The position numbers and the translations under genes were made by a program. This document shows, piece after piece, positions 1-64,000 of a DNA stretch of 64,000 nt (position 1 is the stretch's first letter; the number at the start of each line of letters is the position of its first letter). The stretch covers positions 3,744,001 to 3,808,000 of the forward strand of contig CBDCTK010000002.1 in NCBI GenBank assembly GCA_965222225.1. Direction: 5' to 3'. A model generated the notes under the pieces. That model was given only the letters and a program-made list of their open reading frames with translations, searched no databases and was not told the origin of the DNA. Source of the stretch: Candidatus Poribacteria bacterium. GTDB lineage: Bacteria; Poribacteria; WGA-4E; JAJDTR01.

Positions 1-471
1 AACGGCATCAAGATTATCGCCTCCGCGGACGCTCACGTCCCGGATGACAAAGAGTTTGAAGTTTTCCCGCCTCATTGTGTCCAAGATACTCCGGGGCAAA
101 AGAAAATCGAAGAAACATCTACAGCGGCTACGGTTGTGCTTAAGAATGACGATTCAGACGCGGCGCAGGCGGACGACATTGAAAACGCCAAGCAGATTCT
201 GTTGGAGAAACAAACTTATGACGTGTTCACCAATCCCAGCGCGCCCGGAATATTTGATGCCGCCGGTGGCGATGAATACGTCGTTTACGGTGTCGCCACC
301 GATTACTGCGTCAAGGCTGCCGCCGTCGGCTTGCTAGAACGCGGATATAAAGTAACGGTGGTCAAAGATGCTATCGCGGCTGTCACGGAGGAAACGGGAG
401 AGGAATCCATCGCGCTGATGGAGGAGATGGGAGCGACGTTCAAGACAACTCATGAGGTCCTCGGCGGGTAA
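1..471 (+). CDS. pncA: Nicotinamidase/isochorismatase-family cysteine hydrolase (5' truncated by window edge)
   Basis: Frame open from base 1: ADAH...FPPHCVQDTPG...KQTYDVF...GVATDYCV, matching PncA metal-binding and catalytic motifs. Confidence 0.85.
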   Translation, partial: NGIKIIASADAHVPDDKEFEVFPPHCVQDTPGQKKIEETSTAATVVLKNDDSDAAQADDIENAKQILLEKQTYDVFTNPSAPGIFDAAGGDEYVVYGVATDYCVKAAAVGLLERGYKVTVVKDAIAAVTEETGEESIALMEEMGATFKTTHEVLGG

Positions 472-483
472 TCGGAGAGATAC

Positions 484-1434
484 ATGAACAGTTGCGGAAA
501 GACCGGTTTGGCGTATCACCCCGATTATGCCAACCATGACACGGGAGCGGGGCACCCCGAACGTCCGGATCGCATAAGAGCAGGAATTCAGGCACTTCAG
601 GCGTCAACCTATTGGGAAGAGCTGCGCCACATTGAGCCAACCCATGCCACCGTGGAGCAAATCCGGTATGTTCACGCCAGCGACTACATCAACCATGTGC
701 ACCGATGCTGTGAACAAGAAATCAACCTTGACTACGATACGCCAGTCGTGAAGGCATCTTTCGATATCGCCCGTCTCTCAACCGGCGGGTTATTGAGGGC
801 AGTCGACGCGGTAATGGCGGGAACGGTTCGTCACGCTTTCGCGCTCGTTCGTCCGCCCGGACATCATGCGACGCCAAGCAGAAGTATGGGATTCTGCCTG
901 TTCAACAACATCGCGGTTGCGGCTCGCTATCTACAACGCGAGCACGGTATCCGCAAGGTAGCGATTATCGATTGGGATGTGCATCACGGCAACGGCACAC
1001 AGGACATTTTCTATGCCGACCCGTCGGTCTTTTTCTTCTCCATTCACCAATCACCGCTATATCCGGGCACGGGCGCAGCCAACCAGACCGGCTCCGGCAA
1101 TGCGGTCGGCACAACGCTCAACGCGCCGGTACCGCCGGGGAGCGATATCGGTACCTATGTGGAAACCTTCAAGGAGGCGCTTACACCTGCGTTGCTGGAC
1201 TTCTCGCCGGATTTCATACTCATCTCAGCCGGATTTGATGCCCACCGGTTAGATCCGTTAGCCACAATCAATCTGACCGGCGAAGGGTTTGCGACACTCA
1301 CCTCAATTGTTGTTGACCTTGCGGCGGAAACAGCCGAGGACAGGATTGTCTCGACGTTGGAGGGTGGATACAGCCTGAAGGGATTATCAGAGTCAATCGT
1401 CGCGCATGTGGGACAGCTCGTAAAGGCCATGTAA
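484..1434 (+). CDS. Zn-dependent histone deacetylase-family protein
   Basis: HPERPDR, RPPGHHA, GFCLFNN, DWDVHHGNGTQ, SAGFDAH, LEGGY motifs. Confidence 0.95.
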   Translation: MNSCGKTGLAYHPDYANHDTGAGHPERPDRIRAGIQALQASTYWEELRHIEPTHATVEQIRYVHASDYINHVHRCCEQEINLDYDTPVVKASFDIARLSTGGLLRAVDAVMAGTVRHAFALVRPPGHHATPSRSMGFCLFNNIAVAARYLQREHGIRKVAIIDWDVHHGNGTQDIFYADPSVFFFSIHQSPLYPGTGAANQTGSGNAVGTTLNAPVPPGSDIGTYVETFKEALTPALLDFSPDFILISAGFDAHRLDPLATINLTGEGFATLTSIVVDLAAETAEDRIVSTLEGGYSLKGLSESIVAHVGQLVKAM

Positions 1435-1456
1435 AAAAGAGGTGAAATAACCCCTG

Positions 1457-1532
1457 AAACCGAGTTTTTTCCCGAAAACTCGGTTTCTTCCCTCCACATT
1501 TCCTTAGCTCTGTAGGGTGGACACCGCCCACC
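1457..1532. repeat. Intergenic palindromes: GAAACCGAGTTTT..AAAACTCGGTTTC hairpin plus an uninterrupted GTAG-REP (GTAGGGTGGACACCGCCCACC, 1512-1532)
   Basis: Inverted repeats seen directly; related hairpin halves recur near 5020, 43090, 46900 and 55845. Confidence 0.75.
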
Positions 1533-1586
1533 ATAACTCTGTTCTATTTCCCTTGAAACCAATCTTGTGTTTGCACAATTTGTAGG

Positions 1587-1656
1587 GATCAAGCGAGCGG
1601 ACAGCGAGCGATCAAACGACCGAACAGGGAGTGCGATAGAAGTCTTATAGAGATCC
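1587..1656 (+). repeat. Two nested GA-hairpin micro-element units
   Basis: Outer unit starts 1587; inner unit 1610-1646 inserted in its 3' arm; directly follows GTAGG. Confidence 0.85.
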
Positions 1657-1684
1657 ATCGTTATTCCCTACCCCAACTGGTCGC

Positions 1685-2389
1685 TTATCTTTTCCGTCCC
1701 ACATGAATCGCGACGATGCCAAGCGTCTTCCGATAAAACCTGACATCCTCCAGTTCCCATGAACACATTATCCGTCCCAATTCTTCACAGTCGGGAAATT
1801 GCATCACAGATTTCGGGAGATAGCCGTAAGCATCGTCTCTGTTCTTTGAGACCAGATTCCCGATAAAGGGCAGAACCTTCGTAAAGTAAAAGTAATAGAA
1901 CCCCCGAAATATCCGATTGTTCGGTTGCGTGAACTCCAAAATCACGACACGTCCGCCGCTGACAGCAACCCGCACCATCTCCCTGATCCCGCTTTCAAGG
2001 TCCGCAACATTGCGAATACCGAACCCGACGGACACCACATCAAATGTGTTTTCCGCAAAGGGGAGTGTGAGTGTATCCGCCTCAATGGGGATAAAAACCT
2101 TCGGACGGTTCTGTTTCACCACCTTCTGCTTGCCGACCGTCAGCATTTCAAAGCAGAAATCTGTCCCGATTACCCCCGCATTCGTTCCCATTTCATCGGC
2201 ATAAGCGAGCGCGAGTTCACCGGTGCCCGTGCAGACATCAAGCACCTTGCTTTCCGGCGTTACGCCGCTAGCGCGAGCGGTGAACCTCCGCCATGAACGA
2301 TCGAACCGTAGGCTCAAGAGCGAATTGAGGAAATCGTACTGCCGCGCTATGCCAGAGAAAATCTTGTGTACGTAGATTGCCTTGTTCAT
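1685..2389 (-). CDS. menG: Demethylmenaquinone/ubiquinone C-methyltransferase
   Basis: YDFLNSLLS, LDVCTGTG (SAM binding), GFGIRNV, AYGYLPKS. Confidence 0.93.
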   Translation of the reverse strand: MNKAIYVHKIFSGIARQYDFLNSLLSLRFDRSWRRFTARASGVTPESKVLDVCTGTGELALAYADEMGTNAGVIGTDFCFEMLTVGKQKVVKQNRPKVFIPIEADTLTLPFAENTFDVVSVGFGIRNVADLESGIREMVRVAVSGGRVVILEFTQPNNRIFRGFYYFYFTKVLPFIGNLVSKNRDDAYGYLPKSVMQFPDCEELGRIMCSWELEDVRFYRKTLGIVAIHVGRKR

Positions 2390-2425
2390 GACGATATTGT
2401 CGTTACAACTTACGCGGTTCGGTTG

Positions 2426-2515
2426 GTAGGAGCGATCTCCGAATCGCGACGTGCCGGGAATCGGAAGGAACCTTTATTGATCAAACGACCGAACAGAGAG
2501 TGCGATAGAGAACCC
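2426..2515 (+). repeat. GTAG-REP plus one GA-hairpin unit (2479-2515)
   Basis: GTAGGAGCGATCTCCGAATCGCG followed by GATCAAACGACCGAACAGAGAGTGCGATAG. Confidence 0.75.
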
Positions 2516-2546
2516 GGTGAAACTCAACTATTTAGCTGAAACCTAA

Positions 2547-4943
2547 TTAGCTACGCAACTCACCACCCAACTCGCCGCTGAGTTTCTCGACTATCTTTTC
2601 GTGAACGCGATCCACCTGTTCATCCGTAAGGGTTTCCGTCGGGGAGGAGTATTCGATGGCATACGCGAGGCTTTTCTTGCCAGCCGGCACTTGGTCTCCG
2701 ATATACAGATCGAACAGGCGCACGGATTTGACCAAAGCGCCGCCGGCAGAATGGATAAGCGCAACGGGACGACTCGCAGGAATATTCGCATCAAGCACGA
2801 TGGCGATGTCTCGATTGACGCTCGGATAGATTGAAATTGGCTCAACCCGCCGCGTCATATCCGACACATCTGCCAAGACCTCGAAATCAAACTCGAACAG
2901 GTACGCCTTGTACCCGAGATCGTAGTTCTCTAGCACCTCCGGGTGGACTTCTCCAAAAATCCCGAGATGTTGCTCGTCCACGGCGACAGACGCATTTCGA
3001 CCCGGATGAAAGAGTGGATGGCGCGCCGGGACGAGCGTGTAATCGGAGATGCCACAGGCGTCGAGCATGCCCTCGACAACTCCTTTGATGTCGAAGAATT
3101 CCGCCGCTCGGTATGGGTCACCATGAACACCAGCCCCCAGATTGCCAGCAATGACACCTGATACGCGCTCGGGTTCGTTCGGCAAGTCGGAATCTCCGCT
3201 GGGCACGAACACTTTGGACATCTCGAAGAGTTGGATATTTTCTACGCGATGGTTTCGATTTCGCTGTGCATTCTCAAGCAGACTGGGGATCAGCGTCGTT
3301 CGCATAATCGACATGTCTTCGCTCAAAGGATTCCGGATTGTGAGCGCATCCCTGGCTCGATTGGACGCTTCGAGTCGTATGCGATCAAGTCCTCGCGGGT
3401 CGTAGAAGGAGTAGTTTACAGCTTCCGTCATTCCCGACGCGATGAGGTGTGTCTTCACCCGTTCCCGCAACTCCGACTTAGATGTCGATGGAGGCGTAGG
3501 AATGTCGCCCGTGGGCATCATTGTCGGAATGTTCTCGTAGCCGTGCACGCGCGCAATTTCCTCGATTAGGTCAATTTCACGACTGACATCCGGGCGAAAC
3601 GTTGGAACCGTGACTTCAAATGTGGGCGAAACGTCGAATCCGAGGCGGGATAAAATTTCAATCATTTCGTCGGAGGAGATTTGTGTACCCAGTACGAAGT
3701 TGGCACGCTCCGGGCGCAACTTCACTTGCACCGGCTGCCGTTTCCCCGGGTAAACATCAAGGATTCCCACCGCGATTTCTCCGTCCGCGAGTTCCGCGAT
3801 TAGCTGCGCCGCGCGGTCGATAGCCGATATAACTCCCTCCGGATCCGCACCGCGTTCGAAACGGTGCGAGGCTTCGGTGTGCATACCCAGCGCTTTTGAG
3901 GTATTTCGAATGCTTGGCGGATGGAAGTAGGCACTCTCAAGCAGCACATCGACCGTTTGGTCGGAGATCTCCGAATCAATTCCGCCCATAACCCCGGCCA
4001 GCGCAACCGGTTTCTCGGCATCAGCAATGACCAGCATGTCCGATGTGAACTTGCGTTCTATTCCATCAATTGTTGTGAGGGTTTCGTCGGGTGCCGCCCG
4101 TCGCACGACAATCCGATTTCCGGCAAGTTTGTGATAATCGAAGGCATGCAGCGGGTGACCCCATTCCATCAGGACAAAGTTGGTAATATCAACGACGTTG
4201 TTGATTGTCCCAACGCCGATTGATTCGAGCTTCCGCTGTAACCATTTCGGTGACAGCGCAATCCTGACGCCTCGAATAACCCGTGCCGCGTATCGCGGAC
4301 ATAACTCCGGGGCGTCAATTGTCACGCTCGTCAGGTCTTGGACATTCGCGACGCCTTCTTGCACGTGGACCGGCGGTAGTTTTAGACGGTTGCCCGTTTC
4401 CGCCCCGATCTCTCGTGCGATGCCAATCATGCTGAGACAATCCGGGCGGTTCGGCGTGATTTCCAGTTCCAAAACAGCGTCGTCCAGCCCTAACGCTTCA
4501 GCTAACGGCGCGCCGATAGAGACATCGTCGGAAAGCGCCATCAAACCCGAGGAGTCGTCACCGATGCCGAGTTCCTTTTCGGAGCAGAGCATTCCGTGCG
4601 ATTCTTCCCCACGGATTTTCGCCGCTTTAATCCTCAAGCCGGTAGCCAATTGAGCCCCAACCAGAGCGACGGGCGCGACCAACTCTTCACGCGCGTTCGG
4701 AGCGCCGCACACAATCTGCAAATCGGCATCCTGTCCCACATCAACAGCACATAAAACCAGTTTGTTTGCATTCGGATGGTTTCTGACTTTTCTGATTCTG
4801 CCTACGGTCACGCCATTCAATCCTTCTCCAAGTTGTTTGATGGATTCGGTCTCAACCCCGAGCATCAACAAACGATCTGCCAATGCCTCCGGAGAAAGGT
4901 CAAAATCAATGTACTCTTTTAACCAGTTTATTGATACATTCAT
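2547..4943 (-). CDS. pheT: Phenylalanyl-tRNA synthetase beta subunit
   Basis: MNVSINWL start, ITPNRPDCLS, RFERG, DLIEEIARVHGY, FDX-ACB C-terminus. Confidence 0.98.
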   Translation of the reverse strand: MNVSINWLKEYIDFDLSPEALADRLLMLGVETESIKQLGEGLNGVTVGRIRKVRNHPNANKLVLCAVDVGQDADLQIVCGAPNAREELVAPVALVGAQLATGLRIKAAKIRGEESHGMLCSEKELGIGDDSSGLMALSDDVSIGAPLAEALGLDDAVLELEITPNRPDCLSMIGIAREIGAETGNRLKLPPVHVQEGVANVQDLTSVTIDAPELCPRYAARVIRGVRIALSPKWLQRKLESIGVGTINNVVDITNFVLMEWGHPLHAFDYHKLAGNRIVVRRAAPDETLTTIDGIERKFTSDMLVIADAEKPVALAGVMGGIDSEISDQTVDVLLESAYFHPPSIRNTSKALGMHTEASHRFERGADPEGVISAIDRAAQLIAELADGEIAVGILDVYPGKRQPVQVKLRPERANFVLGTQISSDEMIEILSRLGFDVSPTFEVTVPTFRPDVSREIDLIEEIARVHGYENIPTMMPTGDIPTPPSTSKSELRERVKTHLIASGMTEAVNYSFYDPRGLDRIRLEASNRARDALTIRNPLSEDMSIMRTTLIPSLLENAQRNRNHRVENIQLFEMSKVFVPSGDSDLPNEPERVSGVIAGNLGAGVHGDPYRAAEFFDIKGVVEGMLDACGISDYTLVPARHPLFHPGRNASVAVDEQHLGIFGEVHPEVLENYDLGYKAYLFEFDFEVLADVSDMTRRVEPISIYPSVNRDIAIVLDANIPASRPVALIHSAGGALVKSVRLFDLYIGDQVPAGKKSLAYAIEYSSPTETLTDEQVDRVHEKIVEKLSGELGGELRS

Positions 4944-5042
4944 AGGTGACGCTTCTCCGCTTTGGAATCATACTTCGCAATAGAACTTACACTCGTCAAA
5001 TTCGTGTTTCCCCTTGAAAACTCGGTTTCTTACCGCTCTTCG

Positions 5043-5084
5043 GTAGGAGCGAGTTTCACTCGCGACCGGGAGATCGCTCCTACA
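5043..5084. repeat. Inverted REP doublet (GTAGGAGCG...CGCTCCTACA)
   Basis: Two GTAG-led REPs facing each other; similar REPs near 7900, 11050, 16260, 33110, 33520 and 46650. Confidence 0.8.
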
Positions 5085-5252
5085 GTTGCATGGTGGGATT
5101 GACGATTCGACAATCGTCAAATCTCCGTTTTCCCCTCGTATTTCCGATGTTTATAAACAACGGGCAGTCCATCATCCGCTCCAGAGGATTGAGGATGGCA
5201 TGGAAGGGAATCTTCCAACCTTCCGCCCTTCCATCCTTCCAATCCAACCCTC

Positions 5253-6269
5253 TCAAAACTGTCGCAAAAACCGTAAATCGTTCTCATAGAGCGCGCGTAT
5301 ATCCGGAATGCCGTAGCGCAGGCTCGCGATGCGCTCAACCCCCATTCCGAACGCAAAACCGGTCACTTCATCCGGATTGTAGTTTGCATATTCGAAGACA
5401 TTCGGATCTACAGCCCCCGCGCCCAAGATCTCGAGCCACCCGGTTCCGGAGCAAGTGCGACAACCCTTGCCGCTGCAAACCGTACAGGAGATATCGACCT
5501 CCGCGCTCGGCTCCGTGAAAGGAAAGAAGTGCGGACGAAACCGCATATCGGTTTGATCGCCGAACATCTGCCGCGCAAAAGACTGGAGAACGCCTTTCAA
5601 CTCACTGAACGTTACATGATGGTCAACCAGCAACCCTTCAACTTGATGGAAGGTCGGTGTATGCGACACATCGTAGTCAAGTCGATATGCTTTACCGGGT
5701 ACAATGATCCGCACCGGCGGTTTATGTTTCTCCATGAAGCGGATTTGAACCGGTGAGGTGTGCGTTCGCAAGAGCACCTCATCCGTGATGTAGAGCGTGT
5801 CCTGCAAATCCCGTGCGGGGTGATCCGCCGGTGTGTTCAGCGCGTCAAAGTTGTAATATTCGTGTTCGATTTCCGGTCCATCGGCGACGTGGAACCCCAT
5901 CCCTCGGAAGATTTGCTGGATACGGTCAAGAATTTGCGTGATGGGGTGCTTTTTCCCCGACTGCGGACGTCTCCCTGGCAAGGTGATATCGATCGCCTCC
6001 GCCGCAAGCTGTTTCTCACGGTCTTGTTGATTTAAACTTTCGCCAACCTCTTCAAAAGCCCTCGTCAGATTCTGCCTCACCTCATTTGCCAGTTTCCCTA
6101 TAATCGGACGTTCCGCCTCGGAGAGTTTCCCCATTCCCCGCATTACGGTAGATAGCAGCCCTTTCCGTCCAAAGTATTTAATCCGAAGTTCCTCAAGATC
6201 GACTGAGTTCGTTACCGCTTTGAGTTCGTAAAGCGCTTCCGCCTCAATTTTCTTCAACTCTTCTTGCAT
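5253..6269 (-). CDS. pheS: Phenylalanyl-tRNA synthetase alpha subunit
   Basis: HPARDLQDT, LRTHTSPVQ, FPFTEPSAE, FGMGVER; ATG at 6269 chosen for its spacing to AGGAGG. Confidence 0.98.
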   Translation of the reverse strand: MQEELKKIEAEALYELKAVTNSVDLEELRIKYFGRKGLLSTVMRGMGKLSEAERPIIGKLANEVRQNLTRAFEEVGESLNQQDREKQLAAEAIDITLPGRRPQSGKKHPITQILDRIQQIFRGMGFHVADGPEIEHEYYNFDALNTPADHPARDLQDTLYITDEVLLRTHTSPVQIRFMEKHKPPVRIIVPGKAYRLDYDVSHTPTFHQVEGLLVDHHVTFSELKGVLQSFARQMFGDQTDMRFRPHFFPFTEPSAEVDISCTVCSGKGCRTCSGTGWLEILGAGAVDPNVFEYANYNPDEVTGFAFGMGVERIASLRYGIPDIRALYENDLRFLRQF

Positions 6270-6290
6270 ACTCACCTCCTGTAGCGCCGC

Positions 6291-6570
6291 AATAAAAAAC
6301 GCCTATCGCTTTCGTCCCTAGGGACGAAAGCGATAGGCGTCAACTTCCGCGGTACCACCCTAATTAACAGATTTCAAAATCTGTTCACTTCGTTGATTGG
6401 TCAATAACAGTGACCTTCCGGCGCGAGCCTACTTTGCCATCTTGACGTTCAACTCGGCGGCTCCAGGATGAAATTCGGCGATCGGTCTCGAAAATGCGCT
6501 TTCAGCCGATGACGCATCCTCCCTAGTCGAGACTCTCCAACCGCTTACTGTGTCCCTTCAAAGCCTTTAT
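6291..6570 (-). ncRNA. Phe-specific T-box riboswitch with intrinsic terminator
   Basis: Minus strand: AGTA, GGGAG...GCTGAAA stem I motifs, GAA-T-TTC specifier (TTC=Phe, 6470-6472), T-box AATTAGGGTGGTACCGCG (6348-6365), 42-nt palindrome 6299-6340 plus U run; directly upstream of pheS. Confidence 0.92.
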
Positions 6571-6636
6571 CGTGATTTATTTGTAGGAAAGATCTCCAAG
6601 CCGCGACCTCCCCTTCCATTTCTATAGCTCTGAACA

Positions 6637-6984
6637 CTAACCTTTTGCCATCTCTACAATCCGACCAAATCCTTTCTCATCGCGAATGGCGAGATCCGCT
6701 AGTACTTTTCGGTTCAGATTGATTCCAGCCTTTTTCAAGCCGTTTATCAGGCGACTATACGAGATTCCATGCGCTCTGGCGGCGGCATTAATGCGCGCAA
6801 TCCACAGTTGTCTGAACTCTCGCTTGCGAGTGCGTCGATGCGCATAGGCGTAATTCCAACCCTTCTCAACCGCCTCAACAGCGGATCGCCTCAGATTGTT
6901 ACGTCCGCCGCGATACCCCTTCGAGTGTTTCAAAATCCTCTTGCGGCTTTTTCGGCGGACACTTCCGGTTTTAACTCTTGCCAT
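6637..6984 (-). CDS. rplT: 50S ribosomal protein L20
   Basis: MARVK...GYRG...[11 protein letters not shown]...[10 protein letters not shown]. Confidence 0.98.
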
Positions 6985-7017
6985 TCTTAACTCCTCAACA
7001 GTAGAACGATTTGAACC

Positions 7018-7212
7018 TCATCCCTGGATCAGGCGATTAAGCCTTTTAACAGTTGTAGCATCGGCAAGGGTACTCCGCCGTAACCGCCGTTTACGTTTCG
7101 TCGTCTTGGTCAAAAACAGATGGCCCGAATTGGCGCGATGTCTACGGATTTTACCCGTGCCAGTTAATTTGAATCGCTTCGCTGCCCCTTTATGCGTTTT
7201 TATTTTTGGCAT
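7018..7212 (-). CDS. rpmI: 50S ribosomal protein L35
   Basis: [21 protein letters not shown]; synteny. Confidence 0.98.
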
Positions 7213-7241
7213 TCAGCTTATCCTCAATTAGCCTTCAACTG

Positions 7242-7799
7242 CTAGGGTGATTTTTGTGATGAATTTGGCGTAAGAATCATAAGCATAACTCGCGTTTCCA
7301 TCCGAGGCGGTTGCTCAACGTCGGCTATTTCGGAAACATCTTTTGCAAGCCGCTCCAACTTCAACCTTCCGAGACTTGTGTGCAACATCTCACGTCCCTT
7401 GAATCTGACCTCAGCCTTGACTTTCCAGCCTTGGGACAAAAACTCCTCGGCGTGCCGTTTCTTGAATTGATAGTCATGCTCCGCCGTATCAGATCGCAAT
7501 TGGATTGTCTTCAAGACAACCTTTGCCTGTTTCTTTTTGGCTTCTTTCGCCCGTTTGCTCTTCTCATACTGGAACTTGCCGTAATCCATAATTCGGCAAA
7601 CAGGCGGATCCGCGTTGGGCGACACCTCTACCAAATCCATTCCTGCCGCTTCGGCACGTTCTACGCCTTCTCTGGTCAAAATGACGCCGAGCTGTTGATT
7701 GTCTTGATCGATTACCAAGACTTCCTTTGCCCGAATCTGGCGGTTTACTTTGTTTTGCGGCTGCCCCTTTTTTGGGAGCCGTCTACCTCTATGCTGTAT
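7242..7799 (-). CDS. infC: Translation initiation factor IF-3, non-canonical ATA start
   Basis: VNRQIRAKEVLVID...DLVEVSPNADPPVCRIMDYGK; GGAGGTG SD precedes ATA at 7799, and an in-frame TGA lies just upstream. Confidence 0.93.
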   Translation of the reverse strand: MQHRGRRLPKKGQPQNKVNRQIRAKEVLVIDQDNQQLGVILTREGVERAEAAGMDLVEVSPNADPPVCRIMDYGKFQYEKSKRAKEAKKKQAKVVLKTIQLRSDTAEHDYQFKKRHAEEFLSQGWKVKAEVRFKGREMLHTSLGRLKLERLAKDVSEIADVEQPPRMETRVMLMILTPNSSQKSP

Positions 7800-8043
7800 T
7801 TTTCACACCTCCATGTGCGTGACCGGCTTTTATCCGTCAAAGAAATTAATGCATGACGTTAAGACATCATCTAGTAAGCAGAAGACCGTGACTGCGCGAT
7901 TGCTCCTACAGTAGATTTGTGGTTTCCAACATCTCAATCACGGGCGGTAAACAGAGATTGCCTTGTATTCTAGCATATTCGGATGGCAGATGCAAGCCAA
8001 AATCCCTCGTGAACATTCAGGAACCCTGTTACCGCGAATGATT

Positions 8044-10638
8044 TCAAGCCTTTGAATGCCAGAAGGCGGCGACCAAGGCTGTCATCGGAATCGCCAACAC
8101 GAGACCAAGCGTCCCAGCCAGTAACCGCACAATCTCGGCGGCGACGACGCCCACACTCATTAGCTCGACCGGCGGAGATTGAAATAGATCCACGTTGGGC
8201 GCTGCCACTGCCAAGACTAACAACAACCGTGCTCCAAGGTAGGCAAACACCAGTGTATTGACCATTGTTCCAAGGATGTCGGTGCCCACGTTCATCCCGG
8301 AGGCGATTAGCCGCCACGTCGGGATGTTCGGGTTCGCCCGACGAATCTCCTCCATTGAGGAGGACACCTCGATTGCGCCGTCCACGGCGACTCCCAGCAC
8401 CCCCATCAACATGCCCGCAACCAGCAACTGGTTAAAGTCGAAAGGCGGCGTCCGCATGGCTTCGACAATATCCGCCGACATGGCGTTCTCCAACCCGGAA
8501 AAGTGAAGGTACTTCTGCGCGAACATGATAATCATGCCCGACACGAGAATTCCGCCCATCGTTCCCAAAACGGCGGAGAACGTCTTGCGGCTTGGTCCAA
8601 TGACAAATACAAGCGACACAAACGCAACCATGCCCGAAGTCAACGTGACGACGAAGACGGCATTGTGCCCACCCGAAATCAGGGGGAGCATGAAGAAATA
8701 GATAATGACCCCCGAGATGATCATGGCGCAGGCGGTACGTACACCTTCAATTCGCCCGACGACAATGATCAGCAGAAACATCAGTCCCACCATCAGCGCC
8801 AAAAAACCGTCGCGCCCATACTCTTGGACGATATTCACCAAGCTGATCTGATCGGGCGTGCCGCCAACACGGCAGAGTACAACATCACCCGGCGTGGCTG
8901 GAATACTCAACAGAGGCATGTTGTGATTCACAATGTTTCGCAGCATCAACCTGTGTCCCTTATACAGTCCCGACAACATCTCAATCTCAAGAATATGATG
9001 TTCCGAATTTGCCCCGTAGATGTTCAGGCTGTCTCCGATTCTTTTTACGGCGTACGTCTGTTCTCTGTCTTTGTCGGTTATTAACCACCTGCTATCCTTC
9101 CACGCTTTGATTTCGACATTCACATTTTGCGAGAGAGGGATTCCGTTGAATTCAAACTCGACTCGCAAACCATCGGGAATCTCCCGATTCTCCAGATCTT
9201 CCGTGTACTCCAACTCCGACTCAAACAGAAACCTCGCATTGGATTCAAGAAGGCTCAAGACCCTCCCCTTTGCATACTCGGACTTGGAAACGACGTTCCC
9301 ATGCTCATCGTGTTGTTCGGTGATTGTTGCGGATGTGTTATTCAGTCTGTGATAAATCACAACGGTGCAGAGCAGCACGACAATCATGGCAATTGGCACA
9401 GCGAATCGCCCCTTGCTGCCGGGTTTATCAGTTTGCAGGAGTTCCTCAAGTTCCTCGGCAGACGGAGCGTCTTCGTGAATCTCAGTCAATTCTACCTTCC
9501 TGTATTTCGTCAGGATTCCGGCAACGGTAGCCGCGATTGGAACCGTCAGCACCAAGCCTATTGTTCCCACGATAGCCTGTATAATGGCAACCGACGTTGC
9601 CTCGTCATTCGCTAACCGGAGGAAAGGGTAAAGCACGCCAACTTCGGGAAACTCGATCGTGGGTAGCAACATGGTGGTTAGGTGTGCGCCTAGGTAGGCA
9701 AAAATCAGTGTGTCCGCCATCGTGCCCATAATATCTCTACCCACGTTCAGCCCGACGCGAATGGCTTGGCGAACCGTGATATTCGGGTTGACCTGCTTCA
9801 CCTCATGCACTGACGAGGATATGGACATTCCGACATCCATCATCGCGCCGACGGCGCCAAGGATGATGCCCGCGGACAGTATACCCGCGAAATTCCAACC
9901 GTGTGAGGCCTCCGTCCGCCAGAGCGCAATACCGAGTTCCAAGAATCCAAATTCCTCTGCCAGACCGGTGAGAACCATAACTTTTTGGCTGATAATAGAA
10001 AGAATCCCGACCGCAGCCAAGCCCCCGAGCGTTCCCAAGACGCCGGAGATAACCTTGAGGCTGAATCCGGTAATGGTCACGAAGGTTACTATGGTCAAGA
10101 ACGCAGCTATGCCCAAAGCGACGGTAATCGGATTATAGCCGCGCACCATAAGAGGAACAAGGATGTAGAGCACGCTTAATCCTGTGAAAAAGAGTGTCAG
10201 GATGGCTCGTATCCCTTTCATCCCGGCGACGAGGATTATCAAAGTCCCCAGCAGCCAGGCTAGATAGAGGAGAAAAGGCGTGCGAAAGTACGCCCCCATG
10301 CGAACTTCATTGATTGTGGTTTGGTTCTGACGCCTGAGAGGGATTTCGAGAAACAGTACATCGCTTTTTTTGATCGTGCGGTCACTGAAATCGCGACCTA
10401 TCCAGACGTTGTCTACGCGGACTGTTTCCCCACGGAATTGTCCGGAGAGAATGCGAAACGTCAGAATCTGGTCTACGTTCTCACTCGTGTTCACATTGAC
10501 AACACGTCCAAGGCAAATCAATTTCCTTAAAGCGCCGTGATGCACCACCTCGGCGAACCGAAACAATTTTATATGTAATAAGACAACAATCACTGACAGT
10601 GCGAGAACGCCAATGATTTTCAAATTCTTCTCATTCAT
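8044..10638 (-). CDS. Tandem double YibE/F-family membrane protein
   Basis: Two copies of the YibE/F pattern (GAMMDVGMSISSS...GRDIMGTMADTLIFAYLG and GVAVDGAIEVSSS...GTDILGTMVNTLVFAYLG). Confidence 0.85.
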   Translation of the reverse strand: MNEKNLKIIGVLALSVIVVLLHIKLFRFAEVVHHGALRKLICLGRVVNVNTSENVDQILTFRILSGQFRGETVRVDNVWIGRDFSDRTIKKSDVLFLEIPLRRQNQTTINEVRMGAYFRTPFLLYLAWLLGTLIILVAGMKGIRAILTLFFTGLSVLYILVPLMVRGYNPITVALGIAAFLTIVTFVTITGFSLKVISGVLGTLGGLAAVGILSIISQKVMVLTGLAEEFGFLELGIALWRTEASHGWNFAGILSAGIILGAVGAMMDVGMSISSSVHEVKQVNPNITVRQAIRVGLNVGRDIMGTMADTLIFAYLGAHLTTMLLPTIEFPEVGVLYPFLRLANDEATSVAIIQAIVGTIGLVLTVPIAATVAGILTKYRKVELTEIHEDAPSAEELEELLQTDKPGSKGRFAVPIAMIVVLLCTVVIYHRLNNTSATITEQHDEHGNVVSKSEYAKGRVLSLLESNARFLFESELEYTEDLENREIPDGLRVEFEFNGIPLSQNVNVEIKAWKDSRWLITDKDREQTYAVKRIGDSLNIYGANSEHHILEIEMLSGLYKGHRLMLRNIVNHNMPLLSIPATPGDVVLCRVGGTPDQISLVNIVQEYGRDGFLALMVGLMFLLIIVVGRIEGVRTACAMIISGVIIYFFMLPLISGGHNAVFVVTLTSGMVAFVSLVFVIGPSRKTFSAVLGTMGGILVSGMIIMFAQKYLHFSGLENAMSADIVEAMRTPPFDFNQLLVAGMLMGVLGVAVDGAIEVSSSMEEIRRANPNIPTWRLIASGMNVGTDILGTMVNTLVFAYLGARLLLVLAVAAPNVDLFQSPPVELMSVGVVAAEIVRLLAGTLGLVLAIPMTALVAAFWHSKA

Positions 10639-10896
10639 TCAAGTGTTTCCTCTTGCACCGTCTTCTCAAGAATTCAACTATATCGCAACCCATCCGCACC
10701 ATTTGGAACACCGCGACTGCACCCCTCGGTGCGGCGGCCAGGTTTATAGACGAGGCACGATGCGTGTTTGCACGAAGTCTTGCTCCTTGCCGTATGATAA
10801 TTCACCTCAACCTCGCAAGTTTAATGCCTTTGGAGTCGGTTTGAAGATTTTATTCGCGACGATAGATTGCGATTGGGCGATTTTCGAGATCCGGAG

Positions 10897-11053
10897 GGAA
10901 TCTCTATCGATTAACTGAGATCAAAGGAGTGATCAAGTGACCGATTAGTGAACGCGATAGAGATCCTATAGTAAATCCCGTGCGATAGCGATCTTTGATA
11001 GCGAAGGCGGTAGAAAATCCCACTCACTATTCTTTCGTTTGATCGCTCCTACA
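10897..11053. repeat. Multi-level nest of GA-hairpin units inside a minus-strand REP
   Basis: A minus-strand unit is split (10897-10909 and 11021-11044) around about three plus-strand units; GCTCCTACA REP end at 11045-11053. Confidence 0.8.
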
Positions 11054-11242
11054 GATATCCTCTCGGGTTTGTATTTCAATCTTAGCAAACCTTCCCTATT
11101 CCCGTCAATAAAATGCGCATTTCGTTCCAGCACAATCGTCAAAACCCCAATTTCCCGTCTCATCCCCCCGATTTGCGATACGATTCCCTAGCTAGAACGA
11201 AAAAACAAACGAAAAAACAAACGAAAAATAATCCACAATTAG

Positions 11243-11271
11243 TTGACAAAATTCACAAAACTCTGTATAGT
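11243..11271 (+). promoter_or_regulatory. Sigma70-type promoter
   Basis: TTGACA-17 nt-TATAGT, preceded by about three 12-bp A-rich repeats (AACGAAAAAACA). Confidence 0.65.
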
Positions 11272-11479
11272 ACTATTTGATTTGGTGGATGTTTTTCAAT
11301 GACATACGATATCTGGATTATTAACGCGTTAGGCATGTGAAACCGTTGCTAACCGCGTATTTTAGCGTGTCGGTATACAGTATGTAATTTGTGTTTGAAT
11401 ACAATATATACTAGCATCACCCCTCGGTATTTTGTAGTTTCACCGTCCTCCCATATTAAGTATTTTTAAGAGATTTCAG

Positions 11480-12502
11480 ATGACAAAGATTCCGTTCCTC
11501 TTCATCGTTTTGTGGTTTGGCTTGCAATTGGCTCTCCCTCACTCAATTCCAGCACAATCAACTACGGCACAACCAACGAAAGATTCCGCCGAGAAGACTC
11601 AGCCTCTCGACGCCCCCGAAGAGAAACCGGCGAACGACTCGGAGCCGGATAATCAGCCATCAGAAATCGCTCGCAGTGTGGAGGCGAATCAACAGGTTGT
11701 GCAGATTGGTGGAAATTATCACCTCAGTCCCAAGGAAGCTGTCGAGAGTTTGATTGTGATTGGCGGCAATTTGACTCTTCGAGGCAAGGTCAATAACGAC
11801 GTGCTGGTTCTAAAAGGTGACGTTGAGGTGCAAGAAGGGGCAGTGGTTCTAGGCAGCGTTACCACGGTTTTAGGTGAGATTCGGGGAAAGCAGTATCTAG
11901 AGGGTATTCACAGAGAAGTTAACGGCTGGAAGTTTATCCCCGCCTCCGCATGGCTTATCATGCGACCACAGGAGGCGTGGGGAATGGGGAAGTCCGCGAA
12001 ATTTGGGTGGGGCGTGTTGGTGTTCATCGCGCTAACTTTGGTTCACATTACGGTTTATGCCGTATTCCCTCAACGGCTGAATACCATGGCACACGTAATC
12101 TCTCACCGTCCCATAGGCAGCACGCTGCTTGGATTCATAGTGATGATCGTCGCCCCTTGTCTCATAGCGGTGTTGGTGCTTTCAATAGTCGGTATCCCGT
12201 TTGTGCTGTTGTTTATCTCAATTTTGCTTCCGATAGCAATCTACGGCAAGACGGCAGTCTTCCTATCAATGGGGCAAACAATCTTTTCCAACCAACCAAA
12301 GGTTGTGGCAGTGGTTGCGGGCTATTGGATTTATTTCATGGCAACTTCTATCCCACACGTGGGTTTACCCATGTTCCTAGCCGCAAACGCCATCGCAGTC
12401 GGTATCTGTCTCAGGACGGTGTTTGGTCAGAAATCGAGACAGAGCGCCCCTCCGTTCGCTCACCGGCACCCCCTCCTCGACAAATACCGGCAGGCGGATT
12501 AA
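11480..12502 (+). CDS. Membrane protein with signal peptide, bactofilin-like beta-repeat region and C-terminal TM bundle
   Basis: VIGGNLTLRGKVNNDVLVLKGDVEVQEGAVVLGSVTTVLGEI repeats, then several hydrophobic helices. Confidence 0.65.
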   Translation: MTKIPFLFIVLWFGLQLALPHSIPAQSTTAQPTKDSAEKTQPLDAPEEKPANDSEPDNQPSEIARSVEANQQVVQIGGNYHLSPKEAVESLIVIGGNLTLRGKVNNDVLVLKGDVEVQEGAVVLGSVTTVLGEIRGKQYLEGIHREVNGWKFIPASAWLIMRPQEAWGMGKSAKFGWGVLVFIALTLVHITVYAVFPQRLNTMAHVISHRPIGSTLLGFIVMIVAPCLIAVLVLSIVGIPFVLLFISILLPIAIYGKTAVFLSMGQTIFSNQPKVVAVVAGYWIYFMATSIPHVGLPMFLAANAIAVGICLRTVFGQKSRQSAPPFAHRHPLLDKYRQAD

Positions 12503-12601
12503 CCAAGAGCTCGTAGGTTGGATTGAACATAACGAAGCCCAACTCCCTAATTAAAATCTAATTTCTCCACGCTGCGAACCCAACCCAGGAGAGGCATACC
12601 C

Positions 12602-13582
12602 ATGGCACATCACTCGGACGAACTTTTTAGTACGGACGATTGGGTCGAGATTTACAAGACAGGCGACGAGTGGGAAGTTAAGTTAATCGAGGCAACGCTG
12701 CAAAACCAACAGATTCGGTGTCGTCCGGTCTACGATCGAAAGTTGCGTCAAACAACCTTATTTGTTGCGCCGGAACATCAAGTAGATGCGCTTGAGCTTG
12801 TAAGCAGAATTGGCTTGGTCATTACGGATAATCAAAGTACAACACCCCGTTCGGACGAAGATGAGTGGGAGCAAAATCAATCTTCTCACCAAGCGATTGA
12901 TGGCGACAACAATCTACCGGACGCAACGGCTCCCGCCCTTGAGGAGGTTACGGTTGCGGAACGGGAAGGCATCGGAGCGATTATCCACTATATCGGGCGC
13001 GGATATGAGTTGCATGTCGGTCCCGAGCCTTACGTCATTGTTGAAGAGGACCGTTGGGAGGAATTCACCGACCTGAGCGCACAGCGCCAAGAATTCCCGA
13101 TTCTTCTCAGGCATGAATATCCGGAACTTCTCGCATGGCTCAAGTATAAGAAATTGATGGCAGAGTTCATTCGTCTGGTCGAATCCACCTACAGCGAGGT
13201 TCCGCCGCCACGAGGGCAACGCCGCCGTGAGTCAAATCAGTCGCATCCCGCTACCCAACACCCCGAAACCAATTCGGCTGAAGCGAAAGTCCCCCAAATC
13301 GCAAAATTCAGCCTCTGGCTTTCGCTTGTTTCGTTGCTCGCCGCCTTCATCCAATTGCCTTTGTATGCATGCGCCGTGCTTTCCGTGTTGGCAATTGGAC
13401 TAGCGCTGCTCGGGGCATACAGGATTATCACTGAGGACAGCGGGGTTAAAGGAACCCCCGTTGTTCTGATTGCCATAATTCTCGCCCTATTTGCGCTTGC
13501 AGTCGGGTGGAAACAGTCTCAGCCCAGCCCGGTACAACCGGATGCGCGCATTAGGAACGCCGAGTCCGGGACAGCAAAATGA
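12602..13582 (+). CDS. DUF2007-like N-terminal domain protein with C-terminal TM helices
   Basis: WVEIY...EVKLIEATLQNQQI...LFVAPEHQVDALEL pattern; three C-terminal TM segments. Confidence 0.55.
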   Translation: MAHHSDELFSTDDWVEIYKTGDEWEVKLIEATLQNQQIRCRPVYDRKLRQTTLFVAPEHQVDALELVSRIGLVITDNQSTTPRSDEDEWEQNQSSHQAIDGDNNLPDATAPALEEVTVAEREGIGAIIHYIGRGYELHVGPEPYVIVEEDRWEEFTDLSAQRQEFPILLRHEYPELLAWLKYKKLMAEFIRLVESTYSEVPPPRGQRRRESNQSHPATQHPETNSAEAKVPQIAKFSLWLSLVSLLAAFIQLPLYACAVLSVLAIGLALLGAYRIITEDSGVKGTPVVLIAIILALFALAVGWKQSQPSPVQPDARIRNAESGTAK

Positions 13583-13605
13583 TTCTCTGAATCCAAGAAC
13601 ACAAT

Positions 13606-14295
13606 ATGTCCTGCTGCACCATTGTATTTGCCAAGAATCCCGTGCCCGGTCAGGTAAAGACCCGCCTACTCCCTCTCCTCTCGCCCGACCAAGTGGCATC
13701 ACTCTACCGAGCCTTCTTGGTTGACTGGTGTAATGCGCTTTCCTCGCTCCCGACGATCGATTTGGTCGTAGCTTACACTCCACCCGACGGTTTAGGCGAC
13801 CTGAAAACTTTGATTGGAGAGCAGGCGATTTACATCCCCCAAGGAGATTCAGGATTGGGTGAACGGTTAACCGCGGTGTCACGATGGGCTTGCGATCAGG
13901 ACTACGGAACGTTCCTGCTCGTCGGCTCCGATAGCCCAACCCTTCCGATAGCGTACATTCAGCGAGCGATGGAGTTATTGGAATCCCGTGATATTGTCAT
14001 CGGTCCGAGCACGGATGGCGGATATTACCTCATCGGGTTTTCCAAAAGCGGAGCGAACCGCACAATCCCCGTCATATTTCAGGACATTGCGTGGAGCACG
14101 GAGCATGTCCTTAGACAGACACTTGAGAAAGTTGACTCAACCGGCGCACAACTCGGGTTGTTGCCGCCGTGGTACGATGTTGATACGCCATCCGACTTGC
14201 GGTTTTTGCGGGATCACCTGTTTGCCATGCGTCTTGCCGGATGCCGCGCCCCTTTTCCGAGGACAGAACGTGAATTAGAAAAATGGTTGAGTTGA
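13606..14295 (+). CDS. TIGR04282/DUF2064 (CofC-like) glycosyltransferase-fold protein
   Basis: FAKNPVPGQVKTRL, QGDSGLGERL, GSDSPTL, GPSTDGGYYLIG, WYDVDT. Confidence 0.9.
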   Translation: MSCCTIVFAKNPVPGQVKTRLLPLLSPDQVASLYRAFLVDWCNALSSLPTIDLVVAYTPPDGLGDLKTLIGEQAIYIPQGDSGLGERLTAVSRWACDQDYGTFLLVGSDSPTLPIAYIQRAMELLESRDIVIGPSTDGGYYLIGFSKSGANRTIPVIFQDIAWSTEHVLRQTLEKVDSTGAQLGLLPPWYDVDTPSDLRFLRDHLFAMRLAGCRAPFPRTERELEKWLS

Positions 14296-14342
14296 ACAAT
14301 CTGCAATCATCGCTGCGGACGTTGCCTCGGAGGTGTTTATGT

Positions 14343-14717
14343 CTAGTCGGTGTTATCCGCAATTCGTCGTAAGTAGGTTTCGACATCGTCTAAATCGGTT
14401 CCCATCTCGCTTAAGTGGCTTTCAATATCGTATAGATAGCTTTTGCTGCTCCCAGACTTGCTTTCGATACTGTTTAACGTACTTTCGATACTACTTAAAT
14501 TGCTGTTGATACTGTTCAAGGTACTTTGGATACTGCTTAAGCTGCTTGTGATGCTGCGCAAGTAGCTTTCGATTTCGGAACTGGGAGCGGGTAGGTTGTA
14601 GTCGGTATTGGGTTCGCCCGATTCACTGGCGGTGTACAGTGTGAATACCCCAAACAGGAAACAAGATATGATAACGGAGACTAGGACGAAGGATCCGTGT
14701 TTCTTGATCTCGGACAT
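14343..14717 (-). CDS. Membrane-anchored Ser-rich heptad-repeat hypothetical protein
   Basis: AGGAG SD, N-terminal TM, heptads LSSIQST/LNSINSN/LSSIEST/LNSIESK. Confidence 0.7.
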   Translation of the reverse strand: MSEIKKHGSFVLVSVIISCFLFGVFTLYTASESGEPNTDYNLPAPSSEIESYLRSITSSLSSIQSTLNSINSNLSSIESTLNSIESKSGSSKSYLYDIESHLSEMGTDLDDVETYLRRIADNTD

Positions 14718-14859
14718 GATAGATTCTCCTTTTTATGTACGGCAGCGCTCAGCGTTGCCGGGGGTTAATCTATGGCTATACTTCACTATTGGGGATTGTT
14801 GGATATTGGGAATTGTTGGATGAATCAGAAGGAGGTGGCTAGTGAAATGAAATGCTTAA

Positions 14860-15246
14860 GAGCCTGTTTGAAAAGTACAGTTTGTAGGGTGCGATCAAAC
14901 GAGTGGATAGCGAGTGCGATAGCTAATCCCGCGCGATAGAAATCCCATAGAAATCCTGCACCATTTCTTGTATGGTGCGATCAAAGGAATGAATAATGAC
15001 TGCGATAGAGATCCCCTTCGATTAAGTGACCGAATAGGGAACGCGATAGGGATCCTACCAGCCTTTGTGAGCCCCAGCGTGGGATCAAACGAGCGAATAG
15101 CGATCAAGCGACTGAATAAGGAGCGCGATAGAAATCCCGTGCGATAGAAATCCTGACAGGTGTATAGCAGGCGACCACAAAAGCATGAAAAAGCCGCACC
15201 CAAAGTGACCAAAAATCGCTTTGCCACCTATTATTCAATCAGGCTC
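14860..15246. mobile_element. MITE with IS5-family-like termini carrying five GA-hairpin units
   Basis: TIRs GAGCCTGTTTGAA / TTCAATCAGGCTC, flanks TAA/TTA; right ~190 bp homologous to the copy at 46797-47167. Confidence 0.75.
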
Positions 15247-15314
15247 TTAGTAAATGCCGTGCGATAGAGTCCCTGCTAGAAACAGCTATGTTTTTGGGGT
15301 AACTACAACCAGTT

Positions 15315-15689
15315 TCAGCGCTCTCTGACCTGAGCGTCGTAGATAAGGAACTCCGTAATCTGACTGGCAGTTTTAGGTGTCAATCCCGAGCCGGGCTTTC
15401 TCATCATGTGCTGCACATACTTCTTCCACTCCTCTGCCGTGAAGGCAGAGTTGATGGGGCGGGCAACCGTATGACACCGGCTGCATTTGTTTGCGAACAG
15501 TTGGTAGTATTCCCGTATCTTGGGAGGATAGCCTGAGACATCAACGTAATTTTGCCCCTTATCGGCGGGATACGTCTTGAGAGTTGCTTGGGGTATTCGG
15601 AGCATTCCGATGACTATGGCGACCATCAAGCCAAGCACAATCAAGACGGTTATCCAAACCACGAGTTGACCCATCCGTCGGTATCCCAA
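15315..15689 (-). CDS. Membrane-anchored monoheme c-type cytochrome
   Basis: N-terminal TM, CSRCH, WKKYVQHMMRK with candidate distal Met. Confidence 0.8.
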   Translation of the reverse strand: MGYRRMGQLVVWITVLIVLGLMVAIVIGMLRIPQATLKTYPADKGQNYVDVSGYPPKIREYYQLFANKCSRCHTVARPINSAFTAEEWKKYVQHMMRKPGSGLTPKTASQITEFLIYDAQVRER

Positions 15690-15692
15690 TCG

Positions 15693-16178
15693 TTACGCTT
15701 CCGCTTTTAGCGTTTCCACGCGTCGTTGGGCAGCCATTCCCAGATAGTGATAATCAAAATCTTTCACGAGCTTCCCAAATTGTTTTATCGCCTTATTGCG
15801 CTGTCCAAGTTTATTGTGGGATTCTGCTAACCAGTAAAGACACTTAAGGAGCGTCGGGTTCGGGTTTTCGTCACTCCCCGCTTTTGCGGATACGCCGTGT
15901 CTCTTCTCGTATGCAATAGCGGCTTTGAATTTCTTTACCGCGTTCTCGAAATCGCGGTGCTCATGGTATGCTTGGAAAGCTTGGTACAGGTTGAGATTGT
16001 CGCTATTGTCACGGAGAAATTCCAGATTATCAGCGACTTCTTCTAAAGCGTACTCTCCGTCATCCGCCTCATCTGGTTGTGTCTCATCTGGTTGTGTCTC
16101 ATCTGGTTGTGCCTCAACTGGTTGTGCCTCAACCAGTTCTTGATCGTCTTGCAACTCAGCCATTTCAATCTCCTTCAT
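15693..16178 (-). CDS. TPR protein with acidic N-terminal 5-aa repeats
   Basis: EAQPV/DETQP repeats (15-bp units); LYWLAESHNKLGQRNKAIKQF TPR motif. Confidence 0.7.
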   Translation of the reverse strand: MKEIEMAELQDDQELVEAQPVEAQPDETQPDETQPDEADDGEYALEEVADNLEFLRDNSDNLNLYQAFQAYHEHRDFENAVKKFKAAIAYEKRHGVSAKAGSDENPNPTLLKCLYWLAESHNKLGQRNKAIKQFGKLVKDFDYHYLGMAAQRRVETLKAEA

Positions 16179-16257
16179 AAAGGTTTTGTTGTTGATTTAG
16201 TATACCAAACATACGACCGAATCGCAAATCATAAAACTCCCTCAAGCAACTGGATGT

Positions 16258-16523
16258 TGTAGGAGCGATCTCCAGGTCGCGATTCCGTAGAACCAAACGT
16301 TGTAGGAGCAATCAAGCGAGTGGATAGGTCAAGCGAGCGAACAGCGACCACGATAGCAATCCCCCTCCCGGTCGCGACCCATCAACGAAGCGGATAGTAA
16401 TTATAGGGTGCGATCAAAGGAATGAATAATGACTGCGATAGAGATCCCCTGCGATCAAGCGACTGGATAAGGAGCGCGATAGCTATCCCATGCGATAGAG
16501 ATCTTAGTGCGATAGAAATTCCC
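16258..16523 (+). repeat. REP/GA-hairpin mosaic at left island border
   Basis: Two GTAG REP heads plus about five units. Confidence 0.8.
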
Positions 16524-16783
16524 TAGCCATCCTCCCCTTCCCCCCAAACCTCATTACAGACCCAACCCCATTTCCCATTGGCAATTCCCCGGCACCTATG
16601 CCATAATCTCACACTGCGACCATGTTGAACATGTTCGGATTGAATTATGAAAACAGAAACTTACTAACATTCACCGTAGGAGCCAACCATGAAGACAAAA
16701 TTTATAATATTGATATGTACACTAACTTCACTAAGGTTGAAAAATCCCTGAGCTACATGCCAAATGTAAGAGGTGGCTCTACG

Positions 16784-17644
16784 ATGTCTAAGAAAACGGG
16801 AAACGCAGCACAGGAGAACCACGGAGACGAACAGTCTCGTAAATACATGCTAGAAATTGCCGGCAGCGGTGGTGGCAGTGTAGCAGGTGCGTATTTGGGA
16901 TTACTAGTCGCCGGTCCAGCCGGAGTTTTGGTGGGAGCATTGTGCGGGGGCGCGGGAGGTAAGGTCATTGAAATTGCGTTGAGGGTAGTTTTCCAAGAGA
17001 TTTGGGCGCGACAGTTGAGCACGCCAGAGAGAATGCGCGTAGGTACTGTGCTTGACGTCGTGATTGCCGAAATACGCCGGCGTATAGAAGCTGGTGAAAG
17101 TGTACGCATGGATGGCTTCTTCGACGAGAAACAAGCGGGCAGACCCGATGCAGAAGAAGTTGCGGAGAGCGTGCTATTGAAGGTTCAGAGAGAGCCGGAA
17201 GAAATGAAACTCCCGTACATGGCTTATTTTCTTTCAAGCATCGCCTTCAATCCGGAAATCAGCGCACAAATGGCACACCAACTCACAAAGATCGCCGAGC
17301 AACTTACCTACCGACAATTATGCATTCTTAAGCTCTCTGTCGTGAAAGATGAATATGGGCTGCGTGGCAAAGACTACCGGGATCATGATGATTTCGGAAA
17401 AGACCTCTATCCGGTACTTTACGAGTGTGCTGAACTTTATAACAAGGAATATATTAACTTCGGGGGTGAAGCGAATTTTCATATCGGGGAACATATGGAT
17501 TACGGCGCTACAATTCACCGACTTACGAGGGCAAGACCTGACCAGATGACCCTCCAAGGCATAGGTGCAGATCTTTTCAATCTCATGAAACTGTCTTTGA
17601 TACCGAAGAAAGATATAGCCCCAATTGCCGAGCAGTTAAAGTAA
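16784..17644 (+). CDS. Hypothetical protein, weak Abi-alpha/DUF4393-like resemblance
   Basis: Gly-rich hydrophobic N-terminus, EEMKLPYMAYFLSS...IAEQLTYRQLCIL; GAGGT SD before ATG at 16784. Confidence 0.5.
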   Translation: MSKKTGNAAQENHGDEQSRKYMLEIAGSGGGSVAGAYLGLLVAGPAGVLVGALCGGAGGKVIEIALRVVFQEIWARQLSTPERMRVGTVLDVVIAEIRRRIEAGESVRMDGFFDEKQAGRPDAEEVAESVLLKVQREPEEMKLPYMAYFLSSIAFNPEISAQMAHQLTKIAEQLTYRQLCILKLSVVKDEYGLRGKDYRDHDDFGKDLYPVLYECAELYNKEYINFGGEANFHIGEHMDYGATIHRLTRARPDQMTLQGIGADLFNLMKLSLIPKKDIAPIAEQLK

Positions 17645-17970
17645 AACGACATTGGACAACAAGGTTTCGGGCAGCGATGTGACATTATTCTCCCGGAAAG
17701 GTATTGTGCAGATTCCAACCTACATCCACCACATTCTCCTCTAAACACTGCTCGTGCGTTCACTTGTTAAATGGACATCCCCTGAAAGTGAAGGAGTTTT
17801 TCTCAGAGTGTGTAAGGACTAATGGTGACGACAGCTCTTTTACTGGACGCAGGCAAATGTACTTTGCCTATGCGGCGTTTGTCGGACGCCCGCGAGCGCT
17901 ATTCGCCGTGCACCAAATGTAATCCGCCGCAGTAAGAGAAAAGTATCTTGAGAAAAGGAGTTGAAAGCGA

Positions 17971-18507
17971 ATGATAAGCGAAAGGGAAAGCACTTTGGCA
18001 CGAGAGACATATCTGCTAGAAGGATACAAAGATTTAAGCAGATGGAACATCCAAGAGGATGGAGCTTTGATCAATCTTGATAGATTCCTGATAACGGCAT
18101 CGGTAGGGGCATGCCTATTGACATTAGTGAAAGCGCGTGAAGCCTATCCAGCCGTATATTTGGGCAGCGGGTTGGTGCTCTATTTCTGGCTGTTACTATC
18201 TATCCGATATAAAGCCAGAATTAAGCACAGGTTTCTCTTAATGCATGAAATAGAAAAACAGTTACGCTTCAGTGCACATATGGACTATGATTCCGCGAAG
18301 TTGACATACGAACTCGTCTTTCCCCGTAAGAGCTCGAATTGTAAGCGAGAAGAATGTAAGTCGAAAGTACTGCCAACCGATATAGAGATAAGACGACGTT
18401 TCTTCTTCGGTTATTTGATAGTTATGTTCCCAGCTGTAATAAAAGGAATAGAGGCACTACCAAATCTCATGGGCAATCTGCCCATTCTCCAGATAATATC
18501 GGGGTGA
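17971..18507 (+). CDS. Hypothetical membrane protein (2+1 TM)
   Basis: AAGGAG SD; two N-proximal TMs, a charged segment and a C-terminal TM. Confidence 0.65.
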   Translation: MISERESTLARETYLLEGYKDLSRWNIQEDGALINLDRFLITASVGACLLTLVKAREAYPAVYLGSGLVLYFWLLLSIRYKARIKHRFLLMHEIEKQLRFSAHMDYDSAKLTYELVFPRKSSNCKREECKSKVLPTDIEIRRRFFFGYLIVMFPAVIKGIEALPNLMGNLPILQIISG

Positions 18508-18579
18508 GGGCACTACGGGGTGTTTGACGCCTGCTCCAAATCGAGTTCCTAGGAATCCCTAGATACTCTTTATTTCAAT

Positions 18580-18726
18580 GAGGAAATGATGACACGATTT
18601 AAGGAAATGATGACACGATTTAAGGAAATGATGACACGATTTAAGGAAATGGTGACACGATTTAAGGAAATGGTGACACGATTTAAGGAAATGGTGACAC
18701 GATTTAAGGAAATGGTGACACGATTT
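18580..18726 (+). repeat. 7 x 21-bp tandem repeat AAGGAAATG(A/G)TGACACGATTT
   Basis: Seen directly; units 1-3 ATGATG, units 4-7 ATGGTG; no spacers. Confidence 0.97.
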
Positions 18727-18981
18727 ATTGTTTACCGCCCCATACTCACTCTGATTGTAGTTGCTGAAATCTATCTAATTTACTCCGGGTTGGGTGGTGC
18801 AGGTAGTCTGAAATCAGAACCAGAATACAAAGTCATCAGTGACACCGATCACACAGTCGTAGAGAGTAGTTTGGAAAAGTGGGCGAGAGAGGACTATGAG
18901 TTACTTCAGATTTCTACTTGTTGTACGCACGAAAAAGCGATAACGTATACTATTGTGTTGAAAAAGAAAAGCAACTGGTAG
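18586..18981 (+). CDS. Small membrane-anchored protein with (MMTRFKE)n N-terminus
   Basis: Repeat, TM helix, then a small EYKVI...LEKWAREDYELL domain. Confidence 0.6.
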   Translation: MMTRFKEMMTRFKEMMTRFKEMVTRFKEMVTRFKEMVTRFKEMVTRFIVYRPILTLIVVAEIYLIYSGLGGAGSLKSEPEYKVISDTDHTVVESSLEKWAREDYELLQISTCCTHEKAITYTIVLKKKSNW

Positions 18982-19096
18982 CTAAATCTCACACACGCAG
19001 TGAATGTCAAAAACGCTGTAAATTGCCTCGGATTGGTAAATCGCCTAGAAGGCAGGGTTTGGAAAACCTCTGCGATTTTTACAATAGGGGAAGGCA

Positions 19097-19855
19097 ATGT
19101 TTATAGAATTTGCTTTAATAGCCAAGGAACATACAAGCTGTGTGCAAGAGGCTCTATTTTCTATAGAAAGTTCTCTAGAAAAGATTACTACGAACTACAA
19201 TAAATATGTAAACATCTTCAGAGCAGAATTGATTAGAAGAGCGTTGATTCATGATAATGATAAGTGCGAGGAAGCCGTTATCATTGATGGGCAACAAGTC
19301 CCTTTTCAGTTTGCTGAATACACTGTGGGCTCTGACTATGTCTTTGGTAAAGGAGTTGCGGATGCCGAGTACGGCTCTGAAGAATATCATAAGATCAACA
19401 CCGAGGGGTACGCTGGACTAAACGCTCGAGATAATCACAAAAAAAAGATCAATGACCATCACCCGGAGTACTACAATGACTACAAAACCGACATGAAACT
19501 TCTTCCACTAATTGAAATGGTATGCGATTGGTGGGGCGCTACTGCCTATCCTCATGGAGATCCGAAGCCTAAGTTTCGAACAAATTCAGCCAAGAATATT
19601 TGTCATTATGGTTTTGACGGCTATCAGAAATTCGTAGTAGAACGAACTCGTGATTTCATAGACACTCATGCCAGTGATTTGATTGAAATCATTTACGAAG
19701 GGTGTACGAATTACCATAACGATTCTATCCCACCGTGTACTTCGGACGCCGAAGGTCAATTCTATAGGGAATTGAATGATTTTCTCAAAGAACGAATAGA
19801 TTCACTAGCGCAAGCGAAAGCTAGGCGATGTAAAGCGTGGAGGACTTATGAGTGA
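19097..19855 (+). CDS. DUF5662-like HD-domain protein
   Basis: RRALIHDNDK, H...NDHHPEYY, LIEMVCDWW. Confidence 0.75.
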   Translation: MFIEFALIAKEHTSCVQEALFSIESSLEKITTNYNKYVNIFRAELIRRALIHDNDKCEEAVIIDGQQVPFQFAEYTVGSDYVFGKGVADAEYGSEEYHKINTEGYAGLNARDNHKKKINDHHPEYYNDYKTDMKLLPLIEMVCDWWGATAYPHGDPKPKFRTNSAKNICHYGFDGYQKFVVERTRDFIDTHASDLIEIIYEGCTNYHNDSIPPCTSDAEGQFYRELNDFLKERIDSLAQAKARRCKAWRTYE

Positions 19856-20315
19856 GAACAATGCGAACGGCTCCAAGGATCCAAAGGAGACCGTGAAACT
19901 TGAGGTATACAAAGGACTAATTCAGTACGGCTGTCAGATGTCTCAAGATCATTTAAATTATGATAGAATATTAATGCCTATATCGCTTGTCCCAGCTTAT
20001 TTGGTATTAACCTCATTGGACGTACGAGAGGCCGGCCTTCCAGCCGAATTAATAATATTGTTCGGCGGCTTTCTATTATTAGTTTTTTGGATAATGCGTA
20101 ACATTCGAAGTCGGGCAAGGCTATATGAAACGTGGGACAAAGTATCCTGCCTTGAGGAAGGCTTTGAGGTCCCCGGCATCGGCAAAGTGCTAGATACGAT
20201 AGCCCCCCACTGGGCCCCGAAAGACTTTACACTAAAGATTGTTTTTTTTGTGTTAGCAGTACTGTTATATTTGGCTGTGTTGATCTACGTCATTGTCCGT
20301 GCATGTAAATGCTAA
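19848..20315 (+). CDS. Hypothetical 3-TM membrane protein coupled to the HD gene
   Basis: ATGAGTGA overlap, GGAGG SD, three hydrophobic segments. Confidence 0.7.
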   Translation: MSENNANGSKDPKETVKLEVYKGLIQYGCQMSQDHLNYDRILMPISLVPAYLVLTSLDVREAGLPAELIILFGGFLLLVFWIMRNIRSRARLYETWDKVSCLEEGFEVPGIGKVLDTIAPHWAPKDFTLKIVFFVLAVLLYLAVLIYVIVRACKC

Positions 20316-20588
20316 ATACGGCCGATAAGAGAGAATATCGAAAAAAAGGTGCACCGAAAACCATCTTTCCCCGCACGTGTTTTTCAATTGTCAAATCCTA
20401 CGGGAGTTTAAACCTCCCTGTTCCCGCAAATCAGGTGTGCAGCATACTTGTCCTCGCACGACAGAGACTCATGCCAGTGTGGGTTTCCCTCGATTAACTG
20501 AATTCTTCGAATTGCCTTATGATGTGAATGCTCCTTATCAGGCCATGGTGTCGCAAATTGCGGTTTCTGCTAATCTTGGGATAACGAC

Positions 20589-21341
20589 ATGAGAAAGAAA
20601 GTCAACAAGAGCCTACAACTCGAAAAGTGGCTCCGTCAGATGCAAACAATTGAAATTGAAATTTCGCGCCTGCTTGGTGATGTTGAGGCATTCCGCCGAC
20701 TTAGGCAGATAGTCAATTCAAACCCATGTATCCAAAAACCGCACACGTTCTATAGTTATCTTTATGACTCTTACTTATCTCATGTTCTAATGGGCTTGCG
20801 GCGTCAAGTCAAGCCGAATAAGGATAGCATTTCTCTTGTGGGATTGCTCCAGGAAATTGCTAACTACCCCCAGGAACTCTCGCGAAGCTACTACCGATTG
20901 CTTTGTCATCAACCCGACGCCCCGGATTTTCACGAAATAGAACCTGAGGGTCAGAAGCAACTCACTGACATCGGTATCACTACTTCTTCACAGTTTAGAC
21001 AAGCCATTCCGATCGAGGATGACTTCGTAAAATATGCGAATGCGAGCAAGACTCATGTCTGTCCAGAGATGGTACGACGTGATCTGTGCGATCTCCTAAC
21101 AACCGTAGCAGCGTGTGAAGATTATGCCGATAAGCGCATTGCCCATCGCGATAAGCGAGCCCCGCAATACATACAGACGTTTGAGGATTTAGAGAAGAAC
21201 CTTGACTCAGCACTAGAGTTCCTGCAACAGATGTATGAGAAATATTACCACTTGTTCAATGCTGCTTCAATCACTGTAAAACCTCAAGATCAATCGGACT
21301 GGAAGGACATTTTCAGCGTGCCATGGATTAAGCCCAACTAG
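20589..21341 (+). CDS. HEPN (AbiU2-like) domain protein
   Basis: Helical protein; DSISLVGLL and YADKRIAHRD resemble the HEPN catalytic motif. Confidence 0.65.
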   Translation: MRKKVNKSLQLEKWLRQMQTIEIEISRLLGDVEAFRRLRQIVNSNPCIQKPHTFYSYLYDSYLSHVLMGLRRQVKPNKDSISLVGLLQEIANYPQELSRSYYRLLCHQPDAPDFHEIEPEGQKQLTDIGITTSSQFRQAIPIEDDFVKYANASKTHVCPEMVRRDLCDLLTTVAACEDYADKRIAHRDKRAPQYIQTFEDLEKNLDSALEFLQQMYEKYYHLFNAASITVKPQDQSDWKDIFSVPWIKPN

Positions 21342-21818
21342 GCGTTGTGACGTAATCAGGCAGCGCCTTGTTAGGTGTGACGGTCGTCCCCTTCTACACC
21401 GTGACAAATTCCTACCTGTTAATGCAACGAAATACCCTCGTTCGTATATAACGGAATACTAACCAATGGTGTTGGTTTGAAATTTGGAGGTTAGTGGATA
21501 TAACAACATAATTTGGCATTGCTTGAGGGCGAAATGTGTCATGTTCATGATCCGATTTCCTTGATTCTACCGTTAATTTGAGCGTCAGTAGCTATTGATC
21601 AACAAAAGGCGATCTAGACTCATGACCATAGAAGATTTTACCAAAAAACTGTTATTTTGATGATAATCTCTCACAGCACGGCAAGAACCGTAAACATAAC
21701 CAAGCCAAACTCTAGGGAATCACCATCTATCAAAGAAACGATTAAGCGACGGATTGTGGAGGGAGATAGTAAATCTCGTGACGTACGGCCCTCGCATCAA
21801 CGCAAATCCTATAACTCG

Positions 21819-23024
21819 CTAACCTACCCTCTTCGCCGCATATTTTCGCCACCAATCTCGCCACTGCCCCTCATTCTCTCGGAGGTTAAACACCCAGAAC
21901 AGCCGATTCAGCAACCCTATGAGAGTATCTGCATACGAGTCGGTTTCGCTCAGATCCCGCGGCAAACACTGGGTAGTAGCAGACACCGCCGGTTCCATTG
22001 ATTTCCTCTCCTCTGCAAAGCTGGGGTGTCGATCCTCTGGAAACACGATTTTCTCTCCGTCAACCCGTCGCAACTTCACGGTAATTTCAATGTTACCGAG
22101 GTACTCGCATCTCCGATAAAAATATTCTGCGTTACCGAGGAATTTGCAAACTTTGCTGCCAATGTCTTCGGAATCGAGATACTCTCCTTCGCCCGTATCG
22201 ACATCGCCAAAACTACGAACGCCCCGAAACCGTTCACGCCTCAAACCCGTCCTGTGATATATGATGCCGTACTCATTCAACTCCCAGAAGTCTAAGGAAT
22301 CTCCTGTTTGCATAAAGCACGCCCCACCTGAAACTTTCCTTGTGGTTAAATTGATGTTGGACTCCGTAGACGGAATGAATGGGTGCAATACCATGAATTC
22401 ATAAATCTCGGATGGTGCAATAATTGGACGGGCTGGAAATGCAGGGCGCGCAAACATTGCGAGATTGGGACATTTTGACTGAGAGCCCTGACTCCATTTT
22501 CGTACGCGCTCGTCAATTCGGTCGAGTATCCGCCGGCTGATTCTCTGCGGTTCTTCACGCCGTTTCAGCAGATACTCGACTCTGCCAATGTCCGCGAGTT
22601 CATATGGCTGTGTGATGCTGCCTTCACGGACGTACACTTTCGTGGAGTTCTGAATCGCATGAGGCGCGTGTTGGCTTTCTTCCACCCGCACGACAACGAC
22701 AACCTTGTCCTTTTCCCCTGGCACTTCACGGATGATGACTTCAGGCGTGACTGCCGGATGAATCCCGGTGAGAGCGCTCTGCACAATCCGTTCCTCAATA
22801 CCTCCGTCGTTCTGTATTCCCTGTATAGGAAATTTGACCTTGTTGTTCTGGTCCGTCTCAACACCGATAATGAAGATTCCGCCCTGAGTATTGGCAAAAG
22901 ATGAAATTATCTTGGGTATATGCGCAATTTCGCTTTTGTATTCAACCCGCACACCTTCACCCCATTTACTGCAGAACGACTCGATGTCGTTGAAGTCAAT
23001 CTCACTTGCTAGCTTTGTAAACAT
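21819..23024 (-). CDS. Schlafen/AlbA_2-domain protein with uncharacterised C-terminal domain
   Basis: EGVRVEYKS, ISSFANTQGGIFIIGV, PH...YVREGS; start set at MFTKLASEIDF. Confidence 0.85.
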   Translation of the reverse strand: MFTKLASEIDFNDIESFCSKWGEGVRVEYKSEIAHIPKIISSFANTQGGIFIIGVETDQNNKVKFPIQGIQNDGGIEERIVQSALTGIHPAVTPEVIIREVPGEKDKVVVVVRVEESQHAPHAIQNSTKVYVREGSITQPYELADIGRVEYLLKRREEPQRISRRILDRIDERVRKWSQGSQSKCPNLAMFARPAFPARPIIAPSEIYEFMVLHPFIPSTESNINLTTRKVSGGACFMQTGDSLDFWELNEYGIIYHRTGLRRERFRGVRSFGDVDTGEGEYLDSEDIGSKVCKFLGNAEYFYRRCEYLGNIEITVKLRRVDGEKIVFPEDRHPSFAEERKSMEPAVSATTQCLPRDLSETDSYADTLIGLLNRLFWVFNLRENEGQWRDWWRKYAAKRVG

Positions 23025-23176
23025 TTTTTTCCTATCAAATCGATCCGTGAGACATCCTTTGTGTCGAGTTTTCATAGGTGTCGGGGCGAGATTGGTAGTC
23101 ATCAAACCACCGATGTCCCGTCTTACCACCCGCTAATCACTAATTTTTCAAATCCTTCGCCGAGGTCCACGTCGTA

Positions 23177-24130
23177 TCATGCTGGCGCCAGAAGCTTTCT
23201 GAGATCATCGGAAACTGCAACCATGAGCGTGTGATTCTTGGGATCCCCATGATTCACAATTCTATGAAACTGGGCACTGAGGACAAACCGGTACTCGTGC
23301 TGTCCTTCGTACTTTGTCCTTTTTAAGAATGGCAGAATCTCTTCTGAGTCTGTGCCCGCTACTCTATTCATGGCCATCTCAATTCTCTCTTCCGACAAAT
23401 AAACGACCGGTCCATGACCGGCCGTAATAAGATACTCGCCCAAGCACTCCGACTGTCGTCGCAAGTATGCGGTAATCAAGTGACATCCCGGGGGATCGGA
23501 TCTGAGATTGTTCTCGAAGTCAACTTGTTTGCCTAACTCGTAACCGAGTTGTGTGGCGAAGCAAGATGGGCTTGCAATGCGTGTCCCGAAATCATAATCA
23601 GCCGAAAGACTCTCCCGCTGCAGTTTTCTCTTGTAGCTTGTGTCAGGCGTAATTGAAGTACAATACATAAAGACGTTATCACTAGCCCATCTTATTTTCA
23701 GCTGAATATTATCAGCCACACCGTGAAGAGATGACTTCAGGTGTTTCTTCGTGCTCTCCATTATTGGACTCCCAACCCTTCCCCAATCCAGTTTCTCAGT
23801 GTACGCGCTTTCTCTATCGTCAGCCATTAACTCCGAGTTACCCTTGGAATTGGAAGATTCGAAATACGACGGAGTTCCCAATTGTATATCATCTGTCGGT
23901 GTCGCCGAAACAGGAGAATGCATCTTCCTAGAGTATTTGACTACCCCTTTGAGCTCAGAAGAAGGATAGTTAATTCGGAAGGGCAAGGGGACATTATTCC
24001 AATCCATACGGCGGACTAGCACCGTAAATGACGGCTTTTCAAAGTAAGTTGTCAAGGATTCAATTTTAAATCCAGGCGGCTCCTCCTCCTGCAAAGGTCC
24101 AACATCTAGGTTTAGTTTCCCTTCACTCAT
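23177..24130 (-). CDS. Hypothetical protein
   Basis: 317-aa ORF with AAGGTGG SD; FMYCTS and PFLKRTKYEGQHEYRF motifs. Confidence 0.65.
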   Translation of the reverse strand: MSEGKLNLDVGPLQEEEPPGFKIESLTTYFEKPSFTVLVRRMDWNNVPLPFRINYPSSELKGVVKYSRKMHSPVSATPTDDIQLGTPSYFESSNSKGNSELMADDRESAYTEKLDWGRVGSPIMESTKKHLKSSLHGVADNIQLKIRWASDNVFMYCTSITPDTSYKRKLQRESLSADYDFGTRIASPSCFATQLGYELGKQVDFENNLRSDPPGCHLITAYLRRQSECLGEYLITAGHGPVVYLSEERIEMAMNRVAGTDSEEILPFLKRTKYEGQHEYRFVLSAQFHRIVNHGDPKNHTLMVAVSDDLRKLLAPA

Positions 24131-24210
24131 CCAAATTCCACCTTTGCGTTCCTTCCTTGAAAATCAATAGATAATAGTTGTAGTATGTGCACAGCACTCC
24201 TGTATCTAAA

Positions 24211-24257
24211 AGCCCCAGCGGGGATCAAACGAGTGAACAACGAGGGCGATAGAGTTC
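24211..24257 (+). repeat. GA-hairpin unit following a GCCCCAGCGGG mini-hairpin
   Basis: Same left context as at ~15071 and ~46995. Confidence 0.75.
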
Positions 24258-24449
24258 AGTGCGGCTCGACACATGCCGTCAGAAAGACAGAAAGGAAACA
24301 TATTGGGCATTGGAATTACCATGACTGTGAGTTTAGTTTTAAGGTTGGGTGTGGAACGAAGTGTAACAACATTCGAAATTTAGACCATCATCTTAACCAA
24401 AATTGACGTCGCTCGACTCTGCGGAACTGTCTGAGCCGGAAACACTGTG

Positions 24450-25478
24450 CTAATTAAACGGAATGAAAGTGTTTTTTTCTACCAATTCCTGGCAATTTTC
24501 ATATCTTTGAGATGTTGCTCGGAACTCATTAAAATATCGTTCGTAAATGTGTTTATCATCTTCCTTTGTGCAGGTATAGTGAATTTCCTTGACATCAAAT
24601 GTCTGTCCGCCAAATATTTTATTTAAGTTAAACGCCAGAGAATCTGGACCAACACCCAAAAGTATCAATCTCATTTCCACATTTCGCTGACCACTTCCTG
24701 CCAGATTATTAATTCGTTTTTTTATATCAGCAAATGTAAAATGTTCCTGGGTATCATGGCATGAAATAGCATTGTCTACTCCAACTTTAATATAAGATAC
24801 ATCTAAACTTGCTCCACGTGTCCGGGCGTTTCTAAAGGTTTTGGATGTTGGGTGACAGGACGTTTTCCGACCAATCCTCACCTCATCACTCTCGCACAGG
24901 TATAGTATGCCGTGCGGATGAAAAATGTCGTTCGCGCAGTGTTCAAATTGTTTCCCAAAATCAGAATCAGCTCCGTGTTGTAACCTCCACTGTTTAATTT
25001 CTGATTTAGAGGCGTTCACACATTTGTGTTTGAAGAACTGAACAATTTTGGACAATAGCAGAGTGTCATAGTTGAAGTTGATAAAAACTGTGGGATAATT
25101 GGAGACCTCGTTGGTCAAAAGGATTTCCATATTATTTTGATTAACGAATGTTTCTATCCACTCCGCACTTTCAGCCACTGCCCTTGACTTAAATACTTTT
25201 TTCACCACCTCGAAAATCGCTACCGTGGTTTCGGGAAATACGGCCTCATCGTCTTCGAAATTACTAATCATTTCATCAACAGTTTCAAATGTTTTGCCCG
25301 GTCCAATCTGCTCCAATTCGTCTAAGAAGCGGTTTGACGCACCAGGAGAGAATCCACTCAGCCCGTTTTTCTTTATGTCTTCTATTAGAAGCTCCCGCAA
25401 TTCACGTCACACCGGCAATCCGTAATCTACCGATGCCCCTGCTCCTAAGACGAATACGTTGACATACTTGGTACTCAT
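24450..25478 (-). pseudogene. SIR2-like (SIR2_2) protein with in-frame TGA at codon 24
   Basis: MSTKYVNVFVLGAGASVDYGLPV*RELR..., INFNYD, HPHG; TGA at 25407-25409. Confidence 0.8.
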
Positions 25479-25934
25479 AGGTGTATTTATGCTTGGATAT
25501 CAATAGATGTTGACTTGAATCGCCAACTCGCCAGAGCCCCCTCACTAATCCGAGTCGGTTCCACACTCACATACACAGTCTGCTCACATGCCATCACAAG
25601 GACATGTGGATAATCAGCCCCGCGATCGTTACCGGTATAGTCTCTCACCATCATTTCATGAATCATCATCACTGTCAAGTATAAGTGCTTCGGAGTCGAA
25701 CTGTGTAAATCTAGAAAAACCCCTGTTTTTGCGCCACCTTCGCTCCTATTTAGTGCTATAATCCCCATAAAGCCGCACCAATCCTGCTGAATAGTTACTT
25801 GATGCCATTGGTGCGATTCTTCTGAATCGCCGCATTGAAGGAAAGAAGAAATGTCTGGAAAAACCCAAGAAAAGAACCTATAATTCGTTGGCCCTGCTTG
25901 AAATCTATTGCTGGATCGCTTATGATATTTATGT

Positions 25935-26490
25935 AATGATAGGGCGCAAGAAACACAATCATCCAGGGCAGGGCAAGGCCAGTCGCAAGAGCTTGTCCAT
26001 CGTCCAGCTAGTCAGAATGTTCCCTGACGACAAAGCATCCGAACACGAGCTATCGCTGCCGCAAGTTCTTCTCGGTGCGCGCCGGCACCGTCATGCAGAA
26101 CCCGAACTTGAGCACTCAGAAGTGGGTAATTGAAGCCTACATGCTGAGAACGAATCTTGGGACAGACTCCAGCATGAAGATGCACAGGGATCTAGATATT
26201 ACACAGAAATCGGCGTGGCACTTGGCGCATCGCATCCGCGAGACTAGGAATCGGGCGAGGGATTGTTTGGCGGCCCCGTCAAGATTGACGAGACCTACAT
26301 CGGTGGCAAGCGGAAGAACAAACCGAACCATGTCTACAAGGAATTGACAGGTTGCGGCCAAGGTCGTAGTGTTAACCACCAAGAAAACCTTACAAGTGTT
26401 CGTGAAGGACTACGCAGAACTGAGAGCGACTGTCTATACGGACGAGGCCGTAACGCACTCCGTCAGTGAGTACATTCGCGGTCATGCGCA
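25935..26490 (+). pseudogene. Degraded IS1595-family transposase
   Basis: Fragments in shifting frames: MFPDDKAS, SSMKMHRDLDITQKSAWHLAHRIRE, GPVKIDETYIGG, VYTDE. Confidence 0.85.
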
Positions 26491-26524
26491 ACAACCTTAA
26501 GTCGGGTAGAAGGACTATGACAGC

Positions 26525-29350
26525 ATGAGTGGCCCGCGCAACACGGAACCGCAAGCGAACGGTGCGCTTGCCCGTGCGCTGAGACGACAGAATCCCGACT
26601 GGAGCGACAGTACTGTCCACGCCGAGCGGACCCACGTAATTCACCAAGCCGAGTCCGGCATGGGAATGAGGCCCGATATTCTCGTCGCACCTCCTCGCCG
26701 TCAGCCGGTGATCGTGGAGACGGAGTTCGCCCCTGCCCGGACGGTCGAGCAGGATGCGATCACGCGGCTGGGGGCGCGTTTGCACAGCACGGGGGAGGAA
26801 ATTGAGGGCGTGCTGTCGGTCGTCTTGCCGGAAAGCCTAAGGACAGGCGACCTTGAAACCGTTCGCACGGCCACGTTTCGATATGCCACGCACTACCTGA
26901 ACGCCGAGGGTGAGAGCATCCGCTGGCCGTCAGAACAGCAGTGGCTTGAAGGGGGTGTGGGCGATCTCGCGGATGCCATCGAGTGGCTGTCGCTTTCGGA
27001 ACGTCAACTCGCACGAGGGACGGAAGCCCTCGAACAAGTGGTACGGCAAGCGGCGGGACTACTGGCCAGGTCTGCCAGAGAAGGTTCCCTAGCAAGGGTC
27101 GCCAGAGACTTGCACCAGAGCCCGGGAGAGCAAACCGACCGCATGGCTGCGGCCATCTGCGTCTCGGCCTTCGTGTTTCACGCAGCGATCGAAGATCAGG
27201 ATAACATCCCGCCCGTCCCCCTAGCGGGATCGATTGACAGAAGAACGCTTGTCAACACGTGGAACGAAATCCTCGCGGTGAACTACTGGCCGATCTTTAG
27301 CATCGCCCGCGATGTCGTAATGGACTTGCCGGTCATGGTCGTGCCTCCGGTCATGGACCGCATCGCGGCGTCGATCTCCGACCTGGCGCAGTTAGGTGCG
27401 ACGACCTATCACGACCTCACCGGCAGAATGTTCCAAACCCTAATCACCGATCGCAAATTCCTCGCAACCTACTATACATTGCCCGAGTCCGCTTGCTTGC
27501 TCGCGGAACTCGCTGTCGAGCGGCTGGAGGTGGACTGGTCAGACCGGGCCGCGATCGAAAGACTTCGGATTGCGGACTTCGCTTGCGGCACCGGAGCCTT
27601 GCTCTCGGCAGCGCAGCGAGCAATTTATCGGCGTTGCCGCAGGACCGGCGACAATGACAGGGACTTGCACCGGGCCGTGATGGAGGGAGTATTGACCGGG
27701 CTGGATATCATGCCCGCCGCAACACATCTGACCTGCTCCATGCTGTCCAGTTCCCATCCCTCGCGGGCCTACGGCGAGTCCCATATTCACACGATGCCGT
27801 ATGGCATGGACGACGACGGGACGCACATCGGCGCGCTCGACCTTCTCGATTCCGCGCCTGCCTATTCCCTGTTCCCTACGGGTGAGTCCATAGGTGGCAC
27901 GCAATCGGACAGTCACAGCGTGCACTCCGTCAGGATTGAGGATAACTCATGCGATTTGGTCATCATGAATCCCCCGTTCACGCGACCCACAAACCACGAA
28001 GCAAGCCACGCCGATATACCGGTTCCGTCGTTCGCAGGCTTCAACACTTCGCACGACGAGCAGCAGGCGATGAGACAAAAACTCAAGAAAACGGCGGGCT
28101 TGTTCAGCAGCGGAAACGCTGGCCTCGCGTCCAACTTCATGGACCTCGGGCACAGCAAGCTGAGAGACGGCGGCGTGCTCGCCTTGGTTATTCCCTTCGC
28201 GTTTGTCCGAGGCAAGTCGTGGAACCGTGCGCGAAAAGCACTGCACGCTAATTACAGCGACGTTCATGTCACGTCCATTGCTGCTAGTGGTTCGACGACA
28301 CGGGCATTCTCCGCGGACACCGGCATGGCCGACTGCCTTGTCGTGGCAACCAAGCGCGCAGGTGGCAATCCCCGAGCCAGGTTCTCCAATCTGACGGCGA
28401 GGCCCTCGACGCTCCTGGAGGCTGCTGTGGGAGCGAAGAAAGCAAGGGGAAAGGCTGTTTTGGGCGACATCCTCAACGCGGGCACAGCAGGCGTTCGGTC
28501 CATGAGCCTCATTGAGGCAGCCCGCTCCTTAGAGGCGAGGAAGCTCCGATTGCCGCGGCAGGTGGAAGCGGTCAACCTGCCCATGGTGACACTCGGCACC
28601 GTAGCGGCGCGGGGCCTTGTTGATCGAGACATCAACGGCGGTCCCACGGATCGCGACAATACCGGCCCACCGCGAGGGCCTTTCAAAAAGCGTCCCATCC
28701 GATCGGGCGAGGTGCCGACGTATCCAATGCTCTGGGCGCATTCCGCTGATCGTGAGCGGAAGTTCGTGGTGTTGCCCGACTCCTGCGGAGATCCGCGTCT
28801 GGACGACGAAGCGCGAGCGGCCCAGCGTTGGAGTTCCGCGGCTTCCCGCCTCCACGCGAACCGAGATTTTCAACTAAACTCCCAGAGCCTTTCCATGTGT
28901 GTCACGCCGGACAAGTGCCTCGGCGGAACCGCATGGCCGAATGTCATTCCGGCCGACGAGCGTCACGAGATCCCGCTGCTGTTGTGGTGCAATTCCACGT
29001 TGGGCCTGCTGATGTACTGGTGGAAGGGCACGCGCCAACAGTCGGGGCGTGCACGTATTACGATCACCGCTATTCCCGACCTTCCCGTGCTCGACCCCCG
29101 CACCTTGACCAACAACCAGGTGGATCACTGCCACGCGGTCTTCGAAGACTTCGCGGCCAGATCGCTTCTGCCCGCGAACGAGGCGTACCGAGACGAAACA
29201 CGCAAGGCACTCGACCGCGCGCTGCTGTTCGGAATCACGAGCGTGCTGCAACTCGACCCGGGACTGGAGGAAGGATTGGAGCTGCTGCGGAAGCAGTGGT
29301 GCGCCGAGCCGTCCGTCCATGGCGGGAAAGCTAACCGAATCGACGCATGA
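26525..29350 (+). CDS. Type IIG/IIL-like fused restriction-modification enzyme (N6-adenine MTase)
   Basis: N-terminal RPDILV...VETEF nuclease-like motif, YYT, DFACGTG (motif I), MNPPF (motif IV), C-terminal TRD-like region. Confidence 0.8.
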   Translation: MSGPRNTEPQANGALARALRRQNPDWSDSTVHAERTHVIHQAESGMGMRPDILVAPPRRQPVIVETEFAPARTVEQDAITRLGARLHSTGEEIEGVLSVVLPESLRTGDLETVRTATFRYATHYLNAEGESIRWPSEQQWLEGGVGDLADAIEWLSLSERQLARGTEALEQVVRQAAGLLARSAREGSLARVARDLHQSPGEQTDRMAAAICVSAFVFHAAIEDQDNIPPVPLAGSIDRRTLVNTWNEILAVNYWPIFSIARDVVMDLPVMVVPPVMDRIAASISDLAQLGATTYHDLTGRMFQTLITDRKFLATYYTLPESACLLAELAVERLEVDWSDRAAIERLRIADFACGTGALLSAAQRAIYRRCRRTGDNDRDLHRAVMEGVLTGLDIMPAATHLTCSMLSSSHPSRAYGESHIHTMPYGMDDDGTHIGALDLLDSAPAYSLFPTGESIGGTQSDSHSVHSVRIEDNSCDLVIMNPPFTRPTNHEASHADIPVPSFAGFNTSHDEQQAMRQKLKKTAGLFSSGNAGLASNFMDLGHSKLRDGGVLALVIPFAFVRGKSWNRARKALHANYSDVHVTSIAASGSTTRAFSADTGMADCLVVATKRAGGNPRARFSNLTARPSTLLEAAVGAKKARGKAVLGDILNAGTAGVRSMSLIEAARSLEARKLRLPRQVEAVNLPMVTLGTVAARGLVDRDINGGPTDRDNTGPPRGPFKKRPIRSGEVPTYPMLWAHSADRERKFVVLPDSCGDPRLDDEARAAQRWSSAASRLHANRDFQLNSQSLSMCVTPDKCLGGTAWPNVIPADERHEIPLLLWCNSTLGLLMYWWKGTRQQSGRARITITAIPDLPVLDPRTLTNNQVDHCHAVFEDFAARSLLPANEAYRDETRKALDRALLFGITSVLQLDPGLEEGLELLRKQWCAEPSVHGGKANRIDA

Positions 29351-29462
29351 ACGATCCCAATTGTGCTATGAGGGACACAGTGAAGAATCAAGCGGAGAAG
29401 CCAAAGCGCGAGAACGACGGGGCTATATCAGGCAAACGGGACGAATAACCAAGCGCCTGTAG

Positions 29463-29939
29463 TTGACGGCAATAAAGTGTTACACGGTTACCTTGGTTAG
29501 GATTGTATATAAGCCCCACAAATCGCGCGGATTAGTGTGCATTGAGCTTGGTCGGCCGGAAGAGGCTATCGACGACTTTAACAAGGCGCTACAGTTAAAT
29601 CCAGATGACGCCGAAACACTCGTCAGTCGTGGATGGGCTCAATTCTGCCAGGGCGAACATGACCACACCGTTCAAGATTATAGCACAGCGATGGAACTAA
29701 AGCACGGTTGGTCGAGATCCTATTGCAATCGCGCGCTCGCGTTTATGCATCTGCAAAAATGGCGCGACGCCAGGTCCGACCTCACAACAGCCAAGAACCT
29801 CGGTATGAACATTGTGGCGATGTCTCATGAACGATACCCCACCATCTCCCACCTAGAACAAGAGATCGGCGCAGCCGTACCCGAAGACATCGCTAACATG
29901 TTGGGGTACTCCCAATCGCCAGGTGAGACCTCCAACTAA
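29463..29939 (+). CDS. TPR protein, probably 5' truncated
   Basis: RGLVCIELGRPEEAIDDFNKALQLNPD and two more TPRs; no convincing start. Confidence 0.6.
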   Translation: MTAIKCYTVTLVRIVYKPHKSRGLVCIELGRPEEAIDDFNKALQLNPDDAETLVSRGWAQFCQGEHDHTVQDYSTAMELKHGWSRSYCNRALAFMHLQKWRDARSDLTTAKNLGMNIVAMSHERYPTISHLEQEIGAAVPEDIANMLGYSQSPGETSN

Positions 29940-29942
29940 TCC

Positions 29943-30164
29943 GATCAACCGAGTGGATAATGAGCGATCAACTGAACGAATAGTGAAGGCGATAGAAAGT
30001 CCTGATAGAGATCCCTTAATCAGCGATTCAGACAATCTCCTTACCTCCCCATTTACCCCTCCCTACCCCCTGACCATCAAGCAAGCGGATAGCGATCAAC
30101 CGACTGAATAAGGAGGGATCAAGTGAGTGAATAGCGAACGCGATAGAACTCCCATGGAGATCCC
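29943..30164 (+). repeat. Nested GA-hairpin clusters (about five units)
   Basis: Units at 29943/29966 and 30076/30094/30117. Confidence 0.85.
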
Positions 30165-30223
30165 ATTCGGACAATCTCCCTCCACTTCCCACGCTCACCC
30201 CAATGTTAAAAACATATTAACAC

Positions 30224-30252
30224 TTGACAAATCCGCCCTAACATGATATAAT
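30224..30252 (+). promoter_or_regulatory. Perfect consensus sigma70 promoter with extended -10
   Basis: TTGACA (30224-29), 17 nt, TG-n-TATAAT (30247-52). Confidence 0.85.
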
Positions 30253-30400
30253 GTGCCACAGTTGCTCTTCGCAAGCATTGGCCCAAACAAGCGACGGAGC
30301 ACGACGAGCAAGCGAGCGGATAGTGAGTGCGATAGTTGATCTCTCGGGATAGTAAATCCCCCAAACACGAACCGCGCTGAACTAAATATCACAATTTTCC

Positions 30401-30461
30401 AGCCCAATGGAGGCTTTCTTTGATGTCTATCAACAGAAAGCCTCCATTGGGCTTTTTTTTT
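30401..30461 (+). terminator. Strong intrinsic terminator
   Basis: 19-bp perfect stem AGCCCAATGGAGGCTTTCT/AGAAAGCCTCCATTGGGCT followed by a T run. Confidence 0.85.
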
Positions 30462-30577
30462 GGTAGTCGTGGCTGGCCGTAAAACTCCGGTGGTTAGTGA
30501 TCAGTAGCGCCAAGAGAATATCTTGGTTCTTACTGGACACTAGCCACTGCCCACTGCTTTATATGGAGAGTTAGAAT

Positions 30578-31108
30578 ATGTGCGAAACAAACGAAACACT
30601 CAAAATCTCACACGAAGACCACCTAGATGGAATAGTGAACCGCGTCTACGAAAGCTGGGGGACCTCGCAGATTGTTGATTCCTGGATGGAGAAATATCCC
30701 CGGTGGGCGCATCTTGGTCGCAAGATATTTCGAGATGCCGCACGCGTTTCTAATCCTCGGTCTAACAAATTTTCAACCGAATACCGCAAAATATATGAGC
30801 GCACATTAGCGCACTATCGTGAAGAACGCCGCGCACTACTCGAAGCCACGGCTGTCAAGGCTTCAAGCGCAATTTCGGAGATTGTTGAAAGTGTGCGCTC
30901 AAACGTTCCCAACGTCCCTATTGAAAACGCCCACGACCTGCTTCATCTCTCGCGCGTAATCAATCCCCTTAAGGACATCGTGCTCAAGGCCTCACAAGAG
31001 ATAGATCATGACCATAGTAACTCCCATGCCCGTAATACTAACCGAGATGCAGTCGATCGGCTGCTCCGCTACAAAGACTTGGCTGACGAACTCACGGAAG
31101 ATGAATGA
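30578..31108 (+). CDS. Hypothetical helical protein, positional terminase small-subunit candidate
   Basis: GGAG SD; stop overlaps the TerL start (ATGAATGA). Confidence 0.55.
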   Translation: MCETNETLKISHEDHLDGIVNRVYESWGTSQIVDSWMEKYPRWAHLGRKIFRDAARVSNPRSNKFSTEYRKIYERTLAHYREERRALLEATAVKASSAISEIVESVRSNVPNVPIENAHDLLHLSRVINPLKDIVLKASQEIDHDHSNSHARNTNRDAVDRLLRYKDLADELTEDE

Positions 31109-32804
31109 TGATGAAGCGTTCTGCCAACTCAGAGCCCATGCCGGCTACGTCTACCCCGATCTCTTTGTCGATTACTACATCAGAAACACCAGCTACCAAC
31201 TGCTCGCGCTCAAAGATTTCCACATCGAAATCCTCAACGCCATCAAACCAGGCGTGTACGGTAAGCAAATAAACGTCCAAGCACCGCGCGGCACCGGCAA
31301 GACGACCCTCGTTAACGGTCTAATCCCTCTTTGGAGGATCTGCTACAAACACTTCGATCTCGCCATGGACAGGCAACCCGAAGAATTCATCCTCATTGTC
31401 AGTCGCAACGAACCCATGGCGTGCCAACGCATAACCGAAATCCGCCAAGTCCTTGAACGCAATCCCCTCATCCGCCAAGATTTTGGCGACTTGGTCGGCG
31501 ATGTGTGGGCGAAAAAAGAGACCGACACCAAGAACGGAATCGCGCTCCGTCCGTTGGGTCGCGGTTCGTCACCTCGTGGTGCGCTGATTGGCGATGTTCG
31601 ACCGACGCTGAAACTGTGCGACGACATTGAAGACCCAAAACGCTGCCTCAATCCCAACCTCCGAGAAGAAGACAGGGACTGGTTCATGACCGACTTCATG
31701 TACGCCGGCGACCTCGGCAGCAAACACTCCAACACCATCATCGTCGATACCGTAAAACACCCCGAATCCCTTTCCGAACACCTCCGCGCCCTCCCCGGTT
31801 GGCGGACGCTGCGCTACCAAGCCGTCCGTTATCCCAAAGACATCTACCACCCCACCGCCGAACGCCTCTGGAAACAGTGGGAACGCGTCTACAGCGACAC
31901 CACCCTCAACGACGACGAACGCGAAGAGAACGCGAATGCGTTCTACGCGAAACATCAAGATGAGATGTCCGGCGGCGTGAAGATGTTGTGGCCGGAAAAA
32001 CTGTCGTACATCCACGTTCGCAAAGAGATTCTCGAACGCGGCTATCACCGCGTCATGCGCGAACTCCAAAACGACGCGCGCGACCCCGCGATGTCGCTCT
32101 TCAAGATGAATCAGGCCGTCACCTTCTCCGTCATCGAGGAAGGCTTTCGCCGCAGCGACGGGCATGTGGTTCCGTGGCACGATATTGGCGGATTCACCAC
32201 CTACCTCGACACCATGGGCGGACGCGATGCGCTTGCCAATAGCTACGCCTGCGCTGTCGTCGTTTGGGAGCCGCTGCCCGGCGGCGGATCCATGAACCCC
32301 GACTCACTCTCCGGCGTGAACGGATATATCCTGTCGGCGTGGATGGATCGCGTCGCATTGACCGAGCAGATGGAGAACGCCATCCTCCTCGCACAGCGCG
32401 CCGAGGCGATGTTGGCGCCCGCGTATCCCAAATCCCACTTCGTTTGCGAACAGCGGCCTGACAAAGACGGCACCATCAAGATGTCAACCGACCACGCCTT
32501 CCGTACGATGAAAGAGCGCTACCGCTTTGAACGCAGAATCATGTATCACAAACAGCACCAGAACAAAGAAGATCGAATCGGTACGCTTGAACCCGCGATA
32601 GCCAATGGATGGCTCGCGCTCAACGAGCAGGACTTGCCCGGCGAGTTCTGGACGCAGTTCAGGCAATTCCCCTCCGCCGATCACAACGACGCGCCCGACG
32701 CCGTGCAAGGCGCTTGCCGCTCTCGCATCACGACCACCGCGCAGCAGCGGGTAAACTTGTCCGCCGCCCGCAAATTCCACCGCAACCTCGTCGTGAGACT
32801 GTAA
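31101..32804 (+). CDS. Phage terminase large subunit
   Basis: Walker A APRGTGKTT, RGA...RPTLKLCDDIED Walker B, LWPE, RELQND, nuclease YLD and HNDAPDA. Confidence 0.85.
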   Translation: MNDDEAFCQLRAHAGYVYPDLFVDYYIRNTSYQLLALKDFHIEILNAIKPGVYGKQINVQAPRGTGKTTLVNGLIPLWRICYKHFDLAMDRQPEEFILIVSRNEPMACQRITEIRQVLERNPLIRQDFGDLVGDVWAKKETDTKNGIALRPLGRGSSPRGALIGDVRPTLKLCDDIEDPKRCLNPNLREEDRDWFMTDFMYAGDLGSKHSNTIIVDTVKHPESLSEHLRALPGWRTLRYQAVRYPKDIYHPTAERLWKQWERVYSDTTLNDDEREENANAFYAKHQDEMSGGVKMLWPEKLSYIHVRKEILERGYHRVMRELQNDARDPAMSLFKMNQAVTFSVIEEGFRRSDGHVVPWHDIGGFTTYLDTMGGRDALANSYACAVVVWEPLPGGGSMNPDSLSGVNGYILSAWMDRVALTEQMENAILLAQRAEAMLAPAYPKSHFVCEQRPDKDGTIKMSTDHAFRTMKERYRFERRIMYHKQHQNKEDRIGTLEPAIANGWLALNEQDLPGEFWTQFRQFPSADHNDAPDAVQGACRSRITTTAQQRVNLSAARKFHRNLVVRL

Positions 32805-32828
32805 CGGCTACTACCCGATGTGGGAGGA

Positions 32829-33535
32829 GATCAAACGAGTGAATAGCGAGTGATCAAAGGAATGAATAATGACTGCGATAGTCAATCCTGATAGAAATTC
32901 TTTTATCTTGCCCCGATTAACCAAGCAGCCGTCAACTGACTGGACAAGGAAGGCGATTGTTGTAGGGTGCGCACTGCGCACCAGCCTTTTGTTTCTGTCG
33001 TATGATAGCACATTCCTTGCAACAGAAATCCCCGCCAACGCTTCAACCGATTTATAGTCGGGTCATCTTGCCCCGATTAACAGAGGTGCATTTAACCGAG
33101 ACTATGTGTAGGAGCGATCTCCAGGTCGCGATTCCATAAACCCAAACGTTGTAGGAACGTTCAACTGACTGAACAAGGAAGGATCAAGCGAGTGGATAAC
33201 GAGCGCGATAGAGCCCAAGGCGATAGCTGATCCCGATAGAGATCCTGCACCAGCCCTTGGTTTCTGTCGTACGATAGCAAATCCTGATAGTGAATCCCGA
33301 TACAAAATCCCGTGCGATCAAGCGACTGGATAAGGAGCGATCAACTGAGCGAATAGTGAAGGCGATAGAAACTCAGGATAGAAATTCCTCACGCGACACG
33401 TATCAGGGGATCAAAGGAATGGACAATGGCTGCGATAGAGATCCCTTAATCCGCGATTCAGACAATGCGATAGAGTCCTTATAGACGTCTTCTACCGGTC
33501 ACCGCTTCCTGTCGCGAGCAGCGCTCGCTTCTACA
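32829..33535 (+). repeat. Large REP/GA-hairpin mosaic at right island border
   Basis: About eight units, an uninterrupted REP at 32962-32986, and REP heads at 33107 and 33150. Confidence 0.85.
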
Positions 33536-33598
33536 ACTCTGTCTCGCGTCGCGAGAAATCAACTGTGTGTTGCGTCTTGCTCAAACGCATATTTTTTG

Positions 33599-33687
33599 TT
33601 GCAAACAATATAGATCTGATATATAATTTAACCTGCTTCAATTTGCAAACGGCTTCTCAATATCCGATTTTGTGAAGTTTTTCACAA
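33599..33687 (+). promoter_or_regulatory. nuo promoter plus Rex-type operator
   Basis: TTGCAA-17-TATAAT (33599-33627); TTGTGAA-GTTT-TTCACAA (33670-33687) matches the Rex consensus. Confidence 0.75.
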
Positions 33688-33711
33688 TCACTTGGAAAGA
33701 TAGCAGGGACA

Positions 33712-34116
33712 ATGTTTTTTAACTTCGCAAATGTACTGATTTTCCTTATCGTCGGTTCCGTTTTCGTGGCGCTGAACCTCGCCGTGTCTCGCCTGCTTCA
33801 AACGAAACTTTTCATGGAGGAGAAATTTATCCCGTATGAGTGTGGAGAGGATCCGATTGGCGATACGCGCATCAAGTTCAATACCCGCTTCTATGTCATT
33901 GCCCTCATTTTTTTGATTTTCGACGTTGAGGTGGTATTCCTGTTTCCGTGGGCGGTTGTTTTCCGCGGAATCGGTCTGCTTGCGTTTGTCGAGATGTTAA
34001 TCTTCATCGCCGTGCTGCTGGTTGGACTCGCCTACGTTTGGGCGAAGGGGGATCTTGAATGGATTCGTTCGATTCAGCAGGAGATTCAGGAAAAGCGTGA
34101 AGAAACTGAAGCCTAG
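33712..34116 (+). CDS. nuoA: NADH-quinone oxidoreductase subunit A
   Basis: [28 protein letters not shown]. Confidence 0.97.
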
Positions 34117-34139
34117 CCGGGCGCGGAGGACGATTCGCT

Positions 34140-34730
34140 ATGATTTTTGATGAGAAACTTGACAAAAACATTTTCGTCACATCTGTGGACGCCGTTGCGA
34201 ATTGGGCGCGGGCTTCCTCATTGTGGCCCATGACCTTCGGACTGGCATGTTGCGCGATTGAGTTTATGGCAACGGCGGCTTCCAACTATGACCTGGATCG
34301 GTTTGGGGCGGGCGTCCCGCGTGCGACTCCACGGCAATCGGATCTGTTGGTGATTTCCGGCACCGTCACCCTGAAGATGGCAACGCGAATTAAGCGGCTC
34401 TACGAACAGATGCCCGAACCCAAATACGTAATCTCGATGGGGAGTTGCGCCACGAGTGGCGGTCCCTACTGGCAGCACGGTTATCATGTGCTCAAGGGCG
34501 TCGATAGAATTATCCCTGTTGATGTCTATGTGCCCGGTTGTCCTCCTCGTCCCGAAGCCTTGATCGAAGGCTTGCTGAAGCTCCAGGAGAAGATTAAAAC
34601 ACAAACCGTCGCCAAGCGGTCGTACATTCCGTTCCTGCGAAGGCTCTATACCAAAACCGATCTTGAGGATCAAGAGATTGCGGCAGCGGTGGAGGAAGGC
34701 GCCGAGGAGAAGGAAGAAGCGACTAGCTGA
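34140..34730 (+). CDS. nuoB: NADH-quinone oxidoreductase subunit B
   Basis: [23 protein letters not shown]. Confidence 0.97.
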
Positions 34731-34809
34731 CAAACACCCCGAATGAAGCGCGAAAGGAGAGTTGCAACGCAATAGGTTGGTTTCCAGTTCCAAATGCGTT
34801 GATTTATCT

Positions 34810-35292
34810 GTGACATCGGAAGAAATTTACACAAAACTCAAAGGGGTGTTTGGAGACTCTGTCCTGTCCATTCAGGAGGTCGTTCTAGATTCGTTTATCC
34901 TCATCGCACCCGAGGCAATCGCCGAGATTGCCCGTTTTCTCGCCGAAGATAGCGAGTTGGCGTTCGATTCGTTGATGTGCTTAAGCGGGGTTGACTTGAG
35001 CATTAAAGAATCGAACCTTGAAATCGTCTACCATCTCTTCTCAATGACCCACCGTCACACAATCGTCCTTAAAGTTAACCTACCCAAGGAAGATCCGCAC
35101 ATTCCCTCCGTCGAAGATATCTGGAAGACAGCAAATTGGCACGAGCGGGAAGCGTACGATCTCTACGGAATAACCTTTGAAGGACACAGTGATCTGCGGC
35201 GAATCCTGATGCCGGAGGACTGGGAGGGGCACCCGTTACGCAAGGATTACAAGGATCCCGAATTCTATCGGGGGATGCGCGTGCCGTATTGA
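34810..35292 (+). CDS. nuoC: NADH-quinone oxidoreductase subunit C
   Basis: ANWHEREAYDLYGITFEGH, GHPLRKDY; GTG start assumed. Confidence 0.93.
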   Translation: MTSEEIYTKLKGVFGDSVLSIQEVVLDSFILIAPEAIAEIARFLAEDSELAFDSLMCLSGVDLSIKESNLEIVYHLFSMTHRHTIVLKVNLPKEDPHIPSVEDIWKTANWHEREAYDLYGITFEGHSDLRRILMPEDWEGHPLRKDYKDPEFYRGMRVPY

Positions 35293-35322
35293 TGAATGAG
35301 GATTGCTGTTGCGACTCCTATT

Positions 35323-35384
35323 GTAGGGTGGGATCAAGGGAGCGAATAGCGAATAGCGACTGCGATAGAGATCCACCGCCCACC
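35323..35384 (+). repeat. REP interrupted by a GA-hairpin unit
   Basis: GTAGGGTGG[unit]CACCGCCCACC versus the uninterrupted form at 1512. Confidence 0.85.
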
Positions 35385-35619
35385 ATTCCTTATTGAAGAG
35401 GTAAACCACCACTATTTGGGAACGTTTTGTGATATTGACTGCTGGTTCGTCAATACCTTAGGAAGAAATTATAGGCTTGCCGACGGATTAACTAATCGGG
35501 AATCACCAACACGAAATAGTTGTGTTTTTTCCTCAATGAATCGCCGAGCTACGAAGCCAAGAGGCCTCAACCGCCAAAGTCGCAATGTTATTATTCCTTG
35601 TTTCCGAAAGGAGAATATC

Positions 35620-37314
35620 ATGGTGCGCAAAACATCATTAATCGCTATTTTACTATGCCTAACCCTTCTTCTGCTGGGAAGAACCGCCGTGGCCAACATC
35701 CTTACGACCGAAGAGATTGCCGAGAAGGCGCTAAGTGCGACAGTTCTGCTAACGATGAGAGATGCGGACGATAGAGTAATCGGATATGGGAGCGGATTCT
35801 TTGTTTTACCGAATGTTATTGCAACCAACTTTCACGTGATTGAAGGTACACACCGAGGCACCGCCCGTCGCGTTGCTCAAAACAAATCGTATACCCTCAA
35901 ACAGCTTCTTAAGAGCGATGAAAAACAAGATTTGGCGCTGTTCGAAGTATCAGCTCCGGATGTCGAACCGCTTCCCATCGGCGACAGCGGTAGTAGGTCG
36001 TTACGAATCGGCGCGACAGTTTATGTTGCCGGTAATCCGCTGGGTTACTGGTGGGGGACCTTCTCCGAGGGTATTGTTAGCGCCCGTCGAAGTTGGGATG
36101 ATGGAGTGGAGAGGTTACAGATGACAGCTCCGATTTCGCCCGGAAACAGTGGCGGCCCCGTACTTAATAACAGAGGCGAAGTAATAGGTGTTTCCGTCGC
36201 ATCAAGTTCAGATGACAGGGCTCAAAATATCAACTTCGCCGTTCCATCTAGCGAACTCAAGAAACTCGTCGCAGAATTGAATCCCCCGACTGTGAGCCTT
36301 GTTCTCCCTCGGCGATCGAATTGGAATATTGGCGACACAGTTGATGTTTCTCTTAAAATCGACAACGGGACGGACATTGCAGGTTTTCAGGTAACCGTAG
36401 GATTTGATGGTTCCGTTCTTAAATATGTGGAGGCTTTGAAGGGTGATTACATCCTCAGAGGGGATGAGTTCGCACGTAAAATAGACGGCGAAAATCAGGT
36501 GACATTGGCGGCAACGGGCTTCCCCCAGGTAATGGATGACGATGGCGTACTTGCTGTAATTAAGTTTGAAGTTACTGCTTTCAAGCCTTATGGATGGGTA
36601 CTATCCGACCTAATTCTGTCCCGAGCGATTCTCGTGAATCCAGATGGAGGTCGTTCATATCCTCTTGTATCTCATGCGAAGGTATGGGCGCGCCCACTGG
36701 GATTCCAAGAAGATGTAAACGGTGATGGTGATGTAAATATTCTGGATTTACGATCTGTTTTCACCAATTTTGGGGTCCGGGGGAGGAATCATGCGGATGT
36801 CAATAAAGATGGTGTCGTTGATGTCGTTGATTTGGTAAGGGTTGCCTCTGCCATACACACTCCTCTGGGAGCTCCTCCATTCGCTCAAGAAGTTCTTGCG
36901 GGATTCACTGCCACAGAGCTGAAGCAATGGTTGACACAAGCCTCGCAGCTCGGTCTGACGGATCCCACTTCGCTGAAAGGCATTTTCGTTTTGGAGCAAC
37001 TCCTCAAAACATTCGTCCCGAAAGAGACGGCGCTGTTACCCAATTTTCCAAATCCCTTCAATCCGGAGACATGGATTCCGTACCACCTCGCCAGTGCCTC
37101 CGACGTGCAGATTGCGGTATACAACACAAACGGCGCGATGGTACGTCAATGGGACTTGGGACATCGAGAAGCTGGATTCTACACCGATAGAAGCAACGCC
37201 GTATACTGGGACGGACGTAATCGACACGGCCAGTTTATCGCAAGCGGCGTTTATTTTTACTCGTTAACTGCCGGTGATTTTACGGCTACCAGGAAAATGA
37301 TAATCGGAAAGTAA
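35620..37314 (+). CDS. Secreted trypsin-like serine protease with cohesin, dockerin and FlgD/T9SS-like C-terminal domains
   Basis: Signal peptide, TNFHV / DLAL / PGNSGGP triad, cohesin-like beta domain, DVNGDGDVNILDL + DVNKDGVVDVVDL, LLPNFPNPFNPETWIPY...ASGVYFY. Confidence 0.85.
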   Translation: MVRKTSLIAILLCLTLLLLGRTAVANILTTEEIAEKALSATVLLTMRDADDRVIGYGSGFFVLPNVIATNFHVIEGTHRGTARRVAQNKSYTLKQLLKSDEKQDLALFEVSAPDVEPLPIGDSGSRSLRIGATVYVAGNPLGYWWGTFSEGIVSARRSWDDGVERLQMTAPISPGNSGGPVLNNRGEVIGVSVASSSDDRAQNINFAVPSSELKKLVAELNPPTVSLVLPRRSNWNIGDTVDVSLKIDNGTDIAGFQVTVGFDGSVLKYVEALKGDYILRGDEFARKIDGENQVTLAATGFPQVMDDDGVLAVIKFEVTAFKPYGWVLSDLILSRAILVNPDGGRSYPLVSHAKVWARPLGFQEDVNGDGDVNILDLRSVFTNFGVRGRNHADVNKDGVVDVVDLVRVASAIHTPLGAPPFAQEVLAGFTATELKQWLTQASQLGLTDPTSLKGIFVLEQLLKTFVPKETALLPNFPNPFNPETWIPYHLASASDVQIAVYNTNGAMVRQWDLGHREAGFYTDRSNAVYWDGRNRHGQFIASGVYFYSLTAGDFTATRKMIIGK

Positions 37315-37449
37315 CTTGGACTGCAAGACAGGCACAGACCGGGGTAATCGCACCAGACTCCAAACCCGAGCTTGGATAAGTGGTGCTTTCAAATCATTAC
37401 ACTGTTGACGAAACGCTAATATTGAGAAACACAATCGAGCGGATTTATT

Positions 37450-37483
37450 ATGGCAGCGCCACAACTTGAAAGCAAATTCATAG
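37450..37483 (+). repeat. 34-bp exact copy of the nuoD 5' end
   Basis: ATGGCAGCGCCACAACTTGAAAGCAAATTCATAG also at 39649-39682. Confidence 0.95.
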
Positions 37484-37490
37484 TACAATT

Positions 37491-37599
37491 GTAGGGTGGG
37501 ATCAAGGGAGATCAAGCGACTGAATAAGGAGCGATCAACTGACTGGTTAAGGAAGGCGATAGTAGATCCTGATAGAAGATCCCGTGCGATAGAGATCCC
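37491..37599 (+). repeat. REP head plus triple-nested GA-hairpin units
   Basis: Three GATCAA heads followed by three GATAG tails. Confidence 0.85.
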
Positions 37600-37760
37600 G
37601 TGAAGGATGATGAGTATGAGGCATGGTTGAGCCTATCAATTCGGGGCTTGGGAGAAGCGTACGGGAAGGATGAACCGGAGTATTCTACCAACCTTATTAA
37701 AGAGGTAAACCCTCAGTATGAGGGAAGGTAATGTCATCTAGACCCCAGTTCTCTCAGATT
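37600..37760 (+). pseudogene. Toxin-antitoxin relic (short antitoxin-like ORF plus truncated PemK/MazF-like start)
   Basis: DDEYEAWLSLSIRGLGEAYGKDEPEY...NPQYEGR* overlapped by MREGNVI*TP. Confidence 0.5.
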
Positions 37761-37796
37761 AGTTGAGTTAGAAAGCGGTTAAACAAGACAGAAGAT

Positions 37797-39617
37797 ATGG
37801 ATGCAAATATAGTTAATCTACAGAAACTATTCCATCAACAGGTCTCCTATCGAATTCCCCAATTCCAGAGGCCCTACGCATGGAAAGAAGAGGTCCAATG
37901 GAAACCCCTTTGGGCTGACATACTTAGTCTTGCTGCACGCGTTCTCAACAGGGAAGAGGACGACAGAATACTCCCGCACTTCATGGGAGCTATCGTACTT
38001 CAACAACAGAGAAGCAATACAGGTGAAGTAACTAAAAGACTCGTAGTTGATGGGCAACAGCGACTCACTACCTTGCAACTTCTTATAAAGGCAACAGAAC
38101 AGGTATTTGAAATTCAACAGGATCCGGTAAGAGCCTCCCGATTGCGCGCACTAATAATTAATCAGAACAGCCATTGGGGCGCCGGTGGCGGTGACAACAA
38201 GACCAAAATCAAGCAGTCCAACTTCAACGATCAGAAAGCATTTCACGAAGCTATCGCGGCACCTCATATTGGTGATGAGAACCAATCGTGGGCACTTAAT
38301 GCTTTAAGTTACTTCAAAGAAGAACTGAGCAACTGGCTAAACTACGCCCCGGAAAGCATGAACGGCCGAGCCGATGCGTTCGAAGAAGCGCTGACTCAGC
38401 ATCTAAAAATAGCGGTAATTGACTTGGACGAAGACGAAAAACCTCACGTCATTTTTGAGACTCTGAACGCTAGGGGTGAACCGCTAAAGCAATCAGACCT
38501 TATTAAAAACATAGTTATGTACGAGGCAAATGTCATAGATGATGACGAGCAAGCGAAAAAACTTTGGGGCTTCTTTGACCACGAATGGTGGCAACAAGAT
38601 AGCAAGGAAAGTAGATCATCACCCACAATCCACATCGACAGATTCCTTCGCTACTGGATGGTCATGCGGTCGTTGAAAGATGTTACCGCAAATAGAGTCG
38701 CGTCGGAGTTCAGAAACTACTTAGGAGCCACACAATCATCCATTAAGACTGTTACCTCAGATATCCAAATGGCTGGAGCATGCTACGTGCTAATAGAAGG
38801 AAATTTTCGAGGTTTCCGAAAAAATCCAGAAAGGGAGATTTTCTTCAAACGACTGAAAACCATTGAATTAGGCGTAGTTACCCCTGTGCTTTTATGGCTA
38901 TTCACATCCAAGGTACCGGACGAGCGACAGCAGCGCTGCATTGAGATACTGGAAAGCTACGGGGTGAGGCGGAAACTCTGCGGCTTGCAGACCCAAGGCC
39001 TGAATAAGGTTTTTATCGGTTTACTTCAGGTGCTTGACAGTGAGGGGCCGGATTGCGCCGACATGACTGTTTTACGCTTCTTGAGACGTCAGCACGCTGA
39101 TAGCAGTATATGGCCCAATGATCGTATGCTGCGCGAATATCTTACTACCAGTCAAATGAAGGGTAATTCTCCTTGGAAGAAGATGGTACTAGAAGCCATT
39201 GAAGTACACTTGCGAAGTGATAGATCTGAGCAGCTCGGGTCAACCAGTAATTTAGAGATTGAACATGTTATGCCACAGACGTGGCAGACGGAGCACTGGC
39301 CGCTGTGGCCTGAAAATTCAAATCAAGATGAAGCTGAAAGCGCCAGAGACGAAGCTATACAAAAAATCGGAAATCTAACTCTGACGTCTGAAAAATTAAA
39401 TAAAATCCTAAGGAACGGCCCATGGCATGAAAAACGGCTAACGCTGGCTAATCATAGCAGTCTGTTTCTTAACAAGACATTACTTGATGATGCCCCCGGT
39501 GTTTGGGATGAAGCAGCCATTCAAAGACGCTGTCAATGGATAACTGAAAAAATCTTGCAGATTTGGCCCTCTGCTGAAGAGTTCGCCGAATCAGCCGCAC
39601 AATCTTCACAAATCTAA
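37797..39617 (+). CDS. GmrSD-family (DUF262 + DUF1524/HNH) modification-dependent nuclease
   Basis: IPQFQRPYAW, VDGQQRLTT, IFETLNARG, IEHVMPQ, IGNLTL. Confidence 0.92.
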   Translation: MDANIVNLQKLFHQQVSYRIPQFQRPYAWKEEVQWKPLWADILSLAARVLNREEDDRILPHFMGAIVLQQQRSNTGEVTKRLVVDGQQRLTTLQLLIKATEQVFEIQQDPVRASRLRALIINQNSHWGAGGGDNKTKIKQSNFNDQKAFHEAIAAPHIGDENQSWALNALSYFKEELSNWLNYAPESMNGRADAFEEALTQHLKIAVIDLDEDEKPHVIFETLNARGEPLKQSDLIKNIVMYEANVIDDDEQAKKLWGFFDHEWWQQDSKESRSSPTIHIDRFLRYWMVMRSLKDVTANRVASEFRNYLGATQSSIKTVTSDIQMAGACYVLIEGNFRGFRKNPEREIFFKRLKTIELGVVTPVLLWLFTSKVPDERQQRCIEILESYGVRRKLCGLQTQGLNKVFIGLLQVLDSEGPDCADMTVLRFLRRQHADSSIWPNDRMLREYLTTSQMKGNSPWKKMVLEAIEVHLRSDRSEQLGSTSNLEIEHVMPQTWQTEHWPLWPENSNQDEAESARDEAIQKIGNLTLTSEKLNKILRNGPWHEKRLTLANHSSLFLNKTLLDDAPGVWDEAAIQRRCQWITEKILQIWPSAEEFAESAAQSSQI

Positions 39618-39648
39618 ACGTGTTTCATAAGGTCTAAACGAGTTCACC

Positions 39649-40827
39649 ATGGCAGCGCCACAACTTGAAAGCAAATTCATAGAACTACAGCCGTTTTGTG
39701 ACGAGATGATTGTCAACATGGGACCTCAACATCCGAGCACGCATGGCGTGTTGCGGCTTGAGTTGAGACTTGACGGCGAGGTTGTCCGGGAAGCCATTCC
39801 GCATATCGGCTATCTGCACCGCTGCTTTGAGAAACATTCCGAGAACTTGTCTTATCCGCAAATCATCCCGTTTACCGATCGGATGGACTACATCGCCGCC
39901 ATGAACCAAAATTGGGGATTCTGCTTGGCGGTGGAGAAGCTGATGGCGGCGGATGAGAAGAAGACCTTTGAAGTCCCCGAACGTGCGGAATATTTGCGTG
40001 TGCTCATCTGTGAACTGAATCGAATCGCAAGTCATCTTCTGGCGTTTGGAACCTACGGCATGGATATTGGCGCCTTTACGCCGTTTCTGTACGCCTTTCG
40101 GGACCGCGAAAAGATTCTGCTGCTCTTCGAAAAAGTCTGCGGCGCACGCTTGACGTACAACTATGTCCGTATCGGCGGCGTTTCCAGAGATCTGCCGCCT
40201 GAATTTCTTGACGAAGTGAAAGAATTTATTGATTACTTTGAGCCGAAGATTGATGATTATAATGACCTTCTTTCGGGCAACAGTATTTTTACCGAACGCA
40301 CCACCGGGGTCGCGGTGATGTCCCAGGAGATGGCGATCGACTACGGAGCAACGGGGCCAAACCTGCGCGGCGCCGGAATGCAGTGGGATCTGCGGGTGGA
40401 TGAGCCGTATTCAATTTACGACCGGTTCGACTTCGACATCCCGGTCGGCAAGGATATACCAGAGATTGGCGCGGTCAAAGGTGACTGCTGGAATCGGTAC
40501 AAGGTGCGGATGGATGAGTTGAAGGAGTGCGTTAAGATTGTCCGACAGATACTTGAGGGCGGCATTCCCGATGGACCGATTGTGGCAGAATTCAAAGCGG
40601 TGCGCCCACCCAAGGGGGAAATCTTCTACCGGAGCGAGGCGCCGCGCGGTGAGTTGGGATTCTACATCGTGAGCGATGGCACGCCGAAACCGCTTCGCCT
40701 GAAGGCGAGGTCGCCGTGCTTTAGTGCGCTGAGCGCATTGTCGGAATTGAGCAAAGGATTGATGCTCGCCGATATCATTGCGATTATCGGAAGTATCGAT
40801 ATTGTGATGGGAGAGGTTGACCGCTAA
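39649..40827 (+). CDS. nuoD: NADH-quinone oxidoreductase subunit D
   Basis: NMGPQHPSTHGVLRL, GYLHR, EAPRGE, DIVMGEVDR. Confidence 0.98.
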   Translation: MAAPQLESKFIELQPFCDEMIVNMGPQHPSTHGVLRLELRLDGEVVREAIPHIGYLHRCFEKHSENLSYPQIIPFTDRMDYIAAMNQNWGFCLAVEKLMAADEKKTFEVPERAEYLRVLICELNRIASHLLAFGTYGMDIGAFTPFLYAFRDREKILLLFEKVCGARLTYNYVRIGGVSRDLPPEFLDEVKEFIDYFEPKIDDYNDLLSGNSIFTERTTGVAVMSQEMAIDYGATGPNLRGAGMQWDLRVDEPYSIYDRFDFDIPVGKDIPEIGAVKGDCWNRYKVRMDELKECVKIVRQILEGGIPDGPIVAEFKAVRPPKGEIFYRSEAPRGELGFYIVSDGTPKPLRLKARSPCFSALSALSELSKGLMLADIIAIIGSIDIVMGEVDR

Positions 40828-40920
40828 AACCGGTGAAGAGCGCAGAACCGATTTAACTCGCCAAGGAGTGCGATAGAGCTCCACTAGCCACTGTTTTTAT
40901 ATCTTCCAACTAGGAGTTGA

Positions 40921-42186
40921 GTGTTGGACGCGATACAGCAAATTATTGCGAGTTTTTCACGAGTATCCTCCCAAGCCGCGGGAAACTGGGCGGAGGAATT
41001 TGCCCGGAACCGATTGATTCCGCTTTTGGAACATCTCCCGTTTGTTCCGGCGGGGGTCGCCGAACACTTTCCGGTTTCGCTGGGCACGATTCTCGTGATG
41101 TTTGGAGCCTGCGCCGTTTTTGCCGCCATTGTGCCGCTTATCCCGCTAGTTCTGGTATTGGCGGAGCGCAAGGTTTCCGCCCAAATTCAGAACCGGACAG
41201 GTCCCATGCGCGTAGGCCCGTGGGGAACCCTTCAAACGCTGGCGGACGGGGTTAAGTTGATTTTTAAGGAGGATTTCGTCCCGCCTCAGGGCGACAAACT
41301 ACTTTTTGTCCTCGCGCCGTACATCATCTTCGCGTGTTCGTTCGCCGCGTTCGCCGCCATCCCGTTTGGCCAGGGAATCCTAATCAGCGACCTGAATATC
41401 GGCATCTTCTATATTATGGCGATTTCCTCCGTGGTTGTGATGGGCGTCATTATGGCGGGCTGGTCGTCCAACAGCAAATGGTCGCTTTTGGGCGCGCTCC
41501 GATCCGCCGCGCAAATCGTGAGCTACGAAATCCCGCTGGGGCTTTCCATTCTGGTTGTTGTGATGCTGGTTCAGAGCCTGAGAATGCAGGACATCGTCGC
41601 CAGTCAATCCGACGGACTGTTTAGCTGGTTGATTTTCCGCACGCCCTTTACGTTTATCGCCTTTTTCGTCTTTTTTATCTCATCAATCGCCGAAGTGAAT
41701 CGCACTCCTTTTGATTTGCCGGAGGCGGAATCGGAGATCGTCGCAGGCTTCCACACCGAATACAGCGGGATGCGGTTCGCGCTTTTCTTCATTGCGGAAT
41801 ACGCAAACATGTTCGCCGTGAGCGCCATTGCGGCAACGTTGTTCCTTGGCGGTTGGGAGGGCATCCTGCCGGGATACGACTTCCTCGGCGGAATGCCGGG
41901 CTTTGTGCTTAAGACGCTGTTCCTGGTTTTCATTATGATGTGGTTGCGGTGGACGCTGCCGAGGCTGAGAGTTGACCAACTGATGAACCTGTGCTGGAAA
42001 TATTTCCTGCCAATCGCATTCTTCAATATTCTGGGAGTCGGGATATGGGGATTGATTTTCCCGGAGGACTCCACGCTAAGCATAATCATCAGCATGGTTC
42101 TCATCCTTGCGGGGATTATCGTCACCTACGCCGTGGCGGGGAAGAGTCTGTCCAAACGCCCCGAACCTCAGCCGAGTTCGGCATAA
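40921..42186 (+). CDS. nuoH: NADH-quinone oxidoreductase subunit H
   Basis: ERKVSAQIQNRTGP, NRTPFDLPEAESE, LPRLRVDQLM; start uncertain. Confidence 0.95.
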   Translation: MLDAIQQIIASFSRVSSQAAGNWAEEFARNRLIPLLEHLPFVPAGVAEHFPVSLGTILVMFGACAVFAAIVPLIPLVLVLAERKVSAQIQNRTGPMRVGPWGTLQTLADGVKLIFKEDFVPPQGDKLLFVLAPYIIFACSFAAFAAIPFGQGILISDLNIGIFYIMAISSVVVMGVIMAGWSSNSKWSLLGALRSAAQIVSYEIPLGLSILVVVMLVQSLRMQDIVASQSDGLFSWLIFRTPFTFIAFFVFFISSIAEVNRTPFDLPEAESEIVAGFHTEYSGMRFALFFIAEYANMFAVSAIAATLFLGGWEGILPGYDFLGGMPGFVLKTLFLVFIMMWLRWTLPRLRVDQLMNLCWKYFLPIAFFNILGVGIWGLIFPEDSTLSIIISMVLILAGIIVTYAVAGKSLSKRPEPQPSSA

Positions 42187-42207
42187 CATAGGGAGGCATG
42201 GTTCACG

Positions 42208-42861
42208 ATGAATAAGTATTTCTTTAATATCTATAGAGCGCTCTATACGGTGCTCATCGGCATGCGCATAACGTTTAAGCAGATGTTCCAGCACGCAGTT
42301 ACGCACCAATATCCCTATGAACATCCGTTCGAGAAAAAGCGAAATGTACGCGAGATTCCCAAGGGCTATCGGGGACAACTGTTCAATCGGATTGAGGACT
42401 GTATCGGTTGCAAGAAGTGCGAAATGATCTGTCCTGTTGACTGCATCGCCATCACGACCCAAAAACTTCCCAAAGGCGAACGGCTTTGGGATAGCATGAA
42501 TGTGCTCCATCTTACGGATCGCACGGAGGTTGTCGGTTTCGTCGAAGGCGAGGAAAAGGTTGCTCCAAACACAACGGTTACCGTTAAAACTCGCGATGGG
42601 GAGACACTGACAATCCCGAGCGACGATATAAATCGTGTCGTCGAACGGAAACCTGTCATCTTCTATCTTGACAAGTTTGACATTGATATGTCGCTCTGCA
42701 TGTACTGCGGGCTTTGTACCGAGGTTTGCCCGACGGAGTGCTTGATAATGATAGATGAGATGAGGGGCATTGCGTATTCAACGTTTGACAGAATGGACTT
42801 GATATTTCCGTTCGCCAAGCCCGATATGTACGATCAAGCGAGTGATCAAGGGAGTGAATAA
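42208..42861 (+). CDS. nuoI: NADH-quinone oxidoreductase subunit I with internal insertion
   Basis: CIGCKKCEMICP and CMYCGLCTEVCP. Confidence 0.93.
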   Translation: MNKYFFNIYRALYTVLIGMRITFKQMFQHAVTHQYPYEHPFEKKRNVREIPKGYRGQLFNRIEDCIGCKKCEMICPVDCIAITTQKLPKGERLWDSMNVLHLTDRTEVVGFVEGEEKVAPNTTVTVKTRDGETLTIPSDDINRVVERKPVIFYLDKFDIDMSLCMYCGLCTEVCPTECLIMIDEMRGIAYSTFDRMDLIFPFAKPDMYDQASDQGSE

Positions 42862-43060
42862 CGACCGCGATAGAACTCCCATAGAGATCCCTCAAGCGAG
42901 TGAATAACGACCGCGATAGCTAATCCCGATAGTAACTCCCTCAAGCTACTGGAAAAGGAGCGATCAACTGAACGGATAGTGAAGGAGCAACTGACCGATA
43001 GGGAAGGCGGTAGAGATCCCATAGAAAGTCTTGATAGTGAATCCTAATAGCAAATCCCTC
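42832..43060 (+). repeat. GA-hairpin cluster (about six units) overlapping the nuoI 3' end
   Basis: Units at 42832, 42844, ~42891, ~42941, 42962 and ~42988. Confidence 0.85.
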
Positions 43061-43127
43061 GGGATAAAGTTCCCTTTTCAAGAAAAATCTCGGTTTCGAC
43101 CTACTATTTACCAAACACTTACAGATT

Positions 43128-43655
43128 ATGGATTTCGTCGGCATTAAATCTCTGATATTCTACGCTTTCGCTCTGTTGACGGTCGTATCCGCGCTGCTCG
43201 TGGTAACCGTGCGGAATATCGTTCACGCCGCGTTTTCGTTGATGATTACACTTTTTGGCGTTGCGGGGCTTTATGTGTTTCTACAAGCGGACTTCCTCGC
43301 CGCCACACAGGTGATTGTCTACGTCGGCGGAATTTTGGTGCTCATCCTTTTCGGCGTCATGATGACGAGCGGCCGCCTCCAGATGAGGATTCAAATTGAG
43401 CGGGGACAGTTAATCCTCGGTGGATTGGTCGCGCTCCTGATTCTGCTGCTGCTGCTCGGCGTGATTGCGAACACGCCTCAATGGGACGGGCTTAAAGACG
43501 ACGGGGCAACCTTGGAACCGACAACACGCCATATCGGCGAGATGATTATGCAGGGAGAGTTCCTGCTGCCGTTTGAAGCTGTCTCAATCCTTCTGTTAGT
43601 GGCGCTCATTGGAGCCGCATTGATTTCTCGCAAGGAGGTCAGAGACGAAGAATGA
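43128..43655 (+). CDS. nuoJ: NADH-quinone oxidoreductase subunit J
   Basis: QVIVYVGGILVLILFGVMM, LLPFEAVSILLL. Confidence 0.96.
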   Translation: MDFVGIKSLIFYAFALLTVVSALLVVTVRNIVHAAFSLMITLFGVAGLYVFLQADFLAATQVIVYVGGILVLILFGVMMTSGRLQMRIQIERGQLILGGLVALLILLLLLGVIANTPQWDGLKDDGATLEPTTRHIGEMIMQGEFLLPFEAVSILLLVALIGAALISRKEVRDEE

Positions 43656-43960
43656 CGCTGCAGCACTATCTGGTTATCAGCGCGGCTCTGTTCGCGCTTG
43701 GCGTATTTGCTGTCTTGACCCGCCGAAACGCCATTAGTATCTTGATGGGGATTGAACTAATCCTGAATTCCTGCAACCTGAACTTCGCGGCGTTTTCACG
43801 CTTTGTAACGCCTGCCGAAGACATCAATGGCCAAATCATCTCCATCTTTGGGATTGTGCTTGCCGCTGCGGAGGCGGCAGTGTTTTTGGCTATTATTTTG
43901 GCGATTTACAGGGAGTTTGGCACCATTCAGCCCAATGAGACGGATACGTTGAAGGGGTAA
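43652..43960 (+). CDS. nuoK: NADH-quinone oxidoreductase subunit K
   Basis: RRNAISILMGIELILN, AAAEAAV. Confidence 0.96.
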   Translation: MTLQHYLVISAALFALGVFAVLTRRNAISILMGIELILNSCNLNFAAFSRFVTPAEDINGQIISIFGIVLAAAEAAVFLAIILAIYREFGTIQPNETDTLKG

Positions 43961-43964
43961 TAAG

Positions 43965-44359
43965 ATGTGCCGGATTTTGGTTGACCTCAGGCTGACAAAT
44001 AGTCAAGATATGCTCCGTGCAGAAGATCTGCCTCCTGAGCACATTCGTCAGACAACAGCTCACGCGGGGCGGCGCGACTGGTAATTACCGCCGCAGTGGC
44101 TGAACAGTTGGGGCTGCCCGAAACTGGCGAAGTGGGAATTCGTTATGCGGACGGACGGACGGGAACACGCAAGGTCGTCGAAAATATCCGGGTGGCACTC
44201 CTGGGCAGCGAATTCACGTTTCGCGCTATTGTCGAGCCAGACCGAGACACAGCTCTTATCGGCGCGATTGTCCTTGAAGAACTTGAGTTTGTCGTGGATT
44301 GTGTTTCCCAGAGGTTGTATCCAAGAGATCCAAATCGTATCATCGCGGAGATTGAATAA
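43965..44359 (+). pseudogene. Clan AA aspartic protease, frameshifted at the catalytic motif
   Basis: MCRILVDLRLTNSQD...QTTA, then a frame change to AGAARLVIT...QLGLP...YADGR...LIGAIVLEEL; D(T/S)G motif disrupted. Confidence 0.75.
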
Positions 44360-44371
44360 GGAAAGGGGCGT

Positions 44372-46588
44372 ATGGTCGTACCTTTAATCAGCATTATTCT
44401 GCTTTGTCCGCTCGCGGCGTTCGCGTTCTTCGCGCTACTATCACTGACCGGTCGAAATTATTCGCGCCAAGATCTCATCTCGACCGCGGCAATGCTTATC
44501 GCCGCAATCTGCTCCTTCCTCCTTCTGCCGCAGATTTCTTCTCGCCCGGAACCCATCTCGCTCACGTGGATTGAAATCGACGAAATCAAACTGTCGATGG
44601 GCTTCTATTTCGACAGCGTGACCGCGATGATGTTGCTCGTCGTCACGATTGTCAGTAGCCTCGTTCATATCTTTTCCATCGGCTACATGCACAGCGATAC
44701 CCGTTACCCCCGGTTCTTTGCCTTCCTCTCGCTGTTCTCCTTTTCAATGTTATTCCTCGTCGTTTCCGACAACCTGTTGGGCATCTATATCGGCTGGGAG
44801 CTTGTCGGATTGTGCTCGTATCTGCTCATCGGGTTCTGGTTTGAGAAGGACTCCGCCGCGAACGCATGCAAGAAGGCGTTCCTGACCACTCGTGTGGGCG
44901 ATGTGGGGATGTTCGTGGGCATGATGATGTTGTTCACGAAATTCCATACGTTCGCACTTTACGGCGATGGCGGCATCTTCGCATTGGTCGCTGGATTAGG
45001 GTCCGGGGACATCGTTTGGTTATCCATAGCGGGCGTTCTCATTTTTTGCGGGGCTATCGGTAAGTCTGCGCAGTTTCCGCTGCACACGTGGTTGCCCGAC
45101 GCCATGGAGGGCCCCACACCCGTCAGCGCGCTCATCCATGCGGCGACGATGGTGGCAGCCGGCGTCTACTTGACGGCGCGGATGTTTCCCATTCTAACGC
45201 CCGATTCCTCTCTCACGATTGCCTACATCGGAGGTATCACGGCAATAGTCGCCGCCACAATCGCCATTGTCCGGTTTGACATCAAGCGGGTGCTCGCCTA
45301 CTCGACAATTAGCCAACTGGGATTTATGATGCTGGGAATCGGCGCCGGGAGTTATGTTGCGGGTCTCTTCCACCTCACGACGCACGCGTTCTTCAAAGCG
45401 CTGCTGTTCCTCGGATCTGGCAGCGTTATCCATGCGTTGGCTGTTCATAACGGCTCTCACGATGACGAGCACGAACATGAATCGGAGCACCATGAAACCG
45501 AACACCATGACCATGGGCAGTTTGACAGTTTCGGTATTCCGGCTGAACAGGATATGCGCCACATGGGCGGGCTTCGGCGCAAGATGCCCATCACCTTCCT
45601 CACGATGCTGATTGCAACCTTGTCAATTTCGGGGGTGCCGTTCGTGTTCTCCGGGTTCTGGAGCAAAGACGCCATCTTGGGTGGTGTTCTGGAAAGGGCG
45701 ATGGGATGGGATTCAGTGCATTATTACATTCTTTTCATAATCGCGCTCGGTGCCGCGGGCATTACCGCCTTCTATATGTTCCGTCTCATCTTCATGACCT
45801 TCTTCGGCAAACCGCGCAACCGGGAGATGTACGACCATGCCCACGAATCGCCGGGCGTCATGGCGGTTCCGTTGATTATCCTGGCGGTTCTCAGTTTTCC
45901 GATTGTCAACACGTGGTCCTCCAATCCGTGGTCTTTTGACAAATATGTGAAGGCGCCGAAACAACCCCACGTGCATGCTCCCTCACATGCGAGCGACGAG
46001 CGTCCGGTCCTATACGCACTGGCAGGTGCTTCCAACGCGTACGCCGACGACGAGGACGCCGGGCATGGCGAACATGGCGCGGCGCACGGGGAACACGCCT
46101 CGGACGACCATCATGCTCACAGCCCCGCTCACAAGATTGCGATGGTTCTCTCCATTATTGTTGCCGGTTGCGGCATTTTGCTATCCTATCTGTTCTATCA
46201 TCTGAGGGTATTCTCCGCGGAAGGCGTGGCATCGCGTTTACGTCCGCTATACAATCTCTTCTGGAACAAATACTACTTCGATGAATTTTATAACGGGGTG
46301 ATTGTCGCATTTTTCGTCGCCTGGGCAGGGGCTCTCAAGGTCTTTGACCTGCGCGTGATTGACGGCATTGTGAATCTGGTTGGATTTGTCACGCGGGCGG
46401 TGGTCGCCGCGTTCACGGGTTGGTTCGATAACAAATTTGTTGATGGGCTTGTCAATTGGGTGGCGCAGATTACGTGGTTATTCGGCGGGAGGGTTAGACG
46501 GCTTCAAACCGGAGCAATCCAGAATTATCTGCTGGTCGTTTTGGGCGGTGTTGTGCTATTGATTTTGATTTTCCGGCGGTTTCTGTAG
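44372..46588 (+). CDS. nuoL: NADH-quinone oxidoreductase subunit L
   Basis: GWELVGLCSYLLIGFW, WLPDAMEGPTPVSALIHAATM, HAFFKALLFL. Confidence 0.97.
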   Translation: MVVPLISIILLCPLAAFAFFALLSLTGRNYSRQDLISTAAMLIAAICSFLLLPQISSRPEPISLTWIEIDEIKLSMGFYFDSVTAMMLLVVTIVSSLVHIFSIGYMHSDTRYPRFFAFLSLFSFSMLFLVVSDNLLGIYIGWELVGLCSYLLIGFWFEKDSAANACKKAFLTTRVGDVGMFVGMMMLFTKFHTFALYGDGGIFALVAGLGSGDIVWLSIAGVLIFCGAIGKSAQFPLHTWLPDAMEGPTPVSALIHAATMVAAGVYLTARMFPILTPDSSLTIAYIGGITAIVAATIAIVRFDIKRVLAYSTISQLGFMMLGIGAGSYVAGLFHLTTHAFFKALLFLGSGSVIHALAVHNGSHDDEHEHESEHHETEHHDHGQFDSFGIPAEQDMRHMGGLRRKMPITFLTMLIATLSISGVPFVFSGFWSKDAILGGVLERAMGWDSVHYYILFIIALGAAGITAFYMFRLIFMTFFGKPRNREMYDHAHESPGVMAVPLIILAVLSFPIVNTWSSNPWSFDKYVKAPKQPHVHAPSHASDERPVLYALAGASNAYADDEDAGHGEHGAAHGEHASDDHHAHSPAHKIAMVLSIIVAGCGILLSYLFYHLRVFSAEGVASRLRPLYNLFWNKYYFDEFYNGVIVAFFVAWAGALKVFDLRVIDGIVNLVGFVTRAVVAAFTGWFDNKFVDGLVNWVAQITWLFGGRVRRLQTGAIQNYLLVVLGGVVLLILIFRRFL

Positions 46589-46796
46589 GTGGGGAATATC
46601 TGGTTTAGAGCCTGTTTGGTCATTTGAAAGGGGCTTTTGTCGCGAGCTGGAGTTCGCTCCTACAAACCAGACACGAAGCAGAGAAGATTTCACCTTCGAT
46701 TTGATTTGATGATCAAGGTCGGTCTGGATTGCCAAATCCAGACCGACCGTCGGACTTGGCAATCCGACGGGCGCAGAGATGTGTCGGTCAGACTTA

Positions 46797-47167
46797 GAGC
46801 CTGTTTGAAAATTCATTTCGGGTAGAACTTTTGCCCTGAAACCGATCAAATGAGCGAATAGCGAATGTGATAAATGTGATAGAAATCCCTATTTTCTTGA
46901 AAACTCCGTTTCTTTCTTGCGCAATCCCGTAGGGTGCGATCAAAGGAATGAATAATGACTGCGATAGAGATCCCCTGCGCACCAGCCTTTGTGAGCCCCA
47001 GCGGGGATCAAGCAAGTGGATAACGATCGAGCGACTGAATAAGGAGCGCGATAGAAATCCCGTGCGATTAGGAATCCTATAGGTGTATAGCAGGCGACCA
47101 CAAAAGCATGAAAAAGCCGCGCCCAAGGTGACCGAAATTGCTTTGCCACCTATTTTCAAGCAGGCTC
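46797..47167. mobile_element. Second MITE copy with TTA target duplication
   Basis: TTA|GAGCCTGTTTGAAAAT ... ATTTTCAAGCAGGCTC|TTA; an extra orphan left end TTA|GAGCCTGTTTG at 46608. Confidence 0.8.
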
Positions 47168-47244
47168 TTAAGGGAAATGAACTAGACCTGACAAGAGGAT
47201 GTATTTCAATTTTTGCAGTGGTGTAATTGGGAGGTATTTATTAG

Positions 47245-48756
47245 ATGTTATTAACGTTGATGATTTTTGTTCCGCTGATCGGCATGGTTGTCGTGCTATG
47301 TCTACCGAGGAACTCAGAGGAAACAGTTAAACGCACAGCGCTTGTCTTCACGCTAATCCCGCTCATATTGGGAGTGATTCTCCTTGCCGGGTATGATCGG
47401 GAGAGCGTAGCCCCTCAGTACGCCGTTGACGTCGTATGGATTCAGGCGTTCAATATCCACTACCACGTCGGAATTGACGGACTGAGTGTGACGCTGATAC
47501 TGTTGACTGTGCTGTTAGGGCCAATATGCGTGATTGCATCTTGGAGGAATATCGAAAAGGGTATCAAAGCCTATATGGCATTGTTCCTGCTGCTAGAGAC
47601 GGGAATGATTGGATTCTTCGCGGCGCTCGACCTTTTCCTCTTCTACGTCTTCTTCGAACTGACGTTGTTGCCGATGTATTTCCTTATCGGCGTCTGGGGC
47701 GGTCCTCGACGCGAATATGCGGCGATAAAATTCTTCCTGTATACCCTCTTTGGCAGTGTGCTGATGCTTATTGCGATGATCGCTGTTTACCTCAAGGGGG
47801 AGACATTTGACATTCCGACGCTGATTCAGTTGGCTCAGCAAAAGGGACACCTGTTCGCCAACCCCGTGTTTCAGATTTGGGTGTTCCTCGGTTTCTTTAT
47901 CGGATTCGCCGTCAAAGTCCCGATATTTCCCTTCCACACGTGGCTACCGGACGCGCACGTCGAGGCGCCGACAGCCATCAGTGTTATCCTTGCGGCTATT
48001 CTATTGAAGATGGGAACTTACGGGCTTATTCGGGTCAATTTTGCCATGCTGCCAGCAGGGATGGCTTTTTTCACGGACCCAAACGCTGCATTGGCGCTGG
48101 GGCGATCGGCGACATGGGGGTACGGGCTGGCAATCCTCGGTTTTATCAATATCGTTTACGGCTCATTCTGCGCGCTGGCGCAAACCGATTTCAAGAAGCT
48201 CGTCGCGTACTCCAGTATCGGGCACATGGGATTCGTCATATTGGGACTTGCCGCGCGTAACGTGAGCGGTGTGACGGGCGCGATTCTGCAGATGTTCAAC
48301 CACGGCGTGATTAGCGCGATGTTGTTCCTACTCGTCGGCGTCGTCTACGACCGGGCGCATCACCGCGAAATCAACGGGTTCGGCGGGCTTGGAAGCAAAA
48401 TGCCAATCTACACCGGCATCACCACATTGGCGTTCATGGCATCGCTTGGGCTGCCGGGACTGAGCGGATTTGTCGGGGAGGCGTTCGCCCTTTTGGGGGC
48501 ATACAGCAAGTATCAGGTGTTGACAATCCTTTCGACAATCGGTATTGTCGTTGGCGCCGCCTATTTCCTCTGGACTCTGCAGCGGGTGTTTCTCGGTAAG
48601 TTAAACCCGAAGTATGAGGGTATTTCCGAAATAAACGGGCGAGAAATCCTGACGCTCGTACCGCTGGGTATTCTCACCATTGTTTTTGGTGTTTGCCCGT
48701 CTCTTCTAATTAACATGTTCAGTCAGGCGGTAAGCATGTTACCGCTCGTGCCGTAG
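47245..48756 (+). CDS. nuoM: NADH-quinone oxidoreductase subunit M
   Basis: FYVFFE, PFHTWLPDAHVEAPT, LVAYSSIGHMG. Confidence 0.97.
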   Translation: MLLTLMIFVPLIGMVVVLCLPRNSEETVKRTALVFTLIPLILGVILLAGYDRESVAPQYAVDVVWIQAFNIHYHVGIDGLSVTLILLTVLLGPICVIASWRNIEKGIKAYMALFLLLETGMIGFFAALDLFLFYVFFELTLLPMYFLIGVWGGPRREYAAIKFFLYTLFGSVLMLIAMIAVYLKGETFDIPTLIQLAQQKGHLFANPVFQIWVFLGFFIGFAVKVPIFPFHTWLPDAHVEAPTAISVILAAILLKMGTYGLIRVNFAMLPAGMAFFTDPNAALALGRSATWGYGLAILGFINIVYGSFCALAQTDFKKLVAYSSIGHMGFVILGLAARNVSGVTGAILQMFNHGVISAMLFLLVGVVYDRAHHREINGFGGLGSKMPIYTGITTLAFMASLGLPGLSGFVGEAFALLGAYSKYQVLTILSTIGIVVGAAYFLWTLQRVFLGKLNPKYEGISEINGREILTLVPLGILTIVFGVCPSLLINMFSQAVSMLPLVP

Positions 48757-48769
48757 CGGGGAGGTTGAC

Positions 48770-50239
48770 GTGTCGCCGTTGACAAATATCCAAAGCATTC
48801 CCTACTTTATTCCCGAACTGATTCTCGTGGTTTTTGCGGTGAGCGCCATTTTGCTCGATCTGGTGAATAAGGGCAAGAACACCGAGCGGGTCGCTTATCT
48901 TGCGCTTATCGGCGTGGCGGCGACGCTGGTTGCGGTCATTGCCGTCGGATCGTCGGAACACCGGCTCTTCCTCGGCATGATTCGGCTCGACAGTTTCGCG
49001 GTGTTCTTCAAGACCCTCATCTTGACAGCCACGGCGGTGACGATTGTGTTCTCCATCAAGTCGGAGGAACTTGACGCGCGAATGAAAGGGGAATACTACG
49101 CGCTCCTGATTGCCGTGACATTCGGGATGTTCCTCATGGTGTCGTCAACGAATCTGTTGATGATTTTTATCTCGCTAGAGACGGTGAGTCTGACCTCCTA
49201 CATCTTGGCGGGATTCTTGACACATAACCCGCGCTCAAGCGAAGCGGCGTTCAAGTATATCACCTTTGGGGCAGTGGCATCGGGGACAATGCTGTTCGGT
49301 TTTTCACTTCTGTTCGGGTTGACGGGCACGGGGGATGTGGTGCAGATTAGCAGCCGACTAACGGAGATGTTTAGCGCGGGCGAAGTTTATCCGCTTGTCG
49401 TATTGGTAATTATCACGTTTATCCTTGCGGGCGTCGGCTACAAGATGGCGTCGGTGCCGTTCCACATGTGGTCGCCCGATGTTTACGAAGGCGCGCCGAT
49501 TCCTATCACCGCGTTCCTATCGGTGGCGTCGAAAGCCGCCGGGTTCGCGCTGTTCATTCGGCTTTTCTATTCGACGTTCCGAGAGTCAAATATCGTCGGG
49601 GCTGTCGATTGGTCGCTTATGCTGGCGATTGTCTCCGCACTGACGATGACTGTGGGTAATCTTGCCGCACTGCCGCAGCAGAACGTCAAGAGGCTGCTCG
49701 CGTATTCAAGCATAGCGCACGGCGGATACCTACTCATGGGCGCAGTTTTGCTCACGCCCGAAGGCCTCCAAGCCATTCTCTTTTACCTGATTGTCTATCT
49801 GTTTATGAACTTGGGGGCATTCTTTGTCGTTATCCTGGTCGCGAACGAGCTGGGGAGTGAAACGATTGACGGTTACCGGAATCTCAAATCCCGTGCGCCG
49901 TTCGTGGCGGTAGCAATGGCAATCTTTCTATTCTCGCTGACCGGCCTCCCTCCCTTTGCCGGATTTTTCGGCAAATGGCTGCTTTTTTCGGCAGTCATCA
50001 AACAAGAACTTTACTGGCTGGCGGTTATCGGCTTGCTGAACTCGGTTGTCTCGCTTTACTACTACGCACGAATCGTGAAGGCGATGTTTCTGGAGTCCTC
50101 CGATGAGACGGAGACGATTTCTTTTTCGCGCGGCAATCTTGCGCTGCTGATTGTGTTCGTTGTGCCGACGCTGGTTATCGGTTTCTGGAACACCGTTTAT
50201 GAGGTGTCAAGAGCTTCGCTTGGGAGGATTGTTGGTTAG
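48770..50239 (+). CDS. nuoN: NADH-quinone oxidoreductase subunit N
   Basis: SEAAFKY, PFHMWSPDVYEGAP, KRLLAYSSIAHGGY. Confidence 0.97.
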   Translation: MSPLTNIQSIPYFIPELILVVFAVSAILLDLVNKGKNTERVAYLALIGVAATLVAVIAVGSSEHRLFLGMIRLDSFAVFFKTLILTATAVTIVFSIKSEELDARMKGEYYALLIAVTFGMFLMVSSTNLLMIFISLETVSLTSYILAGFLTHNPRSSEAAFKYITFGAVASGTMLFGFSLLFGLTGTGDVVQISSRLTEMFSAGEVYPLVVLVIITFILAGVGYKMASVPFHMWSPDVYEGAPIPITAFLSVASKAAGFALFIRLFYSTFRESNIVGAVDWSLMLAIVSALTMTVGNLAALPQQNVKRLLAYSSIAHGGYLLMGAVLLTPEGLQAILFYLIVYLFMNLGAFFVVILVANELGSETIDGYRNLKSRAPFVAVAMAIFLFSLTGLPPFAGFFGKWLLFSAVIKQELYWLAVIGLLNSVVSLYYYARIVKAMFLESSDETETISFSRGNLALLIVFVVPTLVIGFWNTVYEVSRASLGRIVG

Positions 50240-50278
50240 AAGCTGGCGGGGTGTATGGTTGTGATAAGGCAATATCCG

Positions 50279-50309
50279 AAAGCGAGCGCATGCGCTCGCT
50301 TTTTTCTTT
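50279..50309 (+). terminator. Intrinsic terminator after nuoN
   Basis: AAAGCGAGCGCATGCGCTCGCTTT palindrome plus T run. Confidence 0.8.
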
Positions 50310-50402
50310 GCTGCAAGATATTCTGTAAATCTCATCCCAAGAACGGATCCGGAATTCACTGTGTTATCTGATTAAACGAGCTAGAAAAAAGAGGATATAC
50401 TC

Positions 50403-50963
50403 TTGCAGCAAGCCCTCCATTCCCCAGACTCAAACATCGTCTACTTCGATCTTGAGACGCAGAAGAGCGCCGCCGAAGTCGGTGGTTGGACGAATATCCG
50501 CCGCATGAGACTCGCTGTCGGTGTCACTTATAGCACCGCCTCGGGGCGGTATGAAACATACTACGAGGAGGCAGCGGATGCGTTAGTTGAAGAGCTATCG
50601 GGAGCGGATCTTGTCGTCGGTTTCAATGTCAATCGATTCGATTATACCGTGCTTTCGCCATATACCTCGGTTCCGCTCTGGCGACTGCCAACGTTCGATA
50701 TGCTGGAGCACGTCACTCGTACACTCGGATTTCGTTTGAGTTTGGATGCTTTAGCCCGTGCGACGCTGAATGAGGCTAAATCCGCCGACGGGTTGCAGTC
50801 GCTGCGATGGTGGAAGGCCGGTAAGCGCGATCTGGTGACAGAATACTGTCGAAAGGATGTCGAAATTACGCGGCGATTGCACGAATATGCGCGTGAAAAG
50901 GGTTATCTGTTATATATTGGTCGAGATAGACTGAAAAACCGGGTTGATACAAAGCATTGGTGA
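50403..50963 (+). CDS. RNase H-like (YprB/RNase_H_2) DEDD exonuclease-domain protein
   Basis: YFDLETQ, VGFNVNRFD, LSLDAL, YCRKDV. Confidence 0.85.
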   Translation: MQQALHSPDSNIVYFDLETQKSAAEVGGWTNIRRMRLAVGVTYSTASGRYETYYEEAADALVEELSGADLVVGFNVNRFDYTVLSPYTSVPLWRLPTFDMLEHVTRTLGFRLSLDALARATLNEAKSADGLQSLRWWKAGKRDLVTEYCRKDVEITRRLHEYAREKGYLLYIGRDRLKNRVDTKHW

Positions 50964-50977
50964 GAGGCAACCGACTA

Positions 50978-52198
50978 TTACAGTTTTATAATTCCGAGAT
51001 TTTTCTCCGCAATAATCTCTGTCCCCCACTTCTGTGAAAGCGTTCGCATCTCATCAATCGCAGCCCCTGCCGCATCACCCGATAACGGTCGCGGTTGAAA
51101 TTGCACCTCACGGTTGTTAACGTTTATCGGGATAATCTCCCCCCGTTTTGTCTCTCCATCCCTAAAGGTAACGCGCAGGATTGCACCCGTGTGCTTACTC
51201 TTGCTACAAGATCCGAACACGAAATTCCCCAAGCTATAGGCGATGATTTTGTCCTTATAAACCTCAATCCCCTGCAAGACATGAGGGTGATGACCAAAAA
51301 CGAGGTCCGCGCCGGCATCAATGACCCCCCTGCCCAGCCATTCTTGATATTCGCGCGGTTCGGTAACGAGTTCGCCACTCCAATGGAAGGAGACAACGAC
51401 GAGGTCCGCCCATTCCCTCGCCGCCTTGATGTCGGGAACAAAAATCTCCGCTACTCCATTTACTGTCCCCGGACTAGCTTCATCGGCAAAGAATTCAAAC
51501 GGATATGTCTTGGAGTACGCCAGAACCGCAATTTGTGTGTCCTTTGATTTCACAATTGCGGGCAGTCTCGCCGTTTGGAGATTAGGTCCGGCGCCACAAT
51601 ACCGAAGTTTGAAGGTGGTTAAAACCTCCAGCGTTTCCAGCAGTGCATCATCCCCATAATCGCCCATGTGATTATTGGCGAGCGCAAGCACGTCAAAACC
51701 TGCGTTGGCAATGCCCTTAGCAAGCTTGGGTTCACCGATAAACGTGAAATCCTTTTCCGGTAAAGGGGCGCCGGTCACGCCGAGGGGCATCTCAAGATTT
51801 CCGATCGCGAGGTCCGCCGCCGCAATAATTGCGCGCATGCCGTCGAACGGGTAATCAACGCCATGTTGCTCGATTATCGGCTTAGCGCTGCCCACCAACA
51901 TAATGTCCCCTACACAGAGGATGCTTGTTTCTCCGGGTTGGAAATCGAATTCGTGATTTCCAGCTTTCGAGTGCGGAGCCGATTCGATGTAAGGTGCACT
52001 TTCAGGAACACTAGAACCGTTCAACGCCAGTTTGCCATTGAGCGGTGATGCTTCCTCGACACACACGGTTGAGGAGGATTTATGCACGGAATCTACAGCG
52101 TTGTCTGTCTTAGCCGGTGTAGCAATGGAGAGTTCAGCATAAGCAATCATAGTGAGCGAGACAAACTGCACGCTATGCTTAATTTTCAGCATCGGCAT
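50978..52198 (-). CDS. CapA (PGA_cap) family metallophosphoesterase
   Basis: VGDIML, GNLE, LANNHMGDYG, FHWSGE, GHHPHV, YSLGNF. Confidence 0.92.
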   Translation of the reverse strand: MPMLKIKHSVQFVSLTMIAYAELSIATPAKTDNAVDSVHKSSSTVCVEEASPLNGKLALNGSSVPESAPYIESAPHSKAGNHEFDFQPGETSILCVGDIMLVGSAKPIIEQHGVDYPFDGMRAIIAAADLAIGNLEMPLGVTGAPLPEKDFTFIGEPKLAKGIANAGFDVLALANNHMGDYGDDALLETLEVLTTFKLRYCGAGPNLQTARLPAIVKSKDTQIAVLAYSKTYPFEFFADEASPGTVNGVAEIFVPDIKAAREWADLVVVSFHWSGELVTEPREYQEWLGRGVIDAGADLVFGHHPHVLQGIEVYKDKIIAYSLGNFVFGSCSKSKHTGAILRVTFRDGETKRGEIIPINVNNREVQFQPRPLSGDAAGAAIDEMRTLSQKWGTEIIAEKNLGIIKL

Positions 52199-52507
52199 GT
52201 CTCATGTACTAATTCTTGCCTAGGTTTGTTTGTACCGGATCTGTCGTATTCGGATCGTCGGCTATGATTGATTGCACCCACCTCATTCGACCACTCTTTC
52301 AGCCTTCCCATCTTTCTCCTTCTTGATTATGCACTATTGCTAGAATATCACAGTTTGATTGGCAATTTTCATGCCTTTTCTTTGCCGGCAGCTTTTTATT
52401 GCTTTGCTACCCCTTGTCTGCTATACTTACACTTGATGTAGAGGTCTACCCTCCGTGCGTTCCATCATACGTCCATTTCATCTGGAACCGCAGAAAGGCA
52501 TAAACCT

Positions 52508-53053
52508 GTGACCCTAGCAGAGGTATTTAACGCATGTCAGGATATTGAGCTGAGACAAGCAAAGTTGTACGCCGCGCTATCCTTACTCTTGGGCGAAGTC
52601 GACGAACGCATCGCCCGGTTTTGGGAGCAGATGAGTACAGAGGAGTGGCAACACTATATGCTCGTCGACTTTGGTCGGTCACTATGCGCTCAGACAATTG
52701 GCTTGGACGCGCCTGCCGTAGGGCTTCCCGGGGTGCCCATTCAACAGATTACTGACGCGTTGAGCGAGCATGAGCAGCAAGTTGATGGTGGGCGAATAAC
52801 GCTGAATGGGGCTTTTGAGATTGCCATTGCTATTGAAGGCAGCGAGGCGGACACTATCTACATGTATTTGCTCTCTACTATCAAAAGAGCAATTTACGAA
52901 AGTGACCAGCCGTACCTGATTAGCCGTATCTCACAGGTGGAGAAGGATATGGCGGCGCACATCGACCTTTTGATCGACTCTACCCGGCGGTTTTCCAAAA
53001 TTCCAGAACTGGTTCGAAGGGCGCAGGCGCTGAAGGAACACCACGCCCATTAA
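52508..53053 (+). CDS. Ferritin/rubrerythrin-like protein
   Basis: IE...LY...FWEQMSTEEWQH, AIAIE, AAH helical-bundle pattern. Confidence 0.65.
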   Translation: MTLAEVFNACQDIELRQAKLYAALSLLLGEVDERIARFWEQMSTEEWQHYMLVDFGRSLCAQTIGLDAPAVGLPGVPIQQITDALSEHEQQVDGGRITLNGAFEIAIAIEGSEADTIYMYLLSTIKRAIYESDQPYLISRISQVEKDMAAHIDLLIDSTRRFSKIPELVRRAQALKEHHAH

Positions 53054-53159
53054 TTTAGGAATCAAGCTGGCGATGGACGGAATGCGAGAATTGCCGGGAG
53101 TCAAGTCAGGCTAGCGGAATTGCGTAGTTAATCTCACAGAATCAGTTTTGCGAGGGTAA

Positions 53160-53807
53160 TTACGCATTGACTGCCCATTCCAACGGCTCGTTTTGCAGAT
53201 AAGGGCGTAAGAGGGTTTGGAGGCGGCGGTGCGCATGATGAAGATGTGCCTTGATTGTTCCTTCGGACCTATCCAACCGAGCGGCAATCTCTTTTAGTTG
53301 GAGACCTTCATGATAACGAAGATTAAAGACCCGTTGTTGCCCCGGGGGAAGCTGGCTAACCGCTTTGCCTATAATTTGACCGAGTTCGCTTGATTCCGCT
53401 TGGTCCGGCGGACGTGGTCTTGAATCGTTGAAAATGAGTTCGTTTTCGGCGATTGTCGGGTTCAAATCATCAAACGATACGGTTCGCTTTCGGTTTTGTT
53501 GACGAATAAAGTCAATACAACGATTGATTGCGATCCGATAGATCCAGCTATAGAATGCCGATTCCTGCTTAAAATTGGGTAGGGCTTGGTACGCTTTGAT
53601 GAATATCTCTTGACAAAGGTCTTTGGCAGTCTCGGGATTGGACACGTGTTTATAAACCAAACTGTAGATTCTGCCTTGGTATCGGACGATCAATTCATTG
53701 AAGACACTCCGCTCGCCGCACTGGAATCGGTCAATAAGTGCGTACTCGTCGATAGGATTTGGATCCAACGGTAAATCGACCACGGATATACGATTGGAAT
53801 TAGCCAC
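53160..53807 (-). CDS. ECF RNA polymerase sigma factor
   Basis: DLCQEIFIKAY, FYSWIYRIAIN, EIAARLDRSEGTIKAHLHHA. Confidence 0.93.
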   Translation of the reverse strand: MANSNRISVVDLPLDPNPIDEYALIDRFQCGERSVFNELIVRYQGRIYSLVYKHVSNPETAKDLCQEIFIKAYQALPNFKQESAFYSWIYRIAINRCIDFIRQQNRKRTVSFDDLNPTIAENELIFNDSRPRPPDQAESSELGQIIGKAVSQLPPGQQRVFNLRYHEGLQLKEIAARLDRSEGTIKAHLHHAHRRLQTLLRPYLQNEPLEWAVNA

Positions 53808-54065
53808 TTTTTTGCTCCCTAATACCGGTCAAATCCCCTGATTGTCGAGTTTTCGAACAAGTTCGTTGGTCAACAGATGTCCCCTAATTGAACACCTAGA
53901 TCGAACAATCGTTCCGAAATTCGGAACAATTATAGGCACTCAGAGGTAGGGTTGAATGCACGAGCTCCCGTAATGAAGTAACTTTGCGGCTTTCCAATAT
54001 ATTGCCCATCAATCCGATTCCCTTCCGGCACGAATCTTGCCATTCGAGTTGTTTTGACATGTCCC

Positions 54066-55442
54066 ATGCCTCGATATAGCATTCAGAACAAAATTGTCTT
54101 GCCATTCCTGGTACTTTTCATCGCCGTTCTCCTCGTTGTTCCGCTTATCACCATTGCCCTCTTCGATCAAACATACAATAGGCAGTTCAGCCGTGAAACC
54201 GAGGGATGGTTAAAGGTCATTAAAACCACGGGTTACGTCGTAATGCCAGAGCAAGTTCAACAAGCGTACGGCGTGGAAGTCATGGTCTTCGGCGCAAGCA
54301 ACGCTTTGAACTTCACCACACTCGACGACTTGTCGGATGACGGTATGGTTAATTTGACAACCGATATGAAATTGCGGGCAGCCCGACAGAAGATTACGGA
54401 ATCGGGCGACGCGCTGGTGTCGCAAAACGTCGTTCTTGATGGCAAGCCCTATAAGGTCATCTATGACTCCCTGGCACAGGGACGGCTGTATTGCTTGCTC
54501 CGACCGATGGACGACATAGCGGAAGGGAAGCGCCGACTGACGTGGTTGATTTCGGGAATCGCCGTCGTTGTCATTTCATTAGTTGCGCTTACCAGCCATT
54601 TAATTGGGCGAAATCTCTCAAATCCGATCAAAATTTTGGTGCAATTTACACGTCAGGTCGCCGAGGGCAGGCTGGATGGCCAGTGCAACGTGAAAAGCGA
54701 CGATGAAATCGGTGACTTAACCACCGCCTTCAATCAAATGACTCGCGACTTGCGAGATTCACGGAACGAACTTATCCGCGCCGAGCGGCTTGCCACCGCT
54801 GGAAGAATGGCGGCGTCGTTTGCACACGAAATACGGAATCCGTTGTCCTCTATGCGGATGTTAGCCCAAATGTTGATGCAGAGGAAAGATTTACCGGTCT
54901 CAAAGCGCGAACAGTCGGTAGGCTATATCCTTGAAGAGATAGAACGGATCGATGTCATCGTGAGAGGATTTATGAATTTTGCCCGGCCGGCAGCGCTTGA
55001 ACTTGAAACGCACAATCTCAACCAAGCGCTTGAAGAAGTACTCAATGTTATGGGAGCGAACTTAAATCATCACCAGATCACGCTTGTCAAGAAATTTGAA
55101 TCGGAACTCCCTCCAATTCGGTTTGATCGGGACAAAGTGAAACAGGGGTTCATGAACATCGTGCTGAATGCGATGGAGGCAATGTCAGAGGGCGGTACCG
55201 TGGAGGTAGAGACCTCACGCCATGACAACCGTGTTCAAGTTGATGTGGTTGACCCCGGAACTGGCATCGCCTCCAAGGATTTGGAGCAACTGTTTGAACC
55301 GTTTTTCACGACCAAGCTGCAGGGATCAGGACTTGGACTGGCGAACACAAAGCGGATTCTGGAGCAACACGGCGGAGGAGTGACCATCCAAAGTTCAGAG
55401 GGGAAGGGGACGAGAGTGTCTTTTTGGTTGCCTTTAACGTAA
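54066..55442 (+). CDS. HAMP-domain sensor histidine kinase
   Basis: Two TMs, DEIGDLTTAFNQM, AHEIRNPL, NAMEA, FEPFFTTK, GLGL. Confidence 0.95.
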   Translation: MPRYSIQNKIVLPFLVLFIAVLLVVPLITIALFDQTYNRQFSRETEGWLKVIKTTGYVVMPEQVQQAYGVEVMVFGASNALNFTTLDDLSDDGMVNLTTDMKLRAARQKITESGDALVSQNVVLDGKPYKVIYDSLAQGRLYCLLRPMDDIAEGKRRLTWLISGIAVVVISLVALTSHLIGRNLSNPIKILVQFTRQVAEGRLDGQCNVKSDDEIGDLTTAFNQMTRDLRDSRNELIRAERLATAGRMAASFAHEIRNPLSSMRMLAQMLMQRKDLPVSKREQSVGYILEEIERIDVIVRGFMNFARPAALELETHNLNQALEEVLNVMGANLNHHQITLVKKFESELPPIRFDRDKVKQGFMNIVLNAMEAMSEGGTVEVETSRHDNRVQVDVVDPGTGIASKDLEQLFEPFFTTKLQGSGLGLANTKRILEQHGGGVTIQSSEGKGTRVSFWLPLT

Positions 55443-55542
55443 AGGCGATCTCGTGCCGGTTATAGCCATTGTAACTAAGAATTATACATACAGGATTTAC
55501 GCAGTTCGGCTGTATAGTGAAATCCAACGTTCCAACCCAACT

Positions 55543-55641
55543 GAAGCGAGCGAATAGCGAGTAGGATTTTCTATCGCGTTGGGATCTCTGTAGGATCTCT
55601 ATCGCGGCCGCTATCCACTCAGTTGATCGTTCCCTTGATCC
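55543..55641. repeat. GA-hairpin cluster with rare minus-strand units
   Basis: Partial plus-strand unit followed by GGATCTCTATCGC...TTGATC reverse copies. Confidence 0.75.
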
Positions 55642-55926
55642 CTCCGTCGTGCCGTAAGGTGCACAAGGGTTACGGCATATGGAGTATGCCTACTACTGGC
55701 AAAATATGTCAAAATGAATGTGAATGACTATAGAAATTCATGGGACATTATGGCAGGCTGACATTAATTCGTCAAGCAACAAGCAGTAGTCAGTGGCTGG
55801 TTGCCTGTAGCCAGTAAACACCCGGGCGGGGAATTATAGAAACCGATTTTTCGAGAAAAGATTCGGTGATTTAACGATTGCCTATCATCCGAGATCTGAT
55901 GATTGACGATTGCCGGCAGTTCTCCC

Positions 55927-58662
55927 TTAACGTATTGACGGTTTCTTGACTTTTTGCCGGTTTAACGGCAGCACCGCGAGGACGCAAGACGCGCCAATCC
56001 ACTGCCACTCCCTCAACATTAGAGGAGTTGTTCCGAAAATCTTGGCTGCCGGTTCCAAGTAAACAACCGCCGCATGCAGTCCCATACAAACAAGGATAAT
56101 AACGAGCAAGGGGAGGTTAGCCGCTATCCTTTGAGGGAGGGATTCCCAAGCGTAACGGCGATACTGGAAGTTGGAGAATAATTGCGTGAAAATGAGAATG
56201 GTGCACGCCGTGGTTTGAGCAACCGTCTCGGTTTTTGCCCAGTTCCCGGAGGTAACCCCAACCATTACAAGAAAACCGACAATTGCGAGACCGCTGATGA
56301 ACAAACTGCGGAACAGATCGGAGCGGTGAGATGTGTGCAGGAACGGAGGGACTTTCCGAGATCTGCTGTATCTGTATCGTTCTTGGATCCGGTCACTGCC
56401 CAAGTAGATGAGCGGAACGAGGTTAACAAGGAAGTGAATCCAGATAATCTGGTGCAGAGTCAGCGGCATCGGCAGACCGTATAACTGATGCAGGACAAAT
56501 CCCGCGACAAGCGTGATCAGTTGAGCAAGCGTAGATGAGAGCAGCCACCGCATCGAGTTTCTGAGGTTGTCATACGCTTCCCGGGTATGGTGCAACAAAG
56601 CCTCGATTACCGCAAAGCCCTCCTTAAGCATTAAACAACCCGCATGTTTCTGTACCACGTGACAGGCATGCGATGCCGAAGCGAAACCCACGTCGGCGGC
56701 TTTCATGGCGCGCGTGTCCAGAGGTCGCCGCCCCAAAAACCCCAACGTATAACCATGACGTCCGAGATATTGCACAACCCTGAGCCGCTGCGCCGCCGAA
56801 AGTTTGCAATAGACCAAGCAACGACTGATAATAAAATCGTAATCTTCCCCGTGGTCGTCAAAATCGGCTCTCTCCGCGACTGTGTTTCTGTCCTGAGTAA
56901 TACCGGTTTCCTTGGCGAGTTCGGCAGCCATCTGTCGATTCTTGTCCGTGATCATTACTATCTTCATTCCCGCGTCCATGCAAGATTCAACGGACGCCTT
57001 CGCTCTCTCAAGGGCGGATGTTGAAAACGCCACTAGTCCTAAAAACGTGGCGCTACATTTCATTTCGTTTTGCGAATCGGCGACGCCTGAAATCCTATGT
57101 GCTACGCCCAAGACGTGGGCGCCCCTATTGTATAGATGTTCGGCTACCTGCCCAATCAACGCCGCCTGATCCGGAACAATCTCGTGCACGGATCCTTGAT
57201 TTTGCATGGATCGACAAGCTTGCAGCACGATTGCCGGCTCACCAAGTATCATCTCGAGTTGTTTCTCGCCTCCGGTTTCGAACACGAATCCTTTATATGG
57301 ATGATTCGGTGTCTCGGGGATTTCATCAACCAATGGTAGCTCCGTGTCATAACGAGCGAGATCGTAACCGATCCGGAGGGCAACTTCTTTAAGCGCGGTG
57401 TAGACATCTACGCCATGCGAATTGCCGTATTGATACTGCCTACCGCTCGCGCATCGGCTCGCCGCCAATATCAACAGTGGAAATCCGTGCGGTACTTGAG
57501 ACTCCGACGGCGGCACAGGAAGCGTGTTTCCATCCGCTTCGCCGGATGCCGTCTCTAGCATTGCGAGCCACTCTTCCCAGGAGGCATGCTCGACCAATTG
57601 ATCGTCCACGAACACATGAGAGAGAGAGAGCCGTGCTTTCGTGATAGCGCCTATTTCGTCTACACAAACGGCAGTGAGGTTATTCAGCGCCTCCAGCGTA
57701 TTCAGACGCTGAATCGCAACTCCCTTTCTCAGCATCTTATTAGCGTTGTCGGCAAGAATTGATCGGGCGGTCAAAGCGATGCCGTCCGGAACGGAAGCGA
57801 TAGCAAACCCCAATCCTAGAAGAAGCAACTCGGGCCATTCCGGTGAGACATCGGCGGCTCTATTCAGCCCCCAAGTAATCGCGATGACAAGGGTGGCAAT
57901 GATTAGACCGGCAAAACTGAAACAGTTGTAGAAAAAGCGCATCTGTCGCTCAGCTTCCGTCGGACGGTCCGGTGGTGGAAGTTTCCGTTTGCTAATCTTA
58001 CGGAGCTCGAGATTTTTGCCCGTCTTCACTACGATTGCCCGTCCGTTGCCTGCGGTCACATACGTCCCTCCAAAAACCATATTTCTTTGCTTCTCAGGTG
58101 GTACGGCAACGGCTTCCGGCATGCCTTCGGCACGTTTCGGGACCGATACGGCTCCATCGAACAACGGTGTTTCATCAACAACCAGTGAATCCACTTCGAC
58201 GATGCGAGCATCGGCGGGGATATAGTCTCCTTCGTCAAGAATGAGCAAATCTCCCGGTACAACATCTTTGGGGATAATCTTGGTTAGTAAGCCGCCGCGA
58301 ATGGCGGAGAGGTGTATGTCGGAGTGTTTATGGATGGATTGTAGATGATTTCGAGTTTTGGCGGCTTGGGCAAACCTCCAAAGGACATGGAATCCCAGGA
58401 TAGCAGCGATCACAATCGCCTCGCGGCTCGCCTGTTTAGAATACCATAGCACGGCAACGGTAACCGCCAGAAGCAACACGGGAATATTCGCAAATTGCTT
58501 CAGGAAGAGTAGAGGCAGGCGAGATTCAGGTGTCGGGTCTACTTCATTATCGCCGAAGTTTTGGCGTTGGGTTCTTACCGCATCATTGGTAAGCCCACGT
58601 TCAAGATCTGTCCCGAACTCGTGTAAAATGTGTGGAATGGTCTGAGTGTGCCAGTCTGGCAT
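55927..58662 (-). CDS. P-II-type cation ATPase homologue with degenerate catalytic motifs
   Basis: Full architecture (GLT..FGDN, VVPGD, GDYIPADAR, RNMVFGGT, ~10 TMs) but DKTGT, TGES, TGD and GDGxND are altered. Confidence 0.85.
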   Translation of the reverse strand: MPDWHTQTIPHILHEFGTDLERGLTNDAVRTQRQNFGDNEVDPTPESRLPLLFLKQFANIPVLLLAVTVAVLWYSKQASREAIVIAAILGFHVLWRFAQAAKTRNHLQSIHKHSDIHLSAIRGGLLTKIIPKDVVPGDLLILDEGDYIPADARIVEVDSLVVDETPLFDGAVSVPKRAEGMPEAVAVPPEKQRNMVFGGTYVTAGNGRAIVVKTGKNLELRKISKRKLPPPDRPTEAERQMRFFYNCFSFAGLIIATLVIAITWGLNRAADVSPEWPELLLLGLGFAIASVPDGIALTARSILADNANKMLRKGVAIQRLNTLEALNNLTAVCVDEIGAITKARLSLSHVFVDDQLVEHASWEEWLAMLETASGEADGNTLPVPPSESQVPHGFPLLILAASRCASGRQYQYGNSHGVDVYTALKEVALRIGYDLARYDTELPLVDEIPETPNHPYKGFVFETGGEKQLEMILGEPAIVLQACRSMQNQGSVHEIVPDQAALIGQVAEHLYNRGAHVLGVAHRISGVADSQNEMKCSATFLGLVAFSTSALERAKASVESCMDAGMKIVMITDKNRQMAAELAKETGITQDRNTVAERADFDDHGEDYDFIISRCLVYCKLSAAQRLRVVQYLGRHGYTLGFLGRRPLDTRAMKAADVGFASASHACHVVQKHAGCLMLKEGFAVIEALLHHTREAYDNLRNSMRWLLSSTLAQLITLVAGFVLHQLYGLPMPLTLHQIIWIHFLVNLVPLIYLGSDRIQERYRYSRSRKVPPFLHTSHRSDLFRSLFISGLAIVGFLVMVGVTSGNWAKTETVAQTTACTILIFTQLFSNFQYRRYAWESLPQRIAANLPLLVIILVCMGLHAAVVYLEPAAKIFGTTPLMLREWQWIGASCVLAVLPLNRQKVKKPSIR

Positions 58663-58690
58663 AATTGACTCAACTAGAAGGGTGGGTTGT

Positions 58691-59368
58691 TTAGTCTTTT
58701 TCAGGCAGAATGCACTCGGGTGAGTCGTTCCTCGGTTGATTAACCAGACGTGAAACCGTGTAGGCAGTCATCTCCTCCGCAGGATATGGCTCAAGAACGA
58801 GATCGAGATTGGAAGGAGTTTGTTCGGCCGGATTCAACCACAACTCATATGCCTCTTCGTCCAGAATTACTGGCATCCGGTGGTGAATCTGCTCCAACAT
58901 TTCGTTGGGCGGACAGGTGATGATTGTGCAAGACAGCAGACTATCTTCTTCCCCCGGGGGCCGCCATGCTTCCCAAAGCCCAGCGAATGCGAAGGGTTTG
59001 TTAGATGCCATTCGGATGTAAAACGGTGTTTTCGGTTCGCGACCCGACTCTTGTCGCCACTCATAATAACCGTCGGCTAGGACGAGACAACGCCGACGTT
59101 TATATGCAGTTCGGAAGGAAGGCTTCTCAGCAAGTGTCTCCGACCTCGCATTGATCATTCGATTCCCGATTTTCGGGTCTTTTGCCCAAGCAGGGATCAG
59201 CCCCCACTGAAAGAACTCGATTCTGTTCTCACCGTTGTTTGGGGCTACCGCGACGCTCTGGGTTGGCGCGATATTATAACGCGGCGAAAACTCGTCGGGA
59301 ATATCGAATTCAGGCAGTATCTCTGCTATGCTAACAGGTGTCGCTGCGAGCGTGTAACGTCCACACAT
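58691..59368 (-). CDS. SOS response-associated peptidase (SRAP, YedK/HMCES family)
   Basis: MCGRY start, RYNIAPTQ, WGLIP, INARSET, YYEW, IHHRMPVIL. Confidence 0.95.
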   Translation of the reverse strand: MCGRYTLAATPVSIAEILPEFDIPDEFSPRYNIAPTQSVAVAPNNGENRIEFFQWGLIPAWAKDPKIGNRMINARSETLAEKPSFRTAYKRRRCLVLADGYYEWRQESGREPKTPFYIRMASNKPFAFAGLWEAWRPPGEEDSLLSCTIITCPPNEMLEQIHHRMPVILDEEAYELWLNPAEQTPSNLDLVLEPYPAEEMTAYTVSRLVNQPRNDSPECILPEKD

Positions 59369-59999
59369 AAGCATCTCTGTTTTGGTCGAAATAATTGTTA
59401 TTTTTTTTAGCGCATCTATTTCCGGAGGAATTCATTATAGCACATCCAAAAATTCATGCCGAATTTTTTCTTGACTAACTTAACGTATGTATGGTATTGT
59501 GTCGGTATTATTGGTTGGAGTGGAGGGAAAACAACCATATTTACACGTGCTTAAAGCGGAGATTGGTTATGTTCGCGTGCCTGCTCATTTATAATTGTGA
59601 CGAGTGCTCTATTCAAATCGGCGAATTACTAGCTTTCTATTCATCAAAATGGGAACTTGGGGATGGTGGCGTCATCTATACAGATTTCGGCAGTATCGGC
59701 GATCGAATTCAAGTGTTGATTTATGAACTAAAACTCAGGGAGATGCAAGCCCGTATAGGTGTTGCCCCCTCGCGTTTTGCCAGCTTCGTCGCCGCCCACG
59801 CTGTCGACGTTGAAACGCCTCTCTTCATATCGCCGGTGCAGCTTGAGGCCTTCCTGGCTGACCAAAGCGTTTCATATCTCCCAATCTCCGGCAAGAACCA
59901 AGAACGTTTGGGGATGTTGGGACTACGGACATTAGGTCAGGTCGCACGCATTGATGTCCGTGAACTCGTAAATCAATTCGGACGGGAGGGCCAATTCAT

Positions 60000-61043
60000 T
60001 AGGAGTTACGCAGTTGGCTGAAGCGTATAAAGAGGTTGTGCCAAATAAGCCCGTACCGCATCTCTGACAATAGAGAGTTTTGCATCAAACCAACTGATAC
60101 CGGTATGATAGCAATAGTGCTCAATTCTCAGAAAGGCTCTCAGCGCTAAACCGATATGATTTCTTTGAGTGCGAGCAGAGCGCACTTGTGCGCGTTCAAT
60201 GCCAACAAATTGCTTAATCCCGCGATGATATTCTTCTATTGTCCAAGACCATTCGGCATATTTGAGACGCGTCAATTCGTCCATCTGTAAATCATTCGTT
60301 GCCCAATATTCAATGTCACCTTCTGGAGTGTCAACCTTAAATACTCGAATCAATCCATAGCCTTTGAGATGGACAATTGTACCTGTTGATTCACTCGGAA
60401 GCGTACTCACCGGACGGTTACCGGAATAATCTTTACTGACAAGTCGGTTGGCAGCTAGACGAGTAAGCCACTTCCAACCATGACCTCGCACCGCTTTTAG
60501 ATTCTTTAGACTGGCATACCAACTATCAAAACACACACATTCAGGAGCAAAACCGCGTGTTTTCGCTTCTTCAAGCATGGCGCGGAAATGCTCATTCTTC
60601 GTCAAGCCGTCTTTGGCTTTATCATAGATTCGATAATCACACGGAATATGTCTATCGCCATCCGTCCAGAGCAAAGTGACCAAGTTAATCCCATTCACAA
60701 CTCGGTGGTGTTTCCCTGACCAGTGTTTTGTCACGAGTTCAATCTTTTGTGAATAAGGTTTATCCAGAGTCGAGTCATCTATAACTAAAATTCCGGATTC
60801 TAATTTCACCTGATTTCTCGATTCTTGCCACAGTTTGCCAGTATCGGGTTCCTCTCGATGCAAGAGCCGTGTTATCGAATCGTGAGCCGGAGGATTATCA
60901 GCTTGGGGTTGAACTTTTTCCGATTCAAGACAACTGTAACTTTTCTGAGCGGCTACCAAGAAATCAATATAGTCAGTGTCAGTATATTTAGGGGGATTCA
61001 TACTCAAATTATAACCTATTTTCACTCAACTGCGTAACTCCTA
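60000..61043 (-). mobile_element. Intact IS701/ISH3-type insertion sequence
   Basis: 17-bp perfect TIRs TAGGAGTTACGCAGTTG (60000-60016 / 61027-61043); 5-bp TSD TTCAT (59995-59999 / 61044-61048). Confidence 0.95.
60006..61001 (-). CDS. DDE transposase (IS701/ISH3-like)
   Basis: IDDSTLDKPY, FDSWY, WTIEEYHRGIKQ. Confidence 0.93.
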   Translation of the reverse strand: MNPPKYTDTDYIDFLVAAQKSYSCLESEKVQPQADNPPAHDSITRLLHREEPDTGKLWQESRNQVKLESGILVIDDSTLDKPYSQKIELVTKHWSGKHHRVVNGINLVTLLWTDGDRHIPCDYRIYDKAKDGLTKNEHFRAMLEEAKTRGFAPECVCFDSWYASLKNLKAVRGHGWKWLTRLAANRLVSKDYSGNRPVSTLPSESTGTIVHLKGYGLIRVFKVDTPEGDIEYWATNDLQMDELTRLKYAEWSWTIEEYHRGIKQFVGIERAQVRSARTQRNHIGLALRAFLRIEHYCYHTGISWFDAKLSIVRDAVRAYLAQPLYTLQPTA

Positions 61044-61414
61044 TTCATGTCGGAATTGGCGCGGGGAATAGACTCGACGCCGCTGCCATCCCAACGGCCA
61101 CCCGCTGACGCGGACGAAGGCATGTGGCAGATGGGCATATGGGACAGTCGAGAAGGCACTGAAACTCATCGGCAACCTGCCCCAACAACCATTGTCTCTG
61201 ACGACGCGGGTTATCCACAGTCACTTCTTATTAATGGCATGGAAGTCTTTATTACCGATATTGTCGACCTCTGGACAATCGAGAATCGATGGTGGACGGA
61301 GCAAAGAACAAATTGCGAATACTTCGAGGTAGTTGAATTGGGGGCAAAATCAACTTCCATTCTCTGCCACGATCTTGACCATGGCGAATGGTACATACAC
61401 TAAGATGGGACTCT

Positions 61415-64000
61415 ATGAAATACGCTGAACTTCACTGTCACAGCCATTACTCCTTCCTGAATGGGACATCCAGTCCCGCCGAACTCGTAGAACAGGCGGT
61501 TAAGCTAGGGTTGAAAGGCCTCGCGCTAACAGATGACGACGGGCTCTACAGCGTTATACCCTTCGTAAGAAAATGCGAAGAACTCGGGTTGCCATATTGC
61601 GTCGGAGCATCAATTACAGTAGGACAGGATAACACGGAATTGGAGCCACAGACAGGGCAACACAATGACGATTATATTATTCTGCTATGTCAGAACCTGA
61701 CGGGCTATCACAATCTGTCGCAACTGATTACCCGCGCCCGACACGCCCGACCAAAGGGCGAAGCCAGAGCGACGCTTGAGGCAATCAACGAACTGTCGGA
61801 AGGGCTGATATGCCTCGTGGGCGGGAAGGAAGGCAACATCCCTAAGCTGATCCTAGACAATCAGATAGGAAGAGCGAGCGCAGCCATCGAGATCTACCGT
61901 GAAATCTTTAGCGACAATAGGCTCTATGTCGAACTCGTCAACCACCGTGAACCTGGCGATTTTGCTCGGTGTAGGAAGTTGTATCAACTAGCGTCCGAAT
62001 TAGGCTTAGAATGTGTTCCCACAAACGGCGTTCGCTACGCCAGCCAGGATAAAGCCACGCTATACGACGTGTTACGGTGTATTGCACACAAAGTGACGCT
62101 GGATAAATCCGATGCCATCCGTCCGCAAAACCACCAACGCTATCTCAAAAGTGCTAACGCCATGGGAAAGCTGTTCGCTGAAATACCGAACGCACTAAGA
62201 AACACAGGACACATTCTCGATCAATGTCAGCTCGACCTGGATTTTACCGAATACCGATTCCCCGACTTCCCGACGCCGGAAGGGAATACCGATGAATCTT
62301 ATTTGATAACTTTGTGCGAGGAGCAGCTCCCCAGAAAATATGCTGTAGTAACCGCTGAGGTTAAGGAAAGGCTCAAGGAGGAGTTGAGTCTCATTATACG
62401 ACTCGGCCTCGCGGGTTACTTTCTCGTGGTCTGGGATATTGTGGCGTTCGCACGGTTACAGCGAATCCCCGTTCAGGGCAGGGGTTCCGCAGCGAATTCG
62501 TTGGTGGCGTATCTCCTTGATATCACGCCTGTTGACCCTATCAAGTACAATCTGTTCTTCGGGCGATTTCTGAACGACGCGAAAACCACCATCCCCGACA
62601 TCGATCTTGACTTCGCCGCCTCGCGGAACGCGCACCTCGCTGATAGAGAAGATGTCATTCAGTATGTCCATAAGAAATACGGGTTCCAATGCGTGGCGTT
62701 GGCGTGCACCTTCATCACGTACCAAGTGCGCGGGGCGATTCGGGAAGTGGGAAAAGTGTTCGGCATTCCCAATCGTATTTTAGACAAGATGTCACGCTTG
62801 GCAGAGGGGCAGAATGTGTCCTCCGCTTTTGATAAGATTGATGAACTAGAAGAATTTGCGTCCTACGCTAGTCGCCCGATCTGGAAACACTTTCGGGAGC
62901 ATGTCGAAGCGATTATCGGGACACCTCGCCACCTGTCGATGCACCTAGGAGGCATGGTGGTTACTTCCCGCAATCTCTCAACGCTCGTGCCGTTAGAACC
63001 CGCACGTATGCAAGGTCGGCGCGTCTGTCAGTGGGATAAAGATATGATTGAGGACGCAGGCCTGATCAAAGTTGATCTCCTCGGCTTGGGCATGCTTGCT
63101 GTCGTGCGGGAGACCGTGGGCTTGATTGCTGATGCCCACGGCGTTGACATTGACCTCGCCGCCATCCCGCCCGGCGACCCAAACGTCTATGATATGCTCG
63201 CGGTTTCTGATGTCATCGGCGTGTTCCAAGTCGAATCTCGCGTACAGATGTCCACTTTGCCGCGCATCAAACCAAGATCGGTAGACGAACTGGCAATCCA
63301 AATAGCGCTGATCAGGCCAGGGCCGGTACAGGGGAACATGGTGTCGCCCTATCTCCTCCGGAGAACGAACAGAGAGGCGGTTCGATATTCACACTCGGAA
63401 CTTGAGAGTATTCTTAAGGAGACCTTGGGAGTAATCCTCTTTCAGGAACAAGTGCTTCAAGTCATCTGTCGCATCGCCGGATATTCGCCAGGTCAAGCAG
63501 AAAATCTCAGACGCAATTTGAACAAGACTCGGTCTAAGAAAGCGGTTGCCGAAATGCAAGGTGCATTTGTCGCGGCAGCCATGCAGAATGACGTATCACG
63601 CCACGACGCCACAGAGATCTTCGGCTATGTCGCAGGGTTTGCGGGATACGGATTTTGCAAGTCCCATGCACTGTCGTTTGCACATCTCGTTTATCAAGCC
63701 GCCTGGCTGAAATATTATTATCCTGACGCTTTTCTCGCGGCCCTCTTGAACAATCAGCCGCTCGGCTTTTATCCGACCGATGTGCTCATTAACGATGCAA
63801 AACGCCGATCCATTCGAATCTTGCCTGTAGACGTGAACCAAAGCAAAGCGCGTTGTACTGTCGAAAGCAAGGGAACTGTGCGTTTGAGTCTTACTTGCGT
63901 CAAAGGACTCAGTTTACCCAAGGCTCAGCAGGTGCAAACTGCTCGTCGCACGGGGGAATTTGTGTCCATAGAGGACTTTGTGCGACGCACCGAACTCGAT
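61415..64000 (+). CDS. dnaE2: Error-prone DNA polymerase DnaE2 (3' truncated by window edge; absent from ORF track)
   Basis: MKYAELHCHSHYSFL, QGRGSAANS, PDIDLDF, QWDKDMIE, GVFQVESR, GFCKSHA, LLNNQPLGFY; downstream of an imuB-like gene. Confidence 0.92.
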   Translation, partial: MKYAELHCHSHYSFLNGTSSPAELVEQAVKLGLKGLALTDDDGLYSVIPFVRKCEELGLPYCVGASITVGQDNTELEPQTGQHNDDYIILLCQNLTGYHNLSQLITRARHARPKGEARATLEAINELSEGLICLVGGKEGNIPKLILDNQIGRASAAIEIYREIFSDNRLYVELVNHREPGDFARCRKLYQLASELGLECVPTNGVRYASQDKATLYDVLRCIAHKVTLDKSDAIRPQNHQRYLKSANAMGKLFAEIPNALRNTGHILDQCQLDLDFTEYRFPDFPTPEGNTDESYLITLCEEQLPRKYAVVTAEVKERLKEELSLIIRLGLAGYFLVVWDIVAFARLQRIPVQGRGSAANSLVAYLLDITPVDPIKYNLFFGRFLNDAKTTIPDIDLDFAASRNAHLADREDVIQYVHKKYGFQCVALACTFITYQVRGAIREVGKVFGIPNRILDKMSRLAEGQNVSSAFDKIDELEEFASYASRPIWKHFREHVEAIIGTPRHLSMHLGGMVVTSRNLSTLVPLEPARMQGRRVCQWDKDMIEDAGLIKVDLLGLGMLAVVRETVGLIADAHGVDIDLAAIPPGDPNVYDMLAVSDVIGVFQVESRVQMSTLPRIKPRSVDELAIQIALIRPGPVQGNMVSPYLLRRTNREAVRYSHSELESILKETLGVILFQEQVLQVICRIAGYSPGQAENLRRNLNKTRSKKAVAEMQGAFVAAAMQNDVSRHDATEIFGYVAGFAGYGFCKSHALSFAHLVYQAAWLKYYYPDAFLAALLNNQPLGFYPTDVLINDAKRRSIRILPVDVNQSKARCTVESKGTVRLSLTCVKGLSLPKAQQVQTARRTGEFVSIEDFVRRTELD

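Follow-up and report, generated by a model that had tools for sequence, protein, structure and literature searches.

An apparently undescribed REP-like intergenic repeat with a non-canonical co-varying hairpin in sponge-symbiotic Poribacteria

The window, the whole 64-kb stretch of DNA analysed here, comes from a Candidatus Poribacteria MAG (G000), a sponge symbiont, and carries between its genes a short repeat whose variable bases change in complementary pairs. This raises the question of what kind of element keeps a shape rather than a sequence. The repeated unit is real and is apparently an undescribed REP/BIME-like element of unusual non-canonical architecture. Our preferred reading, held with moderate confidence, is that it is a REP-like, non-autonomous micro-element acting as single-stranded DNA.

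Results

Copies of the unit in the window

The conserved core comprises 30 nt, G-ATC-AA-NN-GA-NN-G-RAY-A-NN-GA-NN-GC-GAT-AG, which as written forms three very short helices (ATC/GAT, NN/NN, and NN/NN). Between the helices lie two fixed 2x2 loops rich in purines, AA/GC and GA/GA, and a G-RAY-A loop forms the cap. The tail that follows is lineage specific (ARATCCC in the genus of the host and TCTT... in the other genus). A search of the window with pattern GATCAANNGANNGRAYANNGANNGCGATAG, allowing ≤3 mismatches, returned 27 matches (25 on the + strand and 2 on the - strand) and none in 100 dinucleotide-preserving shuffles of the window. A covariance model built from 106 copies gave 39 hits at E≤1; for 29 of these (27 on + and 2 on -), E was ≤4e-6. 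With some eight chained, 3'-truncated units recognized by eye, the total reaches ~37 to 45 copies in 14 intergenic clusters spread over positions 1587 to 55634 (Table 1), close to the ~45 copies in ~15 clusters reported in the first-pass annotation. Its examples of complementary outer (aa/a'a') and inner (bb/b'b') dinucleotides (1610, 14979, 15102, 29966, 30094, 33182, and 42844) all read as claimed, as did its mismatch examples at 2479 and 24223.

Table 1. Clusters of the unit in the window (numbers are positions in the window; single numbers are unit starts)
Cluster	Positions	Strand	Units	3'-truncated chained units, by eye	Remarks
1	1587..1652	+	1610-1639 (full unit; 58.7 bits)	1587 (23 nt)	Truncated unit abuts GTAGG head 1582-1586; tail of full unit degenerate
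2	2473..2521	+	Lone unit (49.9 bits)		One inner pair broken (C11.A19)
3	10891..11050	.	10931-10960 (+), tail to tail with 11015-11044 (-)		Solo tails between; orthologous spacer of 8 congeners has differing repeat content
4	14887..15150	+	14893, 14979, 15020, 15102	15078 (19 nt)	Several solo GCGATAG-ARATCC tails; halves of second REP family on both sides (GCCCCAGCGTGG ... TGACAGGTGTATAG)
5	16321..16528	+	16327, 16412, 16453		Weak hit at 16494
6	21734..21782	+	Degenerate weak copy		Covariance model, 17.9 bits, E 0.0018
7	24217..24265	+	Lone unit		One outer pair broken (A7.G23)
8	29944..30348	+	Chains 29944/29966 and 30071/30094/30117; separate unit 30306	29944, 30071, 30094	
9	32830..33451	+	Chained pairs 32830/32852, 33160/33182, 33316/33339; units 32930, 33409	32830, 33160, 33316	Many solo tails; GTAG REP copies interleaved
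10	35326..35381	+	One unit (45.9 bits)		Covariance model only
11	37527..37605	+	37533		Weak neighbour
12	42838..43026	+	42844, 42890, 42979		42844 overlaps end of crude ORF 42208-42861
13	46838..47067	+	46844, 46938, 47025		
14	55546..55634	-	55599-55628 (-)		Between convergent ORFs; weak + fragment

Covariation and conservation of the fold

Covariation was analysed in 1,087 copies from the entire genome, 668 of them distinct. The bases at pairs 7-23, 8-22, 11-19, and 12-18 were Watson-Crick or G.T partners in 93 to 96% of the copies. Mutual information was 0.41 to 1.15 bits at these four pairs versus ≤0.13 bits at any non-partner variable pair, and, over the whole span from -12 to +48, it was restricted to the former. 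All four pairs were intact in 887 copies, versus 125 expected with the partners shuffled, and ~40 stem haplotypes were populated. A second set comprised 106 copies drawn from the window plus 13 public assemblies; here, 97.1% of the cells were paired, versus 77.3% after shuffling, and controls with slid partners gave 17 to 47%; the covariation score was 0.611 versus 0.206 for shuffled partners, and none of 500 shuffles reached 0.611. The mismatches G9.A21 and A10.G20 and the loop closure G13..A17 were retained in 1,007, 1,035, and 1,040 of the 1,087 copies, respectively, and the basal pairs A2-T28, T3-A27, and C4-G26 in 1,012 to 1,059 each; conservation of the GA/GA and AA/GC mismatches was 92 to 95%. 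The co-varying hairpin, its near-invariant GA/GA loop, G..A closure, and ATC/GAT base, and selection on the shape had all been proposed in the first-pass annotation, together with a covariance model and covariation test as a check, and each holds in these data. The haplotypes and the shuffle and slide controls thus support the conclusion that the conserved feature of the unit is its shape, not its stem sequence. The tandem G.A pairs are putatively of the sheared form, a structural reading. At the four variable pairs, G.T combinations far outnumbered A.C combinations (474 versus 82), indicating that one named strand folds.

Abundance and taxonomic distribution

Extraction of all genomic matches, an analysis also proposed earlier, gave ~1,350 to 1,800 copies in the host genome, or 1.09% of the chromosome. 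At ≤1 mismatch there were 1,350 copies, versus 8 in a Markov control, and an identical 30-mer was common to 45 copies. The units form 649 clusters, 313 of which are singletons, and only 48 of 1,347 units lie inside ORFs of at least 200 aa, though such ORFs span 72.8% of the chromosome. Short-read assemblies break at unit sites.

In a survey of 121 Poribacteria genomes from 19 genera, the unit was abundant only in two non-sister genera, g1 (617 to 1,325 copies in 8/8 genomes) and g3 (197 to 211 copies in 4/4 genomes); the other 109 genomes contained 0 to 5 copies each.

Orientation and GC skew

The orientation of the units was correlated with GC skew over 50 to 100 kb (r = -0.35) and not with gene-strand bias (r = 0.03 to 0.10). 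The folding strand lay on the C-rich strand for 913 of 1,347 units (68%; 413/597 by cluster vote). This bias persisted within every gene-orientation class and in the 424 units lacking GTAGG within 120 nt (66%); it was also displayed by the GTAG REPs of the same genome (74% for REP1 and 62% for REP2). The GC skew of the chromosome is patchy, and inside the window, at the 8-kb scale, it flips sign while the units stay on the + strand. Since orientation follows GC skew and not transcription, these data favor action of the unit as single-stranded DNA rather than RNA.

With the strand assigned by GC skew only, the folding strand is enriched on the leading-strand template. This bias is opposite to that predicted for insertion of the IS608 type, whose orientation rule, as given in the sections of PMC6006769 on that element, is the reverse, so that an extra assumption, survivorship, is needed. 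A precedent is provided by the attC sites of sedentary integrons, for which the excerpted text of PMC5371416 assigns the folding strand to the leading-strand template for 25 of 30 arrays.

Chains, nesting, and turnover

Head-to-tail chains with a 23-nt period (138 cases in the host genome) are accompanied by 31 doublets whose two units face each other tail to tail at a constant offset of 37 nt. Of 1,121 array-first units, 374 have GTAG in the 22 nt upstream, with peaks at -10, -9, and -17; one third of the arrays begin 5 to 17 nt behind a GTAG head, and two thirds are without GTAG. Canonical GTAG REPs and members of a second REP family also harbor nested units, in their loop or arm. The REP1 hairpin was found empty in 72 cases and with a 38-nt filling at one common point in 13; filled REP1 is short by 2 nt, and the 3' joints with host REPs are of several differing kinds. 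Clean insertions into host REPs were not seen, the joints being heterogeneous, and a search for a consistent duplication at the junctions found none. Strict unit counts at one orthologous spacer of nine congeners were 2, 0, 2, 1, 0, 0, 0, 2, and 0, indicating turnover. The unit is physically interwoven with the REPs of the genome and is not a free-standing new class. It also has the same strand bias as those REPs.

Y1/HUH genes

Matches to the Y1/HUH transposase family number five in the host genome, namely, three open genes, a pseudogene, and a remnant; one further remnant brings the total to six loci, and at four of them inverted units stand on both sides. As the annotation had noted, no mobilizing enzyme is encoded in the window, the nearest Y1 match ending ~16 kb upstream. 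The single intact IS200-like gene, P0001 (C2:3080255-3080728), scores above the NCBIfam IS200 cut-off (65.8 versus 55 bits), and its nearest solved relatives are the TnpA proteins of ISDra2 and IS608 (E 5e-6 to 3e-3). It is flanked by inverted hairpins, not by co-oriented ones. The REP of P0001 itself has GCGAYAG directly 3' of the stem, as in the unit: the flanks of its orthologues contain a 5-bp hairpin followed by GCGA(C/A/T)AGGT (27/30 upstream and 24/30 downstream), with the heptamer in the position of the unit's GCGATAG. Only 5 of 4,492 crude genes, P0001 among them, are flanked by tails-in units within 150 nt; within 250 nt there are 11, including an antisense ORF over the RAYT pseudogene. 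Inverted units likewise bracket a Y1 remnant (C2:3560325-3560519) and a RAYT remnant (C2:1545570-1545977). The same inverted unit follows the Y1 remnant at C2:3560325-3560519 and two decayed 3' ends of P0001-like genes, to which that remnant is unrelated, near C2:3946500 and 3625900. The Y1 loci examined in other g1 and g3 genomes have units on either side. The P0001 orthologues of g3 are without an adjacent unit, indicating that part of the adjacency in g1 is inherited and not independent.

Genes of the P0001 type occur in 76 of the 121 genomes (10/12 repeat-rich and 66/109 repeat-poor) and were not found in the repeat-rich genomes G021 and G038. RAYTs of the Y1c type occur in 66 genomes (9/12 repeat-rich versus 57/109 repeat-poor), those of the L205 type, likewise widespread, in 60, and Y1b in 4. 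None of these four lineages follows the g1-plus-g3 pattern of the repeat in the 121 genomes, and the four g3 genomes, with ~200 copies each, share no single Y1 lineage. Of the pattern proposed earlier, a Y1 or RAYT gene flanked by the motif and co-occurring with it, flanking units were seen at four of six loci, and co-occurrence was not seen for the lineages examined. From the flanks, we infer that the unit is recognized by an HUH/Y1 enzyme, the first candidate being P0001 and the second the classical RAYTs.

Comparison with known systems

No description of the unit was found in the literature searched, and no Rfam family matches any unit. The sole Rfam hit in the window at gathering thresholds was a T-box (6317-6570), and an E-value scan of positions 29900 to 33500 gave no hit on any unit.

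The unit is closest to the REPs, BIMEs, and REPINs of E. coli and Pseudomonas, which are accompanied by RAYT (TnpA-REP) Y1 transposases and are short (20 to 40 nt) imperfect extragenic hairpins present in hundreds to thousands of copies, with mosaic clusters and compensatory stem changes; canonical GTAG REPs and RAYT genes stand beside it in the same genome. Like REPs in general, it is a short imperfect palindrome, extragenic, and present in tens to thousands of copies. Compensatory changes in REPIN hairpins have been described (PMC3116915, in part), and Y1 genes of RAYT systems are bracketed by inverted copies, with several families per genome, according to the relevant section of PMC6006769. 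The same paper defines the canonical REP by a 5' GT[AG]G tetranucleotide 0 to 2 nt from the hairpin foot. The unit has no GT[AG]G at its foot, GTAG being found 5 to 17 nt upstream and in one third of the arrays only, and it thus lacks the canonical REP signature. REP stems are GC rich and 7 to 20 bp long, whereas the stem of the unit consists of 2- to 3-bp helices broken by fixed purine mismatches. Canonical REPs also have one cognate full-length RAYT gene, which bears the same REP inverted at its flanks and is distributed together with it; for the unit, no single RAYT could be singled out as cognate. In REPINs, two inverted REPs at fixed spacing are the dominant replicative unit; here the inverted doublet is not dominant (31 versus 138 head-to-tail cases).

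MITEs, which usually exceed 100 bp, share their terminal inverted repeats with a parent DDE transposon and have a target-site duplication. The unit is 23 to 37 nt long, its sole symmetry is GGGATC/GATCCC, which is 6 nt long and confined to some copies, and it has no consistent duplication; it was not retained as a MITE. PATE-like elements derived from IS200/IS605 have co-oriented left and right subterminal hairpins and cleavage tetranucleotides paired to guide bases. The unit resembles IS200/IS605 members (IS608 and ISDra2) in its irregular hairpin, which in those elements is single-stranded DNA whose shape a Y1 HUH enzyme reads in a replication-coupled manner, but units are not the ends of a gene-carrying IS. 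Integron attC sites, which are 57 to 141 nt long, border gene cassettes, and are substrates of a tyrosine recombinase, similarly conserve structure over sequence, fold from one strand, and owe strand choice to unpaired features; the units flank no cassettes.

The small dispersed repeats (SDR) of Nostocaceae, reportedly the subject of Elhai et al. 2008 (Genome Res 18:1484), are another likeness. They are very small (20 to 30 nt), nest within each other and within a further short palindrome, and are restricted to a single lineage. They belong to another phylum. The comparison concerns behaviour (nesting and small size) alone, and the unit differs in its conserved tandem G.A architecture and skew-linked orientation. 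We know of no enzyme for SDRs. SDR5 is said, in the part of PMC5861425 that treats it, to insert at HIP1 (GCGATCGC).

Discussion

In the mechanism that we propose, a Y1/HUH enzyme provided in trans would recognize and cleave the unit by its irregular shape together with the fixed GATCAA (5') and GCGATAG (3'). Its substrate for cutting and rejoining would be the folded strand, rather than a protein-bound duplex, when this strand is exposed in replication. Cutting and rejoining could generate the 23-nt head-to-tail chains, insertions beside G(C/G)G in other REP hairpins, and the turnover between species. Only copies able to fold would be copied, so that stems would drift by compensatory change and the mismatches would stay. 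If this reading holds, the concept of a REP-type substrate is widened: a hairpin held mostly by non-canonical purine pairs, with helices of 2 to 3 bp, yet reaching >1,000 copies per genome. The ~40 stem variants with fixed mismatches then constitute a natural experiment on shape recognition by Y1/HUH or another reader. The REP/BIME ecosystem of uncultivated sponge symbionts is dense and turns over fast; it includes no fewer than four repeat families and three Y1 lineages and may drive the formation of rearranged, patchy-skew chromosomes such as this one. The leading-strand-template bias common to the units and GTAG REPs of this genome leads to a testable statement on how replication shapes the survival of folded-DNA elements.

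A bolder version, which we regard as rather unlikely, is that the 23-nt module GATCAA-NN-GA-NN-GRAYA-NN-GA-NN is itself mobile, a REP "hyper-parasite" that two or more Y1 enzymes move, or that rides in their REPs, and that spreads horizontally. It would then be among the smallest mobile DNAs known, landing beside G(C/G)G in loops or arms of several unrelated REP families; the tandem-G.A fold would be a shape signal not yet seen in HUH substrates, and the two non-sister genera would reflect horizontal spread among co-resident sponge symbionts.

Turning from mobility to function, the unit could be a structural DNA site kept by the host, comparable to gyrase- or IHF-binding BIMEs or to a polar signal for replication or segregation, whose extruded or duplex form is read by a host protein and whose fold is kept by selection locus by locus. 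The very high occupancy (649 clusters), the strict exclusion from long ORFs, the polarity linked to GC skew, and the persistence of ~200 copies in each of four g3 genomes sharing no single Y1 lineage would all suit such a site. We nevertheless consider it unlikely. Positions are not conserved among congeners at the one orthologous spacer examined, and polarity is only 68%, whereas that of known polar signals is far higher. Beyond the few copies noted above, searches of 109 of the 121 genomes of the phylum did not find the family, indicating that no conserved host function requires it, and the chains, truncated units, and nesting in other repeats resemble proliferation.

An RNA element, in which transcribed units fold with tandem G.A pairs and a GNRNA-like loop as a protein-binding, processing, or stabilizing motif in untranslated regions or small RNAs, is very unlikely, although G.U-type wobbles are tolerated and contigs from an RNA library, in which DNA carry-over is possible, contain units. 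RNA parameters returned the covariation structure as the minimum-energy fold for two of four sense strands and the greater part of it for one more, and did not return it for the complement strands; energies were no better than those of shuffles in three of the four units. Standard DNA parameters gave no fold of the unit (0 to -1.9 kcal/mol in three of four units, z near 0), a point against the single-stranded DNA reading. Orientation to flanking genes is nearly random (289 of 513 units co-oriented in tandem-gene spacers, 56%), the residual co-orientation within each skew class being small (8 to 16 points), and arrays are found between divergent, convergent, and tandem genes alike. GC skew as the main determinant of orientation and the lack of an Rfam match also argue against RNA.

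Single-stranded DNA processed by an enzyme, the reading that we prefer, may finally be compared with enzyme-free spread, in which slippage, template switching, and gene conversion act among hairpin-prone repeats and compensatory pairs come from intra-hairpin mismatch correction. Tandem chains at 19, 23, and 25 nt, tail arrays at 13 and 17 nt, mosaic junctions with several differing joints, and orientation concordance peaking at short range (85% at <100 nt versus 69% at 1 to 3 kb) point in that direction. This explanation is highly doubtful, since microhomology is least at the 23-nt junction, the commonest of all (138 cases), and the junction with the longest, 5-nt homology is rare (5 cases), hairpin-templated correction would erase the conserved GA/GA and AA/GC mismatches too, and 649 separate clusters in the host genome and two non-sister genera exceed the reach of local slippage.

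Abundance and intergenic location of the repeat

The pattern GATCAANNGANNGRAYANNGANNGCGATAG, with up to 3 mismatches, has 27 matches in the 64-kb window, 25 on the + strand and 2 on the − strand, versus 0 matches in 100 of 100 dinucleotide-preserving shuffles. A covariance model trained on 106 copies (window plus 13 public assemblies) revealed 29 matches at E values of ≤4e-6 and 39 at ≤1. Together with chained and truncated units recognized by eye, these matches bring the total to roughly 37 to 45 copies in 14 intergenic clusters, in agreement with the first-pass annotation, which had counted about 45 copies in about 15 clusters.

The source genome (5.70 Mb, two contigs, 50% G+C) contains 1,087 matches to the full pattern, including 556 exact ones. 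The 22-nt core ATCAANNGANNGRAYANNGANN was detected 855, 1,350, and 1,792 times at 0, 1, and 2 mismatches, respectively, versus 0, 8, and 182 times in a first-order Markov control. Units and their 15-nt tails occupy 61,556 bases, or 1.09% of the chromosome. Only 48 of 1,347 units lie inside ORFs of ≥200 aa, although such ORFs span 72.8% of the chromosome. Statistics on orientation and flanks were based on greedy longest-ORF calls, not on an annotation, and crude ORFs that cross arrays in antisense were taken as spurious. Two + strand arrays of the window leave the − strand open (see the table), and genome-wide the orientation was antisense for 194 of the 264 units lying "inside" crude ORFs; spurious proteins across unit arrays may be reported by ORF callers.

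A hairpin with covarying stem pairs and fixed G.A positions

The position matrix of the unit reads (G/C)-G-A-T-C-A-A-NN-G-A-NN-G-R-A-Y-A-NN-G-A-NN-G-C-G-A-T-A-G followed by A-R-A-T-C-C-C. With positions numbered from G1 of the unit, Watson-Crick or G.T pairs were found at 7-23, 8-22, 11-19, and 12-18 in 93.7%, 92.9%, 95.2%, and 95.6% of the 1,087 copies, with mutual information of 0.76, 0.94, 1.15, and 0.41 bits, respectively. All other pairs of variable positions remained at ≤0.13 bits (668 distinct sequences), and a scan from −12 to +48 revealed no covariation beyond the four pairs. This restriction to pairs indicates that the signal is base pairing rather than a handful of subfamilies. Some 40 haplotypes of the left arm are well populated, and 45 copies share the most frequent 30-mer. 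All four variable pairs are intact in 887 copies versus 125 expected under partner shuffling, confirming the covarying stem that the first-pass annotation had described around nearly invariant G.A pairs and a nearly invariant loop closure. In the 106-copy set, paired cells amounted to 97.1% versus 77.3% after shuffling, and the covariation score was 0.611 versus 0.206, a value reached in 0 of 500 shuffles; sliding the partners gave 17 to 47% pairing.

Conservation is highest at positions that do not pair, with G9.A21, A10.G20, and G13..A17 kept in 1,007, 1,035, and 1,040 of the 1,087 copies, respectively, and A5/C25 and A6/G24 in about 1,000. Wobbles such as G7.T23 (259 copies) and T12.G18 (147 copies) contribute to a sum of 474 G.T versus 82 A.C combinations over the four pairs, indicating that the strand as written is the folding strand. 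T is excluded at positions 7 and 11 and A at position 8, and position 12 is exclusively Y. The resulting context around GA is mostly 5'-Y-GA-R-3', a context where tandem G.A pairs take the sheared form, as they may do in the unit. Energy folding placed the left arm of a single unit, that at 42844, onto its tail; tail-stem pairing was rejected as a general feature, since the genome-wide mutual-information scan was devoid of tail-stem covariation. Energy models gave the fold only modest backing. RNA parameters returned the covariation structure as the minimum-energy fold of two of four sense strands and most of it in a third, with energies of −2.7 to −6.7 kcal/mol and z scores near 0. Under DNA parameters, three of four units stayed essentially unfolded. 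Both parameter sets may leave G.A stacking uncredited, and the fold could require a protein.

Distribution among Poribacteria

When one genome per species was scanned, at least 125 loci were detected, all of them, among the matches listed, in Candidatus Poribacteria MAGs (13 assemblies). An assembly artifact was rejected on this basis, since these public assemblies were obtained by differing methods. In a comparison of 121 Poribacteria genomes, the exact core was present in 617 to 1,325 copies per genome in 8 of 8 genomes of genus g1, in 197 to 211 copies in 4 of 4 genomes of genus g3, in 5 copies in the sole genome of genus g2, and in 0 to 4 copies in the remaining 108; the reversed pattern gave 0 to 1 match per genome. 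Genera g1 and g3 belong to separate families, and the repeat is missing from the other genera of both. Loci of three assemblies having 4.7- to 4.9-Mb chromosomes carry the tail TCTT... instead of ARATCCC. The tail thus differs by lineage, and the conserved element is the 30-nt GATCAA...GCGATAG.

A phage origin was rejected, as viral contigs gave 0 matches to the pattern. The search of Rfam proposed in the first-pass annotation returned no family matching the units, and a published description was not found in the literature on Poribacteria repeats, RAYTs, or REPs, or by unit sequence. The repeat is real, abundant, structurally unusual, and apparently undescribed.

Tails and nesting in other repeats

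The tail motif GATAG-N2-4-(A/T)TC(C/T) occurs 1,859 times, 689 of which were placed directly behind a hairpin by pattern, and is also arrayed on its own at 13- and 17-nt periods. Of 1,121 array-first units, 374 have a GTAG at most 22 nt upstream, versus 59 for an equal downstream window, with peaks at −10 (134 units), −9 (66 units), and −17 (54 units). Three further hairpin families, two of them canonical GTAG REPs, are listed in the table. REP1 is "empty" 72 times and carries a 38-nt filling (ATCAA...GCGATAGARATCCCCT) at the same loop point 13 times, and units split the right arm of the third family in 20 places. Since the 3' joints vary, the unit fillings of host repeats are not all clean insertions. 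Short-read contigs (one RNA run and three DNA-type runs were compared) break at unit arrays, and the joints in these contigs are cross-mappings between repeat copies, not insertion polymorphism. The 5-bp stem of the third family covaries between genera (GCCCC/GGGGC, GCACC/GGTGC, GCTCC/GGAGC, and GTCCC/GGGAC). Readings of the arrays as attC-like or CRISPR-like were rejected by eye, with neither cassettes nor spacer arrays being seen.

Repeat families, Y1 loci, and other features (C2, chromosome of the source genome, G000; G021, another Poribacteria genome)
Feature	Location	Strand	Description
REP1	G000		Canonical GTAG REP, GTAGGGTGCGCACTGCGCACC; 155 copies at ≤2 mismatches
REP2	G000		Canonical GTAG REP, GTAGGAGCGATCTCC...TCGCGAC; 127 copies
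Third hairpin family	G000		AAGCCCCAGMGGGGCGAYAGGTGTATAG; 52 copies
GTAG-REP examples	window 32960-32990, 33110-33135
P0001	C2:3080255-3080728		IS200-like Y1 gene, 157 aa; best PF01797 match
RAYT pseudogene	C2:3088877-3089350		Classical, one TAG; inverted REP2 copies on flanks, units inside those
RAYT remnant	C2:1545570-1545977		Units heads-in at 56 and 18 nt
Unrelated Y1 remnant	C2:3560325-3560519		Followed by inverted unit
L204	G021:C1:3320444-3323779		Fourth Y1 type, HYHILV motif, 207-aa open frame
Open frames opposite + arrays	window 14895-15227, 46794-47159	−	Open for 110-121 codons
Orthologous spacer	window 10849-11131		Between conserved syntenic genes
Multicopy ORF	window 31008-32804	+	598 aa
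Paralogues of multicopy ORF	C2:4167557-4170285, C2:59583-61214		Examples; G000 paralogues, 76-87% DNA identity
T-box leader	window 6317-6570	−	93.5 bits versus Rfam gathering 93
ORF downstream of T-box leader	window 5253-6275	−	Crude call, 340 aa
Inverted repeat	window 30387-30465		Long, near perfect, ending in T run

Y1 genes as candidate enzymes

Y1_Tnp (PF01797) matched five places in the source genome. P0001, present as a sole intact copy, passed the NCBIfam IS200 model (65.8 versus 55 bits) and failed the REP-transposase model (30.6 versus 80 bits); among solved structures, the ISDra2 and IS608 TnpA proteins are closest to it. Units flank P0001 at 24 and 115 nt with their tails toward the gene, and such tails-in flanking within 150 nt was found for 5 of 4,492 crude genes, including P0001. 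The same inverted unit also lies behind two decayed P0001-like 3' ends and behind the unrelated Y1 remnant. The first-pass annotation had proposed looking for a Y1 or RAYT gene flanked by the motif and co-occurring with it. Inverted units were indeed found at P0001 and at the RAYT remnant, but no Y1 lineage tested tracks the repeat in the 121 genomes.

Orthologues of P0001 are flanked in all genera by the third REP family and not by units: of 30 loci, 27 have this family upstream, 24 have an inverted copy of it downstream, and 22 have both. In genus g1, a unit lies merely within the downstream third-family copy (3 of 6 orthologues), and no unit adjoins the P0001 orthologues of genus g3. P0001-type genes are present in 10 of the 12 repeat-rich genomes (g1 and g3) versus 66 of the 109 repeat-poor ones, and the Y1c-type RAYT in 9 of 12 versus 57 of 109. 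The L205-type RAYT was found in 60 of 121 genomes, weak cross-matches included, and a single Y1 lineage common to the four g3 genomes was not found. The phyletic patterns of the Y1 lineages do not discriminate among candidate enzymes. The Y1b protein (247 aa) was rejected as the cognate enzyme since it has no units nearby and is present in 4 of 121 genomes. The third-family hairpin is followed by GCGA(C/A/T)AGGT, whose heptamer agrees with the GCGATAG of the unit in both sequence and placement, and this sequence match hints at one specific link of the unit to P0001. P0001 is the first candidate and the RAYTs are the second.

Poribacteria contain at least three widespread Y1/HUH lineages (IS200-like, 76 of 121 genomes; RAYT types, 66 and 60 of 121), mostly with 1 to 4 Y1 copies per genome, many of which are fragments or have in-frame stops. 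This looks like a rich, unexplored REP/RAYT system. Behind the Y1 gene of L204 lie several copies of another, AT-rich hairpin repeat, AAACCGAGTTTTTTCTTCAAAACTCGGTTTC, which was also found in the orthologue, in genome G122, of the window spacer at 10.9 kb.

Orientation of the units relative to GC skew

Units are co-oriented with genes in 289 of 513 cases in tandem-gene spacers, and divergent- and convergent-gene spacers also hold units. Unit orientation varies by region, and same-strand concordance between units is 85% below 100 nt, 63% at 10 to 30 kb, and 53% at 100 to 300 kb. In 50- to 100-kb windows with units masked, unit orientation correlated with GC skew (r = −0.35) and not with gene-strand bias (r = 0.03 to 0.10), the latter being positively correlated with GC skew (r = 0.28 to 0.40). 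The folding strand is on the C-rich strand for 913 of 1,347 units (68%) and in a cluster vote of 413 of 597. This bias persists within every gene-orientation class. In spacers between two + genes, + majorities were found in 37% at positive skew and 80% at negative skew; between two − genes, the values were 29% and 64%. The bias was 66% for units without GTAGG within 120 nt (n = 424), 74% for REP1, and weaker (62%) for REP2. An excess of G over C usually marks the leading strand. If this holds for this patchy skew, the folding strand is preferentially on the leading-strand template. A parallel is known from sedentary chromosomal integrons, in which the strand of the attC sites that folds was the leading-strand template in 25 of 30 arrays (PMC5371416).

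The cumulative GC skew of C2 has many turning points, not one maximum and one minimum, a pattern suggestive of recurrent large inversions or of a mosaic assembly. The repeats change orientation together with these turns. Inside the window, at the 8-kb scale, the skew changes sign and the units stay on the + strand.

Origin of the repeat

We lean toward regarding the unit as a REP-like single-stranded DNA element processed in trans by a Y1/HUH enzyme. The noncanonical fold would be the recognition shape for the enzyme, and proliferation would filter for copies able to fold, which would lead to compensatory drift of the stem with fixed mismatches. The unit behaves like REP/BIME elements, although it lacks the GTAG at the stem foot and the long GC stem of the canonical REP definition, and its organization is unlike that of REPINs. 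Small dispersed repeats of Nostoc appear similar in size and nesting. The unit is inside the REP/Y1 world, not outside it.

Structural DNA sites kept by the host are a rather unlikely alternative. The orthologous spacer of the window was compared in nine species of the genus, in which its flanks are 77 to 88% identical. Strict unit contents were 2, 0, 2, 1, 0, 0, 0, 2, and 0; the REP families filling the spacer vary with the species, and several species show degenerate units. This variation indicates that, at this one locus, units are not conserved cis-elements at fixed places. Synteny was analyzed at 9600-12400 because the multicopy ORF, whose matches were paralogues, made 28800-34200 unusable. 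Several paralogues of this ORF are present per genome in congeners.

An RNA element appears improbable. Six RNA runs contain parts of the region and units were seen in RNA-library contigs, in which DNA carry-over is possible.

Enzyme-free slippage or gene conversion has a similarly small probability. Units are modular and do form chains: the spacing of same-strand neighbors is 23 nt in 138 instances, 19 nt in another 54, and 25 nt in a further 5. Inverted neighbors meeting tail to tail at an offset of 37 nt were counted 31 times. Microhomology is lowest at the most frequent type of chain junction, which argues for a defined process over slippage. Of the 54 chains with 19-nt spacing, 49 have a 3' arm that pairs with the downstream unit. 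This arm is owned by the downstream unit, indicating that the upstream unit is truncated, not interrupted, and nested insertion was rejected for these chains.

Other features of the window

The T-box leader scored just at the Rfam threshold and is followed on the same strand by a crude ORF; T-box leaders in Poribacteria may be noteworthy. A weak Rfam mir-515 match on both strands of the inverted repeat was considered spurious. This inverted repeat looks like an intrinsic terminator.

Follow-up and report, generated by a model that had tools for sequence, protein, structure and literature searches.

The window, by which the whole analysed stretch of 64,000 nucleotides is meant, belongs to a Poribacteria sponge-symbiont genome and carries numerous copies of a non-coding, hairpin-forming module of about 35 nt (35-37 nt). 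The consensus of this unit reads G|ATCAA NN GA NN GRATA NN GA NN GCGATAG ARATCC, the column consensus beginning with GATCAA at its 5' end and terminating with GCGATAG-ARATCC at its 3' end. Its pattern is matched 24 times in the window and 0 times in 100 shuffles. The genome as a whole displays 1006 matches, or ~1000 copies; 59 of 1003 units are located inside long ORFs and the rest between ORFs, as judged from a rough ORF map.

Nests and unit clusters of the window are listed in Table 1. The initial annotation had described such clusters as units sitting inside other copies of themselves, and all the examples that it cited are present in the sequence. The minus-strand unit said to be split around plus-strand units does enclose, when read by eye, 111 nt of plus-strand unit material between its two halves, including an intact unit (10931-10966) and degraded inner layers; this site is empty in loci L001, L002 and L004. 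In the nest starting at 15083 the insert follows host G19/A20 with zero host loss, and the AC...GT stem of the host is completed past the insert. The nest at 30094-30163 is preceded by an extra left half for which no matching right half is found. The cluster previously called a triple nest is composed of clean inner and middle units and of an outermost host that is incomplete: its left piece is short (37500-37509), its right half covers 37582-37599, positions 10-20 are missing and the stem bases are unpaired.

Table 1. Nests and unit clusters of the window (positions counted from its first nucleotide)
Feature	Position	Strand	Composition
Two-level nest	1587..1656	+	host 1587-1610 + 1647-1656; insert 1611-1646, after host G23
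Split minus-strand host unit	10896..11044		halves 10896-10909 + 11021-11044, cut at G23|C24; parsed by eye
Four-unit cluster in REP-A and REP-C sequence	14893..15153	+	includes nest 15083-15153
Nest	15083..15153	+	host 15083-15103 + 15139-15153; insert 15104-15138
Units within REP-A copy	16412..16530	+	orthologous REP-A intact in G005
Two-level nest	29943..30014	+	host 29943-29966 + 30004-30014; insert 29967-30003
Two-level nest	30075..30163	+	host 30094-30117 + 30154-30163; insert 30118-30153
Two-level nest	32829..32900	+	host 32829-32852 + 32890-32900; insert 32853-32889
Two-level nest	33316..33387	+	host 33316-33339 + 33377-33387; insert 33340-33376
Clean two-level nest with partial third host	37500..37599	+	nest 37510-37581, insert 37534-37570, 3 mismatches
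Three-level nest	42939..43058	+	two 23-nt left parts, full unit, three right halves; parsed by eye
Units in REP-A (46938) and REP-C context	46844..47090	+	degraded nest ~47004-47085

The variable positions of the unit covary. For pairs 6-22, 7-21, 10-18 and 11-17, the proportion of copies with a Watson-Crick or G.T match is 94-97%, against a shuffle baseline of 50-52% for three of the pairs and 79% for 11-17, and 91 fully paired stem-variant combinations were counted. G.T or T.G occupies 438 of the variable-pair cells as opposed to ~56 for A.C or C.A; this large excess of G.T over A.C implies that one particular single strand must fold. The stem displays a tandem G.A architecture, with GA facing GA, and its loop is closed by G...A. 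Nearest-neighbour DNA folding of the units and nests lent no support to a stable hairpin, the energies being no better than those of shuffles (z -1.08 to +1.37), so that pairing in the unit is supported by covariation only. Complementarity between the termini is limited to 5 bp (GGATC/GATCC), contributed in part by the target G. Fold-back synthesis was discarded as a source of the complementarity in view of the GA opposite GA in the stem.

Genome-wide, clusters were written as words of left (L) and right (R) half-tokens. Loose half-tokens were swamped by chance matches and stricter ones were used for these words. Among the 100 clusters that contain two tokens of each kind, 75 read LLRR, an arrangement predicted in 1/6 by random token order, while 21 read LRLR and 4 are not balanced words. 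All 19 of the 3+3 clusters are balanced words, 8 of them being LLLRRR. Left-to-left spacings fall at 10, 12, 17, 18, 19 or 23 nt in 396 of 461 cases, with 163 at 23 alone. Unbalanced words amount to 369 of 790 multi-token clusters, in part because the right-half token is stricter and in part because of degraded halves. The recursive deletion of innermost units with tabulation of junctions, which had been proposed as a check, resolved 215 insertion events in 735 loci and left 998 top-level units, distributed as 807 of depth 1, 171 of depth 2, 19 of depth 3 and 1 of depth 4. At least 215 of the ~1000 copies are thus inside units, though units make up only ~0.6% of the genome. The second proposed check, whether outer halves match more often than by chance, was also positive: in 59 of 77 hosts split by an insert the outer halves restore a complementary stem, a value above every one of 2000 shuffles (mean 34.5, maximum 44). 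A right-flank swapping control for host detection returned 84-91 matches versus 164 observed. As many of the swapped flanks are themselves halves sharing one preferred site, this control value is too high, and the split-stem shuffle was used instead. The prevalence of LLRR, the spacing peaks and the restored split stems establish that the clusters are nests and not tandem arrays.

Slippage or tandem duplication of adjacent sequence, the explanation opposed to nesting, would fit the tandem arrangement of the LRLR clusters (21 of 100) and the resemblance of the right halves of class-A nests to an 11-nt tail repeat. Duplication, however, predicts LRLR or unbalanced words where LLRR is found in 75 of 100 clusters, and the split stems are complementary across the insert. 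Its prediction of identical neighbouring units failed when tested: host and insert are of the same variant in 0 of 164 nests, and their identity at variable positions is lower than that of shuffled pairs (0.307 versus 0.389). We regard this explanation as having a negligible probability. The 164 nests comprise 157 distinct host/insert combinations. Hosts and inserts also differ in the state of their stems, all four pairs being intact in 94 of 154 hosts versus 149 of 164 inserts (p = 2e-10). As interrupted hosts decay while inserts keep their pairing, pairing is a condition for being copied and not a function of the locus, a conclusion that bears on the selfish-versus-useful debate over REP-like repeats.

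A host G always precedes the insert on its 5' side; in 87% of the copies this G is itself preceded by C or G. Within units, G23 is the most frequent landing step, followed by G17-19, G12 and G10. The single preferred position initially proposed has accordingly to be replaced by several (10, 12, 17-19 and 23), although its assignment to the host 3' arm is correct in most cases. The absence of target duplication was confirmed, with q-p >= 0 in 213 of 215 events and agreement from a filled/empty pair of sites. When the G is counted as host, 66 of the 215 events are free of host loss and 147 are accompanied by the loss of 1-5 nt, the usual loss being 0-2 bases; the replacement of 2-3 nt stated earlier holds if this G is counted as replaced. 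Same-strand nests number 186 and inverse nests 29. In 26 of the latter the junction is the G23|C24 step, where both strands have the same G|C reading. Both orientations are present in 65 of 225 multi-unit loci. No fixed target word extending farther was found, and the 3' junction varies. The reading of the target as a restriction-like site (GATC, or GCG|C) was abandoned, these words being missing from most host sites.

Units are also hosted by REPs of this genome, in four families of GTAG or hairpin type (REP-A, REP-B, REP-C and REP-D). Insertion into REP-A takes place at GTGCG|CAC (60 copies) or CTGCG|CACC (20 copies), the intact REP-A representing the empty state. A REP-C copy downstream of a Y1 gene is filled by a unit in genomes G000, G001 and G005 and empty in G002, G004 and G009; filled and empty sites differ by 37 nt in place of 2 nt, with flanks otherwise matching. 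The closest relative for the window is G005, of which 80 kb could be aligned with 82-97% identity in genes and an almost wholly different intergenic repeat content. Two host comparisons were usable in this genome, namely a REP-A copy that is intact where the window has units and a REP-B ortholog with a different unit. An all-vs-all megablast of 145 loci returned 52 indels, 5 of them with a unit, and among these 52 the gain or loss of a bare module was observed for L104 versus L105 only. Logan contigs end at repeat clusters, and the listed joints have short sides (20-52 nt) that fit other copies. Nests break short-read assemblies and make the intergenic DNA of sister species diverge quickly.

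In one genus, 10 genomes carry ~600-1260 copies of the unit each; in a second genus, 4 genomes carry ~200 copies each. The site-23 nest signature was detected in 13 of 13 other unit-bearing genomes and in 0 of 15 genomes without units, a reversed-pattern control giving 0. Complementary split halves, the 157 combinations among 164 nests, the dissimilarity of hosts and inserts, decayed hosts, an empty ortholog and these 13 further genomes together give good support to the repeated, site-selective insertion proposed in the initial annotation.

Unit orientation goes with the sign of GC skew. Counted by locus, plus-strand units number 228 in regions of negative GC skew versus 92 in positive ones, and minus-strand units 176 in positive versus 88 in negative regions (p = 3e-20 by locus). 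REP-A, REP-D and REP-B have the same polarity (odds ratios 0.13, 0.08 and 0.44), and the folding strand of the unit is the C-rich strand, as for the local GTAG REPs. The polarity of IS608 is the opposite. No link was found by locus between unit orientation and gene-strand bias (p = 0.53), and in tandem-gene contexts 341 units are on the same strand as the genes versus 291 on the opposite strand. These last figures bear on the possibility that the folded form is RNA, either as a structured motif under local selection or as an intermediate spread by RNA copying and reverse transcription. Features typical of RNA motifs, namely a covariation that tolerates G.T, tandem G.A and the closure of the loop by G...A, speak in its favor; the indifference of orientation to flanking genes, the decay of interrupted hosts, which argues against a function kept per locus, and a search of Rfam, in which no family matches the unit, speak against it. 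Such an RNA form is very improbable.

The association with REPs raises the question of whether the unit is mere cargo in the loop or stem of RAYT-mobilised REPs, being spread by gene conversion and forming nests through inter-unit recombination. At 68% of the units, at least one flanking 13-mer is repeated at least 4 times in the genome, versus a background of 4.3%. The variant AG-AT-A-AT-CT (55 copies) occurs mostly at one REP-A site, so the composite was probably amplified whole, and the orientation bias is common to units and REPs. On the other hand, nests would hardly display 157 different host/insert pairs among 164, and the skew bias is unchanged in units without GTAG within 25 nt upstream. 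The module moreover occupies defined G steps in no fewer than five unrelated repeat contexts (two REP-A sites, REP-B, REP-C, REP-D and itself), which calls for insertions that do not depend on flank homology. Passive carriage by REPs is accordingly quite improbable, if slightly less so than an RNA form.

A more serious alternative is copy-choice, a switch of template in the course of replication that needs no dedicated transposase. A nascent strand whose synthesis halts at a hairpin repeat, with G or GA at its end, would re-anneal to the start of another unit, copy it to the foot of the terminal stem and return via C or CC microhomology. The junctions do have 1-4 nt in common with the module, host G12A13 and G19A20 being identical to unit G0A1, and the REP-B site begins at its own GATC. 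Small and variable host loss at the 3' junction without duplication, the use of other hairpin repeats as targets, an orientation tied to replication and not to transcription, and the excess of same-strand nests (186 versus 29) would all be expected as well. Copy-choice ends are usually variable, however, whereas ~1000 copies per genome in 14 genomes have a sharp 5' end and a near-constant length. The maintenance of pairing in inserts and its loss in hosts points to recognition of the folded module, and homology-guided switching would favor like pairs where host and insert are less alike than random ones. Copy-choice is therefore considered unlikely.

The explanation favored here, at about even probability, is that the clusters arise by repeated insertion of the ~35-nt module, as single-stranded DNA, into itself and into other palindromic repeats, with an HUH enzyme provided in trans. 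The module would move at the replication fork, and a tyrosine HUH enzyme (Y1: RAYT or IS200-like) of the kind serving the co-resident REPs may act on it. Hairpin repeats, the module included, would be preferred as targets owing to their exposed (C/G)G| step. The HUH chemistry suggested in the initial annotation receives only indirect support, from the lack of target duplication, strand-specific pairing, the skew bias shared with REPs and the presence of Y1 genes. None of the Y1 genes examined is flanked by the unit as a repeat of its own, and the ragged 3' junction is unlike that of IS200/IS605.

The Poribacteria genome contains 5 Y1_Tnp matches, one of which is an intact 157-aa IS200-type protein; TnpB was not found in this genome. 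A search for Y2_Tnp was uninformative, giving no match while its control matched nowhere either. The flanks of 14 L081-type and 7 RAYT loci were read, and a motif scan covered 30 RAYT loci. Among these Y1/RAYT loci (L102-L145, n=44), the unit was not found as a conserved flank of its own for any Y1 or RAYT gene. REP-C is the flanking repeat of the L081-type Y1 genes, that of the RAYT classes being REP-A, REP-B or REP-D, and units appear there only as insertions into one of these four repeats. With REP-C on either side of the sole intact IS200-type gene, the unit ends do not match those of a full-length IS in the genome. L081-type Y1 occurs in genera without the unit (7/7 genomes of g6 and 5/10 of g3) and was not found with this query in 2/4 unit-bearing genomes of g4. 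With respect to precision, insertion of IS200/IS605 elements is exact, and the loss of 1-5 host bases at the 3' junction in 147 of 215 events counts against the HUH part of the proposal.

A rather unlikely variant, slightly ahead of copy-choice, would make the unit a hyperparasite of REP-RAYT systems, shorter than 40 nt and lacking a cognate transposase. It would depend either on an undescribed bacterial enzymology, with hairpin-recognising cleavage 3' of a G and imprecise rejoining, or on the RAYT already bound to the REP in which it lands. If this is true, the 91 stem variants would represent lines of descent in a population of selfish replicators that evolves within other selfish repeats. 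Whether moved by an HUH enzyme in trans as favored above or otherwise, the family constitutes unusually clean material for the question of movement, combining many copies, single-base sites, polarity and candidate Y1 enzymes. Since a host is always older than its insert, the nests also provide a built-in record of the order of events. To our knowledge, no enzyme has been assigned either to the cyanobacterial SDR elements, which are among the smallest bacterial repeats, or to the Poribacteria unit.

Among known systems, MITEs differ from the unit, which has no target-site duplication and a terminal complementarity of only 5 bp. Transposition of IS200/IS605 elements proceeds without target duplication, is hairpin-dependent, strand-specific and site-selective, and has a replication-tied orientation; the unit resembles them in all these respects. 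It differs in being a single 35-nt hairpin module without distinct left and right ends, in its ragged 3' junction with host loss, in its opposite strand polarity and in the lack of TnpB in the genome. The Poribacteria genome and its relatives possess typical REP-RAYT pairs (REP-A, REP-B and REP-D), along with REP-C, which is associated with an IS200-type Y1. Like REPs and REPINs, the unit is a short and mostly extragenic hairpin present in hundreds of copies, with a common orientation bias. Unlike them, its column consensus bears no GTAG or CGTC tag, it flanks none of the Y1 genes examined and inserts into REPs; its forms are mainly singles and same-strand nests, a probable contrast to the inverted doublets of REPINs. 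Among the literature matches listed, no bacterial paper mentioned nested insertion together with REP and RAYT. Elements of the IS1397/ISKpn1 type insert into REPs. REPs located inside palindromic targets are described by Di Nocera et al. 2013 (PMC3733652). Both cases share with ours the use of palindromic repeats as preferred landing sites for other mobile DNA; the invader here is a non-coding 35-nt hairpin that also lands in its own kind.

The small dispersed repeats SDR1-8 of Nostoc punctiforme and relatives, which Elhai et al. are said to have described in 2008, reportedly measure 21-27 nt and form a hairpin with compensatory changes, some families being nested in their own copies. These tiny cyanobacterial repeats are the only described case of self-nesting that we know of. 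A citing paper places an SDR5 insertion between the third and fourth bases of HIP1, a repeat that is not enriched in the Poribacteria genome (117 copies). The likeness extends to a tiny non-coding mobile repeat, a covarying hairpin, same-family nests and, with SDR5, insertion at an exact step into another repeat. Judged by what is said of SDRs, the Poribacteria unit is set apart by its phylum, its length of 35-37 nt, its probably unrelated tandem-GA sequence and its GTAG-type REP hosts, and displays features not known from SDRs, namely a replication-strand bias, a decay of hosts relative to inserts and single-base hot spots. On this description, the cyanobacterial SDRs are the closest precedent for the Poribacteria unit.

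The genome (two contigs, 5.70 Mb, G+C 50%) contains 1006 copies of the unit, a hairpin repeat of about 35 nt with the pattern GATCAA NN GA NN G NN TA NN GA NN GCGATAG followed by ARATCC(C). When up to two mismatches are allowed, the window displays 24 matches to this pattern, of which 23 are plus-strand, and 100 shuffles gave none. No family matching the unit was found in Rfam. The initial annotation had described its clusters as copies sitting inside other copies. In order to read the clusters, left halves were identified by the token GATCAANNGANNG with at most one mismatch and right halves by ATAG, 2-3 nt and [AT]TCC. Among the 100 clusters with two halves of each kind, 75 read left-left-right-right, an arrangement expected for one sixth under random order, 21 alternate and 4 are unbalanced. 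The clusters with three halves of each kind are all balanced words (19/19), eight of them with the three left halves preceding the three right ones. Left-to-left spacings (n=461) are sharply peaked at 23 nt (163), 19 nt (67), 17 nt (55), 18 nt (27), 12 nt (64) and 10 nt (20), and the right-to-right spacings peak at the matching values of 11, 13, 17, 24 and 28. Unbalanced multi-token clusters (369/790) are due partly to the stricter right-half token and partly to degraded or truncated hosts, the outer copies of the nests. A direct search with up to two mismatches found host halves on both sides of 164 of the 1006 intact units, and recursively collapsing nests of either orientation yielded 215 insertion events (735 loci). 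The 998 top-level units left after collapse have depths of 1 (807), 2 (171), 3 (19) and 4 (1). The collapse counts are a lower bound, since a clean nest of the window requiring three mismatches was missed. The unit clusters are nests, and the original observation is real.

The unit was searched for in 41 genomes with at most one mismatch. The unit is present in all nine other genomes of the genus, at 567-1262 copies each (866 in the present genome at this threshold), and in all four genomes of one genus from another family (g4), at 194-205 copies each. One further genome has 3 copies, the remaining 26 of the 41 have none, and a reversed-pattern control gave 0 in all genomes. The signature of nesting after G at unit position 23 occurs 119 times here and 32-233 times per genome in those 13 further genomes; it was found in 0/15 genomes without units. 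Preferred-site nesting is a property of the unit family and not of this assembly.

The unit stem is supported by covariation. Pairs 6-22, 7-21, 10-18 and 11-17 are Watson-Crick or G.T in 94.8, 93.8, 96.4 and 96.6% of the 1006 copies, where column shuffles give 52, 52, 50 and 79%. All four pairs are intact in 850 copies, in 91 distinct combinations. G8A9 lies opposite G19A20 between the two 2-bp blocks of the stem, and the loop is closed by G12 and A16. Standard DNA folding energies of the unit are no better than those of shuffles, and support for the structure comes from covariation and not from predicted stability. The variable pairs comprise 438 G.T or T.G cells vs about 56 A.C or C.A cells; the strand required to fold is therefore the one written here, either as DNA or as RNA. 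The alphabet of these pairs is restricted genome-wide: T never occurs at 6 or 10, A never at 7, and 11 is only C or T, so that the tandem G.A is mostly flanked by pyrimidine-GA-purine contexts. Such a context favors sheared G.A pairs in DNA.

The origin of the nests was addressed with the interrupted hosts. Of the 77 hosts with a split outer stem, 59 retain complementarity between their halves at both pairs, against a shuffled mean of 34.5 and a maximum of 44, and 0 of 2000 shuffles reach this number; the value for non-redundant combinations is 56/73. For split inner stems, 17/23 are complementary against a shuffled mean of 12.6 (maximum 16). In this test, which the initial annotation had proposed, outer halves restore stems beyond chance. 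The opposing explanation named there, slippage duplication of adjacent sequence, is rejected: identity between host and insert at the variable positions is 30.7%, below the 38.9% of random pairings (range 34.9-43.7), and 0/164 pairs are identical. Host/insert combinations are distinct in 157/164 nests, which are thus mostly independent events. Pairing is complete at all four positions in 149/164 inserts but in only 94/154 hosts (Fisher p = 2e-10), the variable positions being unused in host or insert detection. The deficit is still present in hosts with unsplit stems, of which 53/79 are fully paired. It indicates that hosts are older and decay after interruption, as expected from insertion, and argues that the unit requires pairing in order to propagate, not to serve a function at each locus. 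The insertion reading, proposed from the outset, is sound.

The 157 intact copies of REP-A, an unrelated GTAG-type repeat of the same genome, provide empty sites for comparison. Units are found within REP-A at GTGCG|CAC (60 copies) and at CTGCG|CACC (20 copies). In 9 of these 20 rows the sequence reads G, then ATCAA...ATCC (or ATCT), then CACC, so that a 35-nt module separates G from C and nothing is lost or duplicated; in the remaining 11 the host C is replaced by T, or the continuation differs. Inside host units the module likewise lies 3' of a host G, at positions G23, G19, G17/18, G12 and G10. With this G kept as host, an assignment of our parse on which the counts depend, the 215 events have lost 0 (66), 1 (58), 2 (54) or 3-5 (35) host bases. 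The earlier statement that inserts replace 2-3 nt corresponds to counting the host G as replaced. Apparent 2-4 nt duplications are seen in 2/215 events. Inverse-orientation nests use the G23|C24 step, which is G|C on the other strand too, in 26 of 29 cases, and in 87% of copies the host G is preceded by C or G. Empty sites also exist between genomes. Downstream of the IS200-type Y1 gene, the hairpin REP-C contains a unit in the present genome (G000) and its relatives G001 and G005, and none in G002, G004, G009 and other genera. The empty locus L104 and the filled locus L105 match over more than 100 nt on each side, with 2 nt vs 37 nt in between.

For 68% of units, one or both of the flanking 13-mers recur at least four times in the genome, vs a background of 4.3%, and the flanks of the other units are, by eye, mostly degraded REP or unit pieces. 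Units represent about 0.6% of the genome, yet contain at least a fifth of all unit copies. The module therefore prefers other hairpin repeats as targets, its own copies included. In relatives, each of REP-A to REP-D flanks its own RAYT or IS200-type Y1 class in inverted orientation.

Features of the window, repeat families and candidate enzymes
Feature	Location	Remarks
T-box leader (Rfam RF00230)	window 6317-6570, minus strand	93.5 bits vs gathering score 93; upstream of ORF 5253-6275
YibE/F-family gene	window 8044-10638	90-93% identical relatives in Candidatus Poribacteria MAGs
Unit cluster	window 10896-11044	Empty site in three relatives; ~290 additional bases in the window
598-aa ORF	window 31008-32804	Multi-copy family, no Pfam match; DNA copies 76-87% identical elsewhere in G000 (e.g. 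C2:4167557-4170285) and in all genus relatives
Clean nest missed by collapse	window 37510-37581	
GmrSD-type restriction endonuclease gene	window 37797-39617	No aligned counterpart in G005 syntenic region, which has intergenic space with a different repeat (GCGCTCCAGCGGAGCGCAATGTC type)
Other repeat families, at least four (REP-A to REP-D)	window 1513-1545, 32965-32990, 33108-33135; genome-wide	
REP-A		GTAGGGTGCGCACTGCGCACCAGCC, also written GTAGGGTGSGCACTGCSCACCAGCC; S covaries
REP-B		GTAGGAGCGATCTCC...GTCGCGA
REP-C		GCCCCAGAGGGGCGACAGGTG; hairpin repeat
REP-D		GTAGGTTGGGTTGAAC
IS200-type Y1	G000:C2:3078872-3082216 (L081); L103-L115	1-4 matches per genome, fragments among them; bounded by inverted REP-C hairpins; conserved in at least four genera
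Y1_Tnp match, intact, IS200-like		L081:1384-1857, minus strand; 157 aa; 65.8 bits vs NF033573, cut-off 55
Y1_Tnp match, RAYT		Interrupted by TAG
Y1_Tnp match, RAYT-like protein		247 aa; under family cut-off
Y1_Tnp matches, fragments		Two

Unit orientation follows GC skew. Counted by locus, plus-strand units lie in negative skew 228 times vs 92 in positive, and minus-strand units in positive skew 176 times vs 88 in negative (odds ratio 0.20, p = 3e-20). Local gene-strand bias displays no association with unit orientation (p = 0.53), and the strand of flanking genes little (341 same, 291 opposite). Skew itself correlates positively with gene bias (r = 0.41) and is therefore of the usual sense. 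REP-A, REP-D and REP-B have the same polarity as the unit (odds ratios 0.13, 0.08 and 0.44), which is also seen for units without GTAG within 25 nt upstream. The folding strand of the unit is the C-rich strand, and that of the local REPs is identical; the polarity of IS608 is opposite. Orientation is read as the outcome of a DNA-level, replication-linked process that the unit and the REPs share, and this reading is the chief indirect argument for an HUH-type, single-strand mechanism. Along the 5.6 Mb contig C2, the sign of the skew flips many times in 200-kb bins, and the orientation of units and REPs tracks each patch, a pattern suggestive of many inversions or of assembly joins carrying both signals.

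Five Y1_Tnp matches were found in the genome. The IS200-type Y1 gene is flanked by inverted REP-C or close variants at all 14 loci read, in four genera, and behaves like a RAYT, though it scores as IS200 and not as RAYT. It also occurs in genera devoid of the unit (7/7 genomes of g6, 5/10 of g3), and the query used did not detect it in two of the four unit-bearing genomes of genus g4. In relatives, each RAYT class is bordered by its own GTAG repeat: REP-B for the class scoring about 130 bits, REP-A for that at about 180 bits and REP-D for that at about 200 bits. Intact RAYTs of relatives include those at L116-L122. As a conserved flanking repeat the unit accompanies none of these RAYT and Y1 classes, where it appears only as an insertion into REPs, and no TnpB was found. 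The HUH-type chemistry initially deduced from the lack of target duplication is favored by the replication-linked orientation shared with REPs and disfavored by the absence of the unit as a conserved flank of these RAYT and Y1 classes; we infer it with evidence on both sides.

Other Poribacteria genera (L010, L014, L018, L036, L050 and other loci) have a different hairpin, about 36-43 nt long (GCCGCAGCTTGCAAGGCAAAACTTGC type), which occupies some of the orthologous sites 5' of the YibE/F gene and is missing from others. Mobile hairpins of small size appear to be widespread in the phylum.

The literature searched on Poribacteria together with REP yielded a single, unrelated review, and no bacterial paper using the phrase 'nested insertion' for REP and RAYT was among the matches listed. 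The closest precedent known to us is provided by the small dispersed repeats (SDRs) of Nostoc. These are reportedly tiny mobile elements sharing a common hairpin with compensatory changes; two families are said to be nested inside their own copies, and one is said to lie at one exact step of HIP1. The Nostoc repeats (Elhai et al. 2008) are cited in PMC4390886, PMC3116915 and PMC3733652. Unlike REPs, the unit has no GTAG/CGTC tag and does not flank its own RAYT; unlike MITEs, it produces no target duplication, and it does not share its ends with a full-length IS. It may resemble an HUH-mobilised hairpin and in its working is most like the SDRs, but membership is assigned to neither. The family is of a kind known but poorly understood, and is well suited to the search for the missing mechanism.

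Follow-up and report, generated by a model that had tools for sequence, protein, structure and literature searches.

The window, the whole stretch of 64,000 nucleotides from a Candidatus Poribacteria bacterium that was analysed, holds a series of GTAG-led hairpins, two paralogous MITE-like repeats and an IS element, together with a short repeat unit found inserted in the GTAG hairpins and in hairpins of the MITE-like repeats (Table 1). The REP copies read in the window lie between ORFs, and the empty and filled junctions quoted in the initial annotation are all present, the comparisons within the window being between paralogous and not orthologous sites throughout. The empty REP of family A at 32962 folds as DNA at -8.8 kcal/mol (z = -2.96). 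The motif GTAGGGTGSGATCAA has four exact matches in the window (14884, 35323, 37491 and 46929) and two with one mismatch (14970 and 16403), all on the + strand; six are found against 0.01 expected, a number reached in 0 of 100 shuffles, and GTAGGGTG alone gives six matches, again all on +, against 0.74 expected.

Table 1. REPs, inserted units and their carriers in the window.
Feature	Position	Strand	Remarks
Empty REP, family B, GTAGGGTGGACACCGCCCACC	1512-1532	+	variant of GTAGGGTGGGCACTGCCCACC
MITE-like repeat, copy 1	about 14856-15250	+	inverted ends AAGAGCCTG ... CAGGCTCTT; carries the REPs and units at 14884
Two adjacent filled REP-like copies	14884-15070	+	
CCCCAGCGTGG hairpin of MITE-like repeat with nested unit pair	15071-15153	+	heads at 15083 and 15102
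Degenerate REP, family A, two insertions	16403-16521	+	starts ATAG, not GTAG; unit 16412-16447
CCCCAGCGGG, then unit with degenerate tail	24213-24258	+	
Empty REP, family A, GTAGGGTGCGCACTGCGCACCAGCC	32962-32986	+	GTAG, then 7-bp stem, 3-nt loop
Empty REP, family E, GTAGGAGCGATCTCC...TCGCGA	33108-33132	+	further starts at 2426 and 16259 on +; one at about 46640-46665 on -
Filled REP, family B	35323-35384	+	left arm, 43-nt unit 35332-35374, right arm CACCGCCCACC
REP B left arm with triple unit nest	37491-37598	+	heads at 37500, 37510 and 37533; three stacked tails
MITE-like repeat, copy 2	about 46793-47172	+	paralogous to copy 1; carries the filled REP at 46929
Filled REP, family A	46929-46987	+	left arm GTAGGGTGC 46929-46937, 36-nt unit 46938-46973 followed by CCTGCGCACCAGCC; a single C precedes the right arm CTGCGCACCAGCC
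CCCCAGCGGG, then nested unit pair	46996-47076	+	
IS element, DDE transposase ORF 60006-61025	59999-61043	-	empty counterpart of a unit insertion, about 60750-60753

The filled REPs are not simple insertions, as the unit and one C take the place of about three bases (GCA) of the left arm. The junction of the filled copy at 46929 recurs in other Poribacteria genomes with different unit subtypes, and the longer unit of the family B copy has one extra AGCGAAT heptamer. In the adjacent pair at 14884, the first copy runs from GTAGGGTGC through a unit at 14893 and two more tails to TGCACC, and the second from GTATGGTGC through a unit at 14979 and a degenerate unit to TACCAGCC. The degenerate family A copy at 16403 received its second unit (16453-16488) after CCTGC, in what remains of the right arm, and the right arm of the REP at 37491 is not recognisable. 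Junctions of the form CCCCAGCG(T)GG followed directly by GATCAA stand at 24213 and 46996, with a third, carrying an extra T, at 15071-15088; the empty paralogs of the 15071 site in other genomes read CCCCAGCGGGGCG.

The GTAG hairpins are true REPs and belong to a RAYT system, because RAYT genes of related genomes are flanked by the same families (A/B and E/G). The hairpins show the REP tag, a 5' GTAG with a GC-rich imperfect palindrome in the range of 20-40 nt, as exemplified by the copy at 32962-32986. Nine GTAGG-led families, each with 31-91 non-redundant copies, were found in the 1.67 Mb of the window and the retrieved loci, and of the 1001 stem cells counted in families A, B, C, H and I, 982 are Watson-Crick and 9 are G.T. 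Scored with the NCBIfam model NF047646 (REP-associated tyrosine transposase; cutoff 80), a RAYT-like ORF at L029:15411-16094 reaches 174.9 bits, with REP A on its upstream side and an inverted doublet of REP B downstream; another, at L072:11532-12038(-), reaches 125.6 bits and is embedded in arrays of E/G doublets, where family E pairs with family G in REPIN fashion. None of the 51 window ORFs scanned matches the Y1_Tnp profile, and the window itself has no RAYT gene.

Sponge-associated Poribacteria genomes carry the 36-nt hairpin-forming unit repeatedly inserted in REPs, in its own copies and in other repeats, and its pattern is present in 126 of the 126 stretches returned by the collection scan, all of them Candidatus Poribacteria MAGs. 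The hairpin of this 36-nt module covaries and is specific to one strand: GATCAA is followed by a four-pair stem with a tandem G.A/A.G interruption, a 5-nt loop and the tail GCGATAGAGATCC, with positions 1-6 and 24-30 single-stranded and invariant. The unit has neither the GTAG tag nor a GC-rich palindrome and is thus not itself a REP. Across some 90 stem types, the four stem pairs follow Watson-Crick rules in 127-155 of the 168 distinct units, where shuffles average 62-80 and never exceed 100. In a formal covariation count, 96.7% of stem cells are paired against 78.5% in shuffles, double changes number 232 against 48 (0 of 500 shuffles as high), and the covariation score is 0.574 against at most 0.107 in slid controls. 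Of the 596 stem cells, 63 hold a G.T wobble and few are of the A.C type, so the fold belongs to the sense strand only. This fold is the minimum-energy structure under RNA energy parameters and is not recovered as such under DNA parameters; its predicted stability is weak in both (RNA -2.7 to -6.5 kcal/mol, z no better than -1.6; DNA 0 to -2.2 kcal/mol). The tail motif GATAGARATCC has 15 matches in the window, 14 of them on +, against 0.06 expected.

Covariation of this strength with G.U-type wobbles, an RNA minimum-energy fold that coincides with the covarying pairs, and invariant single-stranded segments resembling a protein-recognition surface could also befit a structured motif serving the host, for instance a site in RNA or DNA that a protein binds, or a signal for processing or termination, kept by selection and spread by recombination or duplication rather than transposition. 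We regard such a role as improbable. The units show no orientation bias relative to flanking co-directional genes (57 sense, 47 antisense), and they nest in one another and within the transposase gene of an IS, places where a role for the host is hard to credit. Moreover, an Rfam 15 scan of the window at gathering scores returned only a T-box match and none on the units, and the region 14850-15260 gave no Rfam match even at E up to 10. Finally, the precise boundaries and the many empty paralogous sites point to insertion.

In total, 76 filled/empty paralog pairs were resolved, with flank identity of at least 90% in 23 and at least 95% in 9; the partners are in every case paralogous repeats or IS copies, from loci of genomes other than the window's own. 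Among 51 pairs with an exact right flank, which represent roughly a dozen target classes and hence are not independent, the lost target bases begin with G in all 51, and a purine stands at -2 in 50. The 36-mer is followed by C in 29 pairs and by T in 8, and the net gain is 34 nt in 24, 33 in 11 and 35 in 11, ranging from 32 to 36 nt. Each insertion costs one to five target bases, usually about three and mostly GCG or GCA, with a variable 3' junction, and no target duplication is seen at the resolved insertions. The resemblance between self-insertion and REP contexts that the initial annotation pointed out is borne out, since both have the purine at -2 and lose bases that start with G, mostly GCG or GCA. 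This short rule must be incomplete, because REP family H has GCG in its 5' arm yet is filled in 0 of 32 copies. A copy of the window's IS element at the locus L074 further illustrates the process: it carries a unit inside the transposase ORF, with a net gain of 34 nt, and otherwise aligns closely (92.3% over the whole BLAST match, gap included).

The REPs are favoured landing sites for the unit. Among 210 units lying away from the scan seeds, GTAG occurs 4-14 nt upstream of 54, always in one orientation, as it does for 6 of 29 window units; position -9 alone accounts for 30 occurrences, where a background position gives about 1.8. The view that the unit occupies GTAG-REPs is upheld by this position-specific enrichment, but only for a part of the population, as about three quarters of the units lie elsewhere, in other units, in MITE hairpins and, once, in an IS transposase gene. 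Of 320 intact unit heads, 34 have another head directly after them. The preference also divides the REPs themselves. Families A-E are filled in 43 of 241 copies (A 5/34, B 7/36, C 14/39, D 6/40, E 11/92), and families F-I in 2 of 167 (F 1/65, G 1/40, H 0/32, I 0/30).

Could the filled REPs instead be a separate composite class, descended from one ancestral REP-unit fusion that spread whole, for example inside a MITE? Some copies have indeed travelled in this manner. One unit variant in REP A recurs in the same MITE context at three loci of OZ244829.1 (L019, L020 and L066) and at one of another assembly (L078), with a one-base variant at L107 of OZ244829.1; at L032, three tandem 330-bp copies each hold REP C with a unit; and the junction form is constant inside each REP family. 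However, a search within families for inserts so invariant that they might have spread as one unit found them to differ, with eight stem types among nine simple units in A, 6/7 in B, 10/14 in C and 6/9 in D, and the insertions within a family are therefore independent. The same subtypes also occur outside REPs, a single junction rule covers five unrelated REP families and many non-REP targets, and some REPs hold two or three insertions at different positions. As the sole process, a spreading composite is largely refuted by the insert diversity, the shared rule and the multiple insertions, and we give it very little credence. The earlier description of the unit as a parasite or cargo of the REP system is thus right in part as to cargo, since REP-unit composites do travel inside MITE copies; a dependence on the REP/RAYT machinery is not supported.

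The parasite reading nevertheless deserves attention. It holds that a host RAYT, a Y1/HUH enzyme, recognises the hairpin of the unit in single-stranded DNA form and inserts it in REPs, to which the enzyme already binds, so that the units would form a second tier of RAYT-dependent mobile DNA. RAYT genes in related genomes are flanked by REP families that are filled (A/B and E), the offset from GTAG is fixed (+9 in A, B and C), and all 45 filled REPs are in forward and none in reverse orientation. The one-sided fold and the lack of target duplication would also suit such an enzyme. Fork-coupled transposition of single-stranded DNA would yield a locally coherent orientation, and in the window 32 units lie on + and 3 on -; a replichore or GC-skew pattern, however, was not seen. 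Against dependence on RAYT, most units lie outside REPs, the one in the IS gene with no REP nearby, and the unit has neither of the features that mark a REP. Family G, which forms REPINs with E around one and the same RAYT gene, is filled in a single copy, and F, H and I together in 1 of 127. The REP stems, with their 9 G.T per 1001 cells against 63 per 596 in the units, seem to be under constraints different from those on the units. Y1 transposases insert precisely; the insertions of the unit sacrifice target bases and end in a variable 3' junction. Overall, we consider it rather unlikely that the unit is a RAYT parasite. The initial assignment of GTAG-led REPs as RAYT substrates holds in that these REPs belong to a RAYT system. 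Four GTAG families are almost never filled.

The unit is one of the smallest mobile DNA elements seen, and we think it probable that it is a non-coding, non-autonomous micro-element of 36 nt, mobile now or recently in Poribacteria, with REPs among its preferred targets. It integrates in one orientation at short sites that have a purine at -2 and G at the junction, the 36-mer and one C or T replacing about three target bases, most often GCG or GCA, for a usual net gain of 34 nt. Its targets are GTAG-led REPs of families A-E, which it enters in their 5' arm, other units, where insertion at the GCG directly 3' of the hairpin gives rise to nested stacks, and the G-rich hairpins of MITE-like repeats. 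REPs act as preferred landing pads, and filled REPs are copied onward when the surrounding MITE moves. A single-stranded intermediate of the sense strand, handled by a protein encoded elsewhere, seems a plausible vehicle; an autonomous relative with unit-like ends was not found in 1.6 Mb.

As for the route, an RNA-templated one is conceivable at something less than an even chance, and some other process can be given the same standing; a single-stranded DNA route through a Y1/HUH enzyme such as RAYT is only slightly less likely. Reverse transcription is disfavoured because 5'-truncated copies show no excess (149 tail-only singletons against about 150 by chance), and the variable 3' junction, the loss of a few target bases and the presence of a single, weak hairpin speak against the Y1/HUH route. 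At rather less than an even chance, the unit may represent a new class of ultra-small mobile element, in which a single-stranded hairpin module of 36/37 nt replaces about three bases at purine-N-G and is mobilised either by a domesticated RAYT, as a hyperparasite of the REP system, or through an RNA template, with an integration chemistry new among transposon families. If true, MITE, REP and unit would form a nest of three tiers, with units within units, across a whole candidate phylum.

The comparison with known systems begins with the host hairpins, which share with the REP/REPIN-RAYT systems, also said to have been treated by Nunvar in 2010, the GTAG tag, the GC-rich palindrome, many extragenic copies, REPIN doublets and flanking RAYT genes. 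The unit has in common with REPs a single-strand hairpin logic without target duplication; unlike them, it has four variable pairs with a tandem G.A and many G.T, in place of a GTAG tag and GC-rich palindrome, and it interrupts the REPs (for these systems, see Bertels & Rainey 2011, PMC3116915, and Di Nocera et al. 2013, PMC3733652). The unit shares with REP-targeting IS elements the use of REPs as hot spots, at which a mobile element other than the REP inserts in a sequence-specific way. IS1397 is one such IS. Others, given by Tobes & Pareja (2006, PMC1525189), are ISPa11, ISPpu9, ISPpu10, ISPsy8 and ISRm22. These elements are kilobase-sized and autonomous, with transposases of their own, whereas the unit has 36 nt, encodes nothing and also targets itself.

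PATEs and the IS200/IS605 "peel and paste" elements carry a hairpin at each end, measure at least some 100 nt and insert precisely without loss of target bases. The unit is like PATEs in its strand-specific hairpin, its short specific target adjoining the element, its oriented insertion and the missing target duplication. It is unlike them in its single weak hairpin, the one to five target bases lost and the variable 3' junction. PATEs are recognised by a subterminal hairpin at each end and by insertion precisely on the 3' side of a fixed tetra- or pentanucleotide; the unit shows neither, having one hairpin, a target of only purine-N-G and a net gain of 32-36 nt. PATEs, as non-autonomous IS200/IS605 derivatives that transpose as single-stranded DNA, are covered in PMC6006769.

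In behaviour, the nearest precedent is the small dispersed repeats (SDRs) of the Nostocaceae. PMC4390886 and PMC5861425 give further background, the latter stating a length of 21-27 nt and a report only from the Nostocaceae. The unit differs from them in its 36 nt, its phylum and its favoured targets, the RAYT-associated REPs. Elhai and colleagues (2008, Genome Res 18:1484) reportedly described SDR1-8 as tiny non-coding dispersed repeats with nested self-insertion and a conserved hairpin showing compensatory changes; they are said to insert in other repeats (HIP1, MITEs and heptamer arrays), their mobility having been deduced and RNA intermediates suspected. In all of these respects of behaviour, from its tiny, non-coding nature and covarying hairpin to its nested self-insertion and its insertion in other repeats, the Poribacteria unit resembles the SDRs.

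The 36-nt unit, a GATCAA-led hairpin head followed by a conserved tail, is best interpreted as a mobile, non-autonomous micro-element with a single-stranded sense-strand intermediate. A scan of genome contigs with a degenerate unit pattern returned at least 126 stretches from 12 assemblies, and among the matches listed all 126 stretches belong to Candidatus Poribacteria MAGs. A cyanobacterial origin, first suspected because the sequence looks HIP1-like and rich in heptamers, was rejected, since both these matches and the layout of the nuo operon indicate Poribacteria. Eighty of the stretches were taken with 10-kb flanks (1.58 Mb, the window's own genome not included). The units extracted comprise 228 simple ones, with 168 distinct sequences. 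No known RNA family in Rfam matches the unit, and it is likewise without a match in plasmid and phage collections.

Across the 228 simple units, positions 1-6 and 24-30 vary hardly or not at all, and covariation links positions 7-8 with 22-23 and 11-12 with 18-19, the covarying pairs being Watson-Crick in 127-155 of the 168 distinct units against a shuffle average of 62-80. A formal count over 149 distinct rows gave 96.7% paired cells versus 78.5% in shuffles and 232 double changes versus 48, a number as high in none of 500 shuffles, and slid-register controls fell much below the true register. Between the paired blocks GA lies opposite GA as a tandem G.A, and the 3-nt loop is closed by G13 opposite A17. 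G.T wobbles occupy 63 of the 596 stem cells and A.C-type cells are few, so only the sense strand of the unit folds; in REP stems, by contrast, 982 of 1001 cells hold Watson-Crick pairs and nine hold G.T. With RNA energy parameters, the minimum-energy structure is exactly the covarying fold plus an invariant ATC/GAT helix; DNA energy parameters did not return this fold as the minimum. The predicted stability of the hairpin is modest with both sets and the z-scores are not significant, and the case for the predicted fold lies in covariation, thermodynamic support being weak. Two units in related stretches (L001:19624-19659 and L072:18230-18265) have AC for GA at positions 9-10 and 20-21, the two sides of the tandem mismatch, possibly an instance of covariation at non-canonical pairs.

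The initial annotation had claimed that the unit occupies GTAG-led REPs, and the wider sample bears this out. With the scan seeds excluded before counting, against ascertainment bias, a GTAG starts 4-14 nt upstream of 58 of 273 non-seed unit heads, or of 54 of 210 under a stricter head definition. Position -9 alone accounts for 30 cases, the background being 1.8 per position. The window, as a sample that does not depend on the scan, has 6 of 29 units with such a GTAG. The sampled loci contain nine palindrome families led by GTAGG (A to I), each with 31-91 copies, and the share of filled copies in each is given in the table. None of the 32 family H copies is filled, although their 5' arm contains GCG. 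The orientation of the unit follows that of the GTAG in all 45 filled non-seed REPs, and the full set, seeds included, holds one reverse-oriented case. The filled forms might have been a separate REP class spreading with an invariant insert, a possibility raised with the original claim, but the inserts vary within families, with 8 stem types among 9 simple units in A, 6 among 7 in B, 10 among 14 in C and 6 among 9 in D. Hitch-hiking also occurs: one chromosome carries a single unit variant in REP A at several separate places, each time in the same MITE context.

Features of the window, and filled copies of each REP family in the sampled loci
Feature	Coordinates	Strand	Remarks
Empty REP A	32962-32986	+	sequence search of window
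Filled REP A	46929-46987	+	36-nt unit at 46938-46973
Empty REP B	1512-1532	+	sequence search of window
Filled REP B	35323-35384	+	sequence search of window
T-box leader	6317-6570	-	93.5 bits, gathering score 93; upstream of pheS
21-nt tandem repeat	18581-18727		7 near-identical copies, 99% matches; overlaps ORF 18586-18981
AbiU2-type HEPN protein	20589-21341		defence-like cluster
Schlafen AlbA_2 protein	21819-23129	-	defence-like cluster
REP family A			filled 5/34 copies
REP family B			filled 7/36 copies
REP family C			filled 14/39 copies
REP family D			filled 6/40 copies
REP family E			filled 11/92 copies
REP family F			filled 1/65 copies
REP family G			filled 1/40 copies
REP family H			filled 0/32 copies
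REP family I			filled 0/30 copies

All sequences quoted in support of the claim were recovered from the window where they had been placed. The junction pattern GTAGGGTGSGATCAA has four exact and two one-mismatch matches there, all six on the + strand, against 0.01 expected, and further junctions follow CCCCAGCG(T)GG at 15071, 24213 and 46996. In a filled REP the unit replaces about three left-arm bases, and the REP halves are not intact around it. The REP at 37491 is without a right arm, that at 16403 is degenerate and was hit twice, and two MITE-like repeats, paralogous to each other, contain those at 14884 and 46929. The window sequence also holds an apparent extra filled/empty pair: a degenerate C-like REP at 32816-32925, with right arm ATCTTGCCCCG and a nested unit pair at 32829-32900, and, 160 nt downstream, its unfilled paralog at 33052-33080 with the same right flank, ATCTTGCCCCGATTAAC.

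When the joined flanks of 243 simple units were searched against all sequence available, 138 gave a match spanning the joined junction, and 76 non-redundant filled/empty pairs were resolved, 23 of them with flank identity of at least 90%. The targets are REPs (37 pairs), CCxGxG hairpins of MITE-like repeats (20), other units (9) and sequences elsewhere (10). These comparisons involve paralogous repeats and IS copies only, because the window's genome is missing from the loci and the relatives are divergent: the best coding matches to the window, in stretch L014, reach about 70-75% nucleotide identity, and the nuo operon of stretch L002 only 37-48% at the protein level. The junction rule was drawn from the 51 pairs whose right flank is exact, which represent about a dozen target classes and hence are not independent. 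The lost target bases start with G in all 51 (GC in 28, GA in 13), -2 is a purine in 50, and the base after the 36-mer is C in 29 and T in 8; insertion adds a net 34 nt in 24 pairs, 33 and 35 nt in 11 each, 36 nt in three and 32 nt in two. Three other schemes, namely GATC sticky-end ligation, site-specific recombination with a shared core and target-site duplication, were rejected, as the junctions that they predict were not observed.

The clearest single insertion event concerns an IS element of the window (59999-61043, - strand; DDE transposase at 60006-61025, inverted ends), which is nearly identical across most of its length to a copy in another Poribacteria assembly (L074:9249-10323), where one unit lies within the transposase ORF and disrupts the IS. 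The near-identity of the two copies points to recent activity or transfer of the IS. Units also enter one another. Of the 320 heads whose hairpin is intact, 253 continue into a tail of their own; directly after 34 comes a second head, belonging to a unit nested in the same orientation, and after at least nine an inverted unit. A unit inserting at the 5' end of another under the junction rule would remove its first three bases, as in L058:10001-10140, where units run head-to-tail with a 34-nt period and each next unit is without its first three bases. In three other stretches (L044, L027 and L033; e.g. L044:7828 and 9097), inverted unit pairs form long palindromes in which one unit lies reversed at the usual hot spot of another, and these composites recur with unchanged flanks at several sites, as though the composite were itself a spreading repeat.

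REP/RAYT systems reach into Poribacteria. An ORF in stretch L029 scores 174.9 bits on the NCBIfam REP-associated tyrosine transposase (RAYT) model (cutoff 80) and lies between an upstream REP A and, on its downstream side, an inverted REP B doublet; an ORF in L072, inside arrays of E/G doublets, scores 125.6 bits. Only three Y1-type ORFs were found in 1.6 Mb with a motif pre-filter that may overlook some. The third (L055:18636-19217) reaches 34.6 bits with Pfam Y1_Tnp and, short of the cutoff, 70.1 with the RAYT model; from reading the sequence, we take its neighbours to resemble cas1 and cas2. The window contains no RAYT gene. Units and REPs occur together in all 11 tabulated assemblies and in the window, so their co-occurrence is uninformative. 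GTAG-tagged REPs occur in several phyla, according to a passage of one paper (PMC3733652), and our literature searches found no published account of REP/RAYT systems in Poribacteria.

As for how the unit moves, REPs of families A-E are preferred landing sites, in this reading because they present a short G-rich target in an accessible hairpin; MITE hairpins and the 3' junction of the unit itself would offer such a target likewise. The evidence on the route is split. Movement through RNA is a tentative possibility, favoured by the many wobbles in the stem, an RNA fold that matches the covarying pairs, the loose 3' junction and the small target losses; target-primed reverse transcription, however, is at odds with the lack of any excess of 5'-truncated copies (149 orphan tails versus about 150 by chance). 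In favour of a single-stranded DNA route driven by Y1/RAYT enzymes are the constant distance from GTAG, the strictly kept orientation and the lack of truncated copies, and we consider this route only slightly less likely than the one through RNA; the remaining likelihood, about as large as that of the RNA route, falls to some route other than these two. No enzyme that moves the unit was identified in this analysis, and none of the 320 intact heads belongs to an autonomous relative with unit-like ends. The non-autonomous element may possibly be a parasite of the REP system, as the initial annotation proposed.

Unit orientation is also coherent locally. Between 1587 and 55640 of the window, 32 heads lie on the + and three on the - strand, at about 20 separate intergenic sites, and one-sided runs (e.g. 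10:0 or 0:9) recur in many related loci. Transcription was rejected as the cause (57 units sense versus 47 antisense to flanking genes), as was replication (20-kb GC skew uncorrelated, r = -0.15), and no two-block pattern was seen along the complete chromosome OZ244829.1. The coherence stays unexplained by gene direction, GC skew or chromosome position.

Genes of the window include pheST, rplT and those of an 11-subunit nuo operon (nuoA-B-C ... D-H-I-J-K-L-M-N), in which two genes intervene between nuoC and nuoD (35416-39617). The first encodes a trypsin-like, cohesin/dockerin, FlgD-Ig protein whose C-terminal domain is highly multiplied in related genomes, and the second a GmrSD-type restriction endonuclease. 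A small defence-like cluster (19097-23129) comprises a DUF5662 protein along with the AbiU2-type and Schlafen proteins of the table. Units enlarge intergenic regions: the nuoL-nuoM gap is 656 nt in the window versus about 90 nt between the matching genes of a distant Poribacteria nuo operon. Such dense repeats may hamper the assembly and annotation of Poribacteria MAGs.

To our knowledge, no mechanism for very small mobile repeats has been found since the cyanobacterial SDRs of 2008. This long-standing question can now be addressed with oligonucleotides and purified proteins, since a defined 36-nt module, a covariation-based fold, a junction rule and candidate enzymes are at hand, the last being the RAYT genes that adjoin the REP families carrying units. 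Moreover, that a smaller element can colonise and disrupt REPs touches models of REPIN populations as long-lived replicators. In a literature search, the 13-mer tail of the unit and its reverse complement appeared in no paper, and the 11-mer only in four papers on unrelated subjects.

The small dispersed repeats (SDRs) of Nostocaceae, a family set reportedly presented by Elhai in 2008, are the closest precedent for the unit. Passages of two papers state that SDR5 inserts into HIP1 and that SDRs are restricted to Nostocaceae (PMC4390886, PMC5861425), and part of another describes REPs as insertion hot spots for full-size IS elements (PMC1525189). Unlike the SDRs, the unit comes from another phylum and is a longer module, and unlike the REP-targeting IS elements, it is a non-coding micro-element that hits REPs; these features are new, as is the junction rule by which three bases are replaced.
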